Of a stretch of 64,000 nt of DNA, positions 1 through 64,000 are shown in pieces. The notes under the pieces are model-generated. The model saw nothing but the letters and a program-made list of their open reading frames with translations, was not told the origin of the DNA and did no database searches. Every line of letters starts with the position of its first letter. The stretch's first letter is position 1. This DNA comes from Candidatus Poribacteria bacterium (GTDB lineage Bacteria > Poribacteria > WGA-4E > WGA-3G). The position numbers and the translations under genes are program-made. The stretch is from positions 82,741 through 146,740 of the forward strand of contig CAXXUA010000007.1 of NCBI GenBank assembly GCA_963663765.2, given 5' to 3'.

Positions 1-326
1 ACACATACGGATGACACATGCGTAAGGTATTCTTCAATCAATACTATCAGTAATGCTTATTATCTGACTATTTTTAAAAAATAATCCTTACCAACTCCTC
101 AGGGTTGTTTTATGCATATTACACGATACCTGAGAAAATCGCGACCGGCAAAACAAGAAATCCAACGGTATGAATGCGCGTATGGCATTCCCCGGGTATG
201 AATGCCTTTTGGCATTCCCCGGTTCGTTACTACCGCGGGATTTCATTTTTTAGAAATCCGAACATTAGGCAAACTGAATAACCCTACCAATTCCCAAAAC
301 TTCTTGACATAAATTCCCAAAACTTC

Positions 327-356
327 TTGACATATTCATGTTTTGCGTGGTATTTT
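327..356 (+). promoter_or_regulatory. sigma70-like promoter of the GT3 gene; the -35 lies in a 23-bp tandem duplication (289-334)
   Basis: TTGACA (327-332), 18 nt, TATTTT preceded by TG. Confidence 0.5.
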
Positions 357-393
357 AAACAATCTAAAGTTATTGTATAGGTGAGGTGAGAAC

Positions 394-2142
394 TTGAGTA
401 TTGTTGTTCACGTTACACACGAAGCAATCCAAAAAATGGGTGGAATCGGTGCAGTATTGGAAGGGTTGCTAACAACACGTAGCTACAACGAAGGGATTGA
501 GCGTACGTTTCTTGTCGGACCGCTTTTTTCTGGTGCCGATTTAGGAGCATTGGATTCAGTGTTGTATCATGCAGTCGAAGGTATTAGGACAACACCACAC
601 GCTGACGCACTGAGTGATATTGAAAAGACTTTTCATGTTGAAATTGTCTATGGACTAAGGCGTTTTGAAGGTAAAGATCACGAGGTCGTTACACTGACAG
701 ATGTATTGTTGATTGATGTATCTAATGGTAATGTAGACTTAGTGGGTCAGTTCAAGTGGCAACTCTACGAACATTTTGGCATTGAATCAAGCCGTTACGA
801 GAATCAATGGGAGTTTGAGGAATATGTCCGTCTTGCTGAACCTGCTTATGATGCGTTACGGGTACTCATGGGTGAAGAAACCAGTACGCCAGTGTATGTT
901 ATATCACATGAGTTTATGGGGATGCCGCTTGCACTCAAAACGCAGATTGAACGGAAAAACGGTAATGGTGCATCAAATATGCGGACTGTCTTTTATGCTC
1001 ATGAAGTTGCGACAATACGACCTATCGTTGAAGGACATCCCGGTCATGATGTTCGTTTTTACAATGCTTTAGAACAGGCTAAGAATGAAGGTAAGTTAAT
1101 CCGTGACGTGTTTGGGGATCCGTTCTGGTATTACAAGCACGCATTGATTGACAAAGCGCATCTCTGTGATACGATCTTTGCTGTTGGTGATCTTGTTGTA
1201 GATGAACTCCGCTTTCTGTCACAACCGTTTGAATCGTATCCTATCAATCTTGTTTACAATGGAATACCTGCTTTTGAGACGAGTATGGAGGATAAGTTAG
1301 AGTCAAAATCTCGTCTTCAAAAGTATACCAGAACGCTTCTTGACTATCGTCCTGATTATGTATTTACACATGTCACACGTCTTGTCAAAAGCAAAGGATT
1401 GTGGCGTGATCTACAAGTGTTAACACATTTGGATTCACTGCTTGCATCTAATGACAAGACTGCGGTGTTGTTTATTCTATCAACAGAGATTGCAACGGGT
1501 CGTCCACACGAGGATATTCGTGAAATGGAACGTGAATATGGTTGGCCTGTCCACCATAAAATCGGTTATCCTGATTTGGTAGGTGCGGAGATAGAATTGA
1601 ACAATGGTATCTCCGCGTTTAATTTACAGTCTAAAGCAATTAAGGTCGTTTTTGTCAATCAATTTGGTTGGGATCAAGCGTCTTGTGGCACACGAATGCC
1701 AATGGATATGGAGTTTATGGACATTCGTAAAGGGAGTGATGCAGAATTTGGACAGTCAATCTATGAACCTTTTGGTATTGCGCAAGTAGAACCACTTAGT
1801 TTTGGTGCGATCTGTGTTGTCAGCAATGTATGCGGATGTTGCGGTTTCATCCAACGTGCTACTGATAACAACGAGGTGCCGAATGTTGTTATTGCTGACT
1901 ATACGCACCTGAATTCGCCTCCGAAGTCTTTAGAAAATGTCTTGGACATCGGTTTAGCGGAACGGACACAGATTGAAGTTGAGAATAGCCGTGACATTGC
2001 AGCGAAACTTCTTGGTCGTCTACCAAGAAAACAACGTGACGTTGAGGATATGATTAGAGAAGGTTATGAGATTGCCTCTCGAATGAGTTGGGAAGTTGTC
2101 GTTAGGGATTATTTCTTGCCTGGGTTGAAACAGGCGTTATGA
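394..2142 (+). CDS. GT3-family (eukaryote-type) glycogen synthase-like glycosyltransferase
   Basis: N-terminal HEAIQKMGGIG resembles GT3 WEVxNKVGGI; also SHEFM, YNGI, KGL and C-terminal SIYEPFG motifs; TTG start after GAGGTGAG. Confidence 0.7.
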   Translation: MSIVVHVTHEAIQKMGGIGAVLEGLLTTRSYNEGIERTFLVGPLFSGADLGALDSVLYHAVEGIRTTPHADALSDIEKTFHVEIVYGLRRFEGKDHEVVTLTDVLLIDVSNGNVDLVGQFKWQLYEHFGIESSRYENQWEFEEYVRLAEPAYDALRVLMGEETSTPVYVISHEFMGMPLALKTQIERKNGNGASNMRTVFYAHEVATIRPIVEGHPGHDVRFYNALEQAKNEGKLIRDVFGDPFWYYKHALIDKAHLCDTIFAVGDLVVDELRFLSQPFESYPINLVYNGIPAFETSMEDKLESKSRLQKYTRTLLDYRPDYVFTHVTRLVKSKGLWRDLQVLTHLDSLLASNDKTAVLFILSTEIATGRPHEDIREMEREYGWPVHHKIGYPDLVGAEIELNNGISAFNLQSKAIKVVFVNQFGWDQASCGTRMPMDMEFMDIRKGSDAEFGQSIYEPFGIAQVEPLSFGAICVVSNVCGCCGFIQRATDNNEVPNVVIADYTHLNSPPKSLENVLDIGLAERTQIEVENSRDIAAKLLGRLPRKQRDVEDMIREGYEIASRMSWEVVVRDYFLPGLKQAL

Positions 2143-2180
2143 TGACTTAGTAAATTTTAGCACAAAAGGATATTATCATT

Positions 2181-3041
2181 ATGCAAAATGTTCGTAATTC
2201 TCATGAGCCTATGCCGTTGGCTCCTGCTGAGAAGTTGATGGCTCCGGAACAGAAGTTCTTCTTTGATCTTCGTGGTTGGATTTTATTACCATCGGTCTTA
2301 TCGGAATCGGAAATAGAAGTGATGAAAACGGAAGTGTATGCTGGTGCCAAACATTGTTATCAAGGTGCACTTCAGAATTTACTTGATCATCCTGCAATTG
2401 TTGGAATTCTAAATGAAATTGTTGCGGATGAACGTTTTATATTTGATGATTGCTACGGTTTTCGGTGTGAGAATTCGTTTACTACGGTCAGGCAGCCTGG
2501 GTGGAAAACTCCATCTGAAAGAGGTACTGCAGTACCACATGTCGTGCGTCCGCCTCAACAAGCGAATGCAGTGCGGTATCAGGTGTCAGGTGGTAAGATA
2601 TTTGCTGGACTCACCCGTGTGGTTTGGGAACTGGAGGAGGTGAAAGCAGGACAAGGAGGTACTACTTTTCTCACAGGTTCGCACAAGGCTCACTTCAACT
2701 ATGGTGGGCCGGATCCAAATCGTCCGAATATTAGTGAATCACCTTGGGAAGAAAAAATAAAGGATCTGATGGATGACTATAGTTGTCCGGCAGGGTCTGC
2801 GCTTATATTCACTGAAAGTCTGATACATGCGACCAACAACTGGACGAATCCTGACAATCCGCGTTGTGCTGTGTTTAATTGTTACAACTCAATCTGGGCT
2901 CAATGGTATCGGTTGAATCTAAGTCATGAAATAATAGAAAAGATGCCTACAAAACGTCAATCCTTATTCCGTGGGACGTGGGCGATAGGCGGTGGTCCTG
3001 GTGGAAACCGTCAGTATTCGTTGGATAATACGACCAAATAA
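2181..3041 (+). CDS. PhyH-family Fe(II)/2-oxoglutarate dioxygenase-like protein
   Basis: FFFDLRGW, GGT..GSHK, FTESLIH and NPR motifs; tandem paralog of the next gene. Confidence 0.8.
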   Translation: MQNVRNSHEPMPLAPAEKLMAPEQKFFFDLRGWILLPSVLSESEIEVMKTEVYAGAKHCYQGALQNLLDHPAIVGILNEIVADERFIFDDCYGFRCENSFTTVRQPGWKTPSERGTAVPHVVRPPQQANAVRYQVSGGKIFAGLTRVVWELEEVKAGQGGTTFLTGSHKAHFNYGGPDPNRPNISESPWEEKIKDLMDDYSCPAGSALIFTESLIHATNNWTNPDNPRCAVFNCYNSIWAQWYRLNLSHEIIEKMPTKRQSLFRGTWAIGGGPGGNRQYSLDNTTK

Positions 3042-3066
3042 TTCCAAGACTATTAAGGAGATATAA

Positions 3067-3906
3067 ATGTCAAAAGAAACGTTAAATGATGTACCTGTGC
3101 CAATGACTGAAGAACAGAAGTTTTTCTTTGATTTGCGCGGTTGGATTTTATTACCATCATTATTGTCTGACTCGGAAATAGAAGATATGAAAGCAGAAGT
3201 GTATGCAGGGGCAAGGCAATGTTATCAAGGTGCACTTCAATCGCTACTTGACCATCCTGGGATTGTCGGTATTCTGAATGAGATTCTGTCCGAAAACCCT
3301 TTCGTCCATGATGATTGCTACGGATTTAGATGTGAAGGATCATTCACGACTGTCCGAGAATCTGGTTGGAGCAAGTCTTCACGAGGTGACAACGGTTTAC
3401 CACACGTCGTGCGACCTCCACAACAAGCAAATGCAATGCGGTATCAGGTCGCAGGTGGAAAGATATTTGCCGGATTAACACGTGTTGTGTGGGAACTTGA
3501 GGAGGTAAAAGCAGGACAAGGTGGCACCTCTTTTCTAAGCGGTTCTCATAAAGCACATTTCAACTATGGAGGCCCCGATCCCTATCGTCCGAATATCGGT
3601 GAATCTCCTTGGGAGGATAGCATGCGGGAGATGATGGAGGACTATAGCTGCCCACCCGGTTCAGTGGTTATTTTCACCGAAAGCCTTGTGCATGCTGCGA
3701 ATGATTGGACGAATCCTTCTAATCCTCGGTGTGCGGTGTTCAATTGCTATAACTCTATTTGGGCACAGTGGCATCGGTTGAATTTGGGTCATGAGATTAT
3801 TGAAACAATGCCGACGAGAAGACAATCGTTGTTCCGCGGGACGTGGGCGATTGGTGGTGGTCCTGGTGGTAATCGTGCGTATTCACTGGATAATAGCACG
3901 ATGTAA
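3067..3906 (+). CDS. PhyH-family Fe(II)/2-oxoglutarate dioxygenase-like protein
   Basis: same motifs; AAGGAG RBS; highly similar to 2181-3041. Confidence 0.8.
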   Translation: MSKETLNDVPVPMTEEQKFFFDLRGWILLPSLLSDSEIEDMKAEVYAGARQCYQGALQSLLDHPGIVGILNEILSENPFVHDDCYGFRCEGSFTTVRESGWSKSSRGDNGLPHVVRPPQQANAMRYQVAGGKIFAGLTRVVWELEEVKAGQGGTSFLSGSHKAHFNYGGPDPYRPNIGESPWEDSMREMMEDYSCPPGSVVIFTESLVHAANDWTNPSNPRCAVFNCYNSIWAQWHRLNLGHEIIETMPTRRQSLFRGTWAIGGGPGGNRAYSLDNSTM

Positions 3907-3989
3907 AAGAGTTTTGCGTGCTGCTATATCTTATAGTAAAATCCATAATTTTTTGGACACGACGGTAGGTTCGGTTTCCTAACCGAACC

Positions 3990-4435
3990 TAGACGTCAAT
4001 TTAAGTTAGAAGTTCTCTATTCTTGTGTAAGTGAAACCTTGGATGTTCTAATTCCTTCAGATGGCACCTTTATCGTAGGTCTTTCTTTTACCCATAAGTT
4101 TTTGGGTATTGTCCGTTAAGTCTTTTGTGGGTGCCTATTGCTCAAAAACACCTGAAAACTGACCAATATTTTAGATGGTAGAATACCGTTATAGGCTTTT
4201 TAGACAAGTTTCACAAGATTTTTTAGTTCTTATGACCAGTTTTCTGTAATCTATCGGGGTTAGAAACCCCTCCTACAGCAGCATGTCGTGCCTTTGTACC
4301 TCCAATTTGACTTATGGGTAAAAGTAAGATCGTAGGGGCGGGGTTTCCCCGCCCGATTGGTAGTTTGTTTACACGGGCGAGGAGACCTCGCCCCTACGAT
4401 GTGTGCGAGGATTAGCGGACTTAAATAGACGTCTA
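3990..4435. mobile_element. MITE-like element (TAGACGTC[A/T]ATTTAAGT ends) containing a nested element at 4080-4329 and a GTAG REP pair at 4331-4397
   Basis: inverted ends at 3990-4006 and 4419-4435; the inner element has TTTTACCCATAAG/CTTATGGGTAAAA ends and a TCGTAGG direct repeat on both sides. Confidence 0.65.
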
Positions 4436-4448
4436 TGGTGCGGTGTTG

Positions 4449-6509
4449 TTAATTCTGGTCTGCGGCTAATACCAATGCACTTCGGGCAGGGACGTAGAGT
4501 TGGATAGATTGAGTATGTCCCTCTATTGCTACGTCTTGCCAAGGATAATGGACTCCTTCAACTGCACCGAAACCACCAAAATTGGTGTCATCTGTATTGA
4601 GAATGAGAAGGTAATCCCTTTGTTCAGGAACGGGTATACGCCAATCTTTGACAGAATTTGTCGGATGGAAGTTGAAGGCGAACACAAGATTACCGCGCGT
4701 ATAGATTATCTGCTTTGCGTCCTCATGAATGAACAGCAAATGTATGTCATCATCAGAGAGTAAATGGCACTCTGTATCAAGTAGTTGCATGGCGATATCA
4801 AAAGCGTTTAAGTGTTTGTAATAGAGTGTATCATCATCAACGAGAAGCCACTGTCTGCGTGCATACCAGTAGGAGTTGTTGTTACCAGCACGAGGGAAGT
4901 CTATCCATTCCGGATGACCGAATTCATTACCCATAAAGTTGAGATACCCCTCTCCACCTAAGCTAAATGTGAGAAGTCGAATCAGTTTATGCAGTGCTAC
5001 GCCACGTGCAATGCGAAGACTCGGTGTGATCACACTCATATTCGTATAGAGTTCGGCATCCATCAACTGCATTGCAAGCGTTTTGTCTCCGACAATACTT
5101 TGGTCGTGACTCTCAACATAAGCGATGTGTTTTTCGTCCCTACGGCGATTGCGTAACATACCGTATATTTCACCGATGTGCCACTCTTCGTCCATTTTCT
5201 CCTTCAACAACCGGATCCAATAATCTGGTATCCCCATGGCTAATCGATAATCAAAACCGAGTCCGCCTTCATTGATGGGGCGCGCGAGACCGGGCATGCC
5301 ACTCATATCTTCAGCAACGGAAATTGCGTTTGGGTTAACAGCATGGACGACATCGTTTGCTAACATCAGATATGTAAACGCATCTAACTCGACATTGTCA
5401 TCAAAATATGCATCGTAGTGGGAGAACTTTTTGCCAAGTCCGTGATCCTTATAGAGCATGCTTGTAACACCATCAAATCTAAAGCCGTCAAACCTATAGG
5501 TTTCTAACCAATAACGGATATTACTGAGTAGGAACCGCTGTACTTCGTATTTACTATAATCAAAACAGAGTGAATCCCAAGCTACATGTTCTCCTTTTGC
5601 ACCTGCGTGAAAGTATTGATGATCTGTGCCGTCAAAGCGGTTCAATCCTTCGTTGATGTTTTTCACAGCATGACTATGCACCAGATCCATAATGACTAGC
5701 AACCCCATACCGTGTGCAGTATCAATGAGTTCTTTCAGTTCTTCAGGTGTTCCAAAACGGCTTGATACAGCGAAGAAATTACTTACGTGATACCCGAAAC
5801 TTGCATAATATGGATGCTCCATAATTGCCATCAGTTGTATGGTGTTGTATCCTAAATTGGCGATTCTGGGTAGTACGTTTTGTGTGAATTCAACGAATGT
5901 ACCGACCTTTTCATCCTCCTGTGCCATACCGATGTGTGTTTCGTATATGCGTATTCCTTCTTTGTTGAAGTCTAAGTTTGGAACTTGATTTTTCCATTGA
6001 TAGGGATTGGTAGGATGCCAATATTGTCCTGTGAAATCGGTATCATTTTCTTGAATGACGCGCTGGATATATGCCGGGATTCTATCATGCTGACCTTGAT
6101 CAGATCTGACATGTACCTTCACGCGACTTTCGTGCGTGAAGCGATTCGCATAGTGTGTATCGGGTAGAAACAGATGCCAAATACCCCATTTATCCACGGA
6201 CATGGGGTGCGTATCACGGTTCCACTCGTTGAAGTCTCCAATAAGTGATAGGTATTTTGCACCTGGTGCCCACTCGCGATACCACACACCGCTTTCGTCA
6301 TCATTTTCCCCACGGTTGAATCCGAAATAATGATGACCTTGGCTGATTTCACCTAAGATGCCGTCAGTTTTCTCAATTTTTGCTTTGAAACTTTGGTAGT
6401 GCTTATGCCTTTCACGCAATGGTGTTATATAGGGTTTTAGAAGTGGATCAAGTTCAATAAGGTGTGTACCGTCAGATCGCAGTTTTGTCATAGTGGTGAT
6501 AAGTGACAT
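4449..6509 (-). CDS. glgB: 1,4-alpha-glucan branching enzyme, GH13_8 (GBE1/SBE-like) type
   Basis: MEHPYYASFGYHV, SSRFGTPEELK, GFRFDGVTSMLY, YVESHDQ, YLNFMGNEFGHPEWIDFPR. Confidence 0.93.
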   Translation of the reverse strand: MSLITTMTKLRSDGTHLIELDPLLKPYITPLRERHKHYQSFKAKIEKTDGILGEISQGHHYFGFNRGENDDESGVWYREWAPGAKYLSLIGDFNEWNRDTHPMSVDKWGIWHLFLPDTHYANRFTHESRVKVHVRSDQGQHDRIPAYIQRVIQENDTDFTGQYWHPTNPYQWKNQVPNLDFNKEGIRIYETHIGMAQEDEKVGTFVEFTQNVLPRIANLGYNTIQLMAIMEHPYYASFGYHVSNFFAVSSRFGTPEELKELIDTAHGMGLLVIMDLVHSHAVKNINEGLNRFDGTDHQYFHAGAKGEHVAWDSLCFDYSKYEVQRFLLSNIRYWLETYRFDGFRFDGVTSMLYKDHGLGKKFSHYDAYFDDNVELDAFTYLMLANDVVHAVNPNAISVAEDMSGMPGLARPINEGGLGFDYRLAMGIPDYWIRLLKEKMDEEWHIGEIYGMLRNRRRDEKHIAYVESHDQSIVGDKTLAMQLMDAELYTNMSVITPSLRIARGVALHKLIRLLTFSLGGEGYLNFMGNEFGHPEWIDFPRAGNNNSYWYARRQWLLVDDDTLYYKHLNAFDIAMQLLDTECHLLSDDDIHLLFIHEDAKQIIYTRGNLVFAFNFHPTNSVKDWRIPVPEQRDYLLILNTDDTNFGGFGAVEGVHYPWQDVAIEGHTQSIQLYVPARSALVLAADQN

Positions 6510-6541
6510 TGTGTTCTGACTATATTTTGAAAGGTGTTCTT

Positions 6542-7384
6542 CTATTCTAACGAAATCAACTTGTCGATTTCTGCATCTAATTCTGTTTTACTGAGTTTTG
6601 AAAGTCTTTGGAATTCCGTGTCTGTGAGATGGTCAAACAATTGATCAATTTCGGTATACAATTCATTTGTATCTTCTGTCATGCTAATATCTTCATTTGA
6701 ATCAAGGTCTATTGTATACTTATTACCATATACATCGGTTATATTAATTATACCACGTTTGTGTTCCTCTGGAATCTTAACAGAACCATCTTCCTGAAAG
6801 ATAGGTTGCGATGCACCGCTATCTGTATACGATTCTACACCAAATACATTAATTGGAAACTTTGTGGATGTACCATCTTCATTCTCTTTAAGTTTTACGA
6901 TTGCAGATTCGACGCTGTTCATTACCAATCTTTTGTTGAGTGTATCAAGGTGTTGAAACAGTTTTGAACGACTATCCGCTGGAAAATCAGCTAATTTTGT
7001 TTTTGCAGTTAAGGCGCGGATGCCGCAATTTCTTTGGAGGGGTTTGACTTCTGTGTCCGTTGAGAAGGTCCCTTCGGGAATGAAGAACAGTTCAGGATTA
7101 TTTTGGTACAACGACATGGAATGTGCTTCCAATTTTAGGCTTTCTCGTTTAGGGAGTACAAGTTTTTTTGCTAATTTAGGGTCGACTTTTTCTATTGATA
7201 CTGCAAATTCTGAATAACTTTTTAGCTCCTCTGGTGTCAATCTACCAGAATAATCATAAACGGGTGCAACTATTTCACGAGCCTGTGCGTAGATTTCTTC
7301 TCGTTGTTTGTTCCAGATAAAAAGACCAACACATATTACAATCACACTCAAAACAACAACAATAAGAATGCCTTTTTTATTCAT
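6542..7384 (-). CDS. hypothetical membrane-anchored or exported protein
   Basis: 280-aa ORF with a basic N-terminus and one hydrophobic helix. Confidence 0.65.
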   Translation of the reverse strand: MNKKGILIVVVLSVIVICVGLFIWNKQREEIYAQAREIVAPVYDYSGRLTPEELKSYSEFAVSIEKVDPKLAKKLVLPKRESLKLEAHSMSLYQNNPELFFIPEGTFSTDTEVKPLQRNCGIRALTAKTKLADFPADSRSKLFQHLDTLNKRLVMNSVESAIVKLKENEDGTSTKFPINVFGVESYTDSGASQPIFQEDGSVKIPEEHKRGIINITDVYGNKYTIDLDSNEDISMTEDTNELYTEIDQLFDHLTDTEFQRLSKLSKTELDAEIDKLISLE

Positions 7385-7558
7385 ATAAAAGATCTTTCTT
7401 CAGGATATTGTATTTAGTAAATTCATTTTACAATTAGTACTATACCTTTGTCAATATAGTTTTAGGGTTATTCAGTTCTAATAATCTATCGTTATGCTAG
7501 TTAACTTTGGGTTAAAATTAGTGATATATATAGGAATGTTTGTGGTATTCTTGTTTGT

Positions 7559-7705
7559 TGTCTGAACTAGGACTTTCAGGATTAGTAGATTTACAAGATT
7601 TACCTCATCAAGGGTTATTTATATGCGTTTATACTCTATTTTGGAATTGGATTGGATGAGAAAAATCCTGATAATCTACTAATCCTGAAAATCCTTGTTC
7701 AGACA
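7559..7705. repeat. long imperfect palindromic element (TGTCTGAAC...GTTCAGACA family)
   Basis: related copies at 25240-25388 and 22432-22565 and a half copy at 21104. Confidence 0.7.
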
Positions 7706-7837
7706 AAGAATGAGTTAACTCCCCAAAAATTAGCATACTCAAGGACTGGTGACTGTGATAGAATTTACTCAATAAAAGGTATGTACTGCGTTGATGCTGT
7801 ATTGAAATATAACTTGGTTATTTTATGGAAATCAGTC

Positions 7838-7877
7838 AAGATCATGTCTGTTATATCAAATTAACAGACATGATCTT
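7838..7877. terminator. perfect 15-bp-stem hairpin, probable terminator of the sigma54 activator gene
   Basis: AAGATCATGTCTGTT-N10-AACAGACATGATCTT. Confidence 0.45.
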
Positions 7878-7942
7878 GTTTTGTTGAAGACAAATGCGGT
7901 TAGGAAACCGCACCTACCGTTATAAATCGCGTTAATTTGGTA

Positions 7943-9046
7943 TTAGTTGGAATTTCGTTTCCATTGTGCATATCGTTGTAGTGTTCGGATATCAATTTCT
8001 AACGATTTTGCAGCTTCACGTAATGATGTATGATTATCTATACGCAAAGTTGCAACTTCAGAAAGAATTTGGTTCTGATTCATATTTTGAATATCTATAG
8101 ATTCACTATGCACATCCGATTGATTATCTATCGAATTCCTATCGCTATACCAGGGTTGTGGTAATTGTGTTGAGAATTCATGCGTGATGATATGTTGCAT
8201 TTCTGGATGAAGTGCATCCCATATTGCATGTTGTGTTTCGTTAGAGAGTTCACCCCATAGCGTTATTAGTGTTTGTAGGTAATCTGGATAGATATTTGGA
8301 AAATCCTTGAGTTCAAGTTTTTCTGCTGTTGTTAGTGCGATAGCTGTTTGTATTGTACTTCTCAGCTGCCGTATGTTACCTTTCCATGCCGCTTGTTTCA
8401 GACGTTTTAGTGCCTCTATAGTGATTCCAGACACATCTTTATCATATTCAGCACTAAATTCATTGATAAAAGCATCTATTAATGGAGAAATATCTTCTGT
8501 TCGTTCGCGGAGTGGTGGTAGATGAATCCTCATACCTTTCAGACGGTAGTATAGGTCTTCTCTAAAGTGTTTTTCAGCGACGTCCTTTTCAATGTCTCTG
8601 TTCGTTGCGGTGAGTATATGAACATCTACAGTTAATATTTGATTTCCCCCAAGTCTGGTGAATTTTGATGTGTCTAAGACGCGTAGTAGCATTTTCTGTG
8701 CATCCATTGACATTTCAGGCACTTCATCTAAAAAGAGAATACCTCCATTTGCGAGTTCAAATGCCCCTTGTCTTTGTCGTATTGCACTTGTAAATGCGCC
8801 AGCTTCATGACCGAATAATTCACTTTGTAGGAGTTCTGTTGAATATCTTCCGCAATTGATTGCTACAAAAGGTTTTTCCTTCCGCTGACTATTTTCATAA
8901 ATATACTTTGCAATTCCTTCTTTACCTACTCCTGTATCACCTGTAATTAAGAATGGAATATTTGAATTTACAACCTGTTTTATTTTCGTATATATCATTT
9001 GCATCTGTTTAGATGGCAATTCGATGTAAGTTGGTTGCATGTTCAT
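7943..9046 (-). CDS. sigma54-dependent enhancer-binding protein (AAA+ and HTH, no N-terminal sensor)
   Basis: GDTGVGKE, ELFGHEAGAFTSA, LFLDEV, LTATNRD, FREDLYYRL, WKGNIRQL, C-terminal HTH. Confidence 0.88.
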   Translation of the reverse strand: MNMQPTYIELPSKQMQMIYTKIKQVVNSNIPFLITGDTGVGKEGIAKYIYENSQRKEKPFVAINCGRYSTELLQSELFGHEAGAFTSAIRQRQGAFELANGGILFLDEVPEMSMDAQKMLLRVLDTSKFTRLGGNQILTVDVHILTATNRDIEKDVAEKHFREDLYYRLKGMRIHLPPLRERTEDISPLIDAFINEFSAEYDKDVSGITIEALKRLKQAAWKGNIRQLRSTIQTAIALTTAEKLELKDFPNIYPDYLQTLITLWGELSNETQHAIWDALHPEMQHIITHEFSTQLPQPWYSDRNSIDNQSDVHSESIDIQNMNQNQILSEVATLRIDNHTSLREAAKSLEIDIRTLQRYAQWKRNSN

Positions 9047-9578
9047 GATGAATGTGCTCCTGTCGTTATTTTTTCGACGAAGTATTTTTTAGGTTTAAGC
9101 TATTACATTCCTAAAAGTCAGGTTTCGGTGTGATGCGTCATTACCATGACCGAATCCTTCCTTTCTTTGCGGATATATAATGCAGCACATTTTATTTTTT
9201 ACAATAAACGATATATATAGGTTTTGGGTTGACTAAAAAATCAATCATTAGTAAACTATTTTTACAGTTAGGTTTACAGTCAAGAATTCTCATCATGCAT
9301 ATTTTGTATTGAATAGCATTAATTGTCGTTTCTGTGTATAATATCCTACATTTACCGACATTATTAGTGTCTTACGGATGCAATAAATGTGAAATGATAT
9401 ATTCTCAGTTAAGAAATTCGCTTAACATAATTTATTCAGCAAAAAATATAATTAGTTAATCGTTAACATTTTCCACTGATTAAACCCATTGTACACGCAA
9501 ATTCTTGATATATCACAGATTTGTGTAGCATGTAAATTAGAATTGTTGTAACATATTATTGCGGTTTTATTTAAAGAA

Positions 9579-9594
9579 TGGCATAAAACTTGCT
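9579..9594 (+). promoter_or_regulatory. sigma54 -24/-12 promoter, divergent from the activator gene
   Basis: TGGCAT-AAAAC-TTGCT matches TGGCAC-N5-TTGCW. Confidence 0.6.
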
Positions 9595-9836
9595 AATAAT
9601 GTTCCTGTCAATAACTAAAATATAAAACTCAAAAGTATAAAATCTTGGATGTTGATTTTTACTACATCTACAATAAAAAATACTCATTTTGAGTTAACAT
9701 AATAACATAAAATAGGTATGTGCGTAATTGCTTAGTAATGCATCCCAGTGAGTAGATTGCTCCAAGCGATGTTTTATTAGCAGAAGTTGGTTTATAGTCG
9801 CGCAATTCAAAACCAAAACAAATTTTAAATATGTTT

Positions 9837-10002
9837 CAAGACTTACGTAGTTTTCTTGATTTAATCAAGAATTATGATGAAAATGATGTAATTATCAGCA
9901 ATCTTATAGGTTTCCAGCGCGCTTACAAAGCGGCAAATCAAGAAATCAACGGCAAGAATGCCATTTAGGCATTCACCGCCTAACGTTTTTGCGTAAGTCC
10001 TG
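9837..10002. mobile_element. MITE with IS701-type ends (CAGGACTTACGCA family)
   Basis: CAAGACTTACGTA...TGCGTAAGTCCTG flanked by an ATGTTT direct repeat; internally similar to the 14532 and 20595 copies. Confidence 0.8.
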
Positions 10003-10168
10003 ATGTTTATAGTGTTAGTATCACTGATGTTTGTGTTTAACACAATAAGGTGTCTAATGCTTACATGTATATTAAAATAGATATAACTTATGCGCACTTC
10101 TATGAAAATAAAATAGGAAAAAGATAAGATGAATAAATAGATATTAGGCACTATGTATGTGCCATTTG

Positions 10169-10292
10169 GTTGTAAGTGCGCTTGTCCCTCTCCCCTTAAG
10201 GGCGTGCTTACAACAGATCGCGATTTGGGTAGGCGCGCTAACCAAATCGCGATTAAAAGGTAGTGGTCTTCGGATCACTACCTTAGTTTTTT
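10169..10292 (+). ncRNA. candidate structured RNA or RNA 3' end: three adjacent hairpins followed by a T-run
   Basis: stem mismatches in hairpins 1 and 3 are G.U-compatible on the + strand; hairpin 3 has a C(UUCG)G loop. Confidence 0.4.
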
Positions 10293-10350
10293 ATAATAGC
10301 TTGAGTTTCTACCTACAAGCTTTTAAGCAGATAGTTACTGGTCATTACTA

Positions 10351-11227
10351 GAGCGTATCTCATAAATATTTTAGTGACATACGTATGCAAGCAAGAAGTA
10401 CAAAACCTAAATAATTTTCAGCGTAGTATTCCCAACGAACAACTAAACGCCGATAATCCTCTAACCAACTGAAAAATCTTTCTACTTTGAAACGACGCTT
10501 ATACCGTCGTAAACGCCGACCATCCTGTGTAGCCTGTTTTTTACGATTCTTTTTATGAGGTGCTACCATTTCAATACCACGTTCCCTCAAAGAAGCATCT
10601 AAAGGATCAGAGTCATAAGCTTTGTCCCCAATCAACACTGCGGGGTTTTCGGATGTCCAACACGCATCCAATGCCGGTTCAACCAAGCGCACTTCATGAC
10701 AAGAAGCCTTTGTAATCAGAACACTCACAGGTCTACCAGACTTTTCTGTAATCGCTACCAGTTTTGTCCCTTTGCCGCACTTCGTTGGACCAACACAAAT
10801 GCCTCCTTTCTTGGCAGGAACGAATTTCGCATCAATACAACACTCACTCATATTTATTTTTTTTCGTTTTTCAAGCATTTCTGTGAGTACCATTTGAACT
10901 TTTTCAAGCGTTCCATCCGATGACCATTGCTGAAAACGACGATGACAGGTTTGATAGGGTGGATACTTTTCTGGTAAATCCCGCCAGGGAGCTCCTGTTC
11001 GCAACACCCACAGTATCCCATCTAACACTTCTCTATTACCACGCCAAGGTCTCCCCGGTTTATCCGATGGTGGTTCTGGCATTAGGGGTTCAATAATTTC
11101 CCATTCCTTATCACTAAGTTCCATTCAAATCATCCCCTTACTTATAGTAGAAATAGATATAGTTTAGCAGAGATGATGAGAAATTAAAAGAAAAAATCAA
11201 ACCATTTAATATTTATGAGATACGCTC
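10351..11227 (-). mobile_element. IS5-family (IS427-like) insertion sequence
   Basis: perfect TIR GAGCGTATCTCATAAATATT / AATATTTATGAGATACGCTC, TA on both flanks. Confidence 0.9.
10360..11124 (-). CDS. IS5-family transposase, single ORF
   Basis: LRTGAPWRDLP, GDKAYDS, RRFKVERFFSWL, RRLVVRWE. Confidence 0.92.
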   Translation of the reverse strand: MELSDKEWEIIEPLMPEPPSDKPGRPWRGNREVLDGILWVLRTGAPWRDLPEKYPPYQTCHRRFQQWSSDGTLEKVQMVLTEMLEKRKKINMSECCIDAKFVPAKKGGICVGPTKCGKGTKLVAITEKSGRPVSVLITKASCHEVRLVEPALDACWTSENPAVLIGDKAYDSDPLDASLRERGIEMVAPHKKNRKKQATQDGRRLRRYKRRFKVERFFSWLEDYRRLVVRWEYYAENYLGFVLLACIRMSLKYL

Positions 11228-11388
11228 TAATATAACAACGATTTTCCATCTATTTTGATGATATTTATTCTAAATCAGGGTTAGAAACCCTTCCTACAAG
11301 AGTATTCCGATGTAGGTAGTAACTTGACGACTTGTGCCAGTTAACCCATTGTTTTCAAAGTTTTTACATATATTAGGTTTATAATGCG

Positions 11389-11602
11389 CACATATCGTCC
11401 CTACCAAATCAACGCCAAATGCGCCAAATCAACGGTATGAATGCCATTAAGGCATTCCCCGTATGGCATTTGTCGGGACTAAAGAGGATGTACTATGACG
11501 TTTTTCTATAAACATATCGTCCCTACCAAATCAACGCCAAATGCGCCAAATCAACGGTATGAATGCCATTAAGGCATTCCCCGTATGGCATTTGGCGGGA
11601 CT
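11389..11602. repeat. two REP units 122 bp apart, each carrying doubly nested micro-insertions
   Basis: CATATCGTCCCTAC^GGGACT host interrupted at 11405-11474 and 11527-11596. Confidence 0.85.
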
Positions 11603-11787
11603 GAAGATCGTTTCAAACTATGAAGGACACCTGCAAAACGTCATGCTTATGTGAAACAATGATTAACATATAGTTATTTAGCACAACTCGTTAACTTGGG
11701 TTATAATAAAATCATTATATTTTGAAATATCAAGATAATAATGTCTATAGAACTATGGTTTAAATGTTGTGAATCTATATAGAGATG

Positions 11788-12498
11788 TTAGATGACTTCA
11801 CAGGTGCATGCGTTTACTGGACAGGTTCCAGCAGTACATAGTTTTGGCATTGGGACGACAACATTGGGGAAGGGTATGTCAGTATCTGGTAGTCGTAGTT
11901 CTTTGTATGATGCTTTTAATATAGAGATTGCTGACTTTAGGAAAATTGTTGTGATGAGCAAACCTACAATGATATCTGGCAGTTTGGATTGTGTTACAGC
12001 AACAAATGCGGCAGCCAAAAAGACGCTTGTATTTGCAATGATGTCATTACGCGAACACACCCAAGTAGAATGCATGTTTATATCGTCTGTTTTGTGACTG
12101 GATAGGAGAAACAGACAACTTGCATTTGCAATCAAGGCGATGACACTCATTATAATCATGAAGTGAGATTCTGGGATACCACCAGCGAGAAATCTATATA
12201 TACTCTGGATCAAGACACCGATACCAAAGATAGCCATGATGCTACCTTTAAGCATTGCCGAACCTACCCGCCAACGATGACTCTTACCAATAGCATAAAG
12301 ACTGAATCCATAGACCAGCGTATCACTCAGCATGTCAAGCGAATCGGCTTGCAGCGCAACGGAACCTGCCATTATACCAACGATTAATTCCAAGCAGAAC
12401 ATTGCACCGTTGATTCCAAGTACAATCCATAAAGTTTTGGACTGTTTTTCACGGAGTTCTTCAAGTTCATCTGCTTTATCGTGACAGCAATTATCCAT
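11788..12498 (-). CDS. cation diffusion facilitator (Co/Zn/Cd efflux) family transporter
   Basis: SVALQADSLDMLSD, DDINMHSTWVCSRND; Cys/His-rich termini. Confidence 0.85.
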   Translation of the reverse strand: MDNCCHDKADELEELREKQSKTLWIVLGINGAMFCLELIVGIMAGSVALQADSLDMLSDTLVYGFSLYAIGKSHRWRVGSAMLKGSIMAIFGIGVLIQSIYRFLAGGIPESHFMIIMSVIALIANASCLFLLSSHKTDDINMHSTWVCSRNDIIANTSVFLAAAFVAVTQSKLPDIIVGLLITTIFLKSAISILKASYKELRLPDTDIPFPNVVVPMPKLCTAGTCPVNACTCEVI

Positions 12499-12586
12499 AA
12501 TAATCTCAATATCTCACATCACACTATGTAATGGTGTATTCTGGTTTATTATGTTACCATTTTTATGAGTAAAACACCAGTTTACT

Positions 12587-13807
12587 TCAAAAATATATCC
12601 ATAAAGAGGTAAAGAAAAGGTTAGGATATGTCCCAAATTCTGATTGGAATTGCGTTGGGTCATTATTCTTTGGAGGTTTTCCGATGCTTAACATACCACC
12701 AACAGATATGTGAATATCCTCAACAATATTATAACCAATCTGAGAGACAAGCCATGCAGATGTATCATTTAGATTTAACAGCAATTGACCACTGAAACTG
12801 ATTAGTGGTGTGAGTTGGTGTGTGACACCAGGAGCAAGATAGTGAACTCCGAGTAAATAAACGGCACCACGGGTGTATGCAGATTGTTCAATATTTTCCA
12901 GAAAATCTTCAGGTATGGTTACACCTGCGCCATTAAAGTGGTATTCAATAAATGCATAAGTCTCTCCACCGAAACTATAGTCAAAACCGATAGAGGAACG
13001 TAGATAGTTGTCAGATACATTTGTATCGTCTGCAAAAACTTCCGGTAAGACATAAGCAGTTTCCAACCAGAAACCTGCACCACCGATTCCGCGAGTTATA
13101 TCCAGACCTATAAGCAGATCCCTCTGATATTCCAGAAGTAAGATAGAATAATCGGTTTCAGCTGCATTTAATTGTGTACGTAGAAAAAATGCACTCTTGT
13201 CTAAGTTGAAATTGCTTCCAATTACATATCCAGTGTCTATTTCACCGAGTATACCGACTGGAATTCGTATTCGGATCGCATCTACTCCCACTCTGTCCTC
13301 TGTGTCCAGTTGGTCATACGTATAAGGTGCTATAACATCCGTTGGATTTATTGTCCTTGCACTCCCCCAAGCAATTGCATCTCGACCGATAGCGATGTCA
13401 GCAAAACTTGTGCTGTACTGCATTGAGGCACGGTCAAGATTATGGTAAATGCCAACATTACCAACCTGTTCATTTTCACTTGGATAAAATCGAGAATCAA
13501 AATCTGATATGCGATATTTTGAAGATGCAACACCGATAGCAAAAGGAGATTGAGAGAAAAGAGAAGGATCTTGAACACGCGGTGCAAAATCGTAAGCTAA
13601 GTATAGAGAAAAAGCGTCTGTTGGAGCATAAGATAAGTTGAAACGCAATCGGTTGACCACAGTACTCATTAAAGGTTCGTTTGTGTATGTGGATTTGTAT
13701 GTTGTAAAGAAGTTTTTGTAGTAACCGCCAGCGTTTAAATCCGCTTGAGCAGAATTAAATAGATTCGTTAATAATATGCAGAAAAGTATAGAAATTATTC
13801 TTTTCAT
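12587..13807 (-). CDS. putative outer-membrane beta-barrel protein
   Basis: signal peptide, GRDAIAWG..NPTD motif, alternating beta pattern, C-terminal WIYF. Confidence 0.7.
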   Translation of the reverse strand: MKRIISILFCILLTNLFNSAQADLNAGGYYKNFFTTYKSTYTNEPLMSTVVNRLRFNLSYAPTDAFSLYLAYDFAPRVQDPSLFSQSPFAIGVASSKYRISDFDSRFYPSENEQVGNVGIYHNLDRASMQYSTSFADIAIGRDAIAWGSARTINPTDVIAPYTYDQLDTEDRVGVDAIRIRIPVGILGEIDTGYVIGSNFNLDKSAFFLRTQLNAAETDYSILLLEYQRDLLIGLDITRGIGGAGFWLETAYVLPEVFADDTNVSDNYLRSSIGFDYSFGGETYAFIEYHFNGAGVTIPEDFLENIEQSAYTRGAVYLLGVHYLAPGVTHQLTPLISFSGQLLLNLNDTSAWLVSQIGYNIVEDIHISVGGMLSIGKPPKNNDPTQFQSEFGTYPNLFFTSLWIYF

Positions 13808-13818
13808 CTGCTTCGATG

Positions 13819-14520
13819 TTATTTTGTTTCATCAGTGTCTACTTGACCGTCTCTGAGCGTGATTAAGCGTCTTGCACTATCCATAACCATTGGGTCATGC
13901 GTTGAAAAGATGAAAGTCATATCGGTTTCATCATTGAGTCGACGCATCATTTCAAGTAGGTCACTGCCAGTTTTTGAATCAAGGTTTGCGGTTGGTTCAT
14001 CTGCAAGAATGATAGTAGGTTCAGAGACCATTGCGCGTGCAATTGCAACCCGTTGTTGCTGTCCTCCTGATAGCTGGGTAGGTAGTCTGTCCTCCACCCC
14101 CTCAAGTCCAACAGCCTCAAGCATTTTCTTGACTCTTTCGTGACGTTCCCCTTTTGACACACCGGCTAAAAGCATAATGTATTCCACATTTTCTTCAACT
14201 GTCAAGACTGGAATTAGGTTATATGCTTGGAAGATAAACCCGATGTTGTCGCGTCGAAAATCGGACAGTTCATTTCCGTTCATTTCAGATATGACTTTTC
14301 CAGAAAGCCAAACTTTACCTTCAGTGGGTGAATCTAAACCCGAAATGATATTTAGGAAGGTCGTTTTTCCAGACCCGGAGGGACCGACGAGTGCTGTAAA
14401 TTCTCCTGATGTGATAGTTAGATCTATACCGTTTAAGGCATTAACGGGAATGCCATCCGGATCAAATATTTTTATTACACTATCAGTAACAATTACTTCA
14501 TGATTTTGTGTTTGTTCCAT
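13819..14520 (-). CDS. ABC transporter ATP-binding protein (LolD/MacB-like)
   Basis: GPSGSGKT, LSGGQQQRVAIARA, ADEPTANLD. Confidence 0.93.
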   Translation of the reverse strand: MEQTQNHEVIVTDSVIKIFDPDGIPVNALNGIDLTITSGEFTALVGPSGSGKTTFLNIISGLDSPTEGKVWLSGKVISEMNGNELSDFRRDNIGFIFQAYNLIPVLTVEENVEYIMLLAGVSKGERHERVKKMLEAVGLEGVEDRLPTQLSGGQQQRVAIARAMVSEPTIILADEPTANLDSKTGSDLLEMMRRLNDETDMTFIFSTHDPMVMDSARRLITLRDGQVDTDETK

Positions 14521-14531
14521 AATGTTTCCTA

Positions 14532-14896
14532 CAGGACTTATGCAGTTTTCTTGATTTAATCAAGAATTATGATGAAAATGATGTAATTATCAGCATTTTT
14601 AGAGGTTTCCAGTGCGCTTACATGAAGATTAAAAAAATAATTAGGTAATTTTATCTAACCTACCCTGGTAGGCGTGCTTTGTAAGCGCGCTGGTACATCA
14701 AGTCCCAAGAGTGCGCTTACAAAGCACCAAATCAAGAAATCAACGGTATGAATGCCATTTAGGCATTCCCCGGGTATGAATGCCATTTAGGCATTCCCCG
14801 CCTACCGTATGAGAAATATTTATTACCCAATTAATAAATTAATCTAATAAATTAATCTTCATCAAAGCGCGCATACCGTTCGGTGCGTAAGTCCTG
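14532..14896. mobile_element. IS701-type MITE carrying nested elements, inserted inside the ABC operon
   Basis: CAGGACTTATGCA...TGCGTAAGTCCTG, TCCTA target duplication; nested ATGAAGATTAA element at 14622-14862 and micro-element at 14728-14799. Confidence 0.88.
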
Positions 14897-14898
14897 TC

Positions 14899-16128
14899 CT
14901 AAAAACTACGTCGCATAGCATCAACAGGTGCTATCTTTGCAGCGTGCCATGCAGGATATAAACCTGCGATGATTGTAAACAAGAATACCGCTATAGGATA
15001 AAGTATAAATTGTTGGATGTTAAGAACAGGATAAATGTACTCTTGTATTGTAACCCCCATCATCTCAATACCGGTATAGTTTATACCGAGATGTGCAAAC
15101 AGTGTGGTTAATCCAAAACCGATGATACCTCCCAAGATAATGCTAACTATTGCTAAAGTACCCGCTTCAAATAAGAGGATTCGTGCCATGCCAAAAGGTC
15201 GTGTTCCAACTGCGCGTAACACACCAAACTCAAACATACGTTCATAGAGCGACATAAAAAGCGTGTTGATAATCCCAAAGATAACGACTCCAAATAACAC
15301 CACTCCCATTATGTACTTGCTATATTTCGACATGTCCAGAATTGTCTTTAATTGTGGCAGTATTTCAGCCCAACTTAACGCTTCATTACCATATTGGGAA
15401 TATGTATTCCAAAAAGTTAATTCTTGGTTATGCGCGTAAGTTGTTGATGTGAATTTGATTGCAATTTCATGAACATTGTTACCAATTGCAAGCATCTGTT
15501 GTGCTTTTGAGATTCGAACGAATGCCATACCAGTGTTCATTGCTTCGTCAACAAAGTGGAATATACCAGAAACACGAAACCTTTCTTGTGAAAGTTCACC
15601 GCTTTCGGATTGTGTTATGGTTACGACCACACGGTCCCCGATACCAATTTCCAAGTTTTCTGCAAGTTTCGTTCCGATGATGATATCCCGGCTATCATTG
15701 CCTTCAAAGTATCTACCTTCCGTAATTGCATCGTCTATTTGTGATAAGTATCTTTCTGTAGATGGCTGAACGCCAACAAGGTTAATCGCGCTCACATTTG
15801 CTGGTGATGTAATCATACCTAAGGAAAAGGTTCTACGCGTAAAATAGTGTACATTGGCTTCCTTTGCCAATTTTGCGGTAACTTTCTCAAGTTCTTGAAT
15901 AGTCAATGATACTTCTTGTTCGTCTTGGTAACCTTTGCGATGTATTTGTGCGTCGCCGAGGAAAGACGCGGTAGCAGTTTTAATCATATTTTCTGTCATC
16001 CCAATCATGAGTGCGTCAACAAAGATTAGGGCAGCCAGACCGATACCGATAGCAATGGATGCGATGATGGTGCGGCGTTTGTTTCGTAAAAGGTTTCTCC
16101 AAGCGAGTTTGAATAGGATGAAGAACAT
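14899..16128 (-). CDS. ABC permease, FtsX/LolC-E family
   Basis: AWRNLLRNKRRT, ERMFEFGVLRAVG, YPAWHAAKIAPVDAMR. Confidence 0.92.
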   Translation of the reverse strand: MFFILFKLAWRNLLRNKRRTIIASIAIGIGLAALIFVDALMIGMTENMIKTATASFLGDAQIHRKGYQDEQEVSLTIQELEKVTAKLAKEANVHYFTRRTFSLGMITSPANVSAINLVGVQPSTERYLSQIDDAITEGRYFEGNDSRDIIIGTKLAENLEIGIGDRVVVTITQSESGELSQERFRVSGIFHFVDEAMNTGMAFVRISKAQQMLAIGNNVHEIAIKFTSTTYAHNQELTFWNTYSQYGNEALSWAEILPQLKTILDMSKYSKYIMGVVLFGVVIFGIINTLFMSLYERMFEFGVLRAVGTRPFGMARILLFEAGTLAIVSIILGGIIGFGLTTLFAHLGINYTGIEMMGVTIQEYIYPVLNIQQFILYPIAVFLFTIIAGLYPAWHAAKIAPVDAMRRSF

Positions 16129-16140
16129 AGAATTGACCTA

Positions 16141-17355
16141 TCAGTGTGTTCGCATTGCTTTTGCGGGTAATATACGTGCTGCTTTTATCGCTGGAAAAAG
16201 ACTGACTATGATTGCTGACAGCATAACTGTAATTGCGGGAATGATTAGACTTCGCATATTCACTTCTGTATACATTGTGCCAAATTTCATTCCACCATAA
16301 GTGAATTCTTGTGGTAGTTTTATACCGTTAATAGAGAGCAAATAATTGATTGTTATACCGAGTATCGCGCCGATACAAATGCTTCCGATGGCTATGATTA
16401 CTACCTCTGAGATGACCAACGAGAAGATTTGCATCGGTTTTGTGCCGACAGCTTTCAGTACACCGTATTCACGCGTTCTCTCCAACACTGACATCAGGAC
16501 TGTATTGAGAACCCCGATAGCAACAATCAACATAATAATTACTCGACCTATTGCATCCCCTTGCTGATCAGCTTTCATAGCTTTATAGAAGGATTTCGCA
16601 ACTACCTGCCATGGGGACACCTCAAGCGAGGAATCATTGATACGTGTTCGCATATCCTCTGTTACCATAGCGACCTTATTGATTTTAGTCACAGTGACAA
16701 CAATCTCGTGTACACGTCCCTCCAGCACAAAAAGTTCCTGTGCGTCTGCTATGTGCAAGTAGCATGCAACCCTATCTGTTATTGCATCCCCGCTTTCCAA
16801 AATGCCGACTATTTCGTACAGCTCATTTGCAATGGAACCGTCTGCGGCTTGTGAAAAAAGAACGATCTCACTACCAGTCGTTGCAGCAAGTATTTTGGCA
16901 AGACCTTTCCCTATGACGGCTTGACCTGAAGCTATATTGGCTAAAGTTGTTCCTTCAATCACCTTCTTGTCAAATTGGGTTGCTTTGGTTTCACGTGGTA
17001 CATCAATTCCAATGATCTGAACGGCGGTGCTTTTCTCGTTTACTGAACCGATCCCTGATGCGAACAAACGTGGAGACCATGCTTCAACGTCTGTGATACT
17101 TTGTATTGTGTCACCGACAATAGAAACACCATTTATTGTATTGTAGATCGATGGTTTATCAAGATAACCTTTACTATGTACCTGAATGTGTCCGATTCGG
17201 TTACCTGTAAATGTTGAAATCATGTTGGAATATGTGCCGTCAGACCAACCAATGAATAAAGATGAGAGCGTAAACCCAACAATCATTGCAAGTGCGGTTA
17301 AGATGGTCCGACGTTTTTGTCGGAAGATGTTACGAAATGCGATTTTCAGTATCAT
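16141..17355 (-). CDS. ABC permease, FtsX/LolC-E family
   Basis: AFRNIFRQKRRT, ERTREYGVLKAVG, FPAIKAARILPAKAMR. Confidence 0.92.
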   Translation of the reverse strand: MILKIAFRNIFRQKRRTILTALAMIVGFTLSSLFIGWSDGTYSNMISTFTGNRIGHIQVHSKGYLDKPSIYNTINGVSIVGDTIQSITDVEAWSPRLFASGIGSVNEKSTAVQIIGIDVPRETKATQFDKKVIEGTTLANIASGQAVIGKGLAKILAATTGSEIVLFSQAADGSIANELYEIVGILESGDAITDRVACYLHIADAQELFVLEGRVHEIVVTVTKINKVAMVTEDMRTRINDSSLEVSPWQVVAKSFYKAMKADQQGDAIGRVIIMLIVAIGVLNTVLMSVLERTREYGVLKAVGTKPMQIFSLVISEVVIIAIGSICIGAILGITINYLLSINGIKLPQEFTYGGMKFGTMYTEVNMRSLIIPAITVMLSAIIVSLFPAIKAARILPAKAMRTH

Positions 17356-17415
17356 AAAAACTGTTGAATTTCGTTCTAAGCTAGATATTAGAAATTTAAA
17401 TTGAGGGTTGATTAC

Positions 17416-19026
17416 TTATTTTGAAATCAACATTGACACCTGATGCGGGTCGATATTAGAACGGTGATAGGTGAGAATGTCTTTCTTGTTATCCCGATTT
17501 ATGTCAACCAGTTTGATATTTTGCTCATCTTCAGGCATATTGATTTTCACTTTTTGTGGTCGCTTCATAAATAGATGGTTTCCTTGTACACCAAGGAAGA
17601 CGTGCATTTCATTCCAGTTTTTCCCTATAAGTAAATCCAAACGTCTATCCCCGTTTACATCACCCAATAGTACTGCTGGGAAGAAGACTCTTTCTGTTTC
17701 AAAGATGTCAAGCTTAGGTCTAATTTTGCGTCTGGTTGCGGGCTGGTCTGGGAATTTTCCATCTTCCATACGATAAAACTCAAGGTCTATTGCGATGGAT
17801 TTGCCAACCATTGCGCGAGTCATCCCACCGATAGCGGTTTTCACATCATTGAACATAACATCAATCTCACCATTACCATCAAAATCCAGCATTATTACAG
17901 ATGAATAACCCCATGGCATCAACGCGCCTGCTATGCCTCGTGGTTTGATTATCATCCCAATATCTTTGTCAAATGATATTCCGTTTTGGTTTGATGATCC
18001 GAAATGTACCTCGTACATACTGCGGTGTTTGCCGATACTACGTCCGTTTAATGAGTGAATTATCATGTCAGTTACACCATCACCGTTCATATCACGGAAA
18101 GTGTGTAATACTCTTCGTTTGGTATTTTCTCTAAATCCGAAGATAAGTGAGAACATGTTCTCACCACTGAATCCAAATGCAATTGAATATGCACCGTCAG
18201 TGTCAAATGGCACGTCTGGGGTGAAAGCGACAGGTGTTGTTGAAAACCTTCCATCAGTATTTTGTAGAAATACATCAAAATGATCTCTGTTCCAGAATAC
18301 AATATCTTTTCGTTCATCTTGGTTGTAATCCATTTGATGAACACGACTGAGATACCATAGAACAGTCAACCGGTTTATCCCTACTTCTCGGTAAATAATC
18401 CCATCTTCCATTGAGATCTCATCAAGGAACGGATCGGGTGGACCGAGTTTTATCGGTGCAGTGAAGGAACCATTGTTTAATTGAGTGGAAACCCTAAATC
18501 CATCAACATCTGGTAAAATGAAGTCTTCCATTCCATCGCCGTTCAAGTCACGAGTGATGTCAATATGGGGTATTTCATTCTCATGGATAGGATTAAAATT
18601 AGTTGTGACGTTCATCAGCTTGCGTTCCACCAATGAATCAGTATCAAACCAACTTAGACGCCCGGGTTGATATGTGATGAGTCTATCACGTCCATCAATT
18701 GGTGCAATGTCAACGAACAACACTTTTTGCTTTAGTTTGGTGTCAATACTCAGTGTCCACTGCTCATCTCTGAAAGTATAGATATGTAATTTGTGTGCCT
18801 TGTTCTTGCCAGTACTCACTGTCTTGCCAGTACTCACTGTAACAAGATTCGCGAAATCTTCTCCCAGAAGAAAACCGGTCAAAGTGGTTTGCTGGTGTTT
18901 TGCAGTTCCGATGCTGATTTTATGCTGTTCATAAGAAAATGGTTTGACGTTCTCTGGTTGGACATCTTCACGAACAGTCTTTGCACAACCTGAGAAGCAC
19001 ACGCAAAGTATCGCTATAGAAAGCAT
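17416..19026 (-). CDS. FG-GAP/VCBS-repeat lipoprotein (start probably 19026 or 19056 rather than 19134)
   Basis: multiple DxNGDGxxD motifs; lipobox-like FSGC; 18-nt tandem duplication (TVSTGK x2). Confidence 0.78.
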   Translation of the reverse strand: MLSIAILCVCFSGCAKTVREDVQPENVKPFSYEQHKISIGTAKHQQTTLTGFLLGEDFANLVTVSTGKTVSTGKNKAHKLHIYTFRDEQWTLSIDTKLKQKVLFVDIAPIDGRDRLITYQPGRLSWFDTDSLVERKLMNVTTNFNPIHENEIPHIDITRDLNGDGMEDFILPDVDGFRVSTQLNNGSFTAPIKLGPPDPFLDEISMEDGIIYREVGINRLTVLWYLSRVHQMDYNQDERKDIVFWNRDHFDVFLQNTDGRFSTTPVAFTPDVPFDTDGAYSIAFGFSGENMFSLIFGFRENTKRRVLHTFRDMNGDGVTDMIIHSLNGRSIGKHRSMYEVHFGSSNQNGISFDKDIGMIIKPRGIAGALMPWGYSSVIMLDFDGNGEIDVMFNDVKTAIGGMTRAMVGKSIAIDLEFYRMEDGKFPDQPATRRKIRPKLDIFETERVFFPAVLLGDVNGDRRLDLLIGKNWNEMHVFLGVQGNHLFMKRPQKVKINMPEDEQNIKLVDINRDNKKDILTYHRSNIDPHQVSMLISK

Positions 19027-19042
19027 GCGTAGAGAAAGTGAA

Positions 19043-19594
19043 CTAAAAATATGCATGTATACCCGCACTGACATAAACGCCAGCAAGACCTTCAGATTGA
19101 GAATTACTGTTTTCTCTACCAATACCTTGACCAATACCCACGTTCAAGCCAAGTGGAATTCCACCCAGCGAAAACACAAGCTCACCACCAAAAGCTATTC
19201 CAGCAGCCAGTGTTGATATATTAACAGTTTCATTCTGCATATTCACCTCAGATTGAAATCGCCACCCACCTTCCAACGTGAAATATAACCGTGCTTGGTT
19301 CCATTTACCTTGATGCTCATATATTGCATAGGAAACCCCAGCACCTAACATGTGGTCACCAATCTGATCGTTTAGAATAAAACGTCCGACCGCTTGTAGG
19401 TATACAGGTTTCAGTCCATTGTATTTGAAACTAATGCCACCATATGCGGGTGTAGCACCATGAGAACCGATACCGAAGTTCTTGGTTAAGTTTGATTCTT
19501 GTGCTTGAGCAGAGAAAACAAGAAATAGACTCATTATGAATATAAGTCGTGAAACGGAAACTATCTGTTTTTTTTGTGTTGTATTGTATATCAT
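19043..19594 (-). CDS. small putative outer-membrane beta-barrel protein
   Basis: signal peptide ending AQA, Gly/aromatic beta strands, C-terminal HAYF. Confidence 0.65.
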   Translation of the reverse strand: MIYNTTQKKQIVSVSRLIFIMSLFLVFSAQAQESNLTKNFGIGSHGATPAYGGISFKYNGLKPVYLQAVGRFILNDQIGDHMLGAGVSYAIYEHQGKWNQARLYFTLEGGWRFQSEVNMQNETVNISTLAAGIAFGGELVFSLGGIPLGLNVGIGQGIGRENSNSQSEGLAGVYVSAGIHAYF

Positions 19595-19630
19595 TGTTAC
19601 CTATATTTAATAATCTGATGTGAAAATTTG

Positions 19631-20455
19631 TCATCTTCGTTTCTGCAGATTTCTACGTGTGAAGATATTATCGTCAACCTTTGAATTGAATGTAGCATTT
19701 AACCATTTGACAACCGTTTTGTGTCCCTCTTTGTTTTGTGGAATCATTTCCATGACCGTTGGGATGGTTTTCTTGTTAAAAGTTTTGATTTCTTTGTAGT
19801 TCAACACACGCATTAAATTATCTTTTTCGTCGTAGAAATGCTGCCAAACCGGTAAGTAGTCGCTTTTTCTGACAGCAGTTTCAATCTTACCCCATACAAT
19901 TGCAGTGTCCTCTTTTGGAATAAGTTCTACATATAGCAATTTTGGGGATGCATCTTCTGGTGTTATCATACGGTAGGTATAGTCGTCCAGCATAGATGAT
20001 TCTTTGACTAAATCATCATTGGTGAAATCGGACCCCATCCATGAACCCATCATCATTGATGGTGAAATCTTTATTACCTTGTTGACTTTTGGGAGATAAT
20101 TCCACATCTGTTTTCCGATGCGTAATGTAGTGACATTTTCCTCTTTTTTTGGTGCAGTAATTCGTATGAAGGTTTTGTCCATCCCCTTTGTCCAAATCAA
20201 CATTTTCAATGTGCGTTCGTAATTTGGTGTGACGATGTGCATCTCCATGTCAGCATGACTTGTATTACTGCGGTAAAGTTGATCTATGTGTTTGATTATG
20301 TCTTCAACTTTGGAATCTGCTGATACATTCGCTGTCAATAAAGATGATAAAGAAGTCAAGAGCACAAATAGTAATATTAACCATGTGAAGTGTTTTGGAT
20401 GACTTTTTATATAAGTGAAATAATGAGACCACACCGTTTTTTCCTCTATTACCAC
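19631..20455 (-). CDS. LolA-like outer-membrane lipoprotein-sorting protein
   Basis: MWNYLPKVNKVIKISPSMMMGSWMGSDFTNDDL, FTRRNL. Confidence 0.85.
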   Translation of the reverse strand: MVIEEKTVWSHYFTYIKSHPKHFTWLILLFVLLTSLSSLLTANVSADSKVEDIIKHIDQLYRSNTSHADMEMHIVTPNYERTLKMLIWTKGMDKTFIRITAPKKEENVTTLRIGKQMWNYLPKVNKVIKISPSMMMGSWMGSDFTNDDLVKESSMLDDYTYRMITPEDASPKLLYVELIPKEDTAIVWGKIETAVRKSDYLPVWQHFYDEKDNLMRVLNYKEIKTFNKKTIPTVMEMIPQNKEGHKTVVKWLNATFNSKVDDNIFTRRNLQKRR

Positions 20456-20594
20456 AAAGCTTATTTACATATCTGATTATACAATTATAATACTTCAAAA
20501 TGATATACAGTGCAAGGTATAATCTGAGTGTCGTATGTATAGAGTTTTGTACAATAATTATTTTTGCGCGTAATTTGCGCCGCTGAAATACAAT

Positions 20595-20716
20595 CAGGAC
20601 TTACGCAGTTTTCATGATTTAATCAAGAATTGTGATGAAAATGATGTAATTTTCAACATTATTTGTGCTTCCAGCGCGCTTACAAAGCAAACCTACCGTT
20701 GGGTGCGTAAGTCCTG
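20595..20716. mobile_element. IS701-type MITE, uninterrupted (empty) form
   Basis: CAGGACTTACGCA...TGCGTAAGTCCTG; no matching flanking duplication seen. Confidence 0.8.
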
Positions 20717-21403
20717 CTATGTAAGGAATCACTGCAAATTGTATGTGCATTTCTTGAGATTTCCTAAGAATTTTCTACTACTAAAACCGTACCGTACGGT
20801 ACGGTTTTTTCGGTTTGTGGTACGGTTTTGAAAACATGTAATGCGTCCAGTGCTTATAAGGCGTTATCGGGGTATTTGTTGTGTTTTTTTCTAAATTATT
20901 TTCAATTTTTGGTACGGTTTTTTGTTTATGTGTTTTTTTGTGTTTGGGTGTTGGTTTTGCATAGTGTTTTTGTTGTGTGCTTTTCTTTTGTTTATATTAT
21001 ATGTGATTTTTTATGGGTTTTGTAGTTTTTTGGGTGTCTGTTTATTGGGATTTCCAATAGATAAGCAATAGATATCAATTAGGTTCTTGTTAGTAGTATA
21101 TTTTGTCTGAACCAGGATTCTCAAATCAAGAAAAGAAGAAATCAACGGTGTGATTGCCCTATGGCATTCCTCGAGTCTTTGTGTTCCCGCTTTTGTTTCC
21201 ACTCATCAGAGATGGCGGGGAATGCCATATGAAGATTAATAAATTGATCTTCATACAGGTTGTGCTACAACACAAGCAGTCGTTTAGGTTTGTTAAACAT
21301 ATAGATCAAAGTGTTCAGGTAATTCTAAAATCTACTATAACTTTCAGTAAATCTCAATATTATACCATTTTCATGTAATAATGTCTCATTAGCAGCGGAA
21401 ATC

Positions 21404-21765
21404 GGGTGTGTAAAGTTTTGGTTACTGAGCGTAGGGGCGGGGTCTCCACGCCCGAACAGAAACTTTACGCAAGCGAGGAAATGAAGATTAAAAAATACTT
21501 TGGGTAATTCTCCTAATCCCGCCACGGTAGACGAACTATTCCACCCTGGTATGCGTGCTTTGTAAGCGCGTTGTTAGAACTTGACATCCAGCGCGCTTAC
21601 AAAGCACGCATATCAACTGAGAAATATTTGATTACCCAATTTAATAAATTAATCTTCATAACCTCGCCCCTACGATGTCCACAGTTCCCTAACGTCAAGC
21701 AAGCTTTATAGCAACTGGACGGACTTCTTTTAATATCAGGGTTTCTACAAAAATTTTACACACCC
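21404..21765. mobile_element. MITE with GGGTGTGTAAA ends and a 9-bp GCGGAAATC direct repeat; contains a nested ATGAAGATTAA element at 21481-21659
   Basis: GCGGAAATC at 21395-21403 and 21766-21774; a second left end follows at 21775; a reverse empty copy at about 27697-27820. Confidence 0.8.
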
Positions 21766-21900
21766 GCGGAAATCGGGTGTGTAAAGTTTTTGCACAGAGG
21801 TACTAACTTTTGTTCTCTTTAGTCCCGTAGGGACGCAATGTTTATAGAAAGACGTTATCACATCCCCTCTCTTTAGTTCCGTAGGAACGACATAGAAGGA

Positions 21901-22078
21901 TAAACATATCGTCCCTACGGGACTAAAAAGACGTGGGGATATGTCTTTCTATAAACATATCGTCCCTACGGGACTAAAAAGACGTGGGGATATGTCTTTC
22001 TATAAACATATCGTCCCTACGGGACTAAAAAGACGTGGGGATATGTCTTTCTATAAACATATCGTCCCTACGGGACTG
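21901..22078. repeat. 51-bp perfect tandem repeat (3 full copies plus a partial fourth) of a REP-like unit
   Basis: TAAACATATCGTCCCTACGGGACTAAAAAGACGTGGGGATATGTCTTTCTA at 21901, 21952 and 22003, partial at 22054; inverted related copies at 21820-21890. Confidence 0.92.
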
Positions 22079-22119
22079 AAGAATATGGTTAATATTAACA
22101 ATATTTCTTTATATTGACA

Positions 22120-22263
22120 CCTAATGAAGTTTGACAATCAAAATCGGTAGTTGAATTCGTAGGGGTTGGGTTCCCCAACCCGTTTGGTTTCTGGGTTTGC
22201 GTAGATCATGTGTGGAAACCATGCCCCTACGAATACACAACTTGAACGTCAAACTTCATTAGG
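22120..22263. mobile_element. MITE with CCTAATGAAGTTTGAC ends enclosing a GTAGGGG REP pair
   Basis: 16-bp perfect inverted ends. Confidence 0.7.
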
Positions 22264-22578
22264 ACTCTGTGTCCGCAATCTCTCATTTAATCAGTTGCGG
22301 CGGGGCACAGAGACCCGGGGAATGCCAAAAGGCATTCATACCGTTGATTTCTTGATTTACCGGTCGCGACTGTGTTGAATACGGTTGCGACTACCAGCAT
22401 GCGATGGACATAATCAGAGTAATCTGGGATTGTGTCTGAACCAGGATTCACAGGATTATCGGATTTGCAGGATTAGAGTTTTGTTCGTTATCCTCCTATC
22501 CAAAAGTAAGCATAAATACACATCAAACACCCGTGCCAGGGTAAATCTGTAAATCTGTAAATCCCGCGGAATGCCCTT

Positions 22579-22633
22579 TGGCGAATGCGCTTGGTAGAAT
22601 ACGCGTATGGTATTCTACCAAGCGCATTCGCCA
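22579..22633. repeat. perfect 24-bp-arm palindrome inside a micro-element loop
   Basis: TGGCGAATGCGCTTGGTAGAATAC-GCGTATG-GTATTCTACCAAGCGCATTCGCCA. Confidence 0.9.
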
Positions 22634-22785
22634 TGATTCATACCGTTGATTACTTGATTTGGTCATTCCGTACACACCGACTCGACAACAGCAGAGATTG
22701 ACACACAGTGTTTAGATAATGAACACTGCTGATCAAATTGTGACACAATTTGGTTGAAATTTGCTGAATTTCCAATGATTCACTT

Positions 22786-22801
22786 TGGCACGATATTTGC
22801 T
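22786..22801 (+). promoter_or_regulatory. sigma54 -24/-12 promoter of the WD40 lipoprotein gene
   Basis: TGGCAC-GATAT-TTGCT, about 35 nt upstream of ATG 22836; palindrome CAAATTGTG-A-CACAATTTG at 22734-22752. Confidence 0.72.
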
Positions 22802-22835
22802 CATAGTTTTGTTATATTTTCAAAAGGGGTTTATT

Positions 22836-23834
22836 ATGAATAAAGGATTTTTGATACTTAGCATACTGCTCTCCATGATGTTCGTTGCGTGTGGCGACGA
22901 TGAGGATACGACTGTCAATCAAATGGATATGGAAACCCCAACTGTCAAAACTTATGATACAGAGATACTCGTAGGGCATACGGATTTTGTCAGAAGTGTT
23001 GCGTTCAGTCCGGATGGCAACACACTTGTCAGTGGCGGGGATGACCACACCCTCCGCTTGTGGGACACAAGCAATCGCGCGCTTATCCAGACCCTCACTG
23101 GACATACGGATGCTGTTGAATACATCGCGTTTAGTCCGAATGGTCGTACTATCGCCAGTGGCAGTAGCGACAAGACCGTCCGGTTGTGGAACGCAAACGA
23201 TGGCATGCATCTCCACACCCTCACTGGGGAAATGTACCAAATCTTTTGCGTTACGTTTAGTCCGGATGGTCGCACTATCGCCAGTGGCAGTTGGGGCGGC
23301 ACCATTCGTTTGTGGAACGCAAGCGACGGCATGCTTCTCTACACCATTGACGCGCATAGGAGAGTTACCTTGAGCGTAACGTACAGCCCGGATGGCAACA
23401 CACTTGTCAGTGGCGGTCTTGATGGAGCCATCCGGTTATGGCACCCACGTATTGGCACCCGGCTCGATCTCCTATATAAGCAGCAGGGGAGTGTCATGAG
23501 TATCGCATACAGTCCGGATGGCAATACTATCGCTAGTGCCGGTAGTGACAATACCATCCGTTTGTGGAACCTATATTACAACATCAATATCAGCACGTTG
23601 AAGGGGCATACAAGTTGGGTCAACAGCGTTGCGTTCAGTCCGGATGGTCGCCTACTCGCCAGTGGCAGTCGGGACGGCACCATTCGTTTGTGGAACGGAA
23701 GAAACGGCATGTATCTCGACACCCTCACTGGGCATGAGGCGATTGTTTTGAGTGTTGCGTTCAGTCCTGATAGTCGCACGCTTGCTAGTTGCGGTGAAGA
23801 CAACACCGTCCGATTGTGGGATGTGAGTGAGTGA
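22836..23834 (+). CDS. WD40-repeat lipoprotein (single 7-bladed propeller)
   Basis: lipobox FVAC; seven GH...FSPDG...W[D/N] repeats; AAGGGG RBS. Confidence 0.9.
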   Translation: MNKGFLILSILLSMMFVACGDDEDTTVNQMDMETPTVKTYDTEILVGHTDFVRSVAFSPDGNTLVSGGDDHTLRLWDTSNRALIQTLTGHTDAVEYIAFSPNGRTIASGSSDKTVRLWNANDGMHLHTLTGEMYQIFCVTFSPDGRTIASGSWGGTIRLWNASDGMLLYTIDAHRRVTLSVTYSPDGNTLVSGGLDGAIRLWHPRIGTRLDLLYKQQGSVMSIAYSPDGNTIASAGSDNTIRLWNLYYNINISTLKGHTSWVNSVAFSPDGRLLASGSRDGTIRLWNGRNGMYLDTLTGHEAIVLSVAFSPDSRTLASCGEDNTVRLWDVSE

Positions 23835-23957
23835 TGCTGGTACCACCACAACCCAATGTAGGGCGAAATCAAAGGTATGAATGGGCGCATGGCATTCCCC
23901 GGATTTCGCGGATTGGTGTACGGAATCACGGATTACGCGGAGGATGTCTCACGTGTT

Positions 23958-24022
23958 GGTAGGAGCGACCTCCTGGTCGCGACTGTGTTGAAGCCGGTCG
24001 CGACCAGGAGGTCGCTTCTACC
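23958..24022. repeat. GTAG-type REP pair (GGTAGGAGCGACCTCCTGGTCGCGAC family)
   Basis: related copies at 139-234, 22311-22395, 24225-24292, 27831-27874, 39790-39815 and 56274-57566. Confidence 0.8.
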
Positions 24023-24329
24023 AACGTGTAAGTTCCATCTGCGTAATCCGCGATTCAGAACGTCCAATCTGCGTCCTCTGCGATTCTGCCCGATATTTTT
24101 CTGCTTAGGATATGTATTTTCTACGCAATCCGCCCTCATGGGGGTATCTTCTCCGCGTTTTCCGTGAAATCTGCGTAATCCGTGATTCCGTACCCCAGAG
24201 TAGCGGAGTACATTCCCCTGCGTTGGTAGGAGCGACCCGGGGAATGCCCGAAGGCATTCATACCGTTGATTTCTTGATTTACTGGTTTCGACCGTGTATC
24301 TTTCTTGTGGGAGGGGTTATCAACCCCGA

Positions 24330-25135
24330 CCCTCTACAGCAATTCAAACAACACACACGATTATCGCAGCTACCAGACGACCTCTTTGATGCCACCTACA
24401 ACGCCATCATTCAGATACCGATTCAAACCCGTGCTGCACTCCAGCAACTCAACCGCGACACTGCCGTGCAACTTGCTGAAATCCACAACTCGCACATCCT
24501 CAGCGCACAACAAAAAACTGACCAGATACAACGGATTGAACAGCAAGCCGCCCAACGTCGCATCCAAATAGAGCATCAAGCCAACCGAGCCAAAATACAG
24601 AGTTTCCAGAAAGTCGTCCAAAACTTCATCACAGGCATTGGTCGCATGATAGCCGAGCAGCTCAAACTCCGCGCCGCAGCCGCAATCACCAACACCCTCG
24701 TCGGGACACAGACAACCGCAACCCGTCCCGACACCAGCGACAATCCCATTAGTAGCATCATCAGTACGTTTGTCCCCGTGCTTGCCAGCAAAGCAAAACC
24801 CCGCACTCGCCATCGGTAGCGGATTAGCACTTGGTGCAGCCAAACTCTACGCCGACAGCTTCGACGACCCCATCAACGATGCAATCGCACGACAAGCCGG
24901 CATCAACCAAGCACATCACCCTGCAACGGAACTCGGCAGACGTTCCGCACTTGACCTCACAAAACACTTCGTTGACGGCTTCACCACAGAAACAACGAAC
25001 CCAACCAGCACAGACACCGCACCTGTCGTCCGCAACGAAATCAAACTTATCATCGGCACCCAAGAACTCAAAGCCATATACGAGGAGACCCAACGTCAAA
25101 TCAAAACAGGCACCATCACACCCACCTCATCGTAG
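24330..25135 (+). pseudogene. frameshifted fragment of a long helical protein, possibly a phage tape-measure C-terminus
   Basis: Gln/Ala-rich helical ORF continues in a second frame near 24790; strong C/A strand bias; REPs on both sides. Confidence 0.4.
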
Positions 25136-25169
25136 GGCGGGGTCGCCGTGGAATGCCATTCTTTCCGTG

Positions 25170-25233
25170 TATACGTGTATACATTTATACGTGTATACAT
25201 TTATACGTGTATACATTTATACGTGTATACATT
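25170..25233. repeat. 16-bp tandem minisatellite TATACGTGTATACATT x4
   Basis: read directly from the sequence. Confidence 0.85.
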
Positions 25234-25765
25234 ATTTATTGAACCAGGATTCATAGGATTATCGGATTACCAAGATTTACCTCATCCAGGTATTTTGCTG
25301 CGCGTTTATGCTTACTTTTGAATAGCGTCAGACCGCACCAGGCTCTAATCCTGAAAATCTGTAAATCCTGAAAATCCTGGTTCAGACAATAGGAGCGACC
25401 CCTCTTGTGGTAGGGGTTTTCAACCTTATAGGTGTCAACTTAAGAAAATATTGTTTGCATTTTCTCTTGTGATAGGGGTTTTCAACCCCGATTTGAGCGG
25501 AAAAGCACTAAAAAGTAGGGGTTGAAAACCCCTACCACAAGAGGTTATAGTGAAATCTAAAAATACTTATACACTTTTGTAATTTCATCAATAGACAAAT
25601 CGGGATTGTATTCGTGTTTTACGTTTAATATTAGCAAAATCTTTCTCACGCGGAACACCTTGCCAATAAAATTTGCTTAGTTTGTTATTTTCCTGCGTTT
25701 TTCACCAAATTTTAGATAAAATTCAAATATTTTTTACCTTATGCACCCTTTCGGTCTAAAACTGT

Positions 25766-26856
25766 CAGGACTTACGCAGTCTCAAAGATTATCGATGGAT
25801 TTGAGAGTTGATATCGCATATAATCATCCAATAAACTTTGTTTAAGTTCATAAATTGTTTTGCCAAGTTTACGCGCAACACGTTTCAAACAGACCCATAT
25901 TTGAAAACAACAGGCAATATGATTTCTTTGGGCACGCAACTTGCGACATTGACATTTGCCAATACCCGTGACTTGTTTGATCTCACGATGGAGTTGTTCA
26001 ATCTTCCAACGTATACGACATTCTTGGTGTGCCGCATCCGCATCCGATTGAGATAAATCGTTTGTCACAATATATTCCGTGCGCCCGGTAGAGGAGGCTA
26101 TCCGGAACAACTTGACTTGATACCCTTTTGGAAACTTCTTGATGTGCACGCTTTTCCCTTGCCGGATTTCTGTCCGGGTCCAAGATAGGTCTTGGACTTG
26201 TTGGTGCGGTTGCTCGCCATCCGTATCGTTTACAAGACGATTTCGTTTCAGGGGCACGTAGTAAATCTTAGAAAGTTTTTCAATCGCTTTCATAACTTGC
26301 ATGGAGGCATACCAAGTATCCATTAGCACCGTCCGAAACGGTATCTGTTTTTTAGAGTAAGCGTTGTGCAACATTTCCAGTAAATGGTCTATTTTGGTTT
26401 TACCATCATGATCTATGTCATAAATACGGTAATCAATAATCCAATACTCTTCTGTCTTTGGATTGACATAGATACACGTCACAATACCAATGCCTTTAAC
26501 GACTTTTTTGTCGCTACCACTCCACTGAGAACGGAGGACCTCAATCTCTTTCGCATAGAGTTTAGGTAGCACAACATCGTCAAAAACAATGTAGCCATCA
26601 TCATCAAACTCAATGTCGTTTTTGACCGAGTTCCAAAGTTCATTCGCGGGGATGTTTTCACCGCTCAGAAACCGATTGATTTGATCGTGGCTCCACTTAT
26701 CAGTATGGTCTGCCATATAGGTTTGTGTAAAGTTTGTAAAACTTGATAACAAAAATTGACAATAATCTGAATATAAACTTTGTTTCTTTTCGGAAAGTGT
26801 AAATGTAATCATAATGGAATAGTATAGCACAAATCTATTATAGTGCGTAAGTCCTG
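25766..26856 (-). mobile_element. IS701-family insertion sequence
   Basis: TIR CAGGACTTACGCA / TGCGTAAGTCCTG; ACTGT duplicated on both flanks. Confidence 0.92.
25772..26830 (-). CDS. IS701-family transposase
   Basis: SHDQINRFL, FDD, MDTWY, RWKIEQLHREIKQVTG, CQCRK. Confidence 0.9.
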   Translation of the reverse strand: MLYYSIMITFTLSEKKQSLYSDYCQFLLSSFTNFTQTYMADHTDKWSHDQINRFLSGENIPANELWNSVKNDIEFDDDGYIVFDDVVLPKLYAKEIEVLRSQWSGSDKKVVKGIGIVTCIYVNPKTEEYWIIDYRIYDIDHDGKTKIDHLLEMLHNAYSKKQIPFRTVLMDTWYASMQVMKAIEKLSKIYYVPLKRNRLVNDTDGEQPHQQVQDLSWTRTEIRQGKSVHIKKFPKGYQVKLFRIASSTGRTEYIVTNDLSQSDADAAHQECRIRWKIEQLHREIKQVTGIGKCQCRKLRAQRNHIACCFQIWVCLKRVARKLGKTIYELKQSLLDDYMRYQLSNPSIIFETA

Positions 26857-26931
26857 ACTGTGTCTTTAATATATGAAGTGTGGACCTATTTCACAAACAT
26901 ATATTTGAATATTCAACAAACAAAAAATCAA

Positions 26932-27477
26932 ATGAATAATCAACACAAAGTATTTATCAACTTCTGCCATACTGAAGACCGGCACTATCAGGAACGATTT
27001 GAAGAATTGTTTTTAGATGTCTACGGCGTCATAGTGTCAAGGTCTATCAAAATAGGAGACTTTGATAGTACGACATTCTCAACAGAACGCATTCGTCAGC
27101 ACATACGTGATAAATATCTCCGGGATTCTACAGTGACTGTCGTGTTGATCGGTGCTAATACATGGCAACAGAAATCGGTGGATTGGGGGATAAGCTCCAG
27201 TATACGTCAGACAGAATACAACACCCGCTCTGGACTTTTAGGTATTTTGTTACCAACATATCCAAGACCCCCCGGTAAACACTACGATCCCCGCACAATC
27301 CCGCCAAGACTATACGATAACGTCGCATGTGGATTTTCCAAAATTTACAGTTGGAACGAGGCACCTTATATCGTCCAGTCCTGGATACATTATGCTCACA
27401 TACGGAGAACAGAGATACTGCCTAACAACTCACGTGCTCCGTTAACAAATAACTTGTCGGGCGTAAGGTGGAACTAA
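26932..27477 (+). CDS. ThsB-like TIR domain protein (DUF1863 type), predicted catalytic Glu replaced by Gly
   Basis: HKVFI, IRDKYLRDSTVTVVLIG..TW, VDWGI, GLLGILLP, PPRL. Confidence 0.78.
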   Translation: MNNQHKVFINFCHTEDRHYQERFEELFLDVYGVIVSRSIKIGDFDSTTFSTERIRQHIRDKYLRDSTVTVVLIGANTWQQKSVDWGISSSIRQTEYNTRSGLLGILLPTYPRPPGKHYDPRTIPPRLYDNVACGFSKIYSWNEAPYIVQSWIHYAHIRRTEILPNNSRAPLTNNLSGVRWN

Positions 27478-27537
27478 ATGTTTGTCAAAATATCATCAGT
27501 GTAACTCATAAATATTTATTTGTTTGAATTTTTCTTT

Positions 27538-27674
27538 TATAGTGGATTTTAGAATTATTCTTACACTTTCAGGTGTAGGAGGGAACTCCGATTCCCGACT
27601 ATCAAGACGTTCAGTCGCGATTCGGAGATCGCTCCTATAGAACAAGTGTAAACTTAATTATATATTTCACTATA
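27538..27674. mobile_element. MITE with Correia-like TATAGTG[G/A]A ends enclosing a REP pair
   Basis: TTATAGTGGATTT...ATTTCACTATAA; solo ends at 3931, 21326-21340 and 25545. Confidence 0.65.
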
Positions 27675-28069
27675 AAAAAAGTATCTAAAGTTTCTATCAA
27701 GCTTGCTTGACGTTAGGGAACTGTGGACATCGTAGGGGCGAGGTTTCCTCGCCTGCGTAAAACCTCTTTTCGGGCGGGAAACCCTGCCCCTACGCACAGT
27801 AACCAAAACTTTACACACCCGCGGAAATCTGGTAGGAGCGACCTCACGGTCGCGACCGGGAGGTCGCTCCTACCGTAGAGAGTAACCCCCTGCCAGTAAA
27901 CAGTAGAATTCCTTAATGAGACAAGATTTATTTGAATTGGTATTAGAAGACTCCTAAGGACTGAATATCCCTGGATGTTTTTGTTTGACATATCTTATAA
28001 TTTGCGGTTAGAATGCAATGAATAAGATGTAACAATATTCCATTTGAAAATCATATTGGAGAAAAACAA

Positions 28070-28681
28070 ATGTTCAATCAGAGTTCCCATCAGATTTCGC
28101 AAAAACCATATAGAACTTTCACCTTTGTATTATTTATACTTATGGTTGTGCTTGTATATGGTTGTAAACAAAACCAAAGTGGTGACTTCATCAAATTGGA
28201 GGAACCGCTAAAAGATGTCTTACCGAAAATAAGACTTATCCCGCCTGAACAAAAGGGCATAGATGGTAAACCGTTGGTAATTACTTTGGCGAGTGAGTTT
28301 AGTGGTGAAGGTGAATATTCAATCGGTGGTGGTGAAACCCACAAATTTCAGTATGCTTTCCTAAATCAGTATGCTGTTGAAGGGAATAAGTATATTTATG
28401 CTGTAGTTTCCTATAATTGGGGTGGAAGCGGAAGTTTCTATTACATGACAGCAATTGATAAGACTTCACTAAAAAGTGTAAGTCAATTTCTACTTGGGGA
28501 TCGGGTAAAGATTGAAAGCGTAGGTTTCAAAATGGATCCGTCCGACATTGTTTCTGTCAGTTTCAAGGAAAGAGGAGAAGGTACAGCAATGGCTGCACCA
28601 CCTGACAAACTTGTAGAAATGGACTTTAAAATGCATGAAAATAAGTTAGTGGATTTCAAATTTGTTGAAGATAAAGAATAA
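28070..28681 (+). CDS. hypothetical lipoprotein
   Basis: lipobox VYGC; NWGGSGSFYY..LGDRVKI motif; TTGACA-N18-TAGAAT at 27985-28014. Confidence 0.7.
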   Translation: MFNQSSHQISQKPYRTFTFVLFILMVVLVYGCKQNQSGDFIKLEEPLKDVLPKIRLIPPEQKGIDGKPLVITLASEFSGEGEYSIGGGETHKFQYAFLNQYAVEGNKYIYAVVSYNWGGSGSFYYMTAIDKTSLKSVSQFLLGDRVKIESVGFKMDPSDIVSVSFKERGEGTAMAAPPDKLVEMDFKMHENKLVDFKFVEDKE

Positions 28682-28783
28682 TAAATTTAATGCAACGTTA
28701 TGTCCGTATTCTTGTTGCAATTGGATGGTGTAGATCTGTTGACTCACTGATGGTAAAAATCAATTTCAGATAGGCTGTGATTC

Positions 28784-29650
28784 CTATTCTGGAATTGGTA
28801 TAATATCATGTTCTATTTGGTCAACTTTACCGGGGTAGGTCTTTCCACGTATCCACATCATGGGTCGTTTTGACATGTCAATATTAGGTCTTGCCCATTC
28901 TGCTGTTGCAGTCATATAGTGTGCGACATTCGCGCGTCGGAATCGTTGACTCTCGTTGTCGGCACTTTTGTGAAGGAGTCCATTGTCGAACCATATAACA
29001 GCACCTGCGGGTACTTCTACGGCAACACCATCTTCGTCACGGGCGCCGCGAGCAAGTTTGAACTCACCCTGTTGTGGACCTTCCAGATCATAATGGTCAT
29101 ATATCTTTCCTTTATGACTGCCGGGAATAACAAATAGGCAACCATTGTCGAGATCTGCATCATCAATAGCAGTCCACGTTCCAACTGTCTTATCTGTCTT
29201 AAACTGATGGTTAAAATACCATCTATCTTGATGCCAAGGAAAACCTAAACCAATCTCAGGAGCCTTCCAAATATAGAGATTATTAAGTCCGACAATGTCT
29301 GGACCGATTAAGTCAATGACTGGACCCACTAAACGCGGATCACGTGTTCTGGCAAGGAAATCCCGATTATAACAACTTGCATGATGAATCTTGTGCATTG
29401 CATGGATACCAGTTTTTTCTATTTCTCCTTCCGTAACCAGTGCATTCTGATTAATATGTGATGCTGGAAAAGGGATATTTCCAACAGCAATGTCATCAGC
29501 AATTTGACGTAACACATCGTTTTCTTCTCTTGTGAATACATCAAGACGGACAAAGTATCCATTGTCGTTCCAATGGTCAAGTTCTTCTGCTGTCAGTTTA
29601 TATTTACTGTCCTCACCAGTTGTTTTTGTGTTCATAGAATCTCCATTCAT
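28784..29650 (-). CDS. PhyH-family dioxygenase with the canonical facial triad
   Basis: PWHQD, DNGCL..IPGSH, LLHKSADNES..RR. Confidence 0.9.
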   Translation of the reverse strand: MNGDSMNTKTTGEDSKYKLTAEELDHWNDNGYFVRLDVFTREENDVLRQIADDIAVGNIPFPASHINQNALVTEGEIEKTGIHAMHKIHHASCYNRDFLARTRDPRLVGPVIDLIGPDIVGLNNLYIWKAPEIGLGFPWHQDRWYFNHQFKTDKTVGTWTAIDDADLDNGCLFVIPGSHKGKIYDHYDLEGPQQGEFKLARGARDEDGVAVEVPAGAVIWFDNGLLHKSADNESQRFRRANVAHYMTATAEWARPNIDMSKRPMMWIRGKTYPGKVDQIEHDIIPIPE

Positions 29651-29804
29651 GTAAGTCAGCGTGTCGTTTTGATAGTCTGACTAATACTAACAAGAAAGAA
29701 GAATAAAGTCAAATATTTTACACAGCAAAACAGAATTATGATATAATTTATATAGGTATTGTATAGGAAGCCCATGAAAATGTTTATGACAAAGGAGAAT
29801 ACGG

Positions 29805-30272
29805 ATGTCAAATGAGAGTAGACGTTCTTTTTTGCAAATTGCTACCGCTTTTCTTGGTGGGTTGGTAGGTTTAGCTGCCGGCATTCCACTGATAGGTTTT
29901 GCAATCTCCCCAGCGTGGAAAAAAGGCGAATCCCAGTGGGTTGACTTGGGTTTGGTAGATCGTCTTATAAACAGCCGTTTCAAGAAGGTAAATTATACAT
30001 TCACAGCGAAAGATGGTTGGGTGAAAGCCACCAAAAAACGTTCTGTATATGTAACAGATCTTGGTAATGGAGAGTGGAATGTTTTTTCACGGACATGTTC
30101 GCATCTGGGTTGCCTTGTACGTTGGGACAAGAATAAGGAGTCCTTCCTTTGTCCTTGCCACGGTGCTGTGTTTGACAAAGATGGAGCAGTTGTTGAAGGT
30201 CCTCCACCAGAACCGTTGCAGAAACTCGAAACCAAAGTAGAAGCGGGTATTTTGTATGTTAAGGAGGTGTAA
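29805..30272 (+). CDS. qcrA: Rieske 2Fe-2S subunit of a quinol:cytochrome c reductase
   Basis: Tat signal SRRSFL; CSHLGC and CPCHG. Confidence 0.9.
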   Translation: MSNESRRSFLQIATAFLGGLVGLAAGIPLIGFAISPAWKKGESQWVDLGLVDRLINSRFKKVNYTFTAKDGWVKATKKRSVYVTDLGNGEWNVFSRTCSHLGCLVRWDKNKESFLCPCHGAVFDKDGAVVEGPPPEPLQKLETKVEAGILYVKEV

Positions 30273-31490
30273 GTGAAACAGTTTCTAAATGATCGTCTCC
30301 CGTTAGATGGGATGATGTCGCATTTACGCAAACCATTGCCGAAGCATATAAACCTTCTTTTTTCATTAGGCAGTTTGGCAATGTTTCTCCTTTTACTACA
30401 AGCGGCAACGGGTGCTTTCTTAGCATTATACTATTCTCCATCTCCTGATCATGCGCATAATGCAGTTCAGTATATCTCTAAAGAGGTGCCATTCGGTGGT
30501 TTTGTACGTGGTTTGCATCATTGGGGTGCAAGTGCAATGGTTATCATCGTCTTTTTGCATCTGCTCCGCGTTGTTCTTTATGGGTCATATAAGAAGCCTC
30601 GTGAACTCACATGGGTTGTCGGTGTTTTCTTGCTATTGGTAGTACTCGGGTTTGGATTTACAGGTTATCTGCTGCCGTGGGACGAAAAGGCGTATTGGGC
30701 AACGGTAGTCGGTGTGGAAATAGCGAGTACTGCACCTGTGTTGGGAGAATTTGTTGCAAAAGTTTTACGTGGTGGCTCAGAAATCGGTGCTGTGACACTC
30801 TCACGATTCTATGCACTTCATACCATTTGGTTGCCATGGTTGGTATTTGGATTAGTTGCTATTCATCTATTTTTGGTCAGATATTACGGGTCTTCTGGTA
30901 CAACAAAGAATATTCCGGAAGATATGAAAACAGGTAAACCATTCTTTCCGGATCAAGTCTTTGAGGATGTCGTCGGAATGCTGATTCTTTTCGTCATCCT
31001 TGCTTGTGCAGCACTATTTGCTGATGTGCCGCTTGAAGATGTTGCTGATCCGACGAACGCAGATTACGATCCACGTCCTGAATGGTACTTTTTATTCCTC
31101 TTTCAATTACTAAAATACTTTCAAGGTCCATTTGAAATTCTTGGTACCTTTATCATTCCAACAGTCGGAATGTTGTTACTATTGTTCCTGCCTTTTTTAG
31201 ACAGAAAAGATCGAGAAGTACTTTGGAAACGTCCTATTGCATTGACAGTGACAAGCGTCTGTGTTATTGGAATAGTGGGGTTGACGATTCTTGGTGCTAA
31301 ATCACCGAAACTTGAGACTCAAGATACGACTCCGACTGAAAATGAAACGCAACAAATTACTCCACAGGATAATACTCCGATAGAAACGGATGTAGAGGAA
31401 GATGTGTTTGATTTTCAGCTAACAGAAGATGAATTAGATCTTGAGGAAGACGTATTTGATTTTAATTTAACAGAAGAAGAATTGGATTAA
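30273..31490 (+). CDS. qcrB: cytochrome b (fused b6 and subunit IV type) with an acidic C-terminal tail
   Basis: RGLHHWGAS, GYLLPWD, RPEWYFLF. Confidence 0.9.
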   Translation: MKQFLNDRLPLDGMMSHLRKPLPKHINLLFSLGSLAMFLLLLQAATGAFLALYYSPSPDHAHNAVQYISKEVPFGGFVRGLHHWGASAMVIIVFLHLLRVVLYGSYKKPRELTWVVGVFLLLVVLGFGFTGYLLPWDEKAYWATVVGVEIASTAPVLGEFVAKVLRGGSEIGAVTLSRFYALHTIWLPWLVFGLVAIHLFLVRYYGSSGTTKNIPEDMKTGKPFFPDQVFEDVVGMLILFVILACAALFADVPLEDVADPTNADYDPRPEWYFLFLFQLLKYFQGPFEILGTFIIPTVGMLLLLFLPFLDRKDREVLWKRPIALTVTSVCVIGIVGLTILGAKSPKLETQDTTPTENETQQITPQDNTPIETDVEEDVFDFQLTEDELDLEEDVFDFNLTEEELD

Positions 31491-32482
31491 ACTTCTGCAG
31501 TTTCTTCTGTAATAAAGAGTGCATCAACGAAATCTTCTGCAGCGAAGTCTCGTAAATCATCAAGTTTTTCACCAATTCCAATAAGTTTGACAGGAGCACC
31601 GAGTTCTGCTTTGACAGCTAGGACAATTCCACCTTTTGCTGTTCCATCCAGTTTTGTCACTACGACACCCGTAATTGGTACTGCATCGTTGAAAACCTTT
31701 GCTTGCATCAATGCATTCTGTCCGACTGTGCCATCAATGACGAGTAACACTTCATGGGGGGCATCTTCATGTGCTTGTCGCATCACACGTCCGATTTTTG
31801 ATAGTTCATCCATTAATGGTTTTTTTGTATGGAGTCTGCCAGCAGTATCAACGATAAGGACATCAACTTCGCGGTTTTTTGCTGCATGAACTGCGTCATA
31901 AACGACTGAAGCGGGTTCAGCACCTTCTCCACCACGAATTAAGTCCGCACCTGCCCTTTCACACCAAATAGCTAATTGGTCTTCGGCAGCGGCACGGAAC
32001 GTATCTCCTGCAGCAACAAGAACTCGCTTGCCATCCGTTTTGAAACGGCTTGCAAGTTTACCGATAGTGGTCGTTTTTCCAGCTCCGTTCACACCAAGAA
32101 CTAAAATTGTATAGGGAGAATCACCATCAAGTTTCAATGGAGTATCTTTACCGAGTAAATTCTGGATTTCATCTTTGATGACGCCGCCGAGTTCAGAAGA
32201 ATCACCCAGACCTTTCGTTTTGACAGTGTCTCTGACATTATCCATGAGTGTCAAGGTGGTTTCTACACCTACATCTGCTTGGATGAGTATTTCTTCAATT
32301 TCTTCCATGAGGTCTTCGTCAATTTTTCTACCGACGCGAAGCAGACTTGACAGTTGAGAGACGAACTGGTGGCGTGTCTTTGCTAAACTGGACTTTAGAC
32401 GATTAAACCAACTCTCTTTTTCCGTTGTATCCTTTGGTTCAACAGGTTTCTTTTCACCACCTTTGAATAGGTTTCTGAGCAT
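31487..32482 (-). CDS. ftsY: signal recognition particle receptor FtsY
   Basis: GVNGAGKTTTIGKLA, DTFRAAA, DTAGRLH, TKLDGTAKGG. Confidence 0.97.
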   Translation of the reverse strand: MLRNLFKGGEKKPVEPKDTTEKESWFNRLKSSLAKTRHQFVSQLSSLLRVGRKIDEDLMEEIEEILIQADVGVETTLTLMDNVRDTVKTKGLGDSSELGGVIKDEIQNLLGKDTPLKLDGDSPYTILVLGVNGAGKTTTIGKLASRFKTDGKRVLVAAGDTFRAAAEDQLAIWCERAGADLIRGGEGAEPASVVYDAVHAAKNREVDVLIVDTAGRLHTKKPLMDELSKIGRVMRQAHEDAPHEVLLVIDGTVGQNALMQAKVFNDAVPITGVVVTKLDGTAKGGIVLAVKAELGAPVKLIGIGEKLDDLRDFAAEDFVDALFITEETAEV

Positions 32483-32591
32483 TTAATTCTCCTAAGTTAC
32501 AAATGTGTTTACACCTTTTCTGGTTTGATTCTCGGAATTTTTGGTAAGTATTTTTTCACTGCGTAACACTTAAATATAGTGTTACCGCTTT

Positions 32592-33179
32592 TCATTCCAA
32601 TAAAGTAACGCGGGTATACATATCCTGCAGTGGTAACCCGCATTCAATGGACTTGAACTTCAGGACATCTTCTGGTGCTTCAAATGTCTTTCCTGCCCAC
32701 TGCGTTTCAACCAAACGATAGTGTTCAACGTGCATTCTATCTTGTGATACAAGGATATATTCTTGTAAGGACATAAGTTCTTGATAATGTGCGAACTTTT
32801 CGCCTCTGTCAAACGCCTCGGTTGATGGCGAAAGCACTTCTACGATAAGGATGGGGTTCAAGAGGGTGTCGAAAACATTATCTTCAAAACGGGGTTTTTC
32901 GCACACAACAACGACATCTGGGTAGAAATAAGAACCTGTCAGCTTCGTTTTAACGCGCATATCGTTACTGTAAACTAAACAACCGCTTCCCCTTAATTGA
33001 ATGTTTAGTTCAGTGGCTATATCTAAAGTAATGAGATTATGCGCATTACTCGCTCCGGACATTGCGAATATCTCACCGTAGATGTATTCGCTTTTATATT
33101 TTGCTCTGCGTTCTGCAGTGAGGTATTCCTCAGGTGAAATGTATTTTTTGGCTGCTACAGATGACATGCTTTCCTCCAT
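32592..33179 (-). CDS. Uma2-family (DUF820) endonuclease-like protein
   Basis: YPDVVV, VEVLSPSTEAFDRGEKF, EYILV. Confidence 0.9.
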   Translation of the reverse strand: MEESMSSVAAKKYISPEEYLTAERRAKYKSEYIYGEIFAMSGASNAHNLITLDIATELNIQLRGSGCLVYSNDMRVKTKLTGSYFYPDVVVVCEKPRFEDNVFDTLLNPILIVEVLSPSTEAFDRGEKFAHYQELMSLQEYILVSQDRMHVEHYRLVETQWAGKTFEAPEDVLKFKSIECGLPLQDMYTRVTLLE

Positions 33180-33469
33180 GTATGATGGTTATGTTTTTAA
33201 TGCATTTTATCATAAAACATGTATAACATCAACTTTCGCGAATTGCAGAAGTGGGTAAAGTTTTTGGCATTAACCATGTATTTTCTTGTAGGAGGGGTTT
33301 TCAATCCCAATACACTTGTTTGAATCTTGAAACATTGGGTTTACAAAGTCCTGACACAAGAGAGAATCCAACCATTATTTTCATAAAATTTATGGCTATA
33401 GGTATCGCACGTTCAACCCGATCTATAAAGCTACAAATTCATTCGCATACGAGTATTATTTACAGAATT

Positions 33470-35254
33470 CTATTTATCAACAAATTCTTGTATTTTGTTC
33501 CAGATTTGATCTAATGTATTATCATTTTGAAATGTCTGAAATTCATTGATTCCATGTTTTAGTTTTTCTCCATTAGCATAAGTTTCGGATTCATCTAATT
33601 TTTTCTTTTCGGCATTTGGTAAAAGTCTTATCTCTTTCTCGTTTCGCTCAATGAATTTTAATTCCTCAAAAATTGTGATTCCTGTCTCAAATCCTTCTAT
33701 TGGTAAATTCAATTCATCATTAACTTTATCAAGATTCACTAAAATGTTTTCTGACCCTGTACTGTTCTTCAATCCTTTGTATAGTTTAGTTAATTTTTCG
33801 TAATTTAAATACTTTTTGCCAAGTTCACTTATAATCTCTTGAAAATCTTGCGTTTTGTCATAGATTAAATGGAGAAACGCTGGTTTAGCGGATGCAAAAG
33901 CAGGTTGACATCGTTGATAGAAATCATCTATACCCACAACCGGGTGACAAAAAGCAAAATGTCCTATACAGTGATCTTTCGTAAAATTAGTGAATATTGT
34001 ATCAGTTACAATAGCACTTAAGTCTCCATTTTCAAGTTTCTTCAACATATCTTTCGTCTCCGATTTGGAGGTATGTTCATTATGTGTTCCAATTGATTTG
34101 GCTTTCTCATTCCCAACAAGATTTAAGAACTGTTTGATTTTTGCTTGATTGAAAACATAGATAAGTGAGGGTTGTTTTAATTCCAATAGTTTTAGCAGAT
34201 AGTTCTTTTTATCTATGTTTCGTCTATCCAGTAGACGCACTGATGAAATCGTTTCAACATCAGGATAGTAATTATTTACTGTTGAGTTAGCAATTGTTGT
34301 TACAGCAAACAGATTGCTAAAATCTGAAAGTTTATCCTGAGTTTCTTTCTTTTCTATATTCTCTTTTTTTAGTTCGTTTCTTGTGGATGCAAGTTGTTTC
34401 TTCTGTTCTTTTATCTCTTTTTCTTTATCTTTGAACTGTTTTTGTAGGGTGGTAAGTTCTTCTTCTAAATCGTATTTCGTCTCTTTTTCTTGATTAAGAT
34501 GTTTTCTGGTAATCGTCAAATCCTTATCACACTCACTCCATAAATCTGTAATTTCTTTCAATTCTTTAGTTTTCTCAGCGAGTTGCTCATCAAGTTTTTC
34601 TTTTTCCTCTTGCGTTTTAGTGATATGCTCTTTTGTTTTAGTAAGTTTATGTTGATCCGCTTGTTGCTGACGCTGTAATTCTTTCAGTTGTTCTTCTAAT
34701 TCGTTATGATGTCTTTTGTATTCTTTCTTCTCAATAGTTTCTTTTTCCAATTGTTCAGTAACAGCTGCAATCTCCTTTTCTGATACATCAGACATAAATT
34801 TATTTTTTATTCTATCAATCTCCTTTTGTTTATCTTGTCTATTGACTTTTTCAAGTACACTTGAGATTAAATATAGATGTGTACGTGCGAATTCGTGGTC
34901 TAAATCCTTTGTTGATCTGTGTTCACTACTGTTACGTCCATTTCTAATTAACCATAACATACTCTGCACTACCAAATCCCATCCAAATTTCGCACCAAAG
35001 GCTATGTTCCAATTCCATTTTATAATTTGAGGGATATGATTGAAATCTATAGCAGATTCAACGTCATTATGTTCATCTACCATCTGACGAAAAATATCTA
35101 ATTGTTCATCTTTCAAAGATTCTTGAATTAAATCTTCAACTTTTTCTCCTTTGACTTGTTTTAACTGATGATATATGAAGGAACGCATGACATCAAGATA
35201 AATATCATTTGCATCACGAATAGCATCTCGATTTGGATAGTTATTTGATTTCAT
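33470..35254 (-). CDS. Swt1-like HEPN domain, long coiled coil and degenerate helicase-C / RecJ-C-terminal-like region
   Basis: RNSSEH (RxxxxH) after a D...W...F helical segment; heptad-rich middle; C-terminal IFEELKFI..KKKLDESETY. Confidence 0.6.
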   Translation of the reverse strand: MKSNNYPNRDAIRDANDIYLDVMRSFIYHQLKQVKGEKVEDLIQESLKDEQLDIFRQMVDEHNDVESAIDFNHIPQIIKWNWNIAFGAKFGWDLVVQSMLWLIRNGRNSSEHRSTKDLDHEFARTHLYLISSVLEKVNRQDKQKEIDRIKNKFMSDVSEKEIAAVTEQLEKETIEKKEYKRHHNELEEQLKELQRQQQADQHKLTKTKEHITKTQEEKEKLDEQLAEKTKELKEITDLWSECDKDLTITRKHLNQEKETKYDLEEELTTLQKQFKDKEKEIKEQKKQLASTRNELKKENIEKKETQDKLSDFSNLFAVTTIANSTVNNYYPDVETISSVRLLDRRNIDKKNYLLKLLELKQPSLIYVFNQAKIKQFLNLVGNEKAKSIGTHNEHTSKSETKDMLKKLENGDLSAIVTDTIFTNFTKDHCIGHFAFCHPVVGIDDFYQRCQPAFASAKPAFLHLIYDKTQDFQEIISELGKKYLNYEKLTKLYKGLKNSTGSENILVNLDKVNDELNLPIEGFETGITIFEELKFIERNEKEIRLLPNAEKKKLDESETYANGEKLKHGINEFQTFQNDNTLDQIWNKIQEFVDK

Positions 35255-35337
35255 AGTTCTCTCACAAAGTTGTATCTTTCATTTACGTTTCTTTTGTAAA
35301 TCAATCAAGGTAAGGGAATACATGATAATCGAACTTT

Positions 35338-36501
35338 CTATTCTCTAATCAAAACATACACTTGAATGTGTTCCCATTTTCGTTTTGAGCGATGCGTTGC
35401 GACACGTCTCTTAAATATGTCATTACAGATAAAACCAGATTCATCAATAATAGACTCCAGGCTTGCAATGGCTTTTGGACCTGAAGCATCTGCATATCCC
35501 AATAGAATGATTCCATTTGGATTCAAAAAGTTTTTCACATTTTCAAAGAAGCGTGTCAATGTCTGTTGTCTTTCATCATGGATAGCCAGTTCTGCTCTGT
35601 TTCGGACACGCGCAACAACCCAAGGCGCATTGAAAATGATTAAATCATAAGTGTGTGAAGAAAACGGATCAAACAGATCACCCGGTGGCATTACATGGAT
35701 ATTGCTTGCATTTGGAATTATCCGTTGTATGTTCATCCTTGTAGATGCGGTTGCTTCTGGTAGTATATCAGATGTGTAAACCTCTGCATTTTCTCCAAAT
35801 TCTTGTTGTGCAAGTAATGTTAAACATCCGCTTCCACAACCAACATCTGCAATCATAGTTTTTTGGTCAACGAATTCTTTCCGCACACCTTGTAATGCTT
35901 CTTGAAAACATTCAGTTGTTTCCTGAGAACGTGGGGCAAGTACATTTTCTGATGCAACAAGGGAATTACCTAATGCATTGATTGGATAGGTTTTTTCAAG
36001 AGAACTTTGTATCCGTTGTAAAGTAACAAGAGGAACAAGAAACGGACAATCTTCGTTTGCATTTGGGTTTTCACCAATCAGTTCTAATAGATATGGTATG
36101 TCTGGATTAGGGTTAACTTGTAAGATTCCATCCTTATTTACCCAACACATCAACTTTAAGAGTGCTGCTTCCCGTGCTTGCTTGTGATTGTTCCGTTGTG
36201 TGTACGACCTGCTTTTTTTATTACGCGAGGTATTTGATGGAGTCAATTCCGATTTATGTTTCTGAATATATTCATTCATGGTGAGAATTTGTGACCATTT
36301 GCCTTGAACAATAGCAACCCCACCTCGCTGAATGTGTGTAAAAATACGTCCGAGATGTTCTAATTCTTGATCTACAAATAACTTTACACTCCCTCGTGCA
36401 AAGACTGCTTCACGATATTCAGCAGGTACATAGACTTCTCCGATAGGATTGACGGAATAAAACGCATCAATCTCAGTGTTGGGTTTATTGAACTGCAACA
36501 A
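35338..36501 (-). CDS. class I SAM-dependent methyltransferase (MTS/HemK-like)
   Basis: DVGCGSG, GDLF, FNAPW. Confidence 0.85.
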   Translation of the reverse strand: MLQFNKPNTEIDAFYSVNPIGEVYVPAEYREAVFARGSVKLFVDQELEHLGRIFTHIQRGGVAIVQGKWSQILTMNEYIQKHKSELTPSNTSRNKKSRSYTQRNNHKQAREAALLKLMCWVNKDGILQVNPNPDIPYLLELIGENPNANEDCPFLVPLVTLQRIQSSLEKTYPINALGNSLVASENVLAPRSQETTECFQEALQGVRKEFVDQKTMIADVGCGSGCLTLLAQQEFGENAEVYTSDILPEATASTRMNIQRIIPNASNIHVMPPGDLFDPFSSHTYDLIIFNAPWVVARVRNRAELAIHDERQQTLTRFFENVKNFLNPNGIILLGYADASGPKAIASLESIIDESGFICNDIFKRRVATHRSKRKWEHIQVYVLIRE

Positions 36502-37534
36502 TTTCTCCAGTTTTTACAGATTCCGCTTCTTTATAGCAAAGTAGGAGTGCGTCTCTTGCACCGACACCTGACAAAGCCGTGGGTTCTTCCTCCCAATCAA
36601 TAGCATCAACAGCATATTGTATTTCAGCGGTAAATGCGTCAATAGGGTCAACTTCTCCCAAATCTACTTGTTCAACGGTGCCATCTTCAGTAATGCATGT
36701 GAGGGGTACTGCGGTGGTAGGTTCACCAGCAAGCGTGGAGAAATCAAACAGTAGTGTAGCTTTTTCAAGATACATTTCAAACCCGTGTGAAAAAGCTCTC
36801 CCTTTTTGAGAAATAGCACCAGACGAACAACTCACCGTAAGTTCTTTATCGTTGTAAATATATTGTGTGGTCAAATAATCAATGAAATTACCACCAACTA
36901 ACTTACCCTGCGAAAAGACAGCATCGGGAACGCCGCATAGCAGTTGAATAAAATGTGTGTCATGAATATGCAAATCTATACCTGGTCCACCACTCTTTTC
37001 TATATCTGCAATATCACGTGACCAACTGGGTTTAGCAATCACTCTCTTAAAATGTGCGCCTAAGAGTTCACCATATTTACCAGATTCTACAAGTTGCTTT
37101 GCATAAGCGTATTCAGCAAAAAAAGGTAAAACATGTGCTACCATAAACTCTTTGTCTGTTTGGTCAGCAATATCAACAATTTCGTTTGCATCGTCAATAT
37201 CAATAGAGATCGGTTTTTCAACGAGTGTGTGTTTTCCTGCCTTTAAAGATGCAATGCTGACGGATTTGTGCAAATGTGTCGGTAAACATATATCAACAAG
37301 ATCAATATTATCATCAGCGAGTAGATCCTCAATCTCGCTATATTTGTTGATGTTTGATAGGTCTTCCATACTACCGCGAGGTCCGAAATTGCCTTGTATT
37401 TCTGTCCAATCGCCTTCCAATTTCTTCGGGTTACGAGTACAGATTGCAGTCACTTCCGCACCTGTTCCTCGTTGGATTCCATAGTAGTGTATCATACCCA
37501 TGAATCCAATACCGATTATACCAATATTTATCAT
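36485..37534 (-). CDS. Gfo/Idh/MocA-family oxidoreductase
   Basis: GIGFMG, LPTHLH, EKP, DLHIHD. Confidence 0.92.
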   Translation of the reverse strand: MINIGIIGIGFMGMIHYYGIQRGTGAEVTAICTRNPKKLEGDWTEIQGNFGPRGSMEDLSNINKYSEIEDLLADDNIDLVDICLPTHLHKSVSIASLKAGKHTLVEKPISIDIDDANEIVDIADQTDKEFMVAHVLPFFAEYAYAKQLVESGKYGELLGAHFKRVIAKPSWSRDIADIEKSGGPGIDLHIHDTHFIQLLCGVPDAVFSQGKLVGGNFIDYLTTQYIYNDKELTVSCSSGAISQKGRAFSHGFEMYLEKATLLFDFSTLAGEPTTAVPLTCITEDGTVEQVDLGEVDPIDAFTAEIQYAVDAIDWEEEPTALSGVGARDALLLCYKEAESVKTGEIVAVQ

Positions 37535-37627
37535 ATTTACAAATCCTTATTTATTACGTAAGAATGCACAAATGCCTAACTAACGTAGACCGACATTTGT
37601 GCAGGTTAAAAACTATGATGACTTATA

Positions 37628-38416
37628 CTAATATTCAGCAAATTTTTGTTTGATCTCACCCCAAGTAGTTGCTGCTTTATTTTTTGGTGTAACTTCAAGG
37701 AGTCCACCATTCATAACTTCTTTGATTTCAGCTTCAGTGAGTGCACGACTCCAAATAGCAGCATCGTCAATTACACCGTTGTCGAAGGTATATTGTGACC
37801 TGTCTTTAGCGCAACCGATTCGTAGGTCTTGGTCATTTGTTCCAGTAAAATTGAATGCCTCGGCATGCTCAAGTGCGAATTCACCATCAATATATACTTT
37901 CATTGCGTTGCCATCGTAAGTGCCAACGACGTGATGCCACGTTTTCTCTGTCAGCGTATGTGGTTTATCTAAACGTGGTCGTGCACTACCTGTGCCTAAG
38001 AGCATATGTATGTTCTTACCATTCTCAAAAACACCAATACCGTAAGAAGTTTTCTCACCACCATTATGGCAGTTCTTATCAAACCACTGTCCATCGGTAG
38101 ACCATGAATCTTGGTAAATCCATGCTGCCATGGTAATCTCGTCGCTGATTTTTAGTTTCTCATCGGCAGGAACGTTCACGCAATCTGTACCTTCAGCGGT
38201 GATTCTGACTCCTTTGCCATTCTTACCAGTTACAATCAGAGCATTTGCTACGATATTTGCATTTAGTCCATTAGGTGAACTATCATGAATTGTGTTACCG
38301 CTAACATTGTCAAAGGTGTAGTACAGGACCAGATCGTCTTCAAGTGCCCCCATTACGTAACCAACAGTCAAAAAAATTAACATAACCAAGAAAGGATAAA
38401 AAATTGCGAATTTCAT
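37628..38416 (-). CDS. secreted LamG-like jellyroll protein with a KAATTWGEIK C-terminal tail
   Basis: signal peptide, WHHVVGTYDG, YIDG, IDDAAIWSRALT; AGGAGG RBS before 38416. Confidence 0.85.
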   Translation of the reverse strand: MKFAIFYPFLVMLIFLTVGYVMGALEDDLVLYYTFDNVSGNTIHDSSPNGLNANIVANALIVTGKNGKGVRITAEGTDCVNVPADEKLKISDEITMAAWIYQDSWSTDGQWFDKNCHNGGEKTSYGIGVFENGKNIHMLLGTGSARPRLDKPHTLTEKTWHHVVGTYDGNAMKVYIDGEFALEHAEAFNFTGTNDQDLRIGCAKDRSQYTFDNGVIDDAAIWSRALTEAEIKEVMNGGLLEVTPKNKAATTWGEIKQKFAEY

Positions 38417-38606
38417 CGGAATTGTCCTCCTAATATAAGTACAACTGATTTTCATAATATTGTTCAAACTACTGACAATCAACATAAAGAATGAAATCCG
38501 TTAGGGAACCTAATTCTGTTCTCTGTTTATGCGATAATCTCATAGGGCACCATCATATCATATCTACCATTTTTTTTCAATAATTTACTCTAATTGCACA
38601 GGGTTA

Positions 38607-39751
38607 TACCATTTCCAATAGATTTATTCTCATTATTATTGTATAATATTTGACAAATTTTATTTAGAGAAAGGTAGTTTTCTATGAACAAAAAAGTTCC
38701 TGATATTACAGAAAGTGTTAAAGAACTAAAATCCCTCATGAGCACCGCTAAGGATACGACTGAAAAAGACAAAATTCGTATGCTCTATCTACTAAAAAGC
38801 GGTGAAGCGAAAAATCGTATAGGTGTAGCCGCTTTGCTCGGTATGTGCCGAGAAACGATTGGCCAATGGTTATCCAAGTATGAAGCAAGGGGACTTGAGC
38901 AGTTGTTAGAACGCCGTTATGCTCCGGGACGCAAACCCTTTATGACACCCGATCAACTTGAGACACTCCGAGAAAAATTGAACGAACCAGAAGGTTTTAG
39001 CAGTTATGTTGAGATCCACCGATATGTCATTGAGACGTTTGGAGTTGAGATAAGTTATCAGGCGATTTATGCACTGGTGCATGATAGATGGCATGCGAAA
39101 CTCAAAGTGCCACGCAAAAGTCATATAAAAAAAACGCCGATGCAGCAGATGAGTTCGTAAAGAACTTTTCATCAGAAGTATTCTCTGCTATTTCAGAAAA
39201 GCGTTCCACTGGTCAGCGTGTTCGCCTTTTCTGTGAAGATGAAACCAGATATGGCACTTTATCGGACACTCATAGACGGATTACCGCACGGGGTGTCAAA
39301 CCTGTTGCCAAAATAGATTATACTTATGAGGCAGTTTATCTATATGGAGCTGTTGAACCCCTTACGGGCAAAGGGTGTTTTCTTGAACTCCCTTATCTGA
39401 ATGCAGCCTGTTTCCAGATCTTTATAGACCATCTCAGTGAGACTTTTCCCGATACCCTAAATGTGGTGATCCTTGATAATGGTCGGTTCCATCACGCAAA
39501 AGCGTTGAAAGTGCCTGAAAACGTTGTCCTACACTTTCTACCTCCTTATTGTCCGGAATTGAACCCGATTGAGCGTCTGTGGCAAGATATCAAAGCAAAG
39601 TTATTTAGCAAAACATATCAAACCTTGAAACACATGCAAGAAAGCATCACACACATACTATCTGATTATTCTAACGATGTCATCGCAAAAATCACAGGGT
39701 TCTCGTATTTTATAAAAACTGCTAATGAGATATAATCAATTAGAATTGGTA
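38607..39751 (+). mobile_element. IS630-family element, transposase split by a -1 frameshift (38684-39160 and 39088-39735)
   Basis: imperfect TIR TACCATTTCCAATAGATT / AATCAATTAGAATTGGTA; A8C at 39127-39135; DETR, LDN, PPYCPELNPIE. Confidence 0.9.
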
Positions 39752-40425
39752 TTATTTATATTTAAGCATTTTAGTTGTTTCCTGAGAAAATCGCGACCAG
39801 GAGGTCGCTCCTACCGCGGGGTTTCTTTTTTGAAAAATCCAAAAGTCAGGAAAACTGAATAACCTGATAAATGTTACAGAGACATTCAATTGTCAAAATG
39901 TACTTTTGTAGGAGATGTATTCAACCTTGATTTTCGCTTCTTTTGTAGGTAGATAATTCCTCAAGTTGTGAACTTTGTTACTATCGTGGAAATTTTTAGT
40001 TGTTTTTTTTGTGATTTTCGCATTTTTTTCATAAGTGTTTTCGATCGTGTCGTAGTATGGGTTTATGTCGGTTTTGTGAATTTACGAAATTTTGAAAAAA
40101 CAACTAAATGGATTTTTTATCGTTTTTTTGCTGTGTATTTTGTTTTGAATTTGTTAGTTGCTTTTGTGTTTTTTGATTTTTCTGTCTGTCATTTTGATGC
40201 ACCTTGTTTGTAAAACCAAAAGTTTGGAATTCATTTGTGCCTACGGGAAATATTATACCATACGGTTGTGTAAATGTGTTGCAATCATGTTTTTAGATCA
40301 ATAGATAGCATGTATAATCTATTGGGATTCTATTGTTAGCATGTCCTCTTTTATGTGTGAATCAACACCTAATGAAATTCATATATCTATAATCAAAATC
40401 ACGTTTTCATTGACTAATTTCTTAT

Positions 40426-42450
40426 TTACTTTATTGCATTTGCAGTAATTTTGTCCCAATCCCAAAGCAGAATAGTACCATCAGCACTCCCACTGGCAAG
40501 TAGTTTCCCATCGTGTGAGATTGCTAAAGCATGAATCCACTGCTTATGACCATTAAGAGAGTTTATCTTTTTGCCATCTTCTACATTCCATATTTGGATT
40601 GGATATTCCAACCACGAGGTAGTTGCTTCAAGAAGATACTTACCGTCTGGTGAGAACAGAATTACATTTTGATAATACAGATGATTTTGCGTGTGGAATT
40701 TGACTGTTTTCAGTTGTTTTATTTCAGTTTCCATTACACTCCAGAGCTCAATTCCGTCTGTATGATACAGTGCTAACTGTTTACTATCAGGAGAAAAAGC
40801 TAATGCATTTGCATTATCCATTTGTGGAGGTGAAATCTCCTTCAGAGTGTCGGTATACCATATCCGTGTACTCACGCGTTTCCCATAAGTAGCGATTAAC
40901 TTACCGTTAGGTGAGAATACTACTTTTCTATCAAAAGCCTTATCTACTTCTATACTATGTAGAAGATCACCAGAGTTGACATCAAAGAAAACTATTAGAC
41001 TTTCACGAAGACCAAATGCAGCTAACTTGTTGTCAGGAGAAAATGCTATATCTATGGCATCGCCTTTAAAGGTCGTGAGTTCATCCCCTGTCGGCATCAT
41101 CCAAAATTGCGTTTTACCATAATTCATCCAAGATGTCATAGTTGCTTTTCCTTCTGAATTGACTTTTGTCTCTATTCCATTACTTGCAAAAAGTGTCGCA
41201 TCGGAGGAAAATCCAATAACTGTTGTTGTGTCTTGATGTGGAAAGGAAGGTGAAGGAAACTCTTTCCCAGTATTGACATCCCAAATTTGCACTGTACCAT
41301 TAGATGCACCACTACATAGCATTGCATTGTCTGCTGTGAATGCTAATGCTTTGACAGATGAAGTGTGACCGGTTGAAATGATAGCAAGTTCTTTTCCAGT
41401 GGTTGAATTCCACATACGGACAGTCCCATCAGAACTACCACTTACCAGTAGTTCTTTATCAACTGGTGAAAACGTTATAGCTTTAATATTGTCCTTGTGT
41501 CCGATTAGTTTGGATTGTTGTTTTCTTTTTTTAACATCCCACACGATGATTGTCTCATCAGTGCTACAACTGGCTAATCTTGTGTTGTCTGATGAAAAGC
41601 TGAGTTTGTTAATCACTTCAGTATGTCCTTTAAAGCCTACAAGTTCTGATTCAGTTTCAGTATCCCATATTTTTACCGAGTTATCATCGTGTGCACTTCC
41701 AACAATTAATCCATTGGGTGAGATAGCTAATTCTTGAACACCCAGTTTTTCTTTCTTTTCCTTTTTAGGTGGATTTCTCCCAAGTATCCTTGAGACAAAC
41801 TCATTAATAGACGGGTTGGGTTTCAACTTATAATTTTCACTAAAACCTGTTGTCTTAGCATCCCATAAACGTATTAAGCATTCTGCTTGATCACTGCAGA
41901 CAATTGTTTTACCATCATCTGATAATGCAGTCTCTGGGTCCGTTTCATGAAATTTCGTCTTTGATATGACTTTTCCTGAGTTCATATCCCATTCAATTAT
42001 AAATTCGTTGTAATCAATACTAACTAAAGTCTCGTCGTTATCAATAAAAGTTAATTCTGTAACATCAAAATATTTGTGGGGTAATGTGAAGGAGTTAACA
42101 TTCGTACTGGTTTCCAAATCCCATATCTGAATGATAGAATTTGCCCTTCCACCGCATGCAAGAGTTTTCCCATCTGATGAGAACGCCAGAGATCTGATGG
42201 GTTGATGTGGAATTGAAATAAGCAGTTTTTCTTTATTATCAACTATCGGATATAACCACACACCAATTTCTGTAGCTACAGCAATTTGTTTTCCATCTGG
42301 AGAAAACTGAATAGCGTTAATTTCTCCCTTACCCAACCGCGCAATTGCACCTTCAGGTAATCCTGCCTGAGTGTTGTCTTGTCCGAAACAAACTGACTGC
42401 AATACAACAACAAGCAAAAAAGCAAAAATGAGTTTATATTTTGTTTTCAT
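40426..42450 (-). CDS. secreted WD40-repeat protein (array member 5)
   Basis: signal peptide plus GLPEGAIARLGKG; many FSPDG/WD repeats. Confidence 0.9.
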   Translation of the reverse strand: MKTKYKLIFAFLLVVVLQSVCFGQDNTQAGLPEGAIARLGKGEINAIQFSPDGKQIAVATEIGVWLYPIVDNKEKLLISIPHQPIRSLAFSSDGKTLACGGRANSIIQIWDLETSTNVNSFTLPHKYFDVTELTFIDNDETLVSIDYNEFIIEWDMNSGKVISKTKFHETDPETALSDDGKTIVCSDQAECLIRLWDAKTTGFSENYKLKPNPSINEFVSRILGRNPPKKEKKEKLGVQELAISPNGLIVGSAHDDNSVKIWDTETESELVGFKGHTEVINKLSFSSDNTRLASCSTDETIIVWDVKKRKQQSKLIGHKDNIKAITFSPVDKELLVSGSSDGTVRMWNSTTGKELAIISTGHTSSVKALAFTADNAMLCSGASNGTVQIWDVNTGKEFPSPSFPHQDTTTVIGFSSDATLFASNGIETKVNSEGKATMTSWMNYGKTQFWMMPTGDELTTFKGDAIDIAFSPDNKLAAFGLRESLIVFFDVNSGDLLHSIEVDKAFDRKVVFSPNGKLIATYGKRVSTRIWYTDTLKEISPPQMDNANALAFSPDSKQLALYHTDGIELWSVMETEIKQLKTVKFHTQNHLYYQNVILFSPDGKYLLEATTSWLEYPIQIWNVEDGKKINSLNGHKQWIHALAISHDGKLLASGSADGTILLWDWDKITANAIK

Positions 42451-42471
42451 AGTTACTTCCTATCGATAATG

Positions 42472-44748
42472 TTATCTGTTTTGGTTTCTTTTTTTGTGAT
42501 TTAGATTACCTTCCTCGTCAACTGTGAATGTTGCCAAACCAACATCTTTAACTTGCATTTGAAGAACACCCACAGATTCAAAATTTATTTTTAGGTCGCC
42601 TGTATTATACGTGCTTCCAATTTCACCTTGTAGTCCGGAGGAACTACCTTGATGGCTAACCCTATATAAATTATGTGATTTCTTAATCACATATCCATTA
42701 ATCCGCAGCCAATTTTTCACTGCATCCGCTTCAGTTGTTGAGTCATTGTATTTCACTGCACTTTTAGGCGGTAATAAGAACACATCATTGTTTTCACCTA
42801 TATTTTTTAATATCAGTTTTGAGAGAGTCTGCTCCCAATCCCATAATAATATTGTTCCATCCAGACTTCCACATGCAAGAATTTTACCATCATTTGCAAA
42901 ATCCAACGTTGTAATCTTATCTGTATGACCAACTATTTTACCAAATTTCCATCCTGTGTCTATCCCCCATACTTGAGTATAAGGTTCCAAACTATATCCA
43001 TCTATGCCATCTATGATGGAGAGAAGGAATTTTCCATCAGGAGAAAATACCAATCCATTTACAATGTTGTTGTCTATAATTCTTCCGCGTTGTTTGATAC
43101 CTGATGGAGTTACATCCCATAGGATGATTTCCTTATTTACAAGCGTGGCAAGGATTGTACTATCTGGAGAAAACACCAACGTTTTAATATCTTTGATGTT
43201 AATTTCAGCTATATCTTCCATCGTCTTGGCATTTAACATATATGATTCGGCATAACCTCCATAAATAAAGACATAATTCCCGTCAGGGGAGAAAGTGATT
43301 TTCCTATACCTAGAATACTCTATTTTGAAATTAAATATTTCCATTTTTGCGTTTATGTGCCAAAAGAACACCCCTTTTCGTTCATAATTTACAACAAGAA
43401 TGTTGCTGTCAGGTGAGAAATTAACTGTATTCACAGTACCCTGAAAATCTGACCAAGGTCCTTGAAGTTCCAAACCAGAAAATAAATTCCATACTTTGAG
43501 ATTGTTATTGCTAATGAACCGATTATTGTAAATAACTGCTATATGGGTATTATCTGAAGATAATTCAACGGATCTTATTCTGTTTTCATCATTATCAGAA
43601 AACGTCAAAGTTTCTTTTAATGTATTTTCCTCCCAAACTTCAACAGAACCACTATGAGTAAGGCTTAATAGGTCGTTGTCAATATCAGAAAAGGTGACCG
43701 TTTTGACTGCGTCTATATGTCCTGCTGTGAAAGTAGAAATTGCTTTACCAGTGTGTGGATTCCAAAATCTGATTGTACCATCGTAACATCCACTTGCCAA
43801 TGTGTTTCCATCAGGTGAAAACGCGAGTGCACAGATTTCATCTGTATGCCCGTGAAGGGTCCAAATTTCTCTTGGATTTTCTGTATCCCAAATCTTAATG
43901 ATACGATTAGTATCACCGCTGGCGAGAATTCTTCCATCCTTTGAAAAAGCGAGCGAACTAATTTTTGATTCATGACCACTAAACTTTGCAAGATTCATCC
44001 TTTTATCAATATTCCATAGTCTGACAGTCCTATCATATCCGCCACTTGCAAGCATTTTCACATCATTAGAGAAAGCCACTACGGAAATATCATAATCGGA
44101 AGATTGGAGTAATCCACTATGTCCTAAAAGTTTTGCGAGCTGTCTGTCAGTTGAAGCATTGAATATACGGATTCTCCCAGAACTTTCACCAATAGCATAA
44201 AAATTGTTTTTTTCAGAAAAAGTTGCGACATTATGGTAAGAGTAAATTCTGTTGTGAAGATTTGGTAGTTTATCACCAGTATCAATGTTCCAACCTGCTA
44301 TTCTTCCTTGCTTATCCAAACGCATGATTGTTTTCCCATTCTTTGAGAATGACAACGATGATGCTCCGTTCCTATTTTTAATTAATGTTTTTATTAAGAT
44401 TTTCCTATCATTCCCTATATCCCATAGTTGAATTTCTGGATTTGCATATCCTCCACTTGCGATCATCTTGCCATCTGTAGAAAAAGCTAAAGCGTTCACT
44501 TGTGCAGGATCTTCTGTAAACAATGCTGTCTCTTTTCCAGTAGCGACATCATGCAACCACAAACCGATATCTGTCCCAACTGCAAGATGTTTACCATCTG
44601 GCGAAAATCGCAGGGTATTAATCCCACCTTTACCAAGTCGTGCGATTGCACCTTCAGGTAATCCAACTTGTGTATTGTCTTGTCCGAAACAAACTGACTG
44701 CAATACAACAAACATAAAAGAAAAAATGAGTTTATACTTTGTTTTCAT
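42472..44748 (-). CDS. secreted WD40-repeat protein with an extra C-terminal domain (array member 4)
   Basis: same N-terminal module; about 115 aa after the last LWDW. Confidence 0.9.
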   Translation of the reverse strand: MKTKYKLIFSFMFVVLQSVCFGQDNTQVGLPEGAIARLGKGGINTLRFSPDGKHLAVGTDIGLWLHDVATGKETALFTEDPAQVNALAFSTDGKMIASGGYANPEIQLWDIGNDRKILIKTLIKNRNGASSLSFSKNGKTIMRLDKQGRIAGWNIDTGDKLPNLHNRIYSYHNVATFSEKNNFYAIGESSGRIRIFNASTDRQLAKLLGHSGLLQSSDYDISVVAFSNDVKMLASGGYDRTVRLWNIDKRMNLAKFSGHESKISSLAFSKDGRILASGDTNRIIKIWDTENPREIWTLHGHTDEICALAFSPDGNTLASGCYDGTIRFWNPHTGKAISTFTAGHIDAVKTVTFSDIDNDLLSLTHSGSVEVWEENTLKETLTFSDNDENRIRSVELSSDNTHIAVIYNNRFISNNNLKVWNLFSGLELQGPWSDFQGTVNTVNFSPDSNILVVNYERKGVFFWHINAKMEIFNFKIEYSRYRKITFSPDGNYVFIYGGYAESYMLNAKTMEDIAEINIKDIKTLVFSPDSTILATLVNKEIILWDVTPSGIKQRGRIIDNNIVNGLVFSPDGKFLLSIIDGIDGYSLEPYTQVWGIDTGWKFGKIVGHTDKITTLDFANDGKILACGSLDGTILLWDWEQTLSKLILKNIGENNDVFLLPPKSAVKYNDSTTEADAVKNWLRINGYVIKKSHNLYRVSHQGSSSGLQGEIGSTYNTGDLKINFESVGVLQMQVKDVGLATFTVDEEGNLNHKKRNQNR

Positions 44749-44751
44749 AAT

Positions 44752-46755
44752 TTAATTTCCTCTGTTTATTTTGTTTTTTGAAGTGATTTCTTCCCAATCC
44801 CATAGCATGATCGTTCCATCCCAACTTGCACTGGCAAGTATTTTCCCATCGTGAGAAAATGATAATGACGTGATTCTTTCAGTATGTCCAGACAAAGTAC
44901 AAATCTCATTACCAGATTGTACATCTAACAGTTGTATATATTCTTGAAAATCTATCAGCGATAAATAAACCAATGTCTTATTATCGCGAGAAAAATTTAA
45001 AAACTTTACAAGTATGTCTGTTTCAAGTGTATTTCCCTCATCCAGCCCATCTGGAGTAATATGCCAGAGAACAATACTTTTTTGGAAGCCAATTGCCAAT
45101 AGAGTTCCATCCGATGAAAATGCTACAGTTCTTGGATACTCCAACACAGGAAGAATTATCTCCTGTTGTGTTGTCAAGTTCCAAACTATAATATTTTTTA
45201 TATTTTGGCACAAGACGAGAAGGTTACCATTTGGTGAAATCTTCAATTCATTCATAGGTGCGAATTCTATATTCTGTTTGAAAAGTACCTTTCCTGTATT
45301 AATACTCCATGAAATAATACCTTTATCATTTATAACCGAAAATATGTTTTTGTTGTCATTTGAAAAGAGAAATGTGTTAACGTTACCTAAATTATCCATC
45401 CACGATGTATCAATTTTCCTATCAATGGAAATGTCCCATAATACAGGATTAATTTTTGGTTTTTTCACTGCACTACCAGAACTTTGTGCTCCCATACTAA
45501 ATGGGTCAAACGCAGAATTCCATGTGTTTTCTTGTATCACCAAGAGTGAACCGTCATGCGAAAATGCAACTGAATCTCTACTGCCGGTTTGTGCAAGTCT
45601 GCGCGTAGACATAGTCTGATGTGTACTTAAACTCCATTCATTCAGAATCCCGTTATAGTTTATACTTTTTAGGATAGAGTCGTCATTTGTAAATGTAACT
45701 TTCTTGATCCATTTTGTGTGTCCTGTCGTAAAAATATTAATTTCTTTACCAGACATATAATCCCAGAATCGAATTGTACCGTCATGACTCCCACTTGCTA
45801 ATGTTTCTCCATCAGGTGAGAACACTAAGGCAGCAATTCCGCTTGTGTGTACATTTAATTCTCTCTGTTCAATTTGAGTATCCATATCCCATAGTTTTAT
45901 CACGTTATTCGCATCGCCTGCTGCAAGTGTTTTATTGTCACTTGAAATCGCTATAGCAGAAAATCTGGCAGAATTTCCTTTAAGTGTGGTAGACGGTTTC
46001 GGAGTCTCCATATCCCATAGCATTACATTATGTCCAATACTATCAGTAACAAGATATTTTCTATTGGAAGCAAAGGCAAAAACACGAATATTTTTTATAC
46101 TCTTATCATATATGTTATGATGTCCCGTGTTACTAACCCCTGATCTACCTGTGATCGCATTCAAGAAAAGGATGTTATTTTTCTTGTCTTCCATTGCAAT
46201 GATGTTATCTTTATCGGATATTAAAACTGCATTTTTGACATCAATATTGTGAGTTAATATTTCAACTTGGTCATTTTCTATGTCCCAATGAGCTACCGTC
46301 CCCTTAAGTTCCAATATGATTAATTTCTTGTCGTTATCGAAAAAGGACAATCCTGAAATGATTAGGGTTTTTTCGCTGATTCTGTGTAAATCAAGTGATG
46401 ATAGCAGTATGCCTTTTTCCAAATCCCATATTTGTATGACAGAATTTTCAAACCCCCCACTTGTAAAAATCTTTCCATCTGAAGAGAATGAAAGCACATT
46501 CACTTGACCAGTATGTTCGTTAAAGAGAGGTGTCTCATTGCCATTATGCACATCATATATCCATAAACCAGCATCCGAACCAACTAACAGACGCGTGCCA
46601 TCAGGTGAGAAACGCATAATATTGATTCCGCCTTTTCCCAAGCGTGCAATAGCACCATCAGGTAATCCTACCGTTGTGCTGTCTTGCGCGATGCTGGTTG
46701 AGTGTATAGCAACAATCAACAGAACAATCATGATTAGTCTGAGTTTAGTCATCAC
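44752..46755 (-). CDS. secreted WD40-repeat protein (array member 3)
   Basis: same architecture. Confidence 0.9.
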   Translation of the reverse strand: MMTKLRLIMIVLLIVAIHSTSIAQDSTTVGLPDGAIARLGKGGINIMRFSPDGTRLLVGSDAGLWIYDVHNGNETPLFNEHTGQVNVLSFSSDGKIFTSGGFENSVIQIWDLEKGILLSSLDLHRISEKTLIISGLSFFDNDKKLIILELKGTVAHWDIENDQVEILTHNIDVKNAVLISDKDNIIAMEDKKNNILFLNAITGRSGVSNTGHHNIYDKSIKNIRVFAFASNRKYLVTDSIGHNVMLWDMETPKPSTTLKGNSARFSAIAISSDNKTLAAGDANNVIKLWDMDTQIEQRELNVHTSGIAALVFSPDGETLASGSHDGTIRFWDYMSGKEINIFTTGHTKWIKKVTFTNDDSILKSINYNGILNEWSLSTHQTMSTRRLAQTGSRDSVAFSHDGSLLVIQENTWNSAFDPFSMGAQSSGSAVKKPKINPVLWDISIDRKIDTSWMDNLGNVNTFLFSNDNKNIFSVINDKGIISWSINTGKVLFKQNIEFAPMNELKISPNGNLLVLCQNIKNIIVWNLTTQQEIILPVLEYPRTVAFSSDGTLLAIGFQKSIVLWHITPDGLDEGNTLETDILVKFLNFSRDNKTLVYLSLIDFQEYIQLLDVQSGNEICTLSGHTERITSLSFSHDGKILASASWDGTIMLWDWEEITSKNKINRGN

Positions 46756-46780
46756 TTGCTATTTTCCCTGCCTTTTTATC

Positions 46781-48769
46781 TTATTTAATTGAGTTGATTT
46801 TGTCCCAATCCCATAGCATGATCGTTCCATCCCAACTTGCACTTGCAAGTGTTTTCCCGTCGTGTGAAAATGATAAAGTTGTAATCCTTTCAGTATGTGC
46901 AGGTAATGAACCAATTTCTGTTCCAGTTTGTACATCTAACAATTGGATATAATATTGAAAATTATTAATTATTGAACAAATTATAGTCCTGCTATCCGGT
47001 GAAAAAATTAGGTCTTCATTCACACTCACATTTTCAATAGAATTTCCCTCATCCAATCCATCTGGTGTAATATGCCATAACAGGATACTGTTGGGTTGTG
47101 CCATTGCCATGAGCGTTCCGTCGGGTGAGAAGGAAACAGACAATGCTGTCATTAACTTAGGCAAGATTAATTCTTGTTGTGTTTCAAAATCCCATACCTG
47201 ACTTTTTATATGCCTCCCACTGGTTGCAAGTAATTTTTCATCTGGGGAAAATGTCAGTTTAACTTTATCGGGTTCTAAAATTTCATATTGAAACAACATC
47301 TCACCAGTATTGATATCCCAAGAAAAAATCCCTTTTTGATCTATCCATGCACTAATAATCTTGTTTCCATGAGAGAACAACAAAGCGTCTACAAAACCTA
47401 TATTGTCGTTCCAAGTCGTATCAATTATCTTATCCTTGGATAAATCCCATAGTAAAATATTAAATTTTGATGGTATAATTTCACCGACATATCTCGCTCG
47501 GTATGTTGGACTCAACGGATCAAAGGCAAAGTCACATTTGTTTTCTTGCAATGCCAAAAGTTTAGCATCCTGTGAGAATACAACGGATTCCCTGAAACCA
47601 CTTTGTCTAAAACTTTGTGTAGATAAAATTTGATGTGTTTTTAAACTCCATTCAAACAAATTACCGTTAAAGTCAACACACTTAAGTATAGAGTCGTCTT
47701 CTGTAAATGCAAACTTCTTGACCCACTTGATGTGACCTGTAGCAAAAGTAGAAGTTTCCTTACCTGTTTGATAATCCCAAAATCTGATTGTGCCGTCGTA
47801 ACTTCCACTTGCCAATGTTTTTCCATTAGGAGAGAACACCAAAGCACTAATCCCACTTGTATGATTTTTTAAATCCAATAGTTCAGTACGGTTTTCCATA
47901 TTCCAGAGTTTTATATTTCCATGTGCATCACCACCAGCAAGTGTCATATTGTCATGGGAGAATGCTATGGCAGAAAACAGAGCAGAATCTCCTTTGAAAG
48001 TTGTAGACAATTCCTGTTTAGTAATATCCCACAACAATACTGTATTTTTAAAACTGCCTGTGGCGAGATATTTATTGTTAGGAGAATAGTCAAATACACG
48101 TATATTTTTCCAACGTTCATCACGAATTGTAATATGTCCTGTTTGATTTATCGACTGTCTACCCAATATAACCTCAAAGCATATAAGATTATTATCCCGA
48201 TCTTCCACAACTATTACACAAGGTTTTTCTGATACTAAGACCGCATTACTGATTTCTGCATTGTACGGTAAAAGTTCAACTGTATCTGTATCAATATGCC
48301 ATTTTGTAATCTTACCTTTTCCATCTAATACGATGATCCCTTCATCATTTGTGAAGAATGATAAGCCAGTGATAGAATGTATTTCTTCATTAGATTTGCG
48401 TAAATTGAGTTTTGATAGTTTATTTCCAGTATCAAGTTCCCATAACTGTATGATTGGGTTTGCGTATCCGCCACTTGCGAGAATCTTACCATCTGAAGAA
48501 AATGACAACACATTAACCTGTCCAAGTTGTACCGTGTATAATTGAGTTTCTTCCCCACTTTCAACATCATATATCCACAAACCGACATCTGTCCCAACAA
48601 CCAAACGCGTGCCGTCTGGTGTAAATCGCATGACATTAATCCCACCTTTCCCAAGCCGTGCGATTGCCCCCTCAGGTAGGCCAATCTTTGTGCTGTCTTG
48701 CGCAATGCTGGTTGAGTGTATAGCAACAATCAACAGAACAATGATGAAATATGGATAATTCAATTTCAT
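46781..48769 (-). CDS. secreted WD40-repeat protein (array member 2)
   Basis: same architecture. Confidence 0.9.
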   Translation of the reverse strand: MKLNYPYFIIVLLIVAIHSTSIAQDSTKIGLPEGAIARLGKGGINVMRFTPDGTRLVVGTDVGLWIYDVESGEETQLYTVQLGQVNVLSFSSDGKILASGGYANPIIQLWELDTGNKLSKLNLRKSNEEIHSITGLSFFTNDEGIIVLDGKGKITKWHIDTDTVELLPYNAEISNAVLVSEKPCVIVVEDRDNNLICFEVILGRQSINQTGHITIRDERWKNIRVFDYSPNNKYLATGSFKNTVLLWDITKQELSTTFKGDSALFSAIAFSHDNMTLAGGDAHGNIKLWNMENRTELLDLKNHTSGISALVFSPNGKTLASGSYDGTIRFWDYQTGKETSTFATGHIKWVKKFAFTEDDSILKCVDFNGNLFEWSLKTHQILSTQSFRQSGFRESVVFSQDAKLLALQENKCDFAFDPLSPTYRARYVGEIIPSKFNILLWDLSKDKIIDTTWNDNIGFVDALLFSHGNKIISAWIDQKGIFSWDINTGEMLFQYEILEPDKVKLTFSPDEKLLATSGRHIKSQVWDFETQQELILPKLMTALSVSFSPDGTLMAMAQPNSILLWHITPDGLDEGNSIENVSVNEDLIFSPDSRTIICSIINNFQYYIQLLDVQTGTEIGSLPAHTERITTLSFSHDGKTLASASWDGTIMLWDWDKINSIK

Positions 48770-48786
48770 GGTTAATTTCCTTTGTT

Positions 48787-50829
48787 TTACCTTGCTTTAG
48801 CGATGATTTTCTCCCAGTCCCATAGCAGCACAGTTCCGTCACCACTTCCGCTTGCGAGTATTTTGCCATCATGTGAAAATACAAGTGATGGAATCGCCCA
48901 TGCATGACCGGATAAAGCACCTAATTCCTGTCCTGAATCCACATCCCATAATTGGATTACATCTTTTCTACCCTTAGGTTTTGAGCCAATAAGGGTTTTA
49001 CCATCAGGAGAGAAGACAAGACCTTCACAGAAAGCATTCTGACTATTAGGAATTGGTCCTAATTCTTGCATACTAGTTGGCGTAATTTTCCACAAAACAA
49101 TTCCCTGATGATTACCATTTGCAAGAATCGTGCTGTCGGGTGAGAAAGCTAAACCAGAAGCCCCCTTGATATTAGGTGGTGTGATTTCGTTCTGCGTGGT
49201 AACATCCCACACCTTAGTTTCGGCATGAGTGTCATACGATGCAAGGAATTTACCGTTAGGTGAGAACAGCAATTTATCCCCATGTGATTGTCTCGTGTTA
49301 ATACAGAAAAGTTCATCGCCAGTATTCGTATCCAATATGCGAATACCTTTACGTGTGCCGGCTGCGAGCAATTTGTTATCTTGAGAGAATGCGAGTGAAT
49401 CTGCATCTTGCTGAAACGTGTGGAGTTCATCACCTATTGGGAGCGTCCATAGCCGCGTTTCGCTATGTGGACTAAAAGTTGTACGCGTGCCACCTCCATC
49501 TGAACGCACGATAGTATCTGCCCCATGGCTGACAAACATTGTTGCATCCAGCGAAAAAGCCGCTGCTTCAGTTCTATCGTGATGTGCAATCAATGGTGGC
49601 AGGAACTGTTGTCTGGTCTTTAGATCCCATATTTGAACTGTACCGTTATCGGCAGCAGTTGCTAACATTTTATCGTCTGCAGTGAATGCTACCGATTTTA
49701 TGTCAACCGTATGTCCAGATGCAAAGTTAGCCATTTCCTTTTTTGTATTCACGTCCCAAAATCGGATAGTACCATCAGAACTACCGCTGGCAAGGATTTT
49801 CCCATCCGGTGAAAATGTAACTGCCCGGACACTACTGTTGTGTCCAGTGAGTGTTGTTTCCCTGCGTTTATTAGCAACATCCCATAGAATGATTGTATTA
49901 TCGTTGCTGCCGCTAACAAGGATTTTGCTGTCGATTGAGAATGCAATTGTGTTGACCCGTTCTTTATGTTCTTTGAAAGTTACAATTTCCGTGCTGGATG
50001 CGATATCCCACAATCGGACTGTGCTGTCATCATGTGTACTCGCAACTGTTTTTCCATCAGGTGACAAAGCAAGAGCGTAAACGCCTTTCATAGGTTTTGG
50101 GTCAAGCTGTGAAATGCCGGAAAATGGGGTTATTGCTTTAAAATGAGTAAGCTGACGACCAGTATAGGCATCCCATAAACGGATTTCTCCATTTTTAGGA
50201 TCTCCACTAACAAAAGTTTTTCCATCTTTGGAAATTGCTAATCTATCAATAGAATGATCTGAAAAATTATTCAAGATCAGACTTCTGTTACCCGTATCAA
50301 CATCCCAATGAATTATATCTCCAAAATGATGCGGTGTAATAAGTGTTTTGCTGTCATTGGAAAATGCAATCGCATTAGCCTTATCATAAGGAAAGGTTGC
50401 CGGTAACATTGAAAGTTGTTCGCCAGTATCCACATTCCATAATTGAATGACAAAGTTGTCTGCTTCGATTACAGCGAGAATACGGTTATCGTGTGAAAAC
50501 GCTATATTTCTCACAAAAGAGACTGTGTGCACAATCCATTCGTCAGGGTCAATAGGTTTGGTCAGTTTGTTATTTGCATGTCTTGGTTTAGTAGGGAATA
50601 GTGCTTTTGCATTGCCGTTTTTCACATCGTATAGCCACACACCGACGGTCGTTCCTACAGCGAGATGCATGCCATCCGGTGAAAATCGCATGATATTTAT
50701 CCCACCTTTCCCAAGCCGTGCGATTGCCCCCTCAGGTAGGCCGACCTGTGTGTTGTCTTGTGCCATGCTGGTAGAAACTGAAACAGAAATCAGAAATAGG
50801 ATCAGAATATAAATACTAATTCGAGACAT
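48787..50829 (-). CDS. secreted WD40-repeat protein (array member 1; start at MSRIS)
   Basis: GGAG RBS before 50829, signal peptide, same module. Confidence 0.9.
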   Translation of the reverse strand: MSRISIYILILFLISVSVSTSMAQDNTQVGLPEGAIARLGKGGINIMRFSPDGMHLAVGTTVGVWLYDVKNGNAKALFPTKPRHANNKLTKPIDPDEWIVHTVSFVRNIAFSHDNRILAVIEADNFVIQLWNVDTGEQLSMLPATFPYDKANAIAFSNDSKTLITPHHFGDIIHWDVDTGNRSLILNNFSDHSIDRLAISKDGKTFVSGDPKNGEIRLWDAYTGRQLTHFKAITPFSGISQLDPKPMKGVYALALSPDGKTVASTHDDSTVRLWDIASSTEIVTFKEHKERVNTIAFSIDSKILVSGSNDNTIILWDVANKRRETTLTGHNSSVRAVTFSPDGKILASGSSDGTIRFWDVNTKKEMANFASGHTVDIKSVAFTADDKMLATAADNGTVQIWDLKTRQQFLPPLIAHHDRTEAAAFSLDATMFVSHGADTIVRSDGGGTRTTFSPHSETRLWTLPIGDELHTFQQDADSLAFSQDNKLLAAGTRKGIRILDTNTGDELFCINTRQSHGDKLLFSPNGKFLASYDTHAETKVWDVTTQNEITPPNIKGASGLAFSPDSTILANGNHQGIVLWKITPTSMQELGPIPNSQNAFCEGLVFSPDGKTLIGSKPKGRKDVIQLWDVDSGQELGALSGHAWAIPSLVFSHDGKILASGSGDGTVLLWDWEKIIAKAR

Positions 50830-50993
50830 AGATTTTACTCCGTCATAGAGATGTATGTTTGTAGTGAATGCAAGCGGTAAGTATCCAACAAAATCCTTGA
50901 GAAAAATCAACGATTATGAGATACTATATTATATAACACTTTTCAATCTCTTTCCACAACTAAAATCCTTCCAATTATGAATGGAGAACGTAT

Positions 50994-51293
50994 ATGGTTG
51001 AACACATTGTTTTACTTAAGTTGAAGTCGGATGTCACCCCAACACAAATGGATGCGTTACCTGCTGCCTTAATGAAAATGATTGACGAAATACCCGGTAT
51101 TGAATCTATCACTGCGGGGACTAACAACAGTCCTGAAGGTAAGAGTCAAGGATATTCATACGGTTTTATTGTGCGGTTCACAGACGAAGCAGCACGAGAT
51201 GCTTATTTACCGCATCCGTTTCACCGAGAAATTGCAAGTGAACATATTCGACCACTTGTAGAAGATGTATTAGTATTTGATTATACAGTTTAG
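50994..51293 (+). CDS. Dabb (stress-responsive alpha/beta barrel) protein
   Basis: HIVLLK, IPGI, YLPHPFH, VFDY. Confidence 0.88.
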   Translation: MVEHIVLLKLKSDVTPTQMDALPAALMKMIDEIPGIESITAGTNNSPEGKSQGYSYGFIVRFTDEAARDAYLPHPFHREIASEHIRPLVEDVLVFDYTV

Positions 51294-51350
51294 TTTAAAT
51301 GTTGTAATCGCAAAAAAGATATTTCACATATACCTATGGAGGTTATTTAT

Positions 51351-52739
51351 ATGAGTTGGAACATAGTCGTCGTTGTTTCAGATACCTTACGCACTGCCTA
51401 TTTAAGCCCTTATGGAAATGATTGGGTACATACCCCAAATTTGGCTAAATTCGCATCAGAAGGTGTTAGATTTACTAATGCACATCCGGAATGTTTACCC
51501 ACAATTCCTACACGTCGTACACTTCATACAGGTAGGCGGATTTATCCATTTAAGACATACAATCCTGTACCGTGGGACAATGTCTATACGCCAGGATGGC
51601 AGCCCATGTCATCTGAGGAACCAGCAATTGCCGAGTCGCTTGTTAGAAACGGGTATCACACAGGTTTCTTTGCGGATGTGCCACACTATTTTGTACCTGG
51701 AATGAATTTTACCCGCGGTTTTCGTCAATGGCAGTTTGTGCGGGGACAAGCCGAAGACAGATATCGGGGTGCAGCCCATGTTGATCCGAGAGAAGTAAAA
51801 CGTTATCGTGGGAATGAAGGACGGATACGTTCTCATATCATGAATGTTCAACCAGAACGTCCAGAGGAAACTTGGCCAACTTCAAGACTGTTTCGCTCTG
51901 CAATAGAATTCGTTGAACATAATCATAAGAATACACCATTCTATCTCTATGTTGATGGGTTCACGCCTCACGAAACATGGGAAGCTCCCATTCACTATTA
52001 TGACCTATACGGTAGCAGAGAAGACAGAGAACCGATTTGTCTCAACCTACCCTACGGTTCACTGAAAAATGAGGAGCTTGAAAATCGCCTGCCGAGTGTT
52101 AAAGCAAACTATGCAGGATTAGTTACACTCGTGGATACATGGTTCGGTAGGTTAGTGGATACTATTGATAATCTCGGACTTCGTGATAACACATTGATTG
52201 TCTTCTTGAGTGATCATGGAACCAACTTCGCTGAGAATCCTGACAAAGCAACTGGGAAACCCGCTAACTTTATGTATCCCGGAACGATGGACATACCACT
52301 GCTTGTTCGTCATCCATCTGGCGTGAATGCTGGAACGACGTGTGATGAATTTGTCTATACACTTGATGTACCTGCAACGGTGATGGCAGCAAGTCAGGTT
52401 GAACCTGCAGGTGAAATTCAAGGACAGAGTCTGCTGCCCCTTGTTGAAGGAAAAGATGGGTTCACATCAAGAGAATATCTTACCTGTCGCTATGTCAATT
52501 CAGTATGGTATAAAGATGCTAAGAGTTGGTATTTCTCAAGTGTTGATCTCAATAGTGGTACACGTCTATTTGATCTTGAAGCAGATCCGACATGTCAAAA
52601 TAACATTGCGGACAAAGGCGAAGACCGAATTGCACTTGCCCATGAACGGATTTTGGCTGATGCGGATGGACACCTGCCTCAATACAAACGTCAAGGTAGA
52701 ACGGATGCCCTTGGTAGGCCTCAGTTTGCTGAGGAATAG
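51351..52739 (+). CDS. sulfatase-like alkaline phosphatase superfamily hydrolase
   Basis: VSDTLR, TPNL, PTIPTRR..TG, PHE, SDHG, DVPAT. Confidence 0.82.
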   Translation: MSWNIVVVVSDTLRTAYLSPYGNDWVHTPNLAKFASEGVRFTNAHPECLPTIPTRRTLHTGRRIYPFKTYNPVPWDNVYTPGWQPMSSEEPAIAESLVRNGYHTGFFADVPHYFVPGMNFTRGFRQWQFVRGQAEDRYRGAAHVDPREVKRYRGNEGRIRSHIMNVQPERPEETWPTSRLFRSAIEFVEHNHKNTPFYLYVDGFTPHETWEAPIHYYDLYGSREDREPICLNLPYGSLKNEELENRLPSVKANYAGLVTLVDTWFGRLVDTIDNLGLRDNTLIVFLSDHGTNFAENPDKATGKPANFMYPGTMDIPLLVRHPSGVNAGTTCDEFVYTLDVPATVMAASQVEPAGEIQGQSLLPLVEGKDGFTSREYLTCRYVNSVWYKDAKSWYFSSVDLNSGTRLFDLEADPTCQNNIADKGEDRIALAHERILADADGHLPQYKRQGRTDALGRPQFAEE

Positions 52740-52754
52740 AATTTAGTCTAAAGA

Positions 52755-53043
52755 GTGCACATTTTAGGTAAAAAGACACTGCGCGAAATTTAGGTAAGAT
52801 ATACTGATAGTCAAATCCCGCTTAGACGTTTGGTATAAACTTTTAAGCAAGAATACTTTCAATAATCTTGTTGAATTACGCGCAGTGTTTCCAAATGCTG
52901 ATCTCGTAGATGATTTAATTATTTTTAACATCGGAGGTAATAAATATCGTTTGGTTACCTCAATCCATCTTAACCGCAAGAAAGTGTATGTTCGTCGTGT
53001 TTTAGCTCATGATGAATATGACAGAGGAACTTGGAAAAAATAA
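52755..53043 (+). pseudogene. higB: HigB-family toxin pseudogene (missing from the ORF track)
   Basis: VHILGKKTLRE...WYK...FPNADLV..FNIGGNKYRLV..HDEYDRGTWKK; in-frame TAG at 52791 and a +1 frameshift near 52830. Confidence 0.8.
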
Positions 53044-53438
53044 GTATCATTGCTAAAGATATACAGAAACATTGGCGTGTTGTGCAACCGCTCATTTCTA
53101 TTCGCAATGAAGGCGAATACGATAAGGCCATTGCAACTCTAAACGCTTTACTTGATGAAGTCGGAACTAATGAAGAACACCCACTTTATGTACTCCTTGA
53201 TACACTTGGTACCGTCATTCATGCTTATGAAGAAAGACATCATCCAATTCCCGACTGTAGTGGTATTGAAGTATTAAAATACTTAATGGAGGAACATCAA
53301 CTTGATCCTTCAGATTTGCCTGAACTTGGCACACCAGACATCGTTCAGGCAATCATTGAAGGTGAAAGTGATTTAACAATCAAAAACATACACGTTTTAG
53401 CAGCAAGGTTTCAGATCGCACCTGCAGTGTTTGTATAG
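53031..53438 (+). CDS. higA: HigA-family antitoxin (HTH)
   Basis: IRNEGEYD, HAYEERH, LKYLMEEH, LAARF. Confidence 0.85.
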   Translation: MEKISIIAKDIQKHWRVVQPLISIRNEGEYDKAIATLNALLDEVGTNEEHPLYVLLDTLGTVIHAYEERHHPIPDCSGIEVLKYLMEEHQLDPSDLPELGTPDIVQAIIEGESDLTIKNIHVLAARFQIAPAVFV

Positions 53439-53505
53439 AATTTGAAATTAGTTTCAAACTTGACAATAAACCTTAGACTAACTTAACAAGAAAGGAGAAT
53501 ACGTT

Positions 53506-54723
53506 TTGACACACTCATATTTCAGCCAATCTTCAATTATTTTCATTGTTGTTGTAATTACAATGGCACTTGTCATATCTTGGAATGCTCATACACAGGA
53601 AACAATGACAAGCCTTTCTGGTAAAGTGTTAGATGAAGAAGGGAAACCAGTCGCAGGTCTTGAACTTGGTATAAAACCGGTAAAGTTTAGTTCGTATGGA
53701 GAAATGACATTACGAAAACCTTTTCTAATGTGGTCACGAACAGAGACTGATTCTGAAGGACGTTTCTCTTTCAAAAACATTGATACTGAGACATCACAAA
53801 TTACGATGTTTCCAGAACATGGGTCTGAATATGAGTTTATTTCCATGACAATTGACGACTTATCATTCCATTCCATAGCGTTTCGCCGCGGGATGCCAAC
53901 TGCATTTGGGAAACTAACCTTCAAAGTTCAGGAAGGTGAACATCTTGAAAATGTTATTGTGAATGTGAAAACACCACGAACAAGGATTCGTGGAAGAATT
54001 CTGCTACAAGATGGCACTCCGCTTGTTAATGCAGAAGTTCCACTCACAGTCAGTAGGTATCATCATTCTCCAGGAGGAAGTAGTAGTAGAAGAGGTAGTA
54101 CTGGATATACAGTTACCACTGATAACGAGGGTTATTTTGTATCGTACAATGCAGAAGCACCAGCTGGGAACAGAGTAAAAATGACATATAAAGGGATGGT
54201 TGAAAATTCAGATAATATTATCCTAAATGAGGGAGAGCGATACGATGACCTTGTGTTTGTCCTCAATAATTTTGATAGAGACAAAAAATATCAGGATGTT
54301 TGGATAGTAAATCCTAACAATGGACATGGATATAAAAAAATCGAATGTGATAGTTGGAAAGATGCTAAAGCAAAAGCTACTGCACTAAATGCACATCTCG
54401 TTGCTATTAACGATGAAGTTGAACAGGAATGGTTGGAAGGACTTTTTCATGAAAAATCGTTTTTCTGGATCGGATTGAGAGTTCCTGAGAATAAAGCATC
54501 TTGGCAATGGGATAATGGACAACCAATCACTTATACCAATTGGAGAATATCACCAAAACCCGATTACATTTCTGTCAATGAAAGAAATGATCCTTTTGTT
54601 TTGGGATTCTTCACGAAGAAATGGATGGTCATCGGATCTAATAGTCTATTCTTGTCTTCTGTGAAGCACGCAATCCTTGAAAAAGAAGGTTTAAATGTGC
54701 CAAAACCCACGTTAGAGAAATAA
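53506..54723 (+). CDS. secreted carboxypeptidase-regulatory-like repeats plus C-type lectin domain
   Basis: SGKVLDEEGKPV, TDSEGRF; NGHGYK, HLVAIND, WIGL, WQWDNG, YTNW. Confidence 0.78.
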   Translation: MTHSYFSQSSIIFIVVVITMALVISWNAHTQETMTSLSGKVLDEEGKPVAGLELGIKPVKFSSYGEMTLRKPFLMWSRTETDSEGRFSFKNIDTETSQITMFPEHGSEYEFISMTIDDLSFHSIAFRRGMPTAFGKLTFKVQEGEHLENVIVNVKTPRTRIRGRILLQDGTPLVNAEVPLTVSRYHHSPGGSSSRRGSTGYTVTTDNEGYFVSYNAEAPAGNRVKMTYKGMVENSDNIILNEGERYDDLVFVLNNFDRDKKYQDVWIVNPNNGHGYKKIECDSWKDAKAKATALNAHLVAINDEVEQEWLEGLFHEKSFFWIGLRVPENKASWQWDNGQPITYTNWRISPKPDYISVNERNDPFVLGFFTKKWMVIGSNSLFLSSVKHAILEKEGLNVPKPTLEK

Positions 54724-54792
54724 ACAGATACTTGCAATGGACAAGATTCTTACTTGACAATTCTATCTGTTAAATCAAGGGAGGAATTGATT

Positions 54793-56220
54793 ATGACTCA
54801 TTTCTACATCCGAAAAAACACCTTATTAGTCTTAACATTATTGAGTTTGTTGTTTTCTACAATTGCTTACTATAGTTATGCTGAAGAAAAATCCTCAACG
54901 TTATCAGGTCGTGTAGTTACTATAAAAGGTGACCCTCTTGGAGTAACACCTATAGTGCTTTTTCATGTCAAAATTAGAGATGAGGGAGGAATAGAAACTA
55001 TTTACGATAAGACTCTGTATCCTTTTCTCCGGCAGCGACCATCTCTACCAGCCAATTTGCCTGCCCAAGTCCGCGAACGAATGATGGGAAAAATGCCAAA
55101 TGAACAAGAAATGCAAACAAAACCTCCTTATCTAAAAACTGTTACAGATTCAGAAGGAAGATTTACTTTTTCAGATGTAACCTCTGGATTGGTTCAAATC
55201 ATGGTATTGCATGCAAATCCTCCTAAGAAAAAGCCTGCACCACCTGGACGTGAACATCTTAACTATACTATCCCACCAATGATTAATTCAATAAAGTTTG
55301 GCAAGTATACGTTCTATCCACATGAATTCTCTTATTCACCTGAATCCGGCGGAGTAACATTTGCTATCAAACCTGGGTCAAAAATCGAAAACGTTGAAGT
55401 ATTAATGGGATCTGATGTGAGAAATCAACTGATGGTTCAAGGTAAAATCCTTTTCAAGGATGGTACACCACTTACAAACGCATCCCTTAAAGCCAATATA
55501 GGACAGATGGATATCTATGACACAGAAGGAGATGCATTCAGTCGTAAGATACAGACCGATGCCAATGGAAACTTCCTACTTTCTGTGTATGCACCCGGTA
55601 TTTATACATTGTCAATTGAGCACCGTGGACTTTCATCTCTCTCAGATATGTTTATTGTAAATGAAGATGAACAGCAACAAGATTTAGTTATGACACTGGA
55701 TGGTAATTCTAACGATTTTGTTGATCCTCCCCAAGAAAACGGTGAACCACAGAACGATCCTTATCGTTTTGCTCCGGATATTCCCAAGGTCTGGATAGTA
55801 AACCCAGAGAATGGTCACGCTTATAGGGCTGTTCGTTGTGAAAACCGTGAGGAAGCACAAACGATAGCAGATGCTGAAGATGCACATCTCGTTACAATTA
55901 CAAGTGAGAGTGAACAGATTTGGCTTGAAGTCGCTTTCGGAAATGCTCCATATTGGATTGGTCTGTCCTATATAGCGTTTGGAAGTAAATGGCAGTGGGA
56001 CACTGGTGAGCAAATTGCATATACTAACTGGCCATTAGAAGATTTAACTGATCCTTCTGCATCATCCCGTTATACAGGTGAAAGTGTAAATTCCGCAATT
56101 ATGTCAAAAGATGGACGGTGGAAGGCAGTAGATTCGGATGATGGATTTCGAGAACGTGTACAAATAGCAGTCATTGAGAAGGATGGCATGCGCGCAATGA
56201 AAACTGACCCAGTAGAGTAA
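54793..56220 (+). CDS. secreted carboxypeptidase-regulatory-like repeats plus C-type lectin domain (paralog)
   Basis: TDSEGRF, TDANGNF; NGHAYR, WIGL, WQWDTGE, YTNW. Confidence 0.78.
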   Translation: MTHFYIRKNTLLVLTLLSLLFSTIAYYSYAEEKSSTLSGRVVTIKGDPLGVTPIVLFHVKIRDEGGIETIYDKTLYPFLRQRPSLPANLPAQVRERMMGKMPNEQEMQTKPPYLKTVTDSEGRFTFSDVTSGLVQIMVLHANPPKKKPAPPGREHLNYTIPPMINSIKFGKYTFYPHEFSYSPESGGVTFAIKPGSKIENVEVLMGSDVRNQLMVQGKILFKDGTPLTNASLKANIGQMDIYDTEGDAFSRKIQTDANGNFLLSVYAPGIYTLSIEHRGLSSLSDMFIVNEDEQQQDLVMTLDGNSNDFVDPPQENGEPQNDPYRFAPDIPKVWIVNPENGHAYRAVRCENREEAQTIADAEDAHLVTITSESEQIWLEVAFGNAPYWIGLSYIAFGSKWQWDTGEQIAYTNWPLEDLTDPSASSRYTGESVNSAIMSKDGRWKAVDSDDGFRERVQIAVIEKDGMRAMKTDPVE

Positions 56221-56291
56221 AATCAGTGCTTGAATAACTATGGTAGAAAATAAAAATAATTACACACCTAACAGGTAGGAGCGACCTCCTA

Positions 56292-57540
56292 GTAGATAGT
56301 CCATACTAAAAGTTTGTATTTATTTTTTTGTTTCTTAGTATCTTGACAAACAAGAGTTTTTCTCTTATAGTATAGCAAAACTTAAGGAGGAACACAACCT
56401 TGACTAAGAAATATGTTGTAAAACTCACTGATTCGGAGCGGCAGGAGTTGTTAGATTGTATAAACACAGGTAAAAAAGAGGCGTATAAGATAAGGAATGC
56501 TCATATTTTGCTGAAATCAGATGTCAATGGTCCCGGTTGGACTGATGGGAAAATAGCTGAAGCGTATGAGTGCACTGATAGGACAGTCGCGAAAGTGCGT
56601 AAGCGTTTTGCTGTAGGTGGTTTTTCTCGTGTCTTATTTCGTGCTAAGCGAGAGCATCCTCCCACACCTCGTAAACTTGATGGTGAAGCTGAAGCACGCT
56701 TGATAGCACTGAGTTGTAGCGAACCTCCCGAAGGTGCTGCTAAATGGACTTTACGCCTACTTGCGTCAGAATTGGTAAGACTTGAAATCGTGGAAAGCAT
56801 TTCTCCAGAAACGGTAAGACAGACACTAAAAAAAACGCTTTGAAGCCGCACCTTCAGCAACAGTGGGTGATTCCCCCTGAAAAAGATGCTGAGTTTGTAA
56901 AGTCGATGGAAGAAGTGCTTGATCTTTACCAGAAACCTTTAGATACAGAAATACCTGTTGTGAACATGGACGAACAATCTGTCACGCTTAGGGATGATGT
57001 TCGGGATCCGCATCCTGTGAAACCGGGGCAAGTCAAGCGTGTAGATAATGAGTATAAACGCAAAGGCACGGCAAATATCTTCCTATTCACAGAAGCATTA
57101 TCGGGATGGAGGCGTGTGTCTGTTCGGACGCGCAGAAAGGCAGAGGATTGGGCAGAAGAAGTAAAAATACTATTGGATCAGGACTACTCATCAGCAAAAA
57201 GTGTGATTTTAGTTTGTGACAACCTGAATATACACAAACTTTCGACGCTCAATAAAGTGTTTGGAGATGAGGAAGCAAATAGGTTGCGTAAGCGTTTAGA
57301 AATCGTGCATACGCCAGTACATGGAAGTTGGTTGAATATAGCGGAAATAGAACTGAGTGTCCTTACGCGTCAATGTTTGTGTCGGCGTATCCCAGATATA
57401 GAGACACTCCATAGAGAGACACAAGCCTGGCAAAAACGGCGAAATGCAGAGCAAAAGCAGGTAAACTGGCAATTTACAACGGACGATGCACGCGTACGAT
57501 TAAAACATCTATACCCGAACAATTAGAATGGACTATCTAC
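56292..57540 (+). mobile_element. IS630-family element (transposase 56400-56843 and 56840-57526, -1 frameshift) inserted in a REP
   Basis: TIR GTAGATAGTCCAT / ATGGACTATCTAC, TA duplication, A8C slippery run at 56828; internal TTGACA-N17-TATAGT. Confidence 0.92.
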
Positions 57541-57687
57541 TAGTCGCGACCAGGAGGTCGCTCCTATCGAATGTAGTTGATTTCCCTATTTGAATGTATA
57601 ATTCTTTTTAATTTAAACCATAACTACTTCACTAATCTATTCAATAGAATTGGTATATCCAACAGTTGATATACCAAAGTTTTCCAA

Positions 57688-59517
57688 ATGAAAACTACAT
57701 ACTCCCAACTTAGCCAACACCTTTTTATCCATCACGGAAATGTCAATACAGGTATTATTCGTGATGGACACCGCGCCTTTCTCATTGATCCAAGTGGTAC
57801 AACATTACAAACAACACTTGATGAATTGGGAATCACCGAAATAAAACACATCCTATATACACATCATCATCGTGATAGCACAGCAGGATTCCCTATTCCA
57901 GATAATGTTCGGATTGGTGTTCCGGAAGCTGAATTGCAGTGGTTTGCTGAGGTAGAAACCTTTTGGAATGACCCCAAATATAGATGGCATCTCTACAACT
58001 GCCACCCACACAATCTTATGCTTGCCAATTCCATCCAAATTACCGATACTTATGCGGATGGTGATCAGATAGAATGGGGCCCTGCATCTATTAAAGTTCT
58101 TGAAACACCTGGTCATACAGATGGAAGTGTCACGTATCTTATTGATTTAGACAGTCAACGTTTTGCTTTTACTGGTGATCTGATCTACGATGAAGGTAAA
58201 ATTTGGGAACTCTATAGTCTACAGAAAGGGCAGCAAACCACCGATTATCACGGATTTCTTGGTGCGCGGGATGAACTAAAAGAGAGCCTTGAAAAGGTTT
58301 GCAAGTCATCTCCAACCACACTCATTCCTACACATGGCATTATCATGAACAATCCTGACGATGCAGTTGAAATACTCCATTATCAATTAGATTATTGTTA
58401 CGATAAATATGTTTCAATATCCGCACTCCGACATTATTTCCCAAAATTGTTTACCGACTTTGAAAAACGTGCTGACCACATGCCTATCAGAGAAGGCAAA
58501 CCACCACCTGATTTCTTGCGTCATTTTGGTACAACATGGTTGATCATCTCTGAAAATCGTGAGGCGTTTGTTATGGACTGCGGTTCACCGAATATCATTA
58601 AACAGATACAGCAGTTGCAGGCAGATAATGAAATTTCAGAGGTGACGCAGTTTTGGGTGACACACTACCACGACGACCATGTAAATGCTATTCCTGAATT
58701 CCAGCAGGCATTTCCGTGTGAAACGATAACAGAGGCAATCGTGGCGAAAGTCATCACTAATCCCAATGCTTTTCGACTTCCGTGTATTTCACCTGCTGTT
58801 ACACATGTGGATCGAACAACACGTGACGATGACTCGTGGCAGTGGAATGAATTCACAATGACTGCGTACCATTTTCCTGGTCAGACCTATTATCACGGTG
58901 GTTTACTCGTTGAAGGACATGGTGTGCGTATGTTCTTTTCTGGGGATTCTTTCACGATGGCAGGTATTGACGACTACTGCTCAGGAAATCGGAATTCTCT
59001 CGGTAAGGATGTCGGTTACGAAAAGTGTATACGTTTAATTCAAGAACACAAACCGACACACATATTCAACTGTCATGTTGATCAAGCATTTGATTTCACA
59101 GATAAAGAGATCAACTTCATGTTGGACACGCTTGCGGAACGAGAAAAATGCTATACCGATCTCTTTCCTTGGGATCATGCAAACTACGGAATGGATGATC
59201 AGTGGGTACGTTGTTTTCCATATCAACAAGATGTCAAACCTGGAGATAATGTCACGTTGAGTGTAGAAATAACAAATCATTCGGATGAACCGCGACTTGC
59301 AATAGCTAAACCGATTCTGCCGTTTTCGTGGGGAATTGAAATTGAACCAAAAGGAACAACAATCCCTGCAAAAACAGATGGACATATTCAGTTTTCGATC
59401 GCGATTCCAACTGACTGTAATAATACTGGTAGAATTATTATCCCTTTTGAAATCACTTATCATGACAAACCGTTGGGGCAATTTCGTGAAGCTATCCTTG
59501 TCGTAAAGGGAGAATAA
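57688..59517 (+). CDS. tandem MBL-fold metallo-hydrolase with a C-terminal Ig-like domain
   Basis: THHHRD, TPGHT, THYHDDH. Confidence 0.82.
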   Translation: MKTTYSQLSQHLFIHHGNVNTGIIRDGHRAFLIDPSGTTLQTTLDELGITEIKHILYTHHHRDSTAGFPIPDNVRIGVPEAELQWFAEVETFWNDPKYRWHLYNCHPHNLMLANSIQITDTYADGDQIEWGPASIKVLETPGHTDGSVTYLIDLDSQRFAFTGDLIYDEGKIWELYSLQKGQQTTDYHGFLGARDELKESLEKVCKSSPTTLIPTHGIIMNNPDDAVEILHYQLDYCYDKYVSISALRHYFPKLFTDFEKRADHMPIREGKPPPDFLRHFGTTWLIISENREAFVMDCGSPNIIKQIQQLQADNEISEVTQFWVTHYHDDHVNAIPEFQQAFPCETITEAIVAKVITNPNAFRLPCISPAVTHVDRTTRDDDSWQWNEFTMTAYHFPGQTYYHGGLLVEGHGVRMFFSGDSFTMAGIDDYCSGNRNSLGKDVGYEKCIRLIQEHKPTHIFNCHVDQAFDFTDKEINFMLDTLAEREKCYTDLFPWDHANYGMDDQWVRCFPYQQDVKPGDNVTLSVEITNHSDEPRLAIAKPILPFSWGIEIEPKGTTIPAKTDGHIQFSIAIPTDCNNTGRIIIPFEITYHDKPLGQFREAILVVKGE

Positions 59518-59522
59518 AGAAT

Positions 59523-59942
59523 ATGCTAAAATTATCGTATCCTACCGTTGACATTGCTATCACCTGTAGCAATTTTGATGAGTCATTTGACTTTTACCAT
59601 AACAAGTTGGGTTTTGAAATTGTGTTAGACCTTGAGATTCCAACTGAACTTGCAATAGGTGTTGGCCTTGCACCAACAGGATTTAGACAGGTTCGTCTTA
59701 AAGCTGGGAATACGCTTATTAAACTGATGGAAATTGAAAACCCACCTAAGCCTTCCACTGATGAGTTTTCTGCTGGAGTCCGGTGGCTTACCTTTTTTGT
59801 TGAGGATATTCATTATTCCATAGAAAACCTGAATCAGAATGGAGTCGAATTCCTGTCTGAACCCATAAGTGCACCTGATGCAGCAGGTGTCGTATGTACG
59901 AAAGATCCTGATGGTATACTAATTGAACTTGTTCAAGTATGA
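59523..59942 (+). CDS. VOC/glyoxalase-family protein
   Basis: FYHNKLGF, DPDGILIELVQ. Confidence 0.88.
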   Translation: MLKLSYPTVDIAITCSNFDESFDFYHNKLGFEIVLDLEIPTELAIGVGLAPTGFRQVRLKAGNTLIKLMEIENPPKPSTDEFSAGVRWLTFFVEDIHYSIENLNQNGVEFLSEPISAPDAAGVVCTKDPDGILIELVQV

Positions 59943-59950
59943 GAGGTAAT

Positions 59951-60820
59951 ATGAAGAGTTTAAATGAAGCACAAATACATGACTTTTACGAATATGGTTA
60001 TTTACTGATTGAAGATGCGCTTGCTCCAGAAGACTTAAAACCACTCATGACTGAATTTGAAGCGATTGTAGACGAAGGTGCAGCGCAGCTTTATGCGGAT
60101 GGTGAAATTGACTCCGAATTCAAGTCTGAAGGTTTTGATACACGATTAGCAAAAATTACTGAACAATCTAATGCCGTTTTCCAAAGAGTGTTTAGTGGTG
60201 TTCACACCGGACCCGCACTTTTCGATCTGCTTGTAAATACAAAACTGCTTGACATTGCAGAGTCACTTGTCGGATCCGAGATTATGTGTCACCCTGCCTA
60301 CCGTGTCAGACCTAAATTACCAGAATATGAACGAACACTTGTCCCATGGCATCAAGATGCAGGATATATGGAACCAAAATGTGATTCAGTTCTGCAACTT
60401 ACAATCTGGATTCCGTTAATTGATGCAACCGTTGAAAACGGCTGCCTTGAAGTTATACCCCATGCACATCGTGCCGGTGTTTTCCAACATCGTCACTCAG
60501 CACGTTTTTATCTTGAAATTCCTGAAGATAAATTACCCGATGTGGATCCTGTTATCGTACCTATAAAGTTCGGTAGTGTCTTATTGCTTACCAATCTTAC
60601 TCCGCACCGCTCCATTCCTAATGTCAGCAATCAGGTGCGATGGAGTGTTGATGCACGTTATCAAGATGCTGCACAACCAACTGGTTATCAACCTGAAGCT
60701 GGATTTCTCGCAAGAAGTAAACTGAATCCTGATGCAGTCGTTACCACAACTGAGGAGTTTAAGCAGATTCGAGATCAGCACCAACCCGGACCCGGTCCAA
60801 ATCGGTGGGTGAATAAATAG
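59951..60820 (+). CDS. PhyH-family dioxygenase
   Basis: PWHQD, ENGCL, HRSIPN..RWS.D.RY. Confidence 0.9.
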   Translation: MKSLNEAQIHDFYEYGYLLIEDALAPEDLKPLMTEFEAIVDEGAAQLYADGEIDSEFKSEGFDTRLAKITEQSNAVFQRVFSGVHTGPALFDLLVNTKLLDIAESLVGSEIMCHPAYRVRPKLPEYERTLVPWHQDAGYMEPKCDSVLQLTIWIPLIDATVENGCLEVIPHAHRAGVFQHRHSARFYLEIPEDKLPDVDPVIVPIKFGSVLLLTNLTPHRSIPNVSNQVRWSVDARYQDAAQPTGYQPEAGFLARSKLNPDAVVTTTEEFKQIRDQHQPGPGPNRWVNK

Positions 60821-61022
60821 TAAGGTGATATCTGAGCCTCCCTCAATTAGTTTGAGTATTACGGTTAACAAAATGTATTGTAGGAATCCATGCATACTCA
60901 CGTAACTCATAGCAATTAATGAACGTAATACTTTTTATACCGAACCTTTTTTGACATAATTAGTCAAAAGTAAAAAACAAAGACAAGACACAATTACAGA
61001 TTAATGAGACAAGGAGAAAAGC

Positions 61023-61364
61023 ATGAAAACCCAAATACGCGAGAAAGATGGCATCACGATTATAGAACCCGTTGGGAAAATCATTGGTACGTCCGCAGCA
61101 AAATTCAAACAGACAATCTCTCCACTGATAGAAGCTTCAAATAAACCGCGCATTCTCATCAATTTTGAGGGGGTTGATAAGATGGACAGTTCGGGACTCG
61201 CTATACTTATCGGTGCGTATGTAGAAGCAACACAAAAACAGGGTCGGATAGGGATCATACATGTAGATAAAAATATTAAAAACTTGATTATTATTAGTAA
61301 GCTTGTTAGACACTTTGAACAATTCAACACAGAAGAAGATGCGCTCTCTGCATTATCAGATTAA
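61023..61364 (+). CDS. STAS-domain anti-sigma factor antagonist
   Basis: MDSSGL phosphoacceptor motif; downstream hairpin at 61380-61414. Confidence 0.88.
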   Translation: MKTQIREKDGITIIEPVGKIIGTSAAKFKQTISPLIEASNKPRILINFEGVDKMDSSGLAILIGAYVEATQKQGRIGIIHVDKNIKNLIIISKLVRHFEQFNTEEDALSALSD

Positions 61365-61482
61365 TTGAAACATACCTATTTGGTGTGAACATAGTTATTA
61401 CTGTGTTCACGCTAAATGTTTTTATTTGTCGAATATTTTGTATTTTTAACTTTCTCTTTCTATCTTCCCACCAGAATTCTCC

Positions 61483-61511
61483 TTGACAAAATTATATTCA
61501 AAAAATAGAAT
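61483..61511 (+). promoter_or_regulatory. sigma70 promoter
   Basis: TTGACA-N17-TAGAAT. Confidence 0.6.
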
Positions 61512-61554
61512 TGACAGCATGCCATAAACTACTGAAAAAAATAAAGGATGACGC

Positions 61555-62749
61555 ATGCAAACCCGTCCTAAAATTGCTGTAATTGCAACGATTTACCACA
61601 AATACTCACATGCGCAACACATCGTTGATCGGTTTTTGGAAGGATATGGATGGAATAGCAAACACCATTATCCACCAATGGACCTCGTCTCGTTATACGT
61701 TGAACAGGTTAAGGACAACGATCTAAGCAAAAATAGATTAGATCGATTTCCTACAATTAAGGGATATCCGACAATTGCAGAAGCGTTGACACTTGGTGGT
61801 GAGAAATTGTCGGTTGATGGTGTTTTGCTCATCGGGGAACACGGTGACTATCCAAGCAATGAAAAAGGACAACGTCTCTATCCGCGATATGAACATTTTA
61901 TGCAGATGATTGAGATTTTTGAACGAAGCGAACGCAGTGTGCCTGTATTCATTGATAAGCACCTATCATGGAATTGGGAGTGGGCGCGTGAGATGTACGA
62001 CATTTCTCAAGAAATGGGTTTTGCTTTTATGGCGGGGTCATCTCTACCTGTTACGTGGCGCACTCCCTCTATCGACATGCCACTCGGAGTTCCTGTCTCA
62101 GAAGCAGTTTGTGTCGGTTATGGTGGTGTGGATAGTTACGATTTCCACGCATTAGAAACGTTGCAATGCATGGTAGAACGACGCGAAGGTGGAGAAAGAG
62201 GCGTGAAAATGGCTACAAGCATACCGTGGTGATGCTTTTTGGAAGGCACATCATGCTGAACTTTGGTCGCGAGAACTCTTTGAATCTGCACTGTGCCGCA
62301 GTCATACGCTTACTCCTTCTCGACCTGGATTTAACAATCCATTTCCCACTTTGAACGAAATGAAGGAGATTGTGAAAGACCCAATTGTATATCACTACGA
62401 ACATAGGGATGGATTAAAGTCTACCATGATTTTGATGAATGGATTGGTACAGGATTTCAACTTTGCTGCCTATGTAGGAGCAGAGAACGATGTCCTATCA
62501 ACACAGATGTATCTCCCAATGCCACCCGCACGAACAACTTTAGCAAACTTCTTCTCACCGTTGGTTAATATTATTGAGCAAATGTTCTTGACAGGTGAAG
62601 CAATCTATCCTGTGGAACGCACTTTACTGACAACAGGACTTGTTACTGCAGGGGTTGACAGTCTTTATGCCAACGGTTCAAAGCAATCTACTCCACATTT
62701 AGACATAGCTTATCAGCCAACAGAAGAATCAACCTTCTGGAGGACATGA
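61555..62749 (+). pseudogene. frameshifted paralog of 62754-63929 (true pseudogene or sequencing error)
   Basis: one extra A in GTGAAAATGG (about 62206-62209) separates ORF 61555 from the frame of 62351-62749; removing it joins them. Confidence 0.75.
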
Positions 62750-62753
62750 AGAT

Positions 62754-63929
62754 ATGAAACGAATTGCTGTTATTACGACTATATATCGTTACCTGTCACA
62801 TGCCCAACATTTCACCGATAGATTTCTCGTCGGCTATCCTAAAGCAGGTAAGTGGCATCATCCCAATATGAAAGTCGTTTCTCTCTATGTTGACCAGAAA
62901 CCAGAAGGAGATCAGAGCGAAGACCGTGCAAAAGAATTCGGTTTTTCAGTTTACCCTACTATTGCACAAGCACTCCGTTGTGGTGGGGATAAACTTGCTG
63001 TGGATGCAGTTCTATTGATTGGTGAGCACGGTGATTATCCTCAAAATGAATTGAGTCAAATTTTGTATCCACGTTACGAGTTTTTCAAGGAATGCGTTCA
63101 GGTCTTTGAAGAGGATGGTTGTGCCGTACCTATCTTCAATGACAAACACCTTTCCTACAGTTTTGAAAAAGCAAAGGAGATGGTGGATGATGCACATCGT
63201 CTCAGCTTTGGTTTGTTTGCAGGTTCCTCGCTGCCTGTCACTTGGCGATTACCAGATGTTGAATTGCCGTTGGAGTGTGATTTAGAAGACGTTCTCATGA
63301 TAGGTGTTGGTGGATCGGACCCGATGGATTATCACGCTTTAGAGGCGATGCAATGTATGGTTGAACGCAGAAAAGGTGGTGAAACTGGAGTTGCATCTGT
63401 CCAACTGGTTGATGGTGAAGATGTCTGGCAAGCTGGACAAAATGGACGTTGGTCTATGGAATTGTTGGAGGCAGCACTTTCACGAAGCGATACACCATGC
63501 GGTTTAACTGAAGAAGATGGCAGAACACAAGATATGGTTAGAAATAGAGAATTACAAATACTTGTGCAGAACCCATCTGCGTATTTTATTGAATATAACG
63601 ATGGATTCAAAGCAACACTTCTGATGTTGAACGGTGCAATAAAGGATTATTGCTTTGCAGCAAAACTACAAGGTGAATCGGTACCAGTATCAACACAATT
63701 CTTCCTAACACCAACACCGAACGTCACCTATTCTGCGTGTCTCATAGCAAAGATTGAAGAACTTTTTGAAACAGGTGTAGCACCGTATCCAGCGGATAGA
63801 ACATTATTAGTAAGTGGGGTATTGGAAAGTTGTCTTACATCACGCCATCAAGGAAACAAACGTATTGAAACTCCCCATCTCAATGTCACATACAAAGCAC
63901 CAACTAAATCACAACATGCAAGCAGTTAA
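62754..63929 (+). CDS. conserved uncharacterised Rossmann-like (oxidoreductase-like) protein
   Basis: SHAQHF.DRFL.GY, IGEHGDYP, DKHLS, AGSSLP, YHALE..QCMVERR. Confidence 0.7.
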   Translation: MKRIAVITTIYRYLSHAQHFTDRFLVGYPKAGKWHHPNMKVVSLYVDQKPEGDQSEDRAKEFGFSVYPTIAQALRCGGDKLAVDAVLLIGEHGDYPQNELSQILYPRYEFFKECVQVFEEDGCAVPIFNDKHLSYSFEKAKEMVDDAHRLSFGLFAGSSLPVTWRLPDVELPLECDLEDVLMIGVGGSDPMDYHALEAMQCMVERRKGGETGVASVQLVDGEDVWQAGQNGRWSMELLEAALSRSDTPCGLTEEDGRTQDMVRNRELQILVQNPSAYFIEYNDGFKATLLMLNGAIKDYCFAAKLQGESVPVSTQFFLTPTPNVTYSACLIAKIEELFETGVAPYPADRTLLVSGVLESCLTSRHQGNKRIETPHLNVTYKAPTKSQHASS

Positions 63930-64000
63930 CACATTCTATATCATTTCTCTGTATTTTAACATAACATTCTATTTGTTTCCTTCAGGGTTATTCAGTTTTA

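Follow-up and report, generated by a model that had tools for sequence, protein, structure and literature searches.

A 36-base leader-and-hairpin module spread into other repeats of Poribacteria sponge symbionts

Several families of short dispersed bacterial repeats resemble the element described here. The SDR1-8 families of Nostocaceae reportedly consist of hairpin-forming units of 21-27 nt. Enterobacterial BIMEs and pneumococcal BOX elements are mosaic, modular repeats, and the BIMEs of E. coli bind IHF. REP palindromes have a tag, GTAG or CGTC, at their foot (PMC3733652). We report a module, element A, whose 36 bases of leader and hairpin have entered other repeats in Poribacteria sponge symbionts hundreds of times, with no recognisable transposase.

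Element A consists of a leader, [N]AAATCAA(GAAATCAA)nC, and a hairpin, GGTATGAATGCC-loop-GGCATTCCCC; its fixed unit is [C]AAATCAA(GAAATCAA)nC followed by G-hairpin-C, with or without a further G. The hairpin unit measures 26-27 nt (35-36 nt with the leader) and folds as DNA at -6.9 kcal/mol (z -3.3). The genome set comprised 176 genomes, and the genome under study is G000. In the latter we counted 642 hairpin units grouped in 518 arrays of up to 7 units, and the leader is present in 485 of these arrays. Single octamers precede 266 single and 5 double units, and paired octamers 91 single and 67 double units. Non-canonical copies number 101, of which 42 are one 51-nt nested form. In the 64-kb stretch, a search with the 12-mer of the 5' arm (up to 2 mismatches) gave 13 matches versus 4.45 +/- 2.03 in shuffles, with 13 reached in 0 of 100 shuffles. 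The ends are asymmetric and vary by no more than 1-2 nt, although the unrelated flanks, drawn from several species, number well over 50. An earlier note on this DNA had described a variable loop on a kept stem, and indeed stem pairs 6-9 are at least 97% invariant across 586 units. Compensated double changes are confined to the two pairs nearest the loop (in 23 and 35 units, the copies being non-independent), and stem conservation is mainly a matter of sequence identity.

The window, meaning the whole 64-kb stretch of DNA analysed, contains all ten A loci that the note had listed (Table 1). Together they hold 12 canonical hairpin units and one triple-nested copy at 22566-22661(-), whose single-stranded DNA fold places a 24-bp perfect stem inside the A stem (-32.7 kcal/mol, z -10.2). 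The absence of copies after 25 kb was likewise borne out: allowing up to 3 substitutions per arm, no real A unit lies past 24281, and the other hits were a weak match at 23186-23213(-) and a palindromic self-match at 9953-9979(-). The copy at 22317-22359(-) has chimeric flanks, the left of the GCGACC REP class and the right of the GGGTCTCTGTGCCCC class. At the locus orthologous to 14532-14896, relatives lack the entire 365-bp composite and two genes abut.

Table 1. Copies of element A, sister elements, hosts and empty sites in the window
Feature	Positions	Strand	Composition and context
Element A	149..220	+	Degenerate two-octamer leader 149-166; GCGTAT-loop unit 167-193; G 194; TTTT-loop unit 195-220
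Host of A 149-220			Loop of GCGACC/GGTCGC-type REP within larger MITE; empty homologue ~39793-39808; junction not clean
Element A	9934..9977	+	Two-octamer leader 9934-9950; degenerate unit 9951-9977; host-1-type REP variant CAAAGCGG|GCCTAACG
Sister element B	11405..11474	+	Leader and GCCAAATGC-GCGTAT-GGCATTTG.C hairpin; site CCCTAC^GGGACT of MITE; A 11425-11460 in B loop (GCGC^GTATGG)
Element A	11425..11460	+	One octamer and ATTAA-loop unit; clean C^G in B loop (class 2)
Second element B	11527..11596	+	Holds A 11547-11582; architecture as in B 11405-11474
Element A	14728..14799	+	Two octamers 14728-14744; ATTTA units 14745-14771 and 14773-14799; site AAAGCAC^GCCTACC, right arm of REPIN
Host REPIN of A 14728-14799	14667..14727	.	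Left REP 14667-14693 (GTAGGC^GTGC empty); right REP 14710-14727 filled
Nest around REPIN 14667-14727			Inner MITE ends TGAAGATTAA; outer MITE ends CAGGACTTA.GCA, 14532-14896
Degenerate element A	21122..21172	+	Interrupted leader 21122-21146; unit 21147-21172, 2+1 substitutions
Element A	22317..22359	-	Leader TAAATCAA+GAAATCAA 22343-22359; TTTT unit 22317-22342
Element A with two further hairpins nested in its hairpin	22566..22661	-
Element A	23865..23900	+	Leader GAAATCAAA; GGGCGCAT in unit's loop region; flanks: left TGTAGGGC, right GGATTTCGCGG-type repeat
Element A	24239..24281	-	Leader TAAATCAA+GAAATCAA 24265-24281; TTCG unit 24239-24264; loop of GCGACC/GGTCGCTCCTACC-type REP
Empty host-1 site	21594..21613	+	CTTACAAAGCAC^GC; AAAGCAC^GC junction at 21607|21608
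Empty B-host MITE site	21910..21924	+	CGTCCCTAC^GGGACT; CCCTAC^GGGACT junction at 21918|21919
Empty site GGAATCAC^GGATT			Junction 23929|23930
Empty loop GCGACC-AGGAGG-TCGC of MITE filled at 149-220	39793..39808	+

To characterize insertion, we compared 16 host contexts, each seen both filled and empty, in G000 and eight relatives. None of the pairs examined has a TIR or TSD, in agreement with the note. Six contexts are clean C^G insertions, and the other 10 have lost 1-3 host bases or acquired a G or bases of the donor flank; the C^G specificity proposed from the window is therefore frequent but not a strict rule. Both AAAGCAC^GC and GGAATCAC^GGATT were found as empty sites. An empty CCCTAC^GGGACT site is also present, but it is a site of B, with A sitting in the B loop. 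Similarly, the pairing of locus 130-283 with 39781-39864 does yield an empty MITE, but not a clean junction (empty GACC-AGGAGG-TCGC versus filled GACC-GG[...]GG-TTCG). The B loop (class 2) was seen 57 times empty and 48 times filled with A, and the MITE hosting B 598 times empty and 112 times filled, with clean C^G. Host 3 reads GCTTAC in 288 empty copies versus GCCTAC in 26 of 28 filled ones, and the class 4 host reads GCTCCTACAG in 98 empty versus GCCTACAG in 15 filled copies. Right junctions of filled sites converge on CCCC|GCCTAC or CCCC|GGG(T), which are flanks of abundant donor classes. Since the filled copies of a host class may share one event, this comparison represents ~16 events, not hundreds.

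A lies almost exclusively within REP, REPIN and MITE sequences, and the steps at which it lands are mostly N^G and frequently C^G. Resident copies are targets too, either where leader meets hairpin or at the 3' end, which produces octamer and hairpin arrays. At the homologous MITE site ..CCTAC^GG.AC, G000 has B, and G056 and G057 have A. In the host CACCCC-NCT-GGGGTG, two distinct types of hairpin occupy one position and share its junction. We found 49 flank clusters in G000, chimeric flanks among them, and 79 distinct flanks among 99 arrays in other species. Left flanks vary and show no conserved 4-5-nt target, and C stands at -1 in 54% of the 79 distinct flanks; in the reverse orientation the last base alone is fixed. 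A stem of at least 5 bp spans the junction in 5 of 49 G000 classes (control 2.6) and in 12 of 68 other-species flanks (control 2.1, maximum 6), and enrichment at palindrome tips is a tendency, not a rule. Neighbours within 400 nt lie in the same orientation in 122 cases and in opposite orientations in 11, with no preferred spacing. Four symmetrised palindromic variants were seen.

Next, we assessed distribution across species. The A 19-mer occurs in 38 of 39 species of genus g1 and 57 of 65 of genus g13 (~95 species), with 0 to 351 copies among congeners. The 19-mer of the main host REP has 884 copies in G000 versus 0-3 in 30 congeners. Because A is widespread, its main host is species-specific and the 16 contexts exist both filled and empty, we conclude that A is no passively copied segment of a single composite repeat. 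Its propagation is independent of that of its hosts, as expected of the discrete non-autonomous unit that the note had inferred inside REPs and MITEs. Loop subfamilies track their hosts: 40 of 92 ATTTA copies lie in AAGCAC|GCCTAC and 27 of 44 ATTAA copies in the B loop, with corresponding fractions of 28/33 for GCGTAT and 12/16 for TATT. The TTTT subfamily has 17-19 different flanks per ~30 copies. Given this tracking, most A copies are passengers: a few dozen primary events were followed by passive amplification of most copies with the host repeat.

A shares its leader with three sister families (A, 466; B, 126; D, 17; C, 12) whose hairpins differ; the stem is preceded by GGTAT in A and directly by G in B, C and D. 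B is present in 34 of 39 species of genus g1. Our preferred reading, which we hold tentatively, is that A and its sisters may form a dispersed repeat, very small, non-autonomous and SDR-like, whose ends stay fixed during copying out and whose insertion is an imprecise patching. Propagation would be DNA-based and proceed in two steps. The unit, with its constant ends, would be copied out in a sequence-specific manner. Template switching or short-patch repair would then patch it in imprecisely, aided by 0-5 nt of homology at the junction, replacing 0-3 host bases and sometimes carrying over donor-flank bases. Retention of the 9-nt leader across hairpin types and ~95 species would imply a conserved trans-acting factor, probably other than a Y1 transposase or reverse transcriptase. 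Counting against this reading, six exactly clean C^G insertions of one 35-36-nt unit are explained more simply by a precise enzyme, and template switching at random would not by itself account for constant ends. Alternatively, a cellular function or horizontal spread between co-resident symbionts might underlie the conservation across species.

It is possible, though we consider it unlikely, that there is no dedicated factor, and that slippage, template switching and homeologous gene conversion among hairpin repeats, together with passive host amplification, suffice. Donor-flank carry-over, junction microhomologies, chimeric flanks and tandem array variation are consistent with this, as are the symmetrised variants, which are typical of quasi-palindrome correction. 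Missing enzymes fit as well: three genomes with 82-97 copies give no Y1 match, and reverse transcriptase, IS110 and Ku are likewise missing. However, the ends are constant to within 1-2 nt in dozens of unrelated flanks across species. An identical 9-nt leader before four different hairpins, and an exact 19-mer kept in ~95 species while one of the genome's ordinary REP families is restricted to a single species, also argue for a factor.

Less probable is that A is chiefly a cellular cis-element, such as an architectural-protein site beside a hairpin, kept by selection while recombination shuffles it among repeats; the IHF-binding BIMEs provide the model. Conservation of sequence, not just structure, is strong over two genera, and the core of the IHF consensus may match each leader octamer, a candidate lead. 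The arrays are also extragenic, as only 34 of 518 fall within crude ORFs, all in repeat-derived frames or at ORF ends. Against such a role, orientation is neutral with respect to neighbouring genes (by crude ORF calls, 162 co-oriented and 154 antisense, with 137 between divergent ORFs and 56 between convergent ones) and congeners differ widely in copy number. Self-nesting and arrays of up to 7 units fit a selfish element better.

The earlier note had favoured HUH/Y1 chemistry, in which a minimal IS200/IS605- or REP-like element is moved as single-stranded DNA by a TnpA or RAYT enzyme encoded elsewhere. The lack of TIR and TSD, a hairpin adjoining a conserved single-stranded tag and the exact insertions in six contexts suggest such chemistry, and G000 encodes four IS605 tnpA copies and an intact RAYT. 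The note was also right that no mobilising gene lies within the 64-kb window. Nevertheless, we now regard this explanation as quite improbable. No PF01797 (Y1) match was found in G001 (82 exact copies, 97% complete), G010 (94) or G024 (97, one contig), while G003 has 3 matches but not one A copy, and the 21 matches of G009 go with 3 copies. The sole Y1 match of G017 (315 kb) lies at least 39 kb from the nearest exact A copy. The 1753-nt IS605 copies of G000 share no motif with A at their left or right ends. The three RAYT loci adjoin other REP families: class-4 REPs at the C4 RAYT, host-1 REPs at the C10 pseudogene and GCGACC REPs at the C5 remnant. A left flank with no fixed 4-5-nt target, inexact junctions in 10 of 16 contexts and the rarity of inverted doublets also oppose a Y1 enzyme. 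Moreover, orientation is unbiased between replichores in two closed chromosomes: the first 100 places in G017 divide 52+/48-, and the dnaA-defined halves of G022 show 21+/17- and 19+/15-, the terminus being assumed opposite dnaA. A long copy bounded by A ends and enclosing an enzyme gene, which the note had proposed to look for, was sought and none was found. Of the known enzymes, none fits A.

RNA-mediated retro-insertion, reportedly proposed for the Nostocaceae SDRs, is suggested here by that analogy and is very improbable: PF00078 (reverse transcriptase) is matched neither in G000 nor in 18 of 31 congeners, among them G017 (164 copies), G001 and G024, and wobble-keeping single changes in the stem (26 forward strand versus 42 reverse) show no strand asymmetry. 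Finally, host-tracking loops and unique 40-nt flanks on both sides in only 17 of 518 arrays might suggest that A is an immobile, fixed part of composite repeats; this is still true of most single copies but is refuted for the family as a whole, which is far wider than its main host and sits in dozens of unrelated hosts that each also occur empty, not on the one ancestral flank that the note had raised as a counter-possibility.

Among known systems, MITEs are likewise small, non-autonomous and multicopy, but A is about one third of their usual minimum size and has no terminal inverted repeats or target duplication; the real MITEs of this genome are hosts of A. IS200/IS605 elements and their non-autonomous palindrome-associated derivatives also lack TIR and TSD and have hairpin-dependent ends. 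They differ in having subterminal hairpins at both ends and a conserved target oligonucleotide, whereas A has a single hairpin, no such target, imprecise junctions, no strand bias and no co-occurrence with tnpA. BIMEs and BOX share with A a modular grammar of variable module number, here of octamers and hairpin units. To our knowledge, nesting of one fixed unit in dozens of unrelated repeats, as in A, has not been reported for these mosaics. REP and REPIN sequences mobilised with RAYT are, like A, short extragenic hairpins with a conserved 5' tag and hundreds of copies. In contrast, A has no cognate RAYT, no GTAG or CGTC tag and no inverted doublets at fixed spacing, is conserved in two genera, unlike the species-specific host REP, and itself inserts into REPs; the true GTAG-tagged REP/REPIN families with RAYT genes in this genome are its main hosts.

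Likened by description and from another taxon, A may be at most an analogue of SDR1-8 and is no member of those eight families. Its 9-nt leader is constant and contains an expandable octamer, it has no HIP1 context (6.35 Mb contain 29 HIP1 sites), and its genome has no reverse transcriptase match. Neither SDR1-8 (PMC5861425, PMC3116915) nor A encodes a protein, and the mobilising mechanism is unexplained in both. Both are very small, comprise hairpin families that differ in sequence and share structure, and insert in MITEs, beside short tandem repeats and inside their own copies (PMC5861425, PMC3116915).

Element A consists of a leader, [N]AAATCAA, which can be extended by extra GAAATCAA octamers and closes with a C, and of an imperfect hairpin directly 3' of it (GGTATGAATGCC, a 3-8-nt loop and GGCATTCCCC); the base directly after the hairpin is almost always G. 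All ten window loci reported in the earlier note carry this module, and its statement that none lies after 25 kb also held, with no further real copy in the window beyond 24281. The 12-mer of the 5' arm had 13 window matches at ≤2 mismatches, compared to 4.45 ± 2.03 in shuffles. Folded as single-stranded DNA, the 36-nt unit reaches -6.9 kcal/mol (z -3.3); for the copy at 22566-22661(-), whose loop holds two more nested hairpins, the value is -32.7 kcal/mol (z -10.2). Scanning the window against Rfam and for tRNAs gave no match.

Across G000, the assembly containing the window (at C7:82741-146740; the assembly has 6.35 Mb and 40% G+C), we counted 642 hairpin units in 518 arrays: 416 single, 88 double and 10 triple, with a maximum of 7 units. 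Of the 518, 485 carry a leader, of 1-6 octamers. In 101 additional copies the hairpin is non-canonical; 42 of these are 51 nt long and contain, in the loop, an A-like hairpin in inverted orientation. Three further hairpins, B (126 copies), D (17) and C (12), follow the same leader and differ by paired stem changes. Arrays are built in register: one octamer goes with 266 single and 5 double units, two octamers with 91 single and 67 double. This register, and the usual leader-proximal position of the TTTT unit in mixed double arrays, point to the leader-hairpin junction of a resident copy as a favoured landing spot of a new unit. Head-to-tail copies (CCCC followed by CAAATCAAC) occur at 28 chromosomal sites in G000; since they too contain CCCC|CAAATC, this circle junction is uninformative on its own. 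At C6:362510-362788, at least seven complete leader-plus-hairpin units stand head to tail with a 36-nt period, and the run yields a spurious open frame (GECLNGIHTVDL repeated).

We scored the range of A by the exact 19-mer AATCAACGGTATGAATGCC across 176 genomes of the phylum. The window's genus had it in 38 of its 39 species and a sister genus in 57 of its 65 (about 95 species together); species in the family's other genera lacked it (0 of 7), and the 64 genomes outside the family yielded one single copy. Copy number lay between 0 (G003) and 351 (G000). The distribution of the B 19-mer is similar, with 34/39, 10/65 and 1/1 species in the window's genus, the sister genus and a further genus (g12), respectively, and none outside the family. 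One A 19-mer match among viral contigs lacked the 3' arm and lay in coding-like DNA, and was discarded as a chance match. No description of these repeats in Poribacteria was found in the main texts of the openly accessible literature searched, nor by a term search of PMC3909097.

Sixteen contexts gave a host repeat in both states, filled and empty (with and without the inserted element): eleven in G000 and five in genomes other than G000. As the earlier note had proposed, no filled/empty pair shows a terminal inverted repeat or target duplication. Its C^G specificity stood in part: exact insertion, with CAAATCAAC...CCCC placed between C and G of the host, was seen in 6 of the 16 contexts, and the other 10 are inexact. 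One formula describes all 16, in which 0-3 host bases are replaced by N + AAATCAA...CCCC + G, with overlaps of 0-2 nt at either end. Five G000 classes have, at the filled right junction, the flank bases of abundant donor classes (CCCC|GCCTAC or CCCC|GGG(T)). Among distinct A flanks in other species, position +1 is G in 93% and position -1 is C in 54%; the first leader base is C in 40, T in 16, A in 13 and G in 10. Enrichment for tight palindromes across the site is seen in other species (12/68 vs a re-paired control of 2.1, maximum 6) and is not clear in the G000 classes (5/49 vs 2.6). A prefers N^G, often C^G, steps within structured repeats and its own copies.

Insertion contexts of the leader-plus-hairpin elements, IS605-type and RAYT loci in G000, and genes in the window
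Type	Feature	Position (strand)	Empty	Filled	Remarks
Exact context	AAAGC[AG]C^GCCT[AG]C		426+689	96+35	
Exact context	B loop GCGC^GTATGG		57	48	
Exact context	GAATACGC^GT.TGG		11	3	
Exact context	CGTAGGTC^GGGTAGAG		33	3	
Exact context	B host site				
Exact context	CGTTCCTAC^GGAAC				
Inexact context	Host 3		GCTTACAAAG (n=288)	GCCTACAAAG (26/28)	
Inexact context	Class 4		GCTCCTACAG (n=98)	GCCTACAG (n=15)	
Inexact context	Class 3		GAGGTCGC (n=514)	GGGTCGC (n=13)	
Inexact context	Class 5		CAGGATT (n=115)	GGGATT (n=11)	
Inexact context	Class 6		GGGGTCTC (n=22)	GGGTCTC (n=9)	leader begins with G
Inexact context	Class 8		CTC-CC-GGTC (n=84)	CTC[...]GGGTC	
Inexact context	G050 host		CAC-A-GGGA	form without that A	
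Inexact context	Four genomes		ACCC-ATA-GGTGT	ATA[AATCAAC...CCCCG]GGTGT	
Inexact context	CACCCC hairpin		loop NCT	CT replaced	
Inexact context	CCCCCTAAATCCCCC... host		TC	TC replaced	
IS605-type	Copy L098	C5:688634			
IS605-type	Copy	C3:287718			
IS605-type	Copy	C5:550867			
IS605-type	Copy	C5:353059			
RAYT	Intact	C4:621400-622077			four class-4 REPs before gene, 118-nt spacing
RAYT	Apparently frameshifted	C10:24955-25277			contig end, behind ten host-1 REPs
RAYT	Truncated remnant	C5:1704530-1704673			among GCGACC REPs
Window gene	Sigma-54 activator	7943-9046(-)			
Window gene	IS5-type transposase	10360-11124(-)			
Window gene	7-bladed WD40 protein	22785-23834(+)			
Window gene	Another DDE transposase	25772-26830(-)			

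Most individual A copies are passengers, since loop subfamilies track host repeats and, of the 518 G000 arrays, only 17 are unique in both 40-nt flanks. Passivity does not hold for the family as a whole, because it ranges more widely than its young main host, has many unrelated flanks and occurs in filled/empty host pairs. That main host in G000, a GTAG-tagged REP (GCGCTTACAAAGCAC^GCCTAC; host 1), has 884 exact copies there and 0-3 in each of 30 congeners, which indicates a very recent, species-specific expansion; as A is genus-wide, it must have entered this REP family secondarily. Outside the window, host-1 REPs (GCGCTTACAAAGCACGCCT) form tandem arrays of ~30 units with a 32-nt period at C2:50452-51430, C3:5921-17629 and C3:82605-83352. 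Different elements also share sites: at the homologous MITE site ..CCTAC^GG.AC, G000 has B (598 empty, 112 filled), G056 and G057 have A, and the CACCCC-NCT-GGGGTG host receives either the A hairpin or a different one at the identical place with the identical junction. In-frame gene insertions were rejected, as the 34 arrays within crude ORFs of G000 lie in repeat-derived frames or at ORF ends.

Filled and empty orthologous sites across related MAGs, a comparison suggested in the earlier note, revealed turnover of a composite and not of A alone: at 14250-15350, the whole 365-bp composite is absent from relatives, where the two genes abut. The composite (14532-14896) has three levels, a REPIN and A in a TGAAGATTAA-ended MITE within a CAGGACTTA.GCA-ended MITE, and the intergenic space it fills is 0-8 nt in relatives. 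Short-read contigs from four public runs stop at every repeat (for example, ending at 14571 and resuming at 14816 or 14833), and no contig bridges an element; A, along with the REP and MITE families that it invades, interrupts short-read assembly of these symbiont genomes at every copy. Most "joints" in contig placement on the window came from internal repeats of the WD40 gene.

A is a discrete leader-plus-hairpin unit that propagates independently of its hosts, is amplified in bulk as a passenger, and has no link with Y1, RT, IS110 or Ku. The reading we prefer, tentatively, has two steps. Propagation may include a sequence-specific, conserved trans-acting step, as argued by constant ends and a leader conserved over hairpin types and about 95 species, compared to the species-specific ordinary REP of G000. 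Integration would then be templated or repair-type joining with no precise transposase reaction, which is suggested by variable junctions, donor-flank carry-over, chimeric flanks and symmetrised variants. Template switching alone would suit these same junctions and, set against the constant ends and leader, is unlikely.

That A is mainly a cellular cis-element is less likely again. Each leader octamer (e.g. 14728-14744) may match the core of the IHF consensus, which would recall the IHF-binding BIMEs of E. coli. The orientation of A is unrelated to flanking ORFs in G000 (162 co-oriented, 154 antisense by crude ORF calls) and to replichores in two closed chromosomes. Neighbouring copies mostly share orientation (122 vs 11 opposite), so A forms no REPIN-type doublets. 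Long runs in one orientation occur on G000 contigs, with 34+/102- on C5 and switches at about 300 kb on C6 and about 780 kb on C4; the orientation turns close to extremes of the cumulative GC skew on C5, C4 and C6, and does the opposite on C13 and C15. A replication strand bias was rejected, as the G000 copies are clustered, the skew is weak and the two closed chromosomes are unbiased.

Movement by HUH/Y1 chemistry (IS200/IS605, RAYT), which the earlier note had drawn from a hairpin without TIR or TSD, is slightly more doubtful still, as we found no link between A and Y1. The IS605-type element of G000 (four copies, 1753 nt, tnpA of 139 aa and tnpB of 370 aa) has unrelated ends that share nothing with A. 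A 1316-nt IS, itself present in more than 10 copies, interrupts one of the four. The three RAYT loci of G000 are each flanked by a REP family other than A. Among 31 congeners, PF01797 was not found in G001, G010, G024 and G041, with 82, 94, 97 and 30 A copies, and it does occur in G003 (3 matches, no A copy) and G009 (21 matches, 3 A copies).

No long copy with the same ends around a gene was found in G000. At C15:316403 a 1.7-kb insert interrupts an A loop; it was rejected as such a copy because it is an ordinary DDE IS flanked by a 5-bp duplication. This 1.72-kb IS (TIR GCCTACACTCCGCAG...) is present at C15:316403-318160 and five other sites in G000, six copies with 98.8-100% identity; at C15 its target is the AT-rich loop of the A hairpin and the duplication is ATTAA. 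Ku-dependent end joining as a patch-in route was rejected as well, since PF02735 had no match in any of the 176 genomes searched, and classical bacterial NHEJ was thus not found in this phylum sample.

RVT_1 and IS110 transposase had no match in G000, and RVT_1 was not found in 18 of the 31 genomes, including G000, G017, G001 and G024. Neither PF01797 nor RVT_1 was found in G001 (97% complete, 4 contigs) or G024 (92%, 1 contig), and each of the two has about 80-100 intact A copies; an RNA route is accordingly very improbable. Pure passivity, in which all copies share one ancestral flank, would suit the passenger copies and is equally improbable given 49 flank clusters in G000, some chimeric with the left flank from one host and the right from another, and 79 distinct flanks among 99 arrays in other species.

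A bolder proposal, possible and on balance doubtful, is that A, B, C and D are self-propagating ~36-nt DNA elements of an undescribed RT- and Y1-free pathway: a conserved factor would recognise the 9-nt leader and any G...C hairpin and copy the unit out, and the unit would then home to other structured repeats, at C^G or N^GG steps. The phenomenon seen in small dispersed repeats (SDRs) would thereby have a second case, independent of the first. If such ~36-nt self-propagation is true, the second case sits in a phylum rich in closed genomes. The system is sharply defined in sequence, is conserved across two genera (about 95 species, 0-351 copies), and occurs in closed chromosomes; genomes without Y1 and RT yet with 80-100 intact copies are natural "knock-outs" of the usual suspects. 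These properties make it directly feasible to search for the responsible factor by phyletic profiling and to detect new insertions at the population level.

On the defining features that were tested, A does not fit IS200/IS605, REP/REPIN-RAYT systems or MITEs. Its closest analogue is the SDRs of Nostocaceae, reportedly described by Elhai et al. in 2008. SDRs are reported to resemble A in size, hairpin families, an unknown mechanism, and nesting in MITEs, tandem short repeats and themselves. Unlike SDRs, A belongs to another phylum, has a constant, expandable leader, and lacks the HIP1 context (HIP1 is rare in G000, with 29 sites) and a reverse transcriptase. Together with the sigma-54 activator encoded in the window, the scarcity of HIP1 shows that the genome is not cyanobacterial. 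In 2011 the origin of SDRs was still listed as unresolved (PMC3116915), and a 2018 paper reports nothing SDR-like in HIP1-enriched cyanobacteria outside Nostocaceae (PMC5861425). For the question of how repeats far below MITE size move, raised with the cyanobacterial SDRs, A offers an analogous system in an unrelated phylum.
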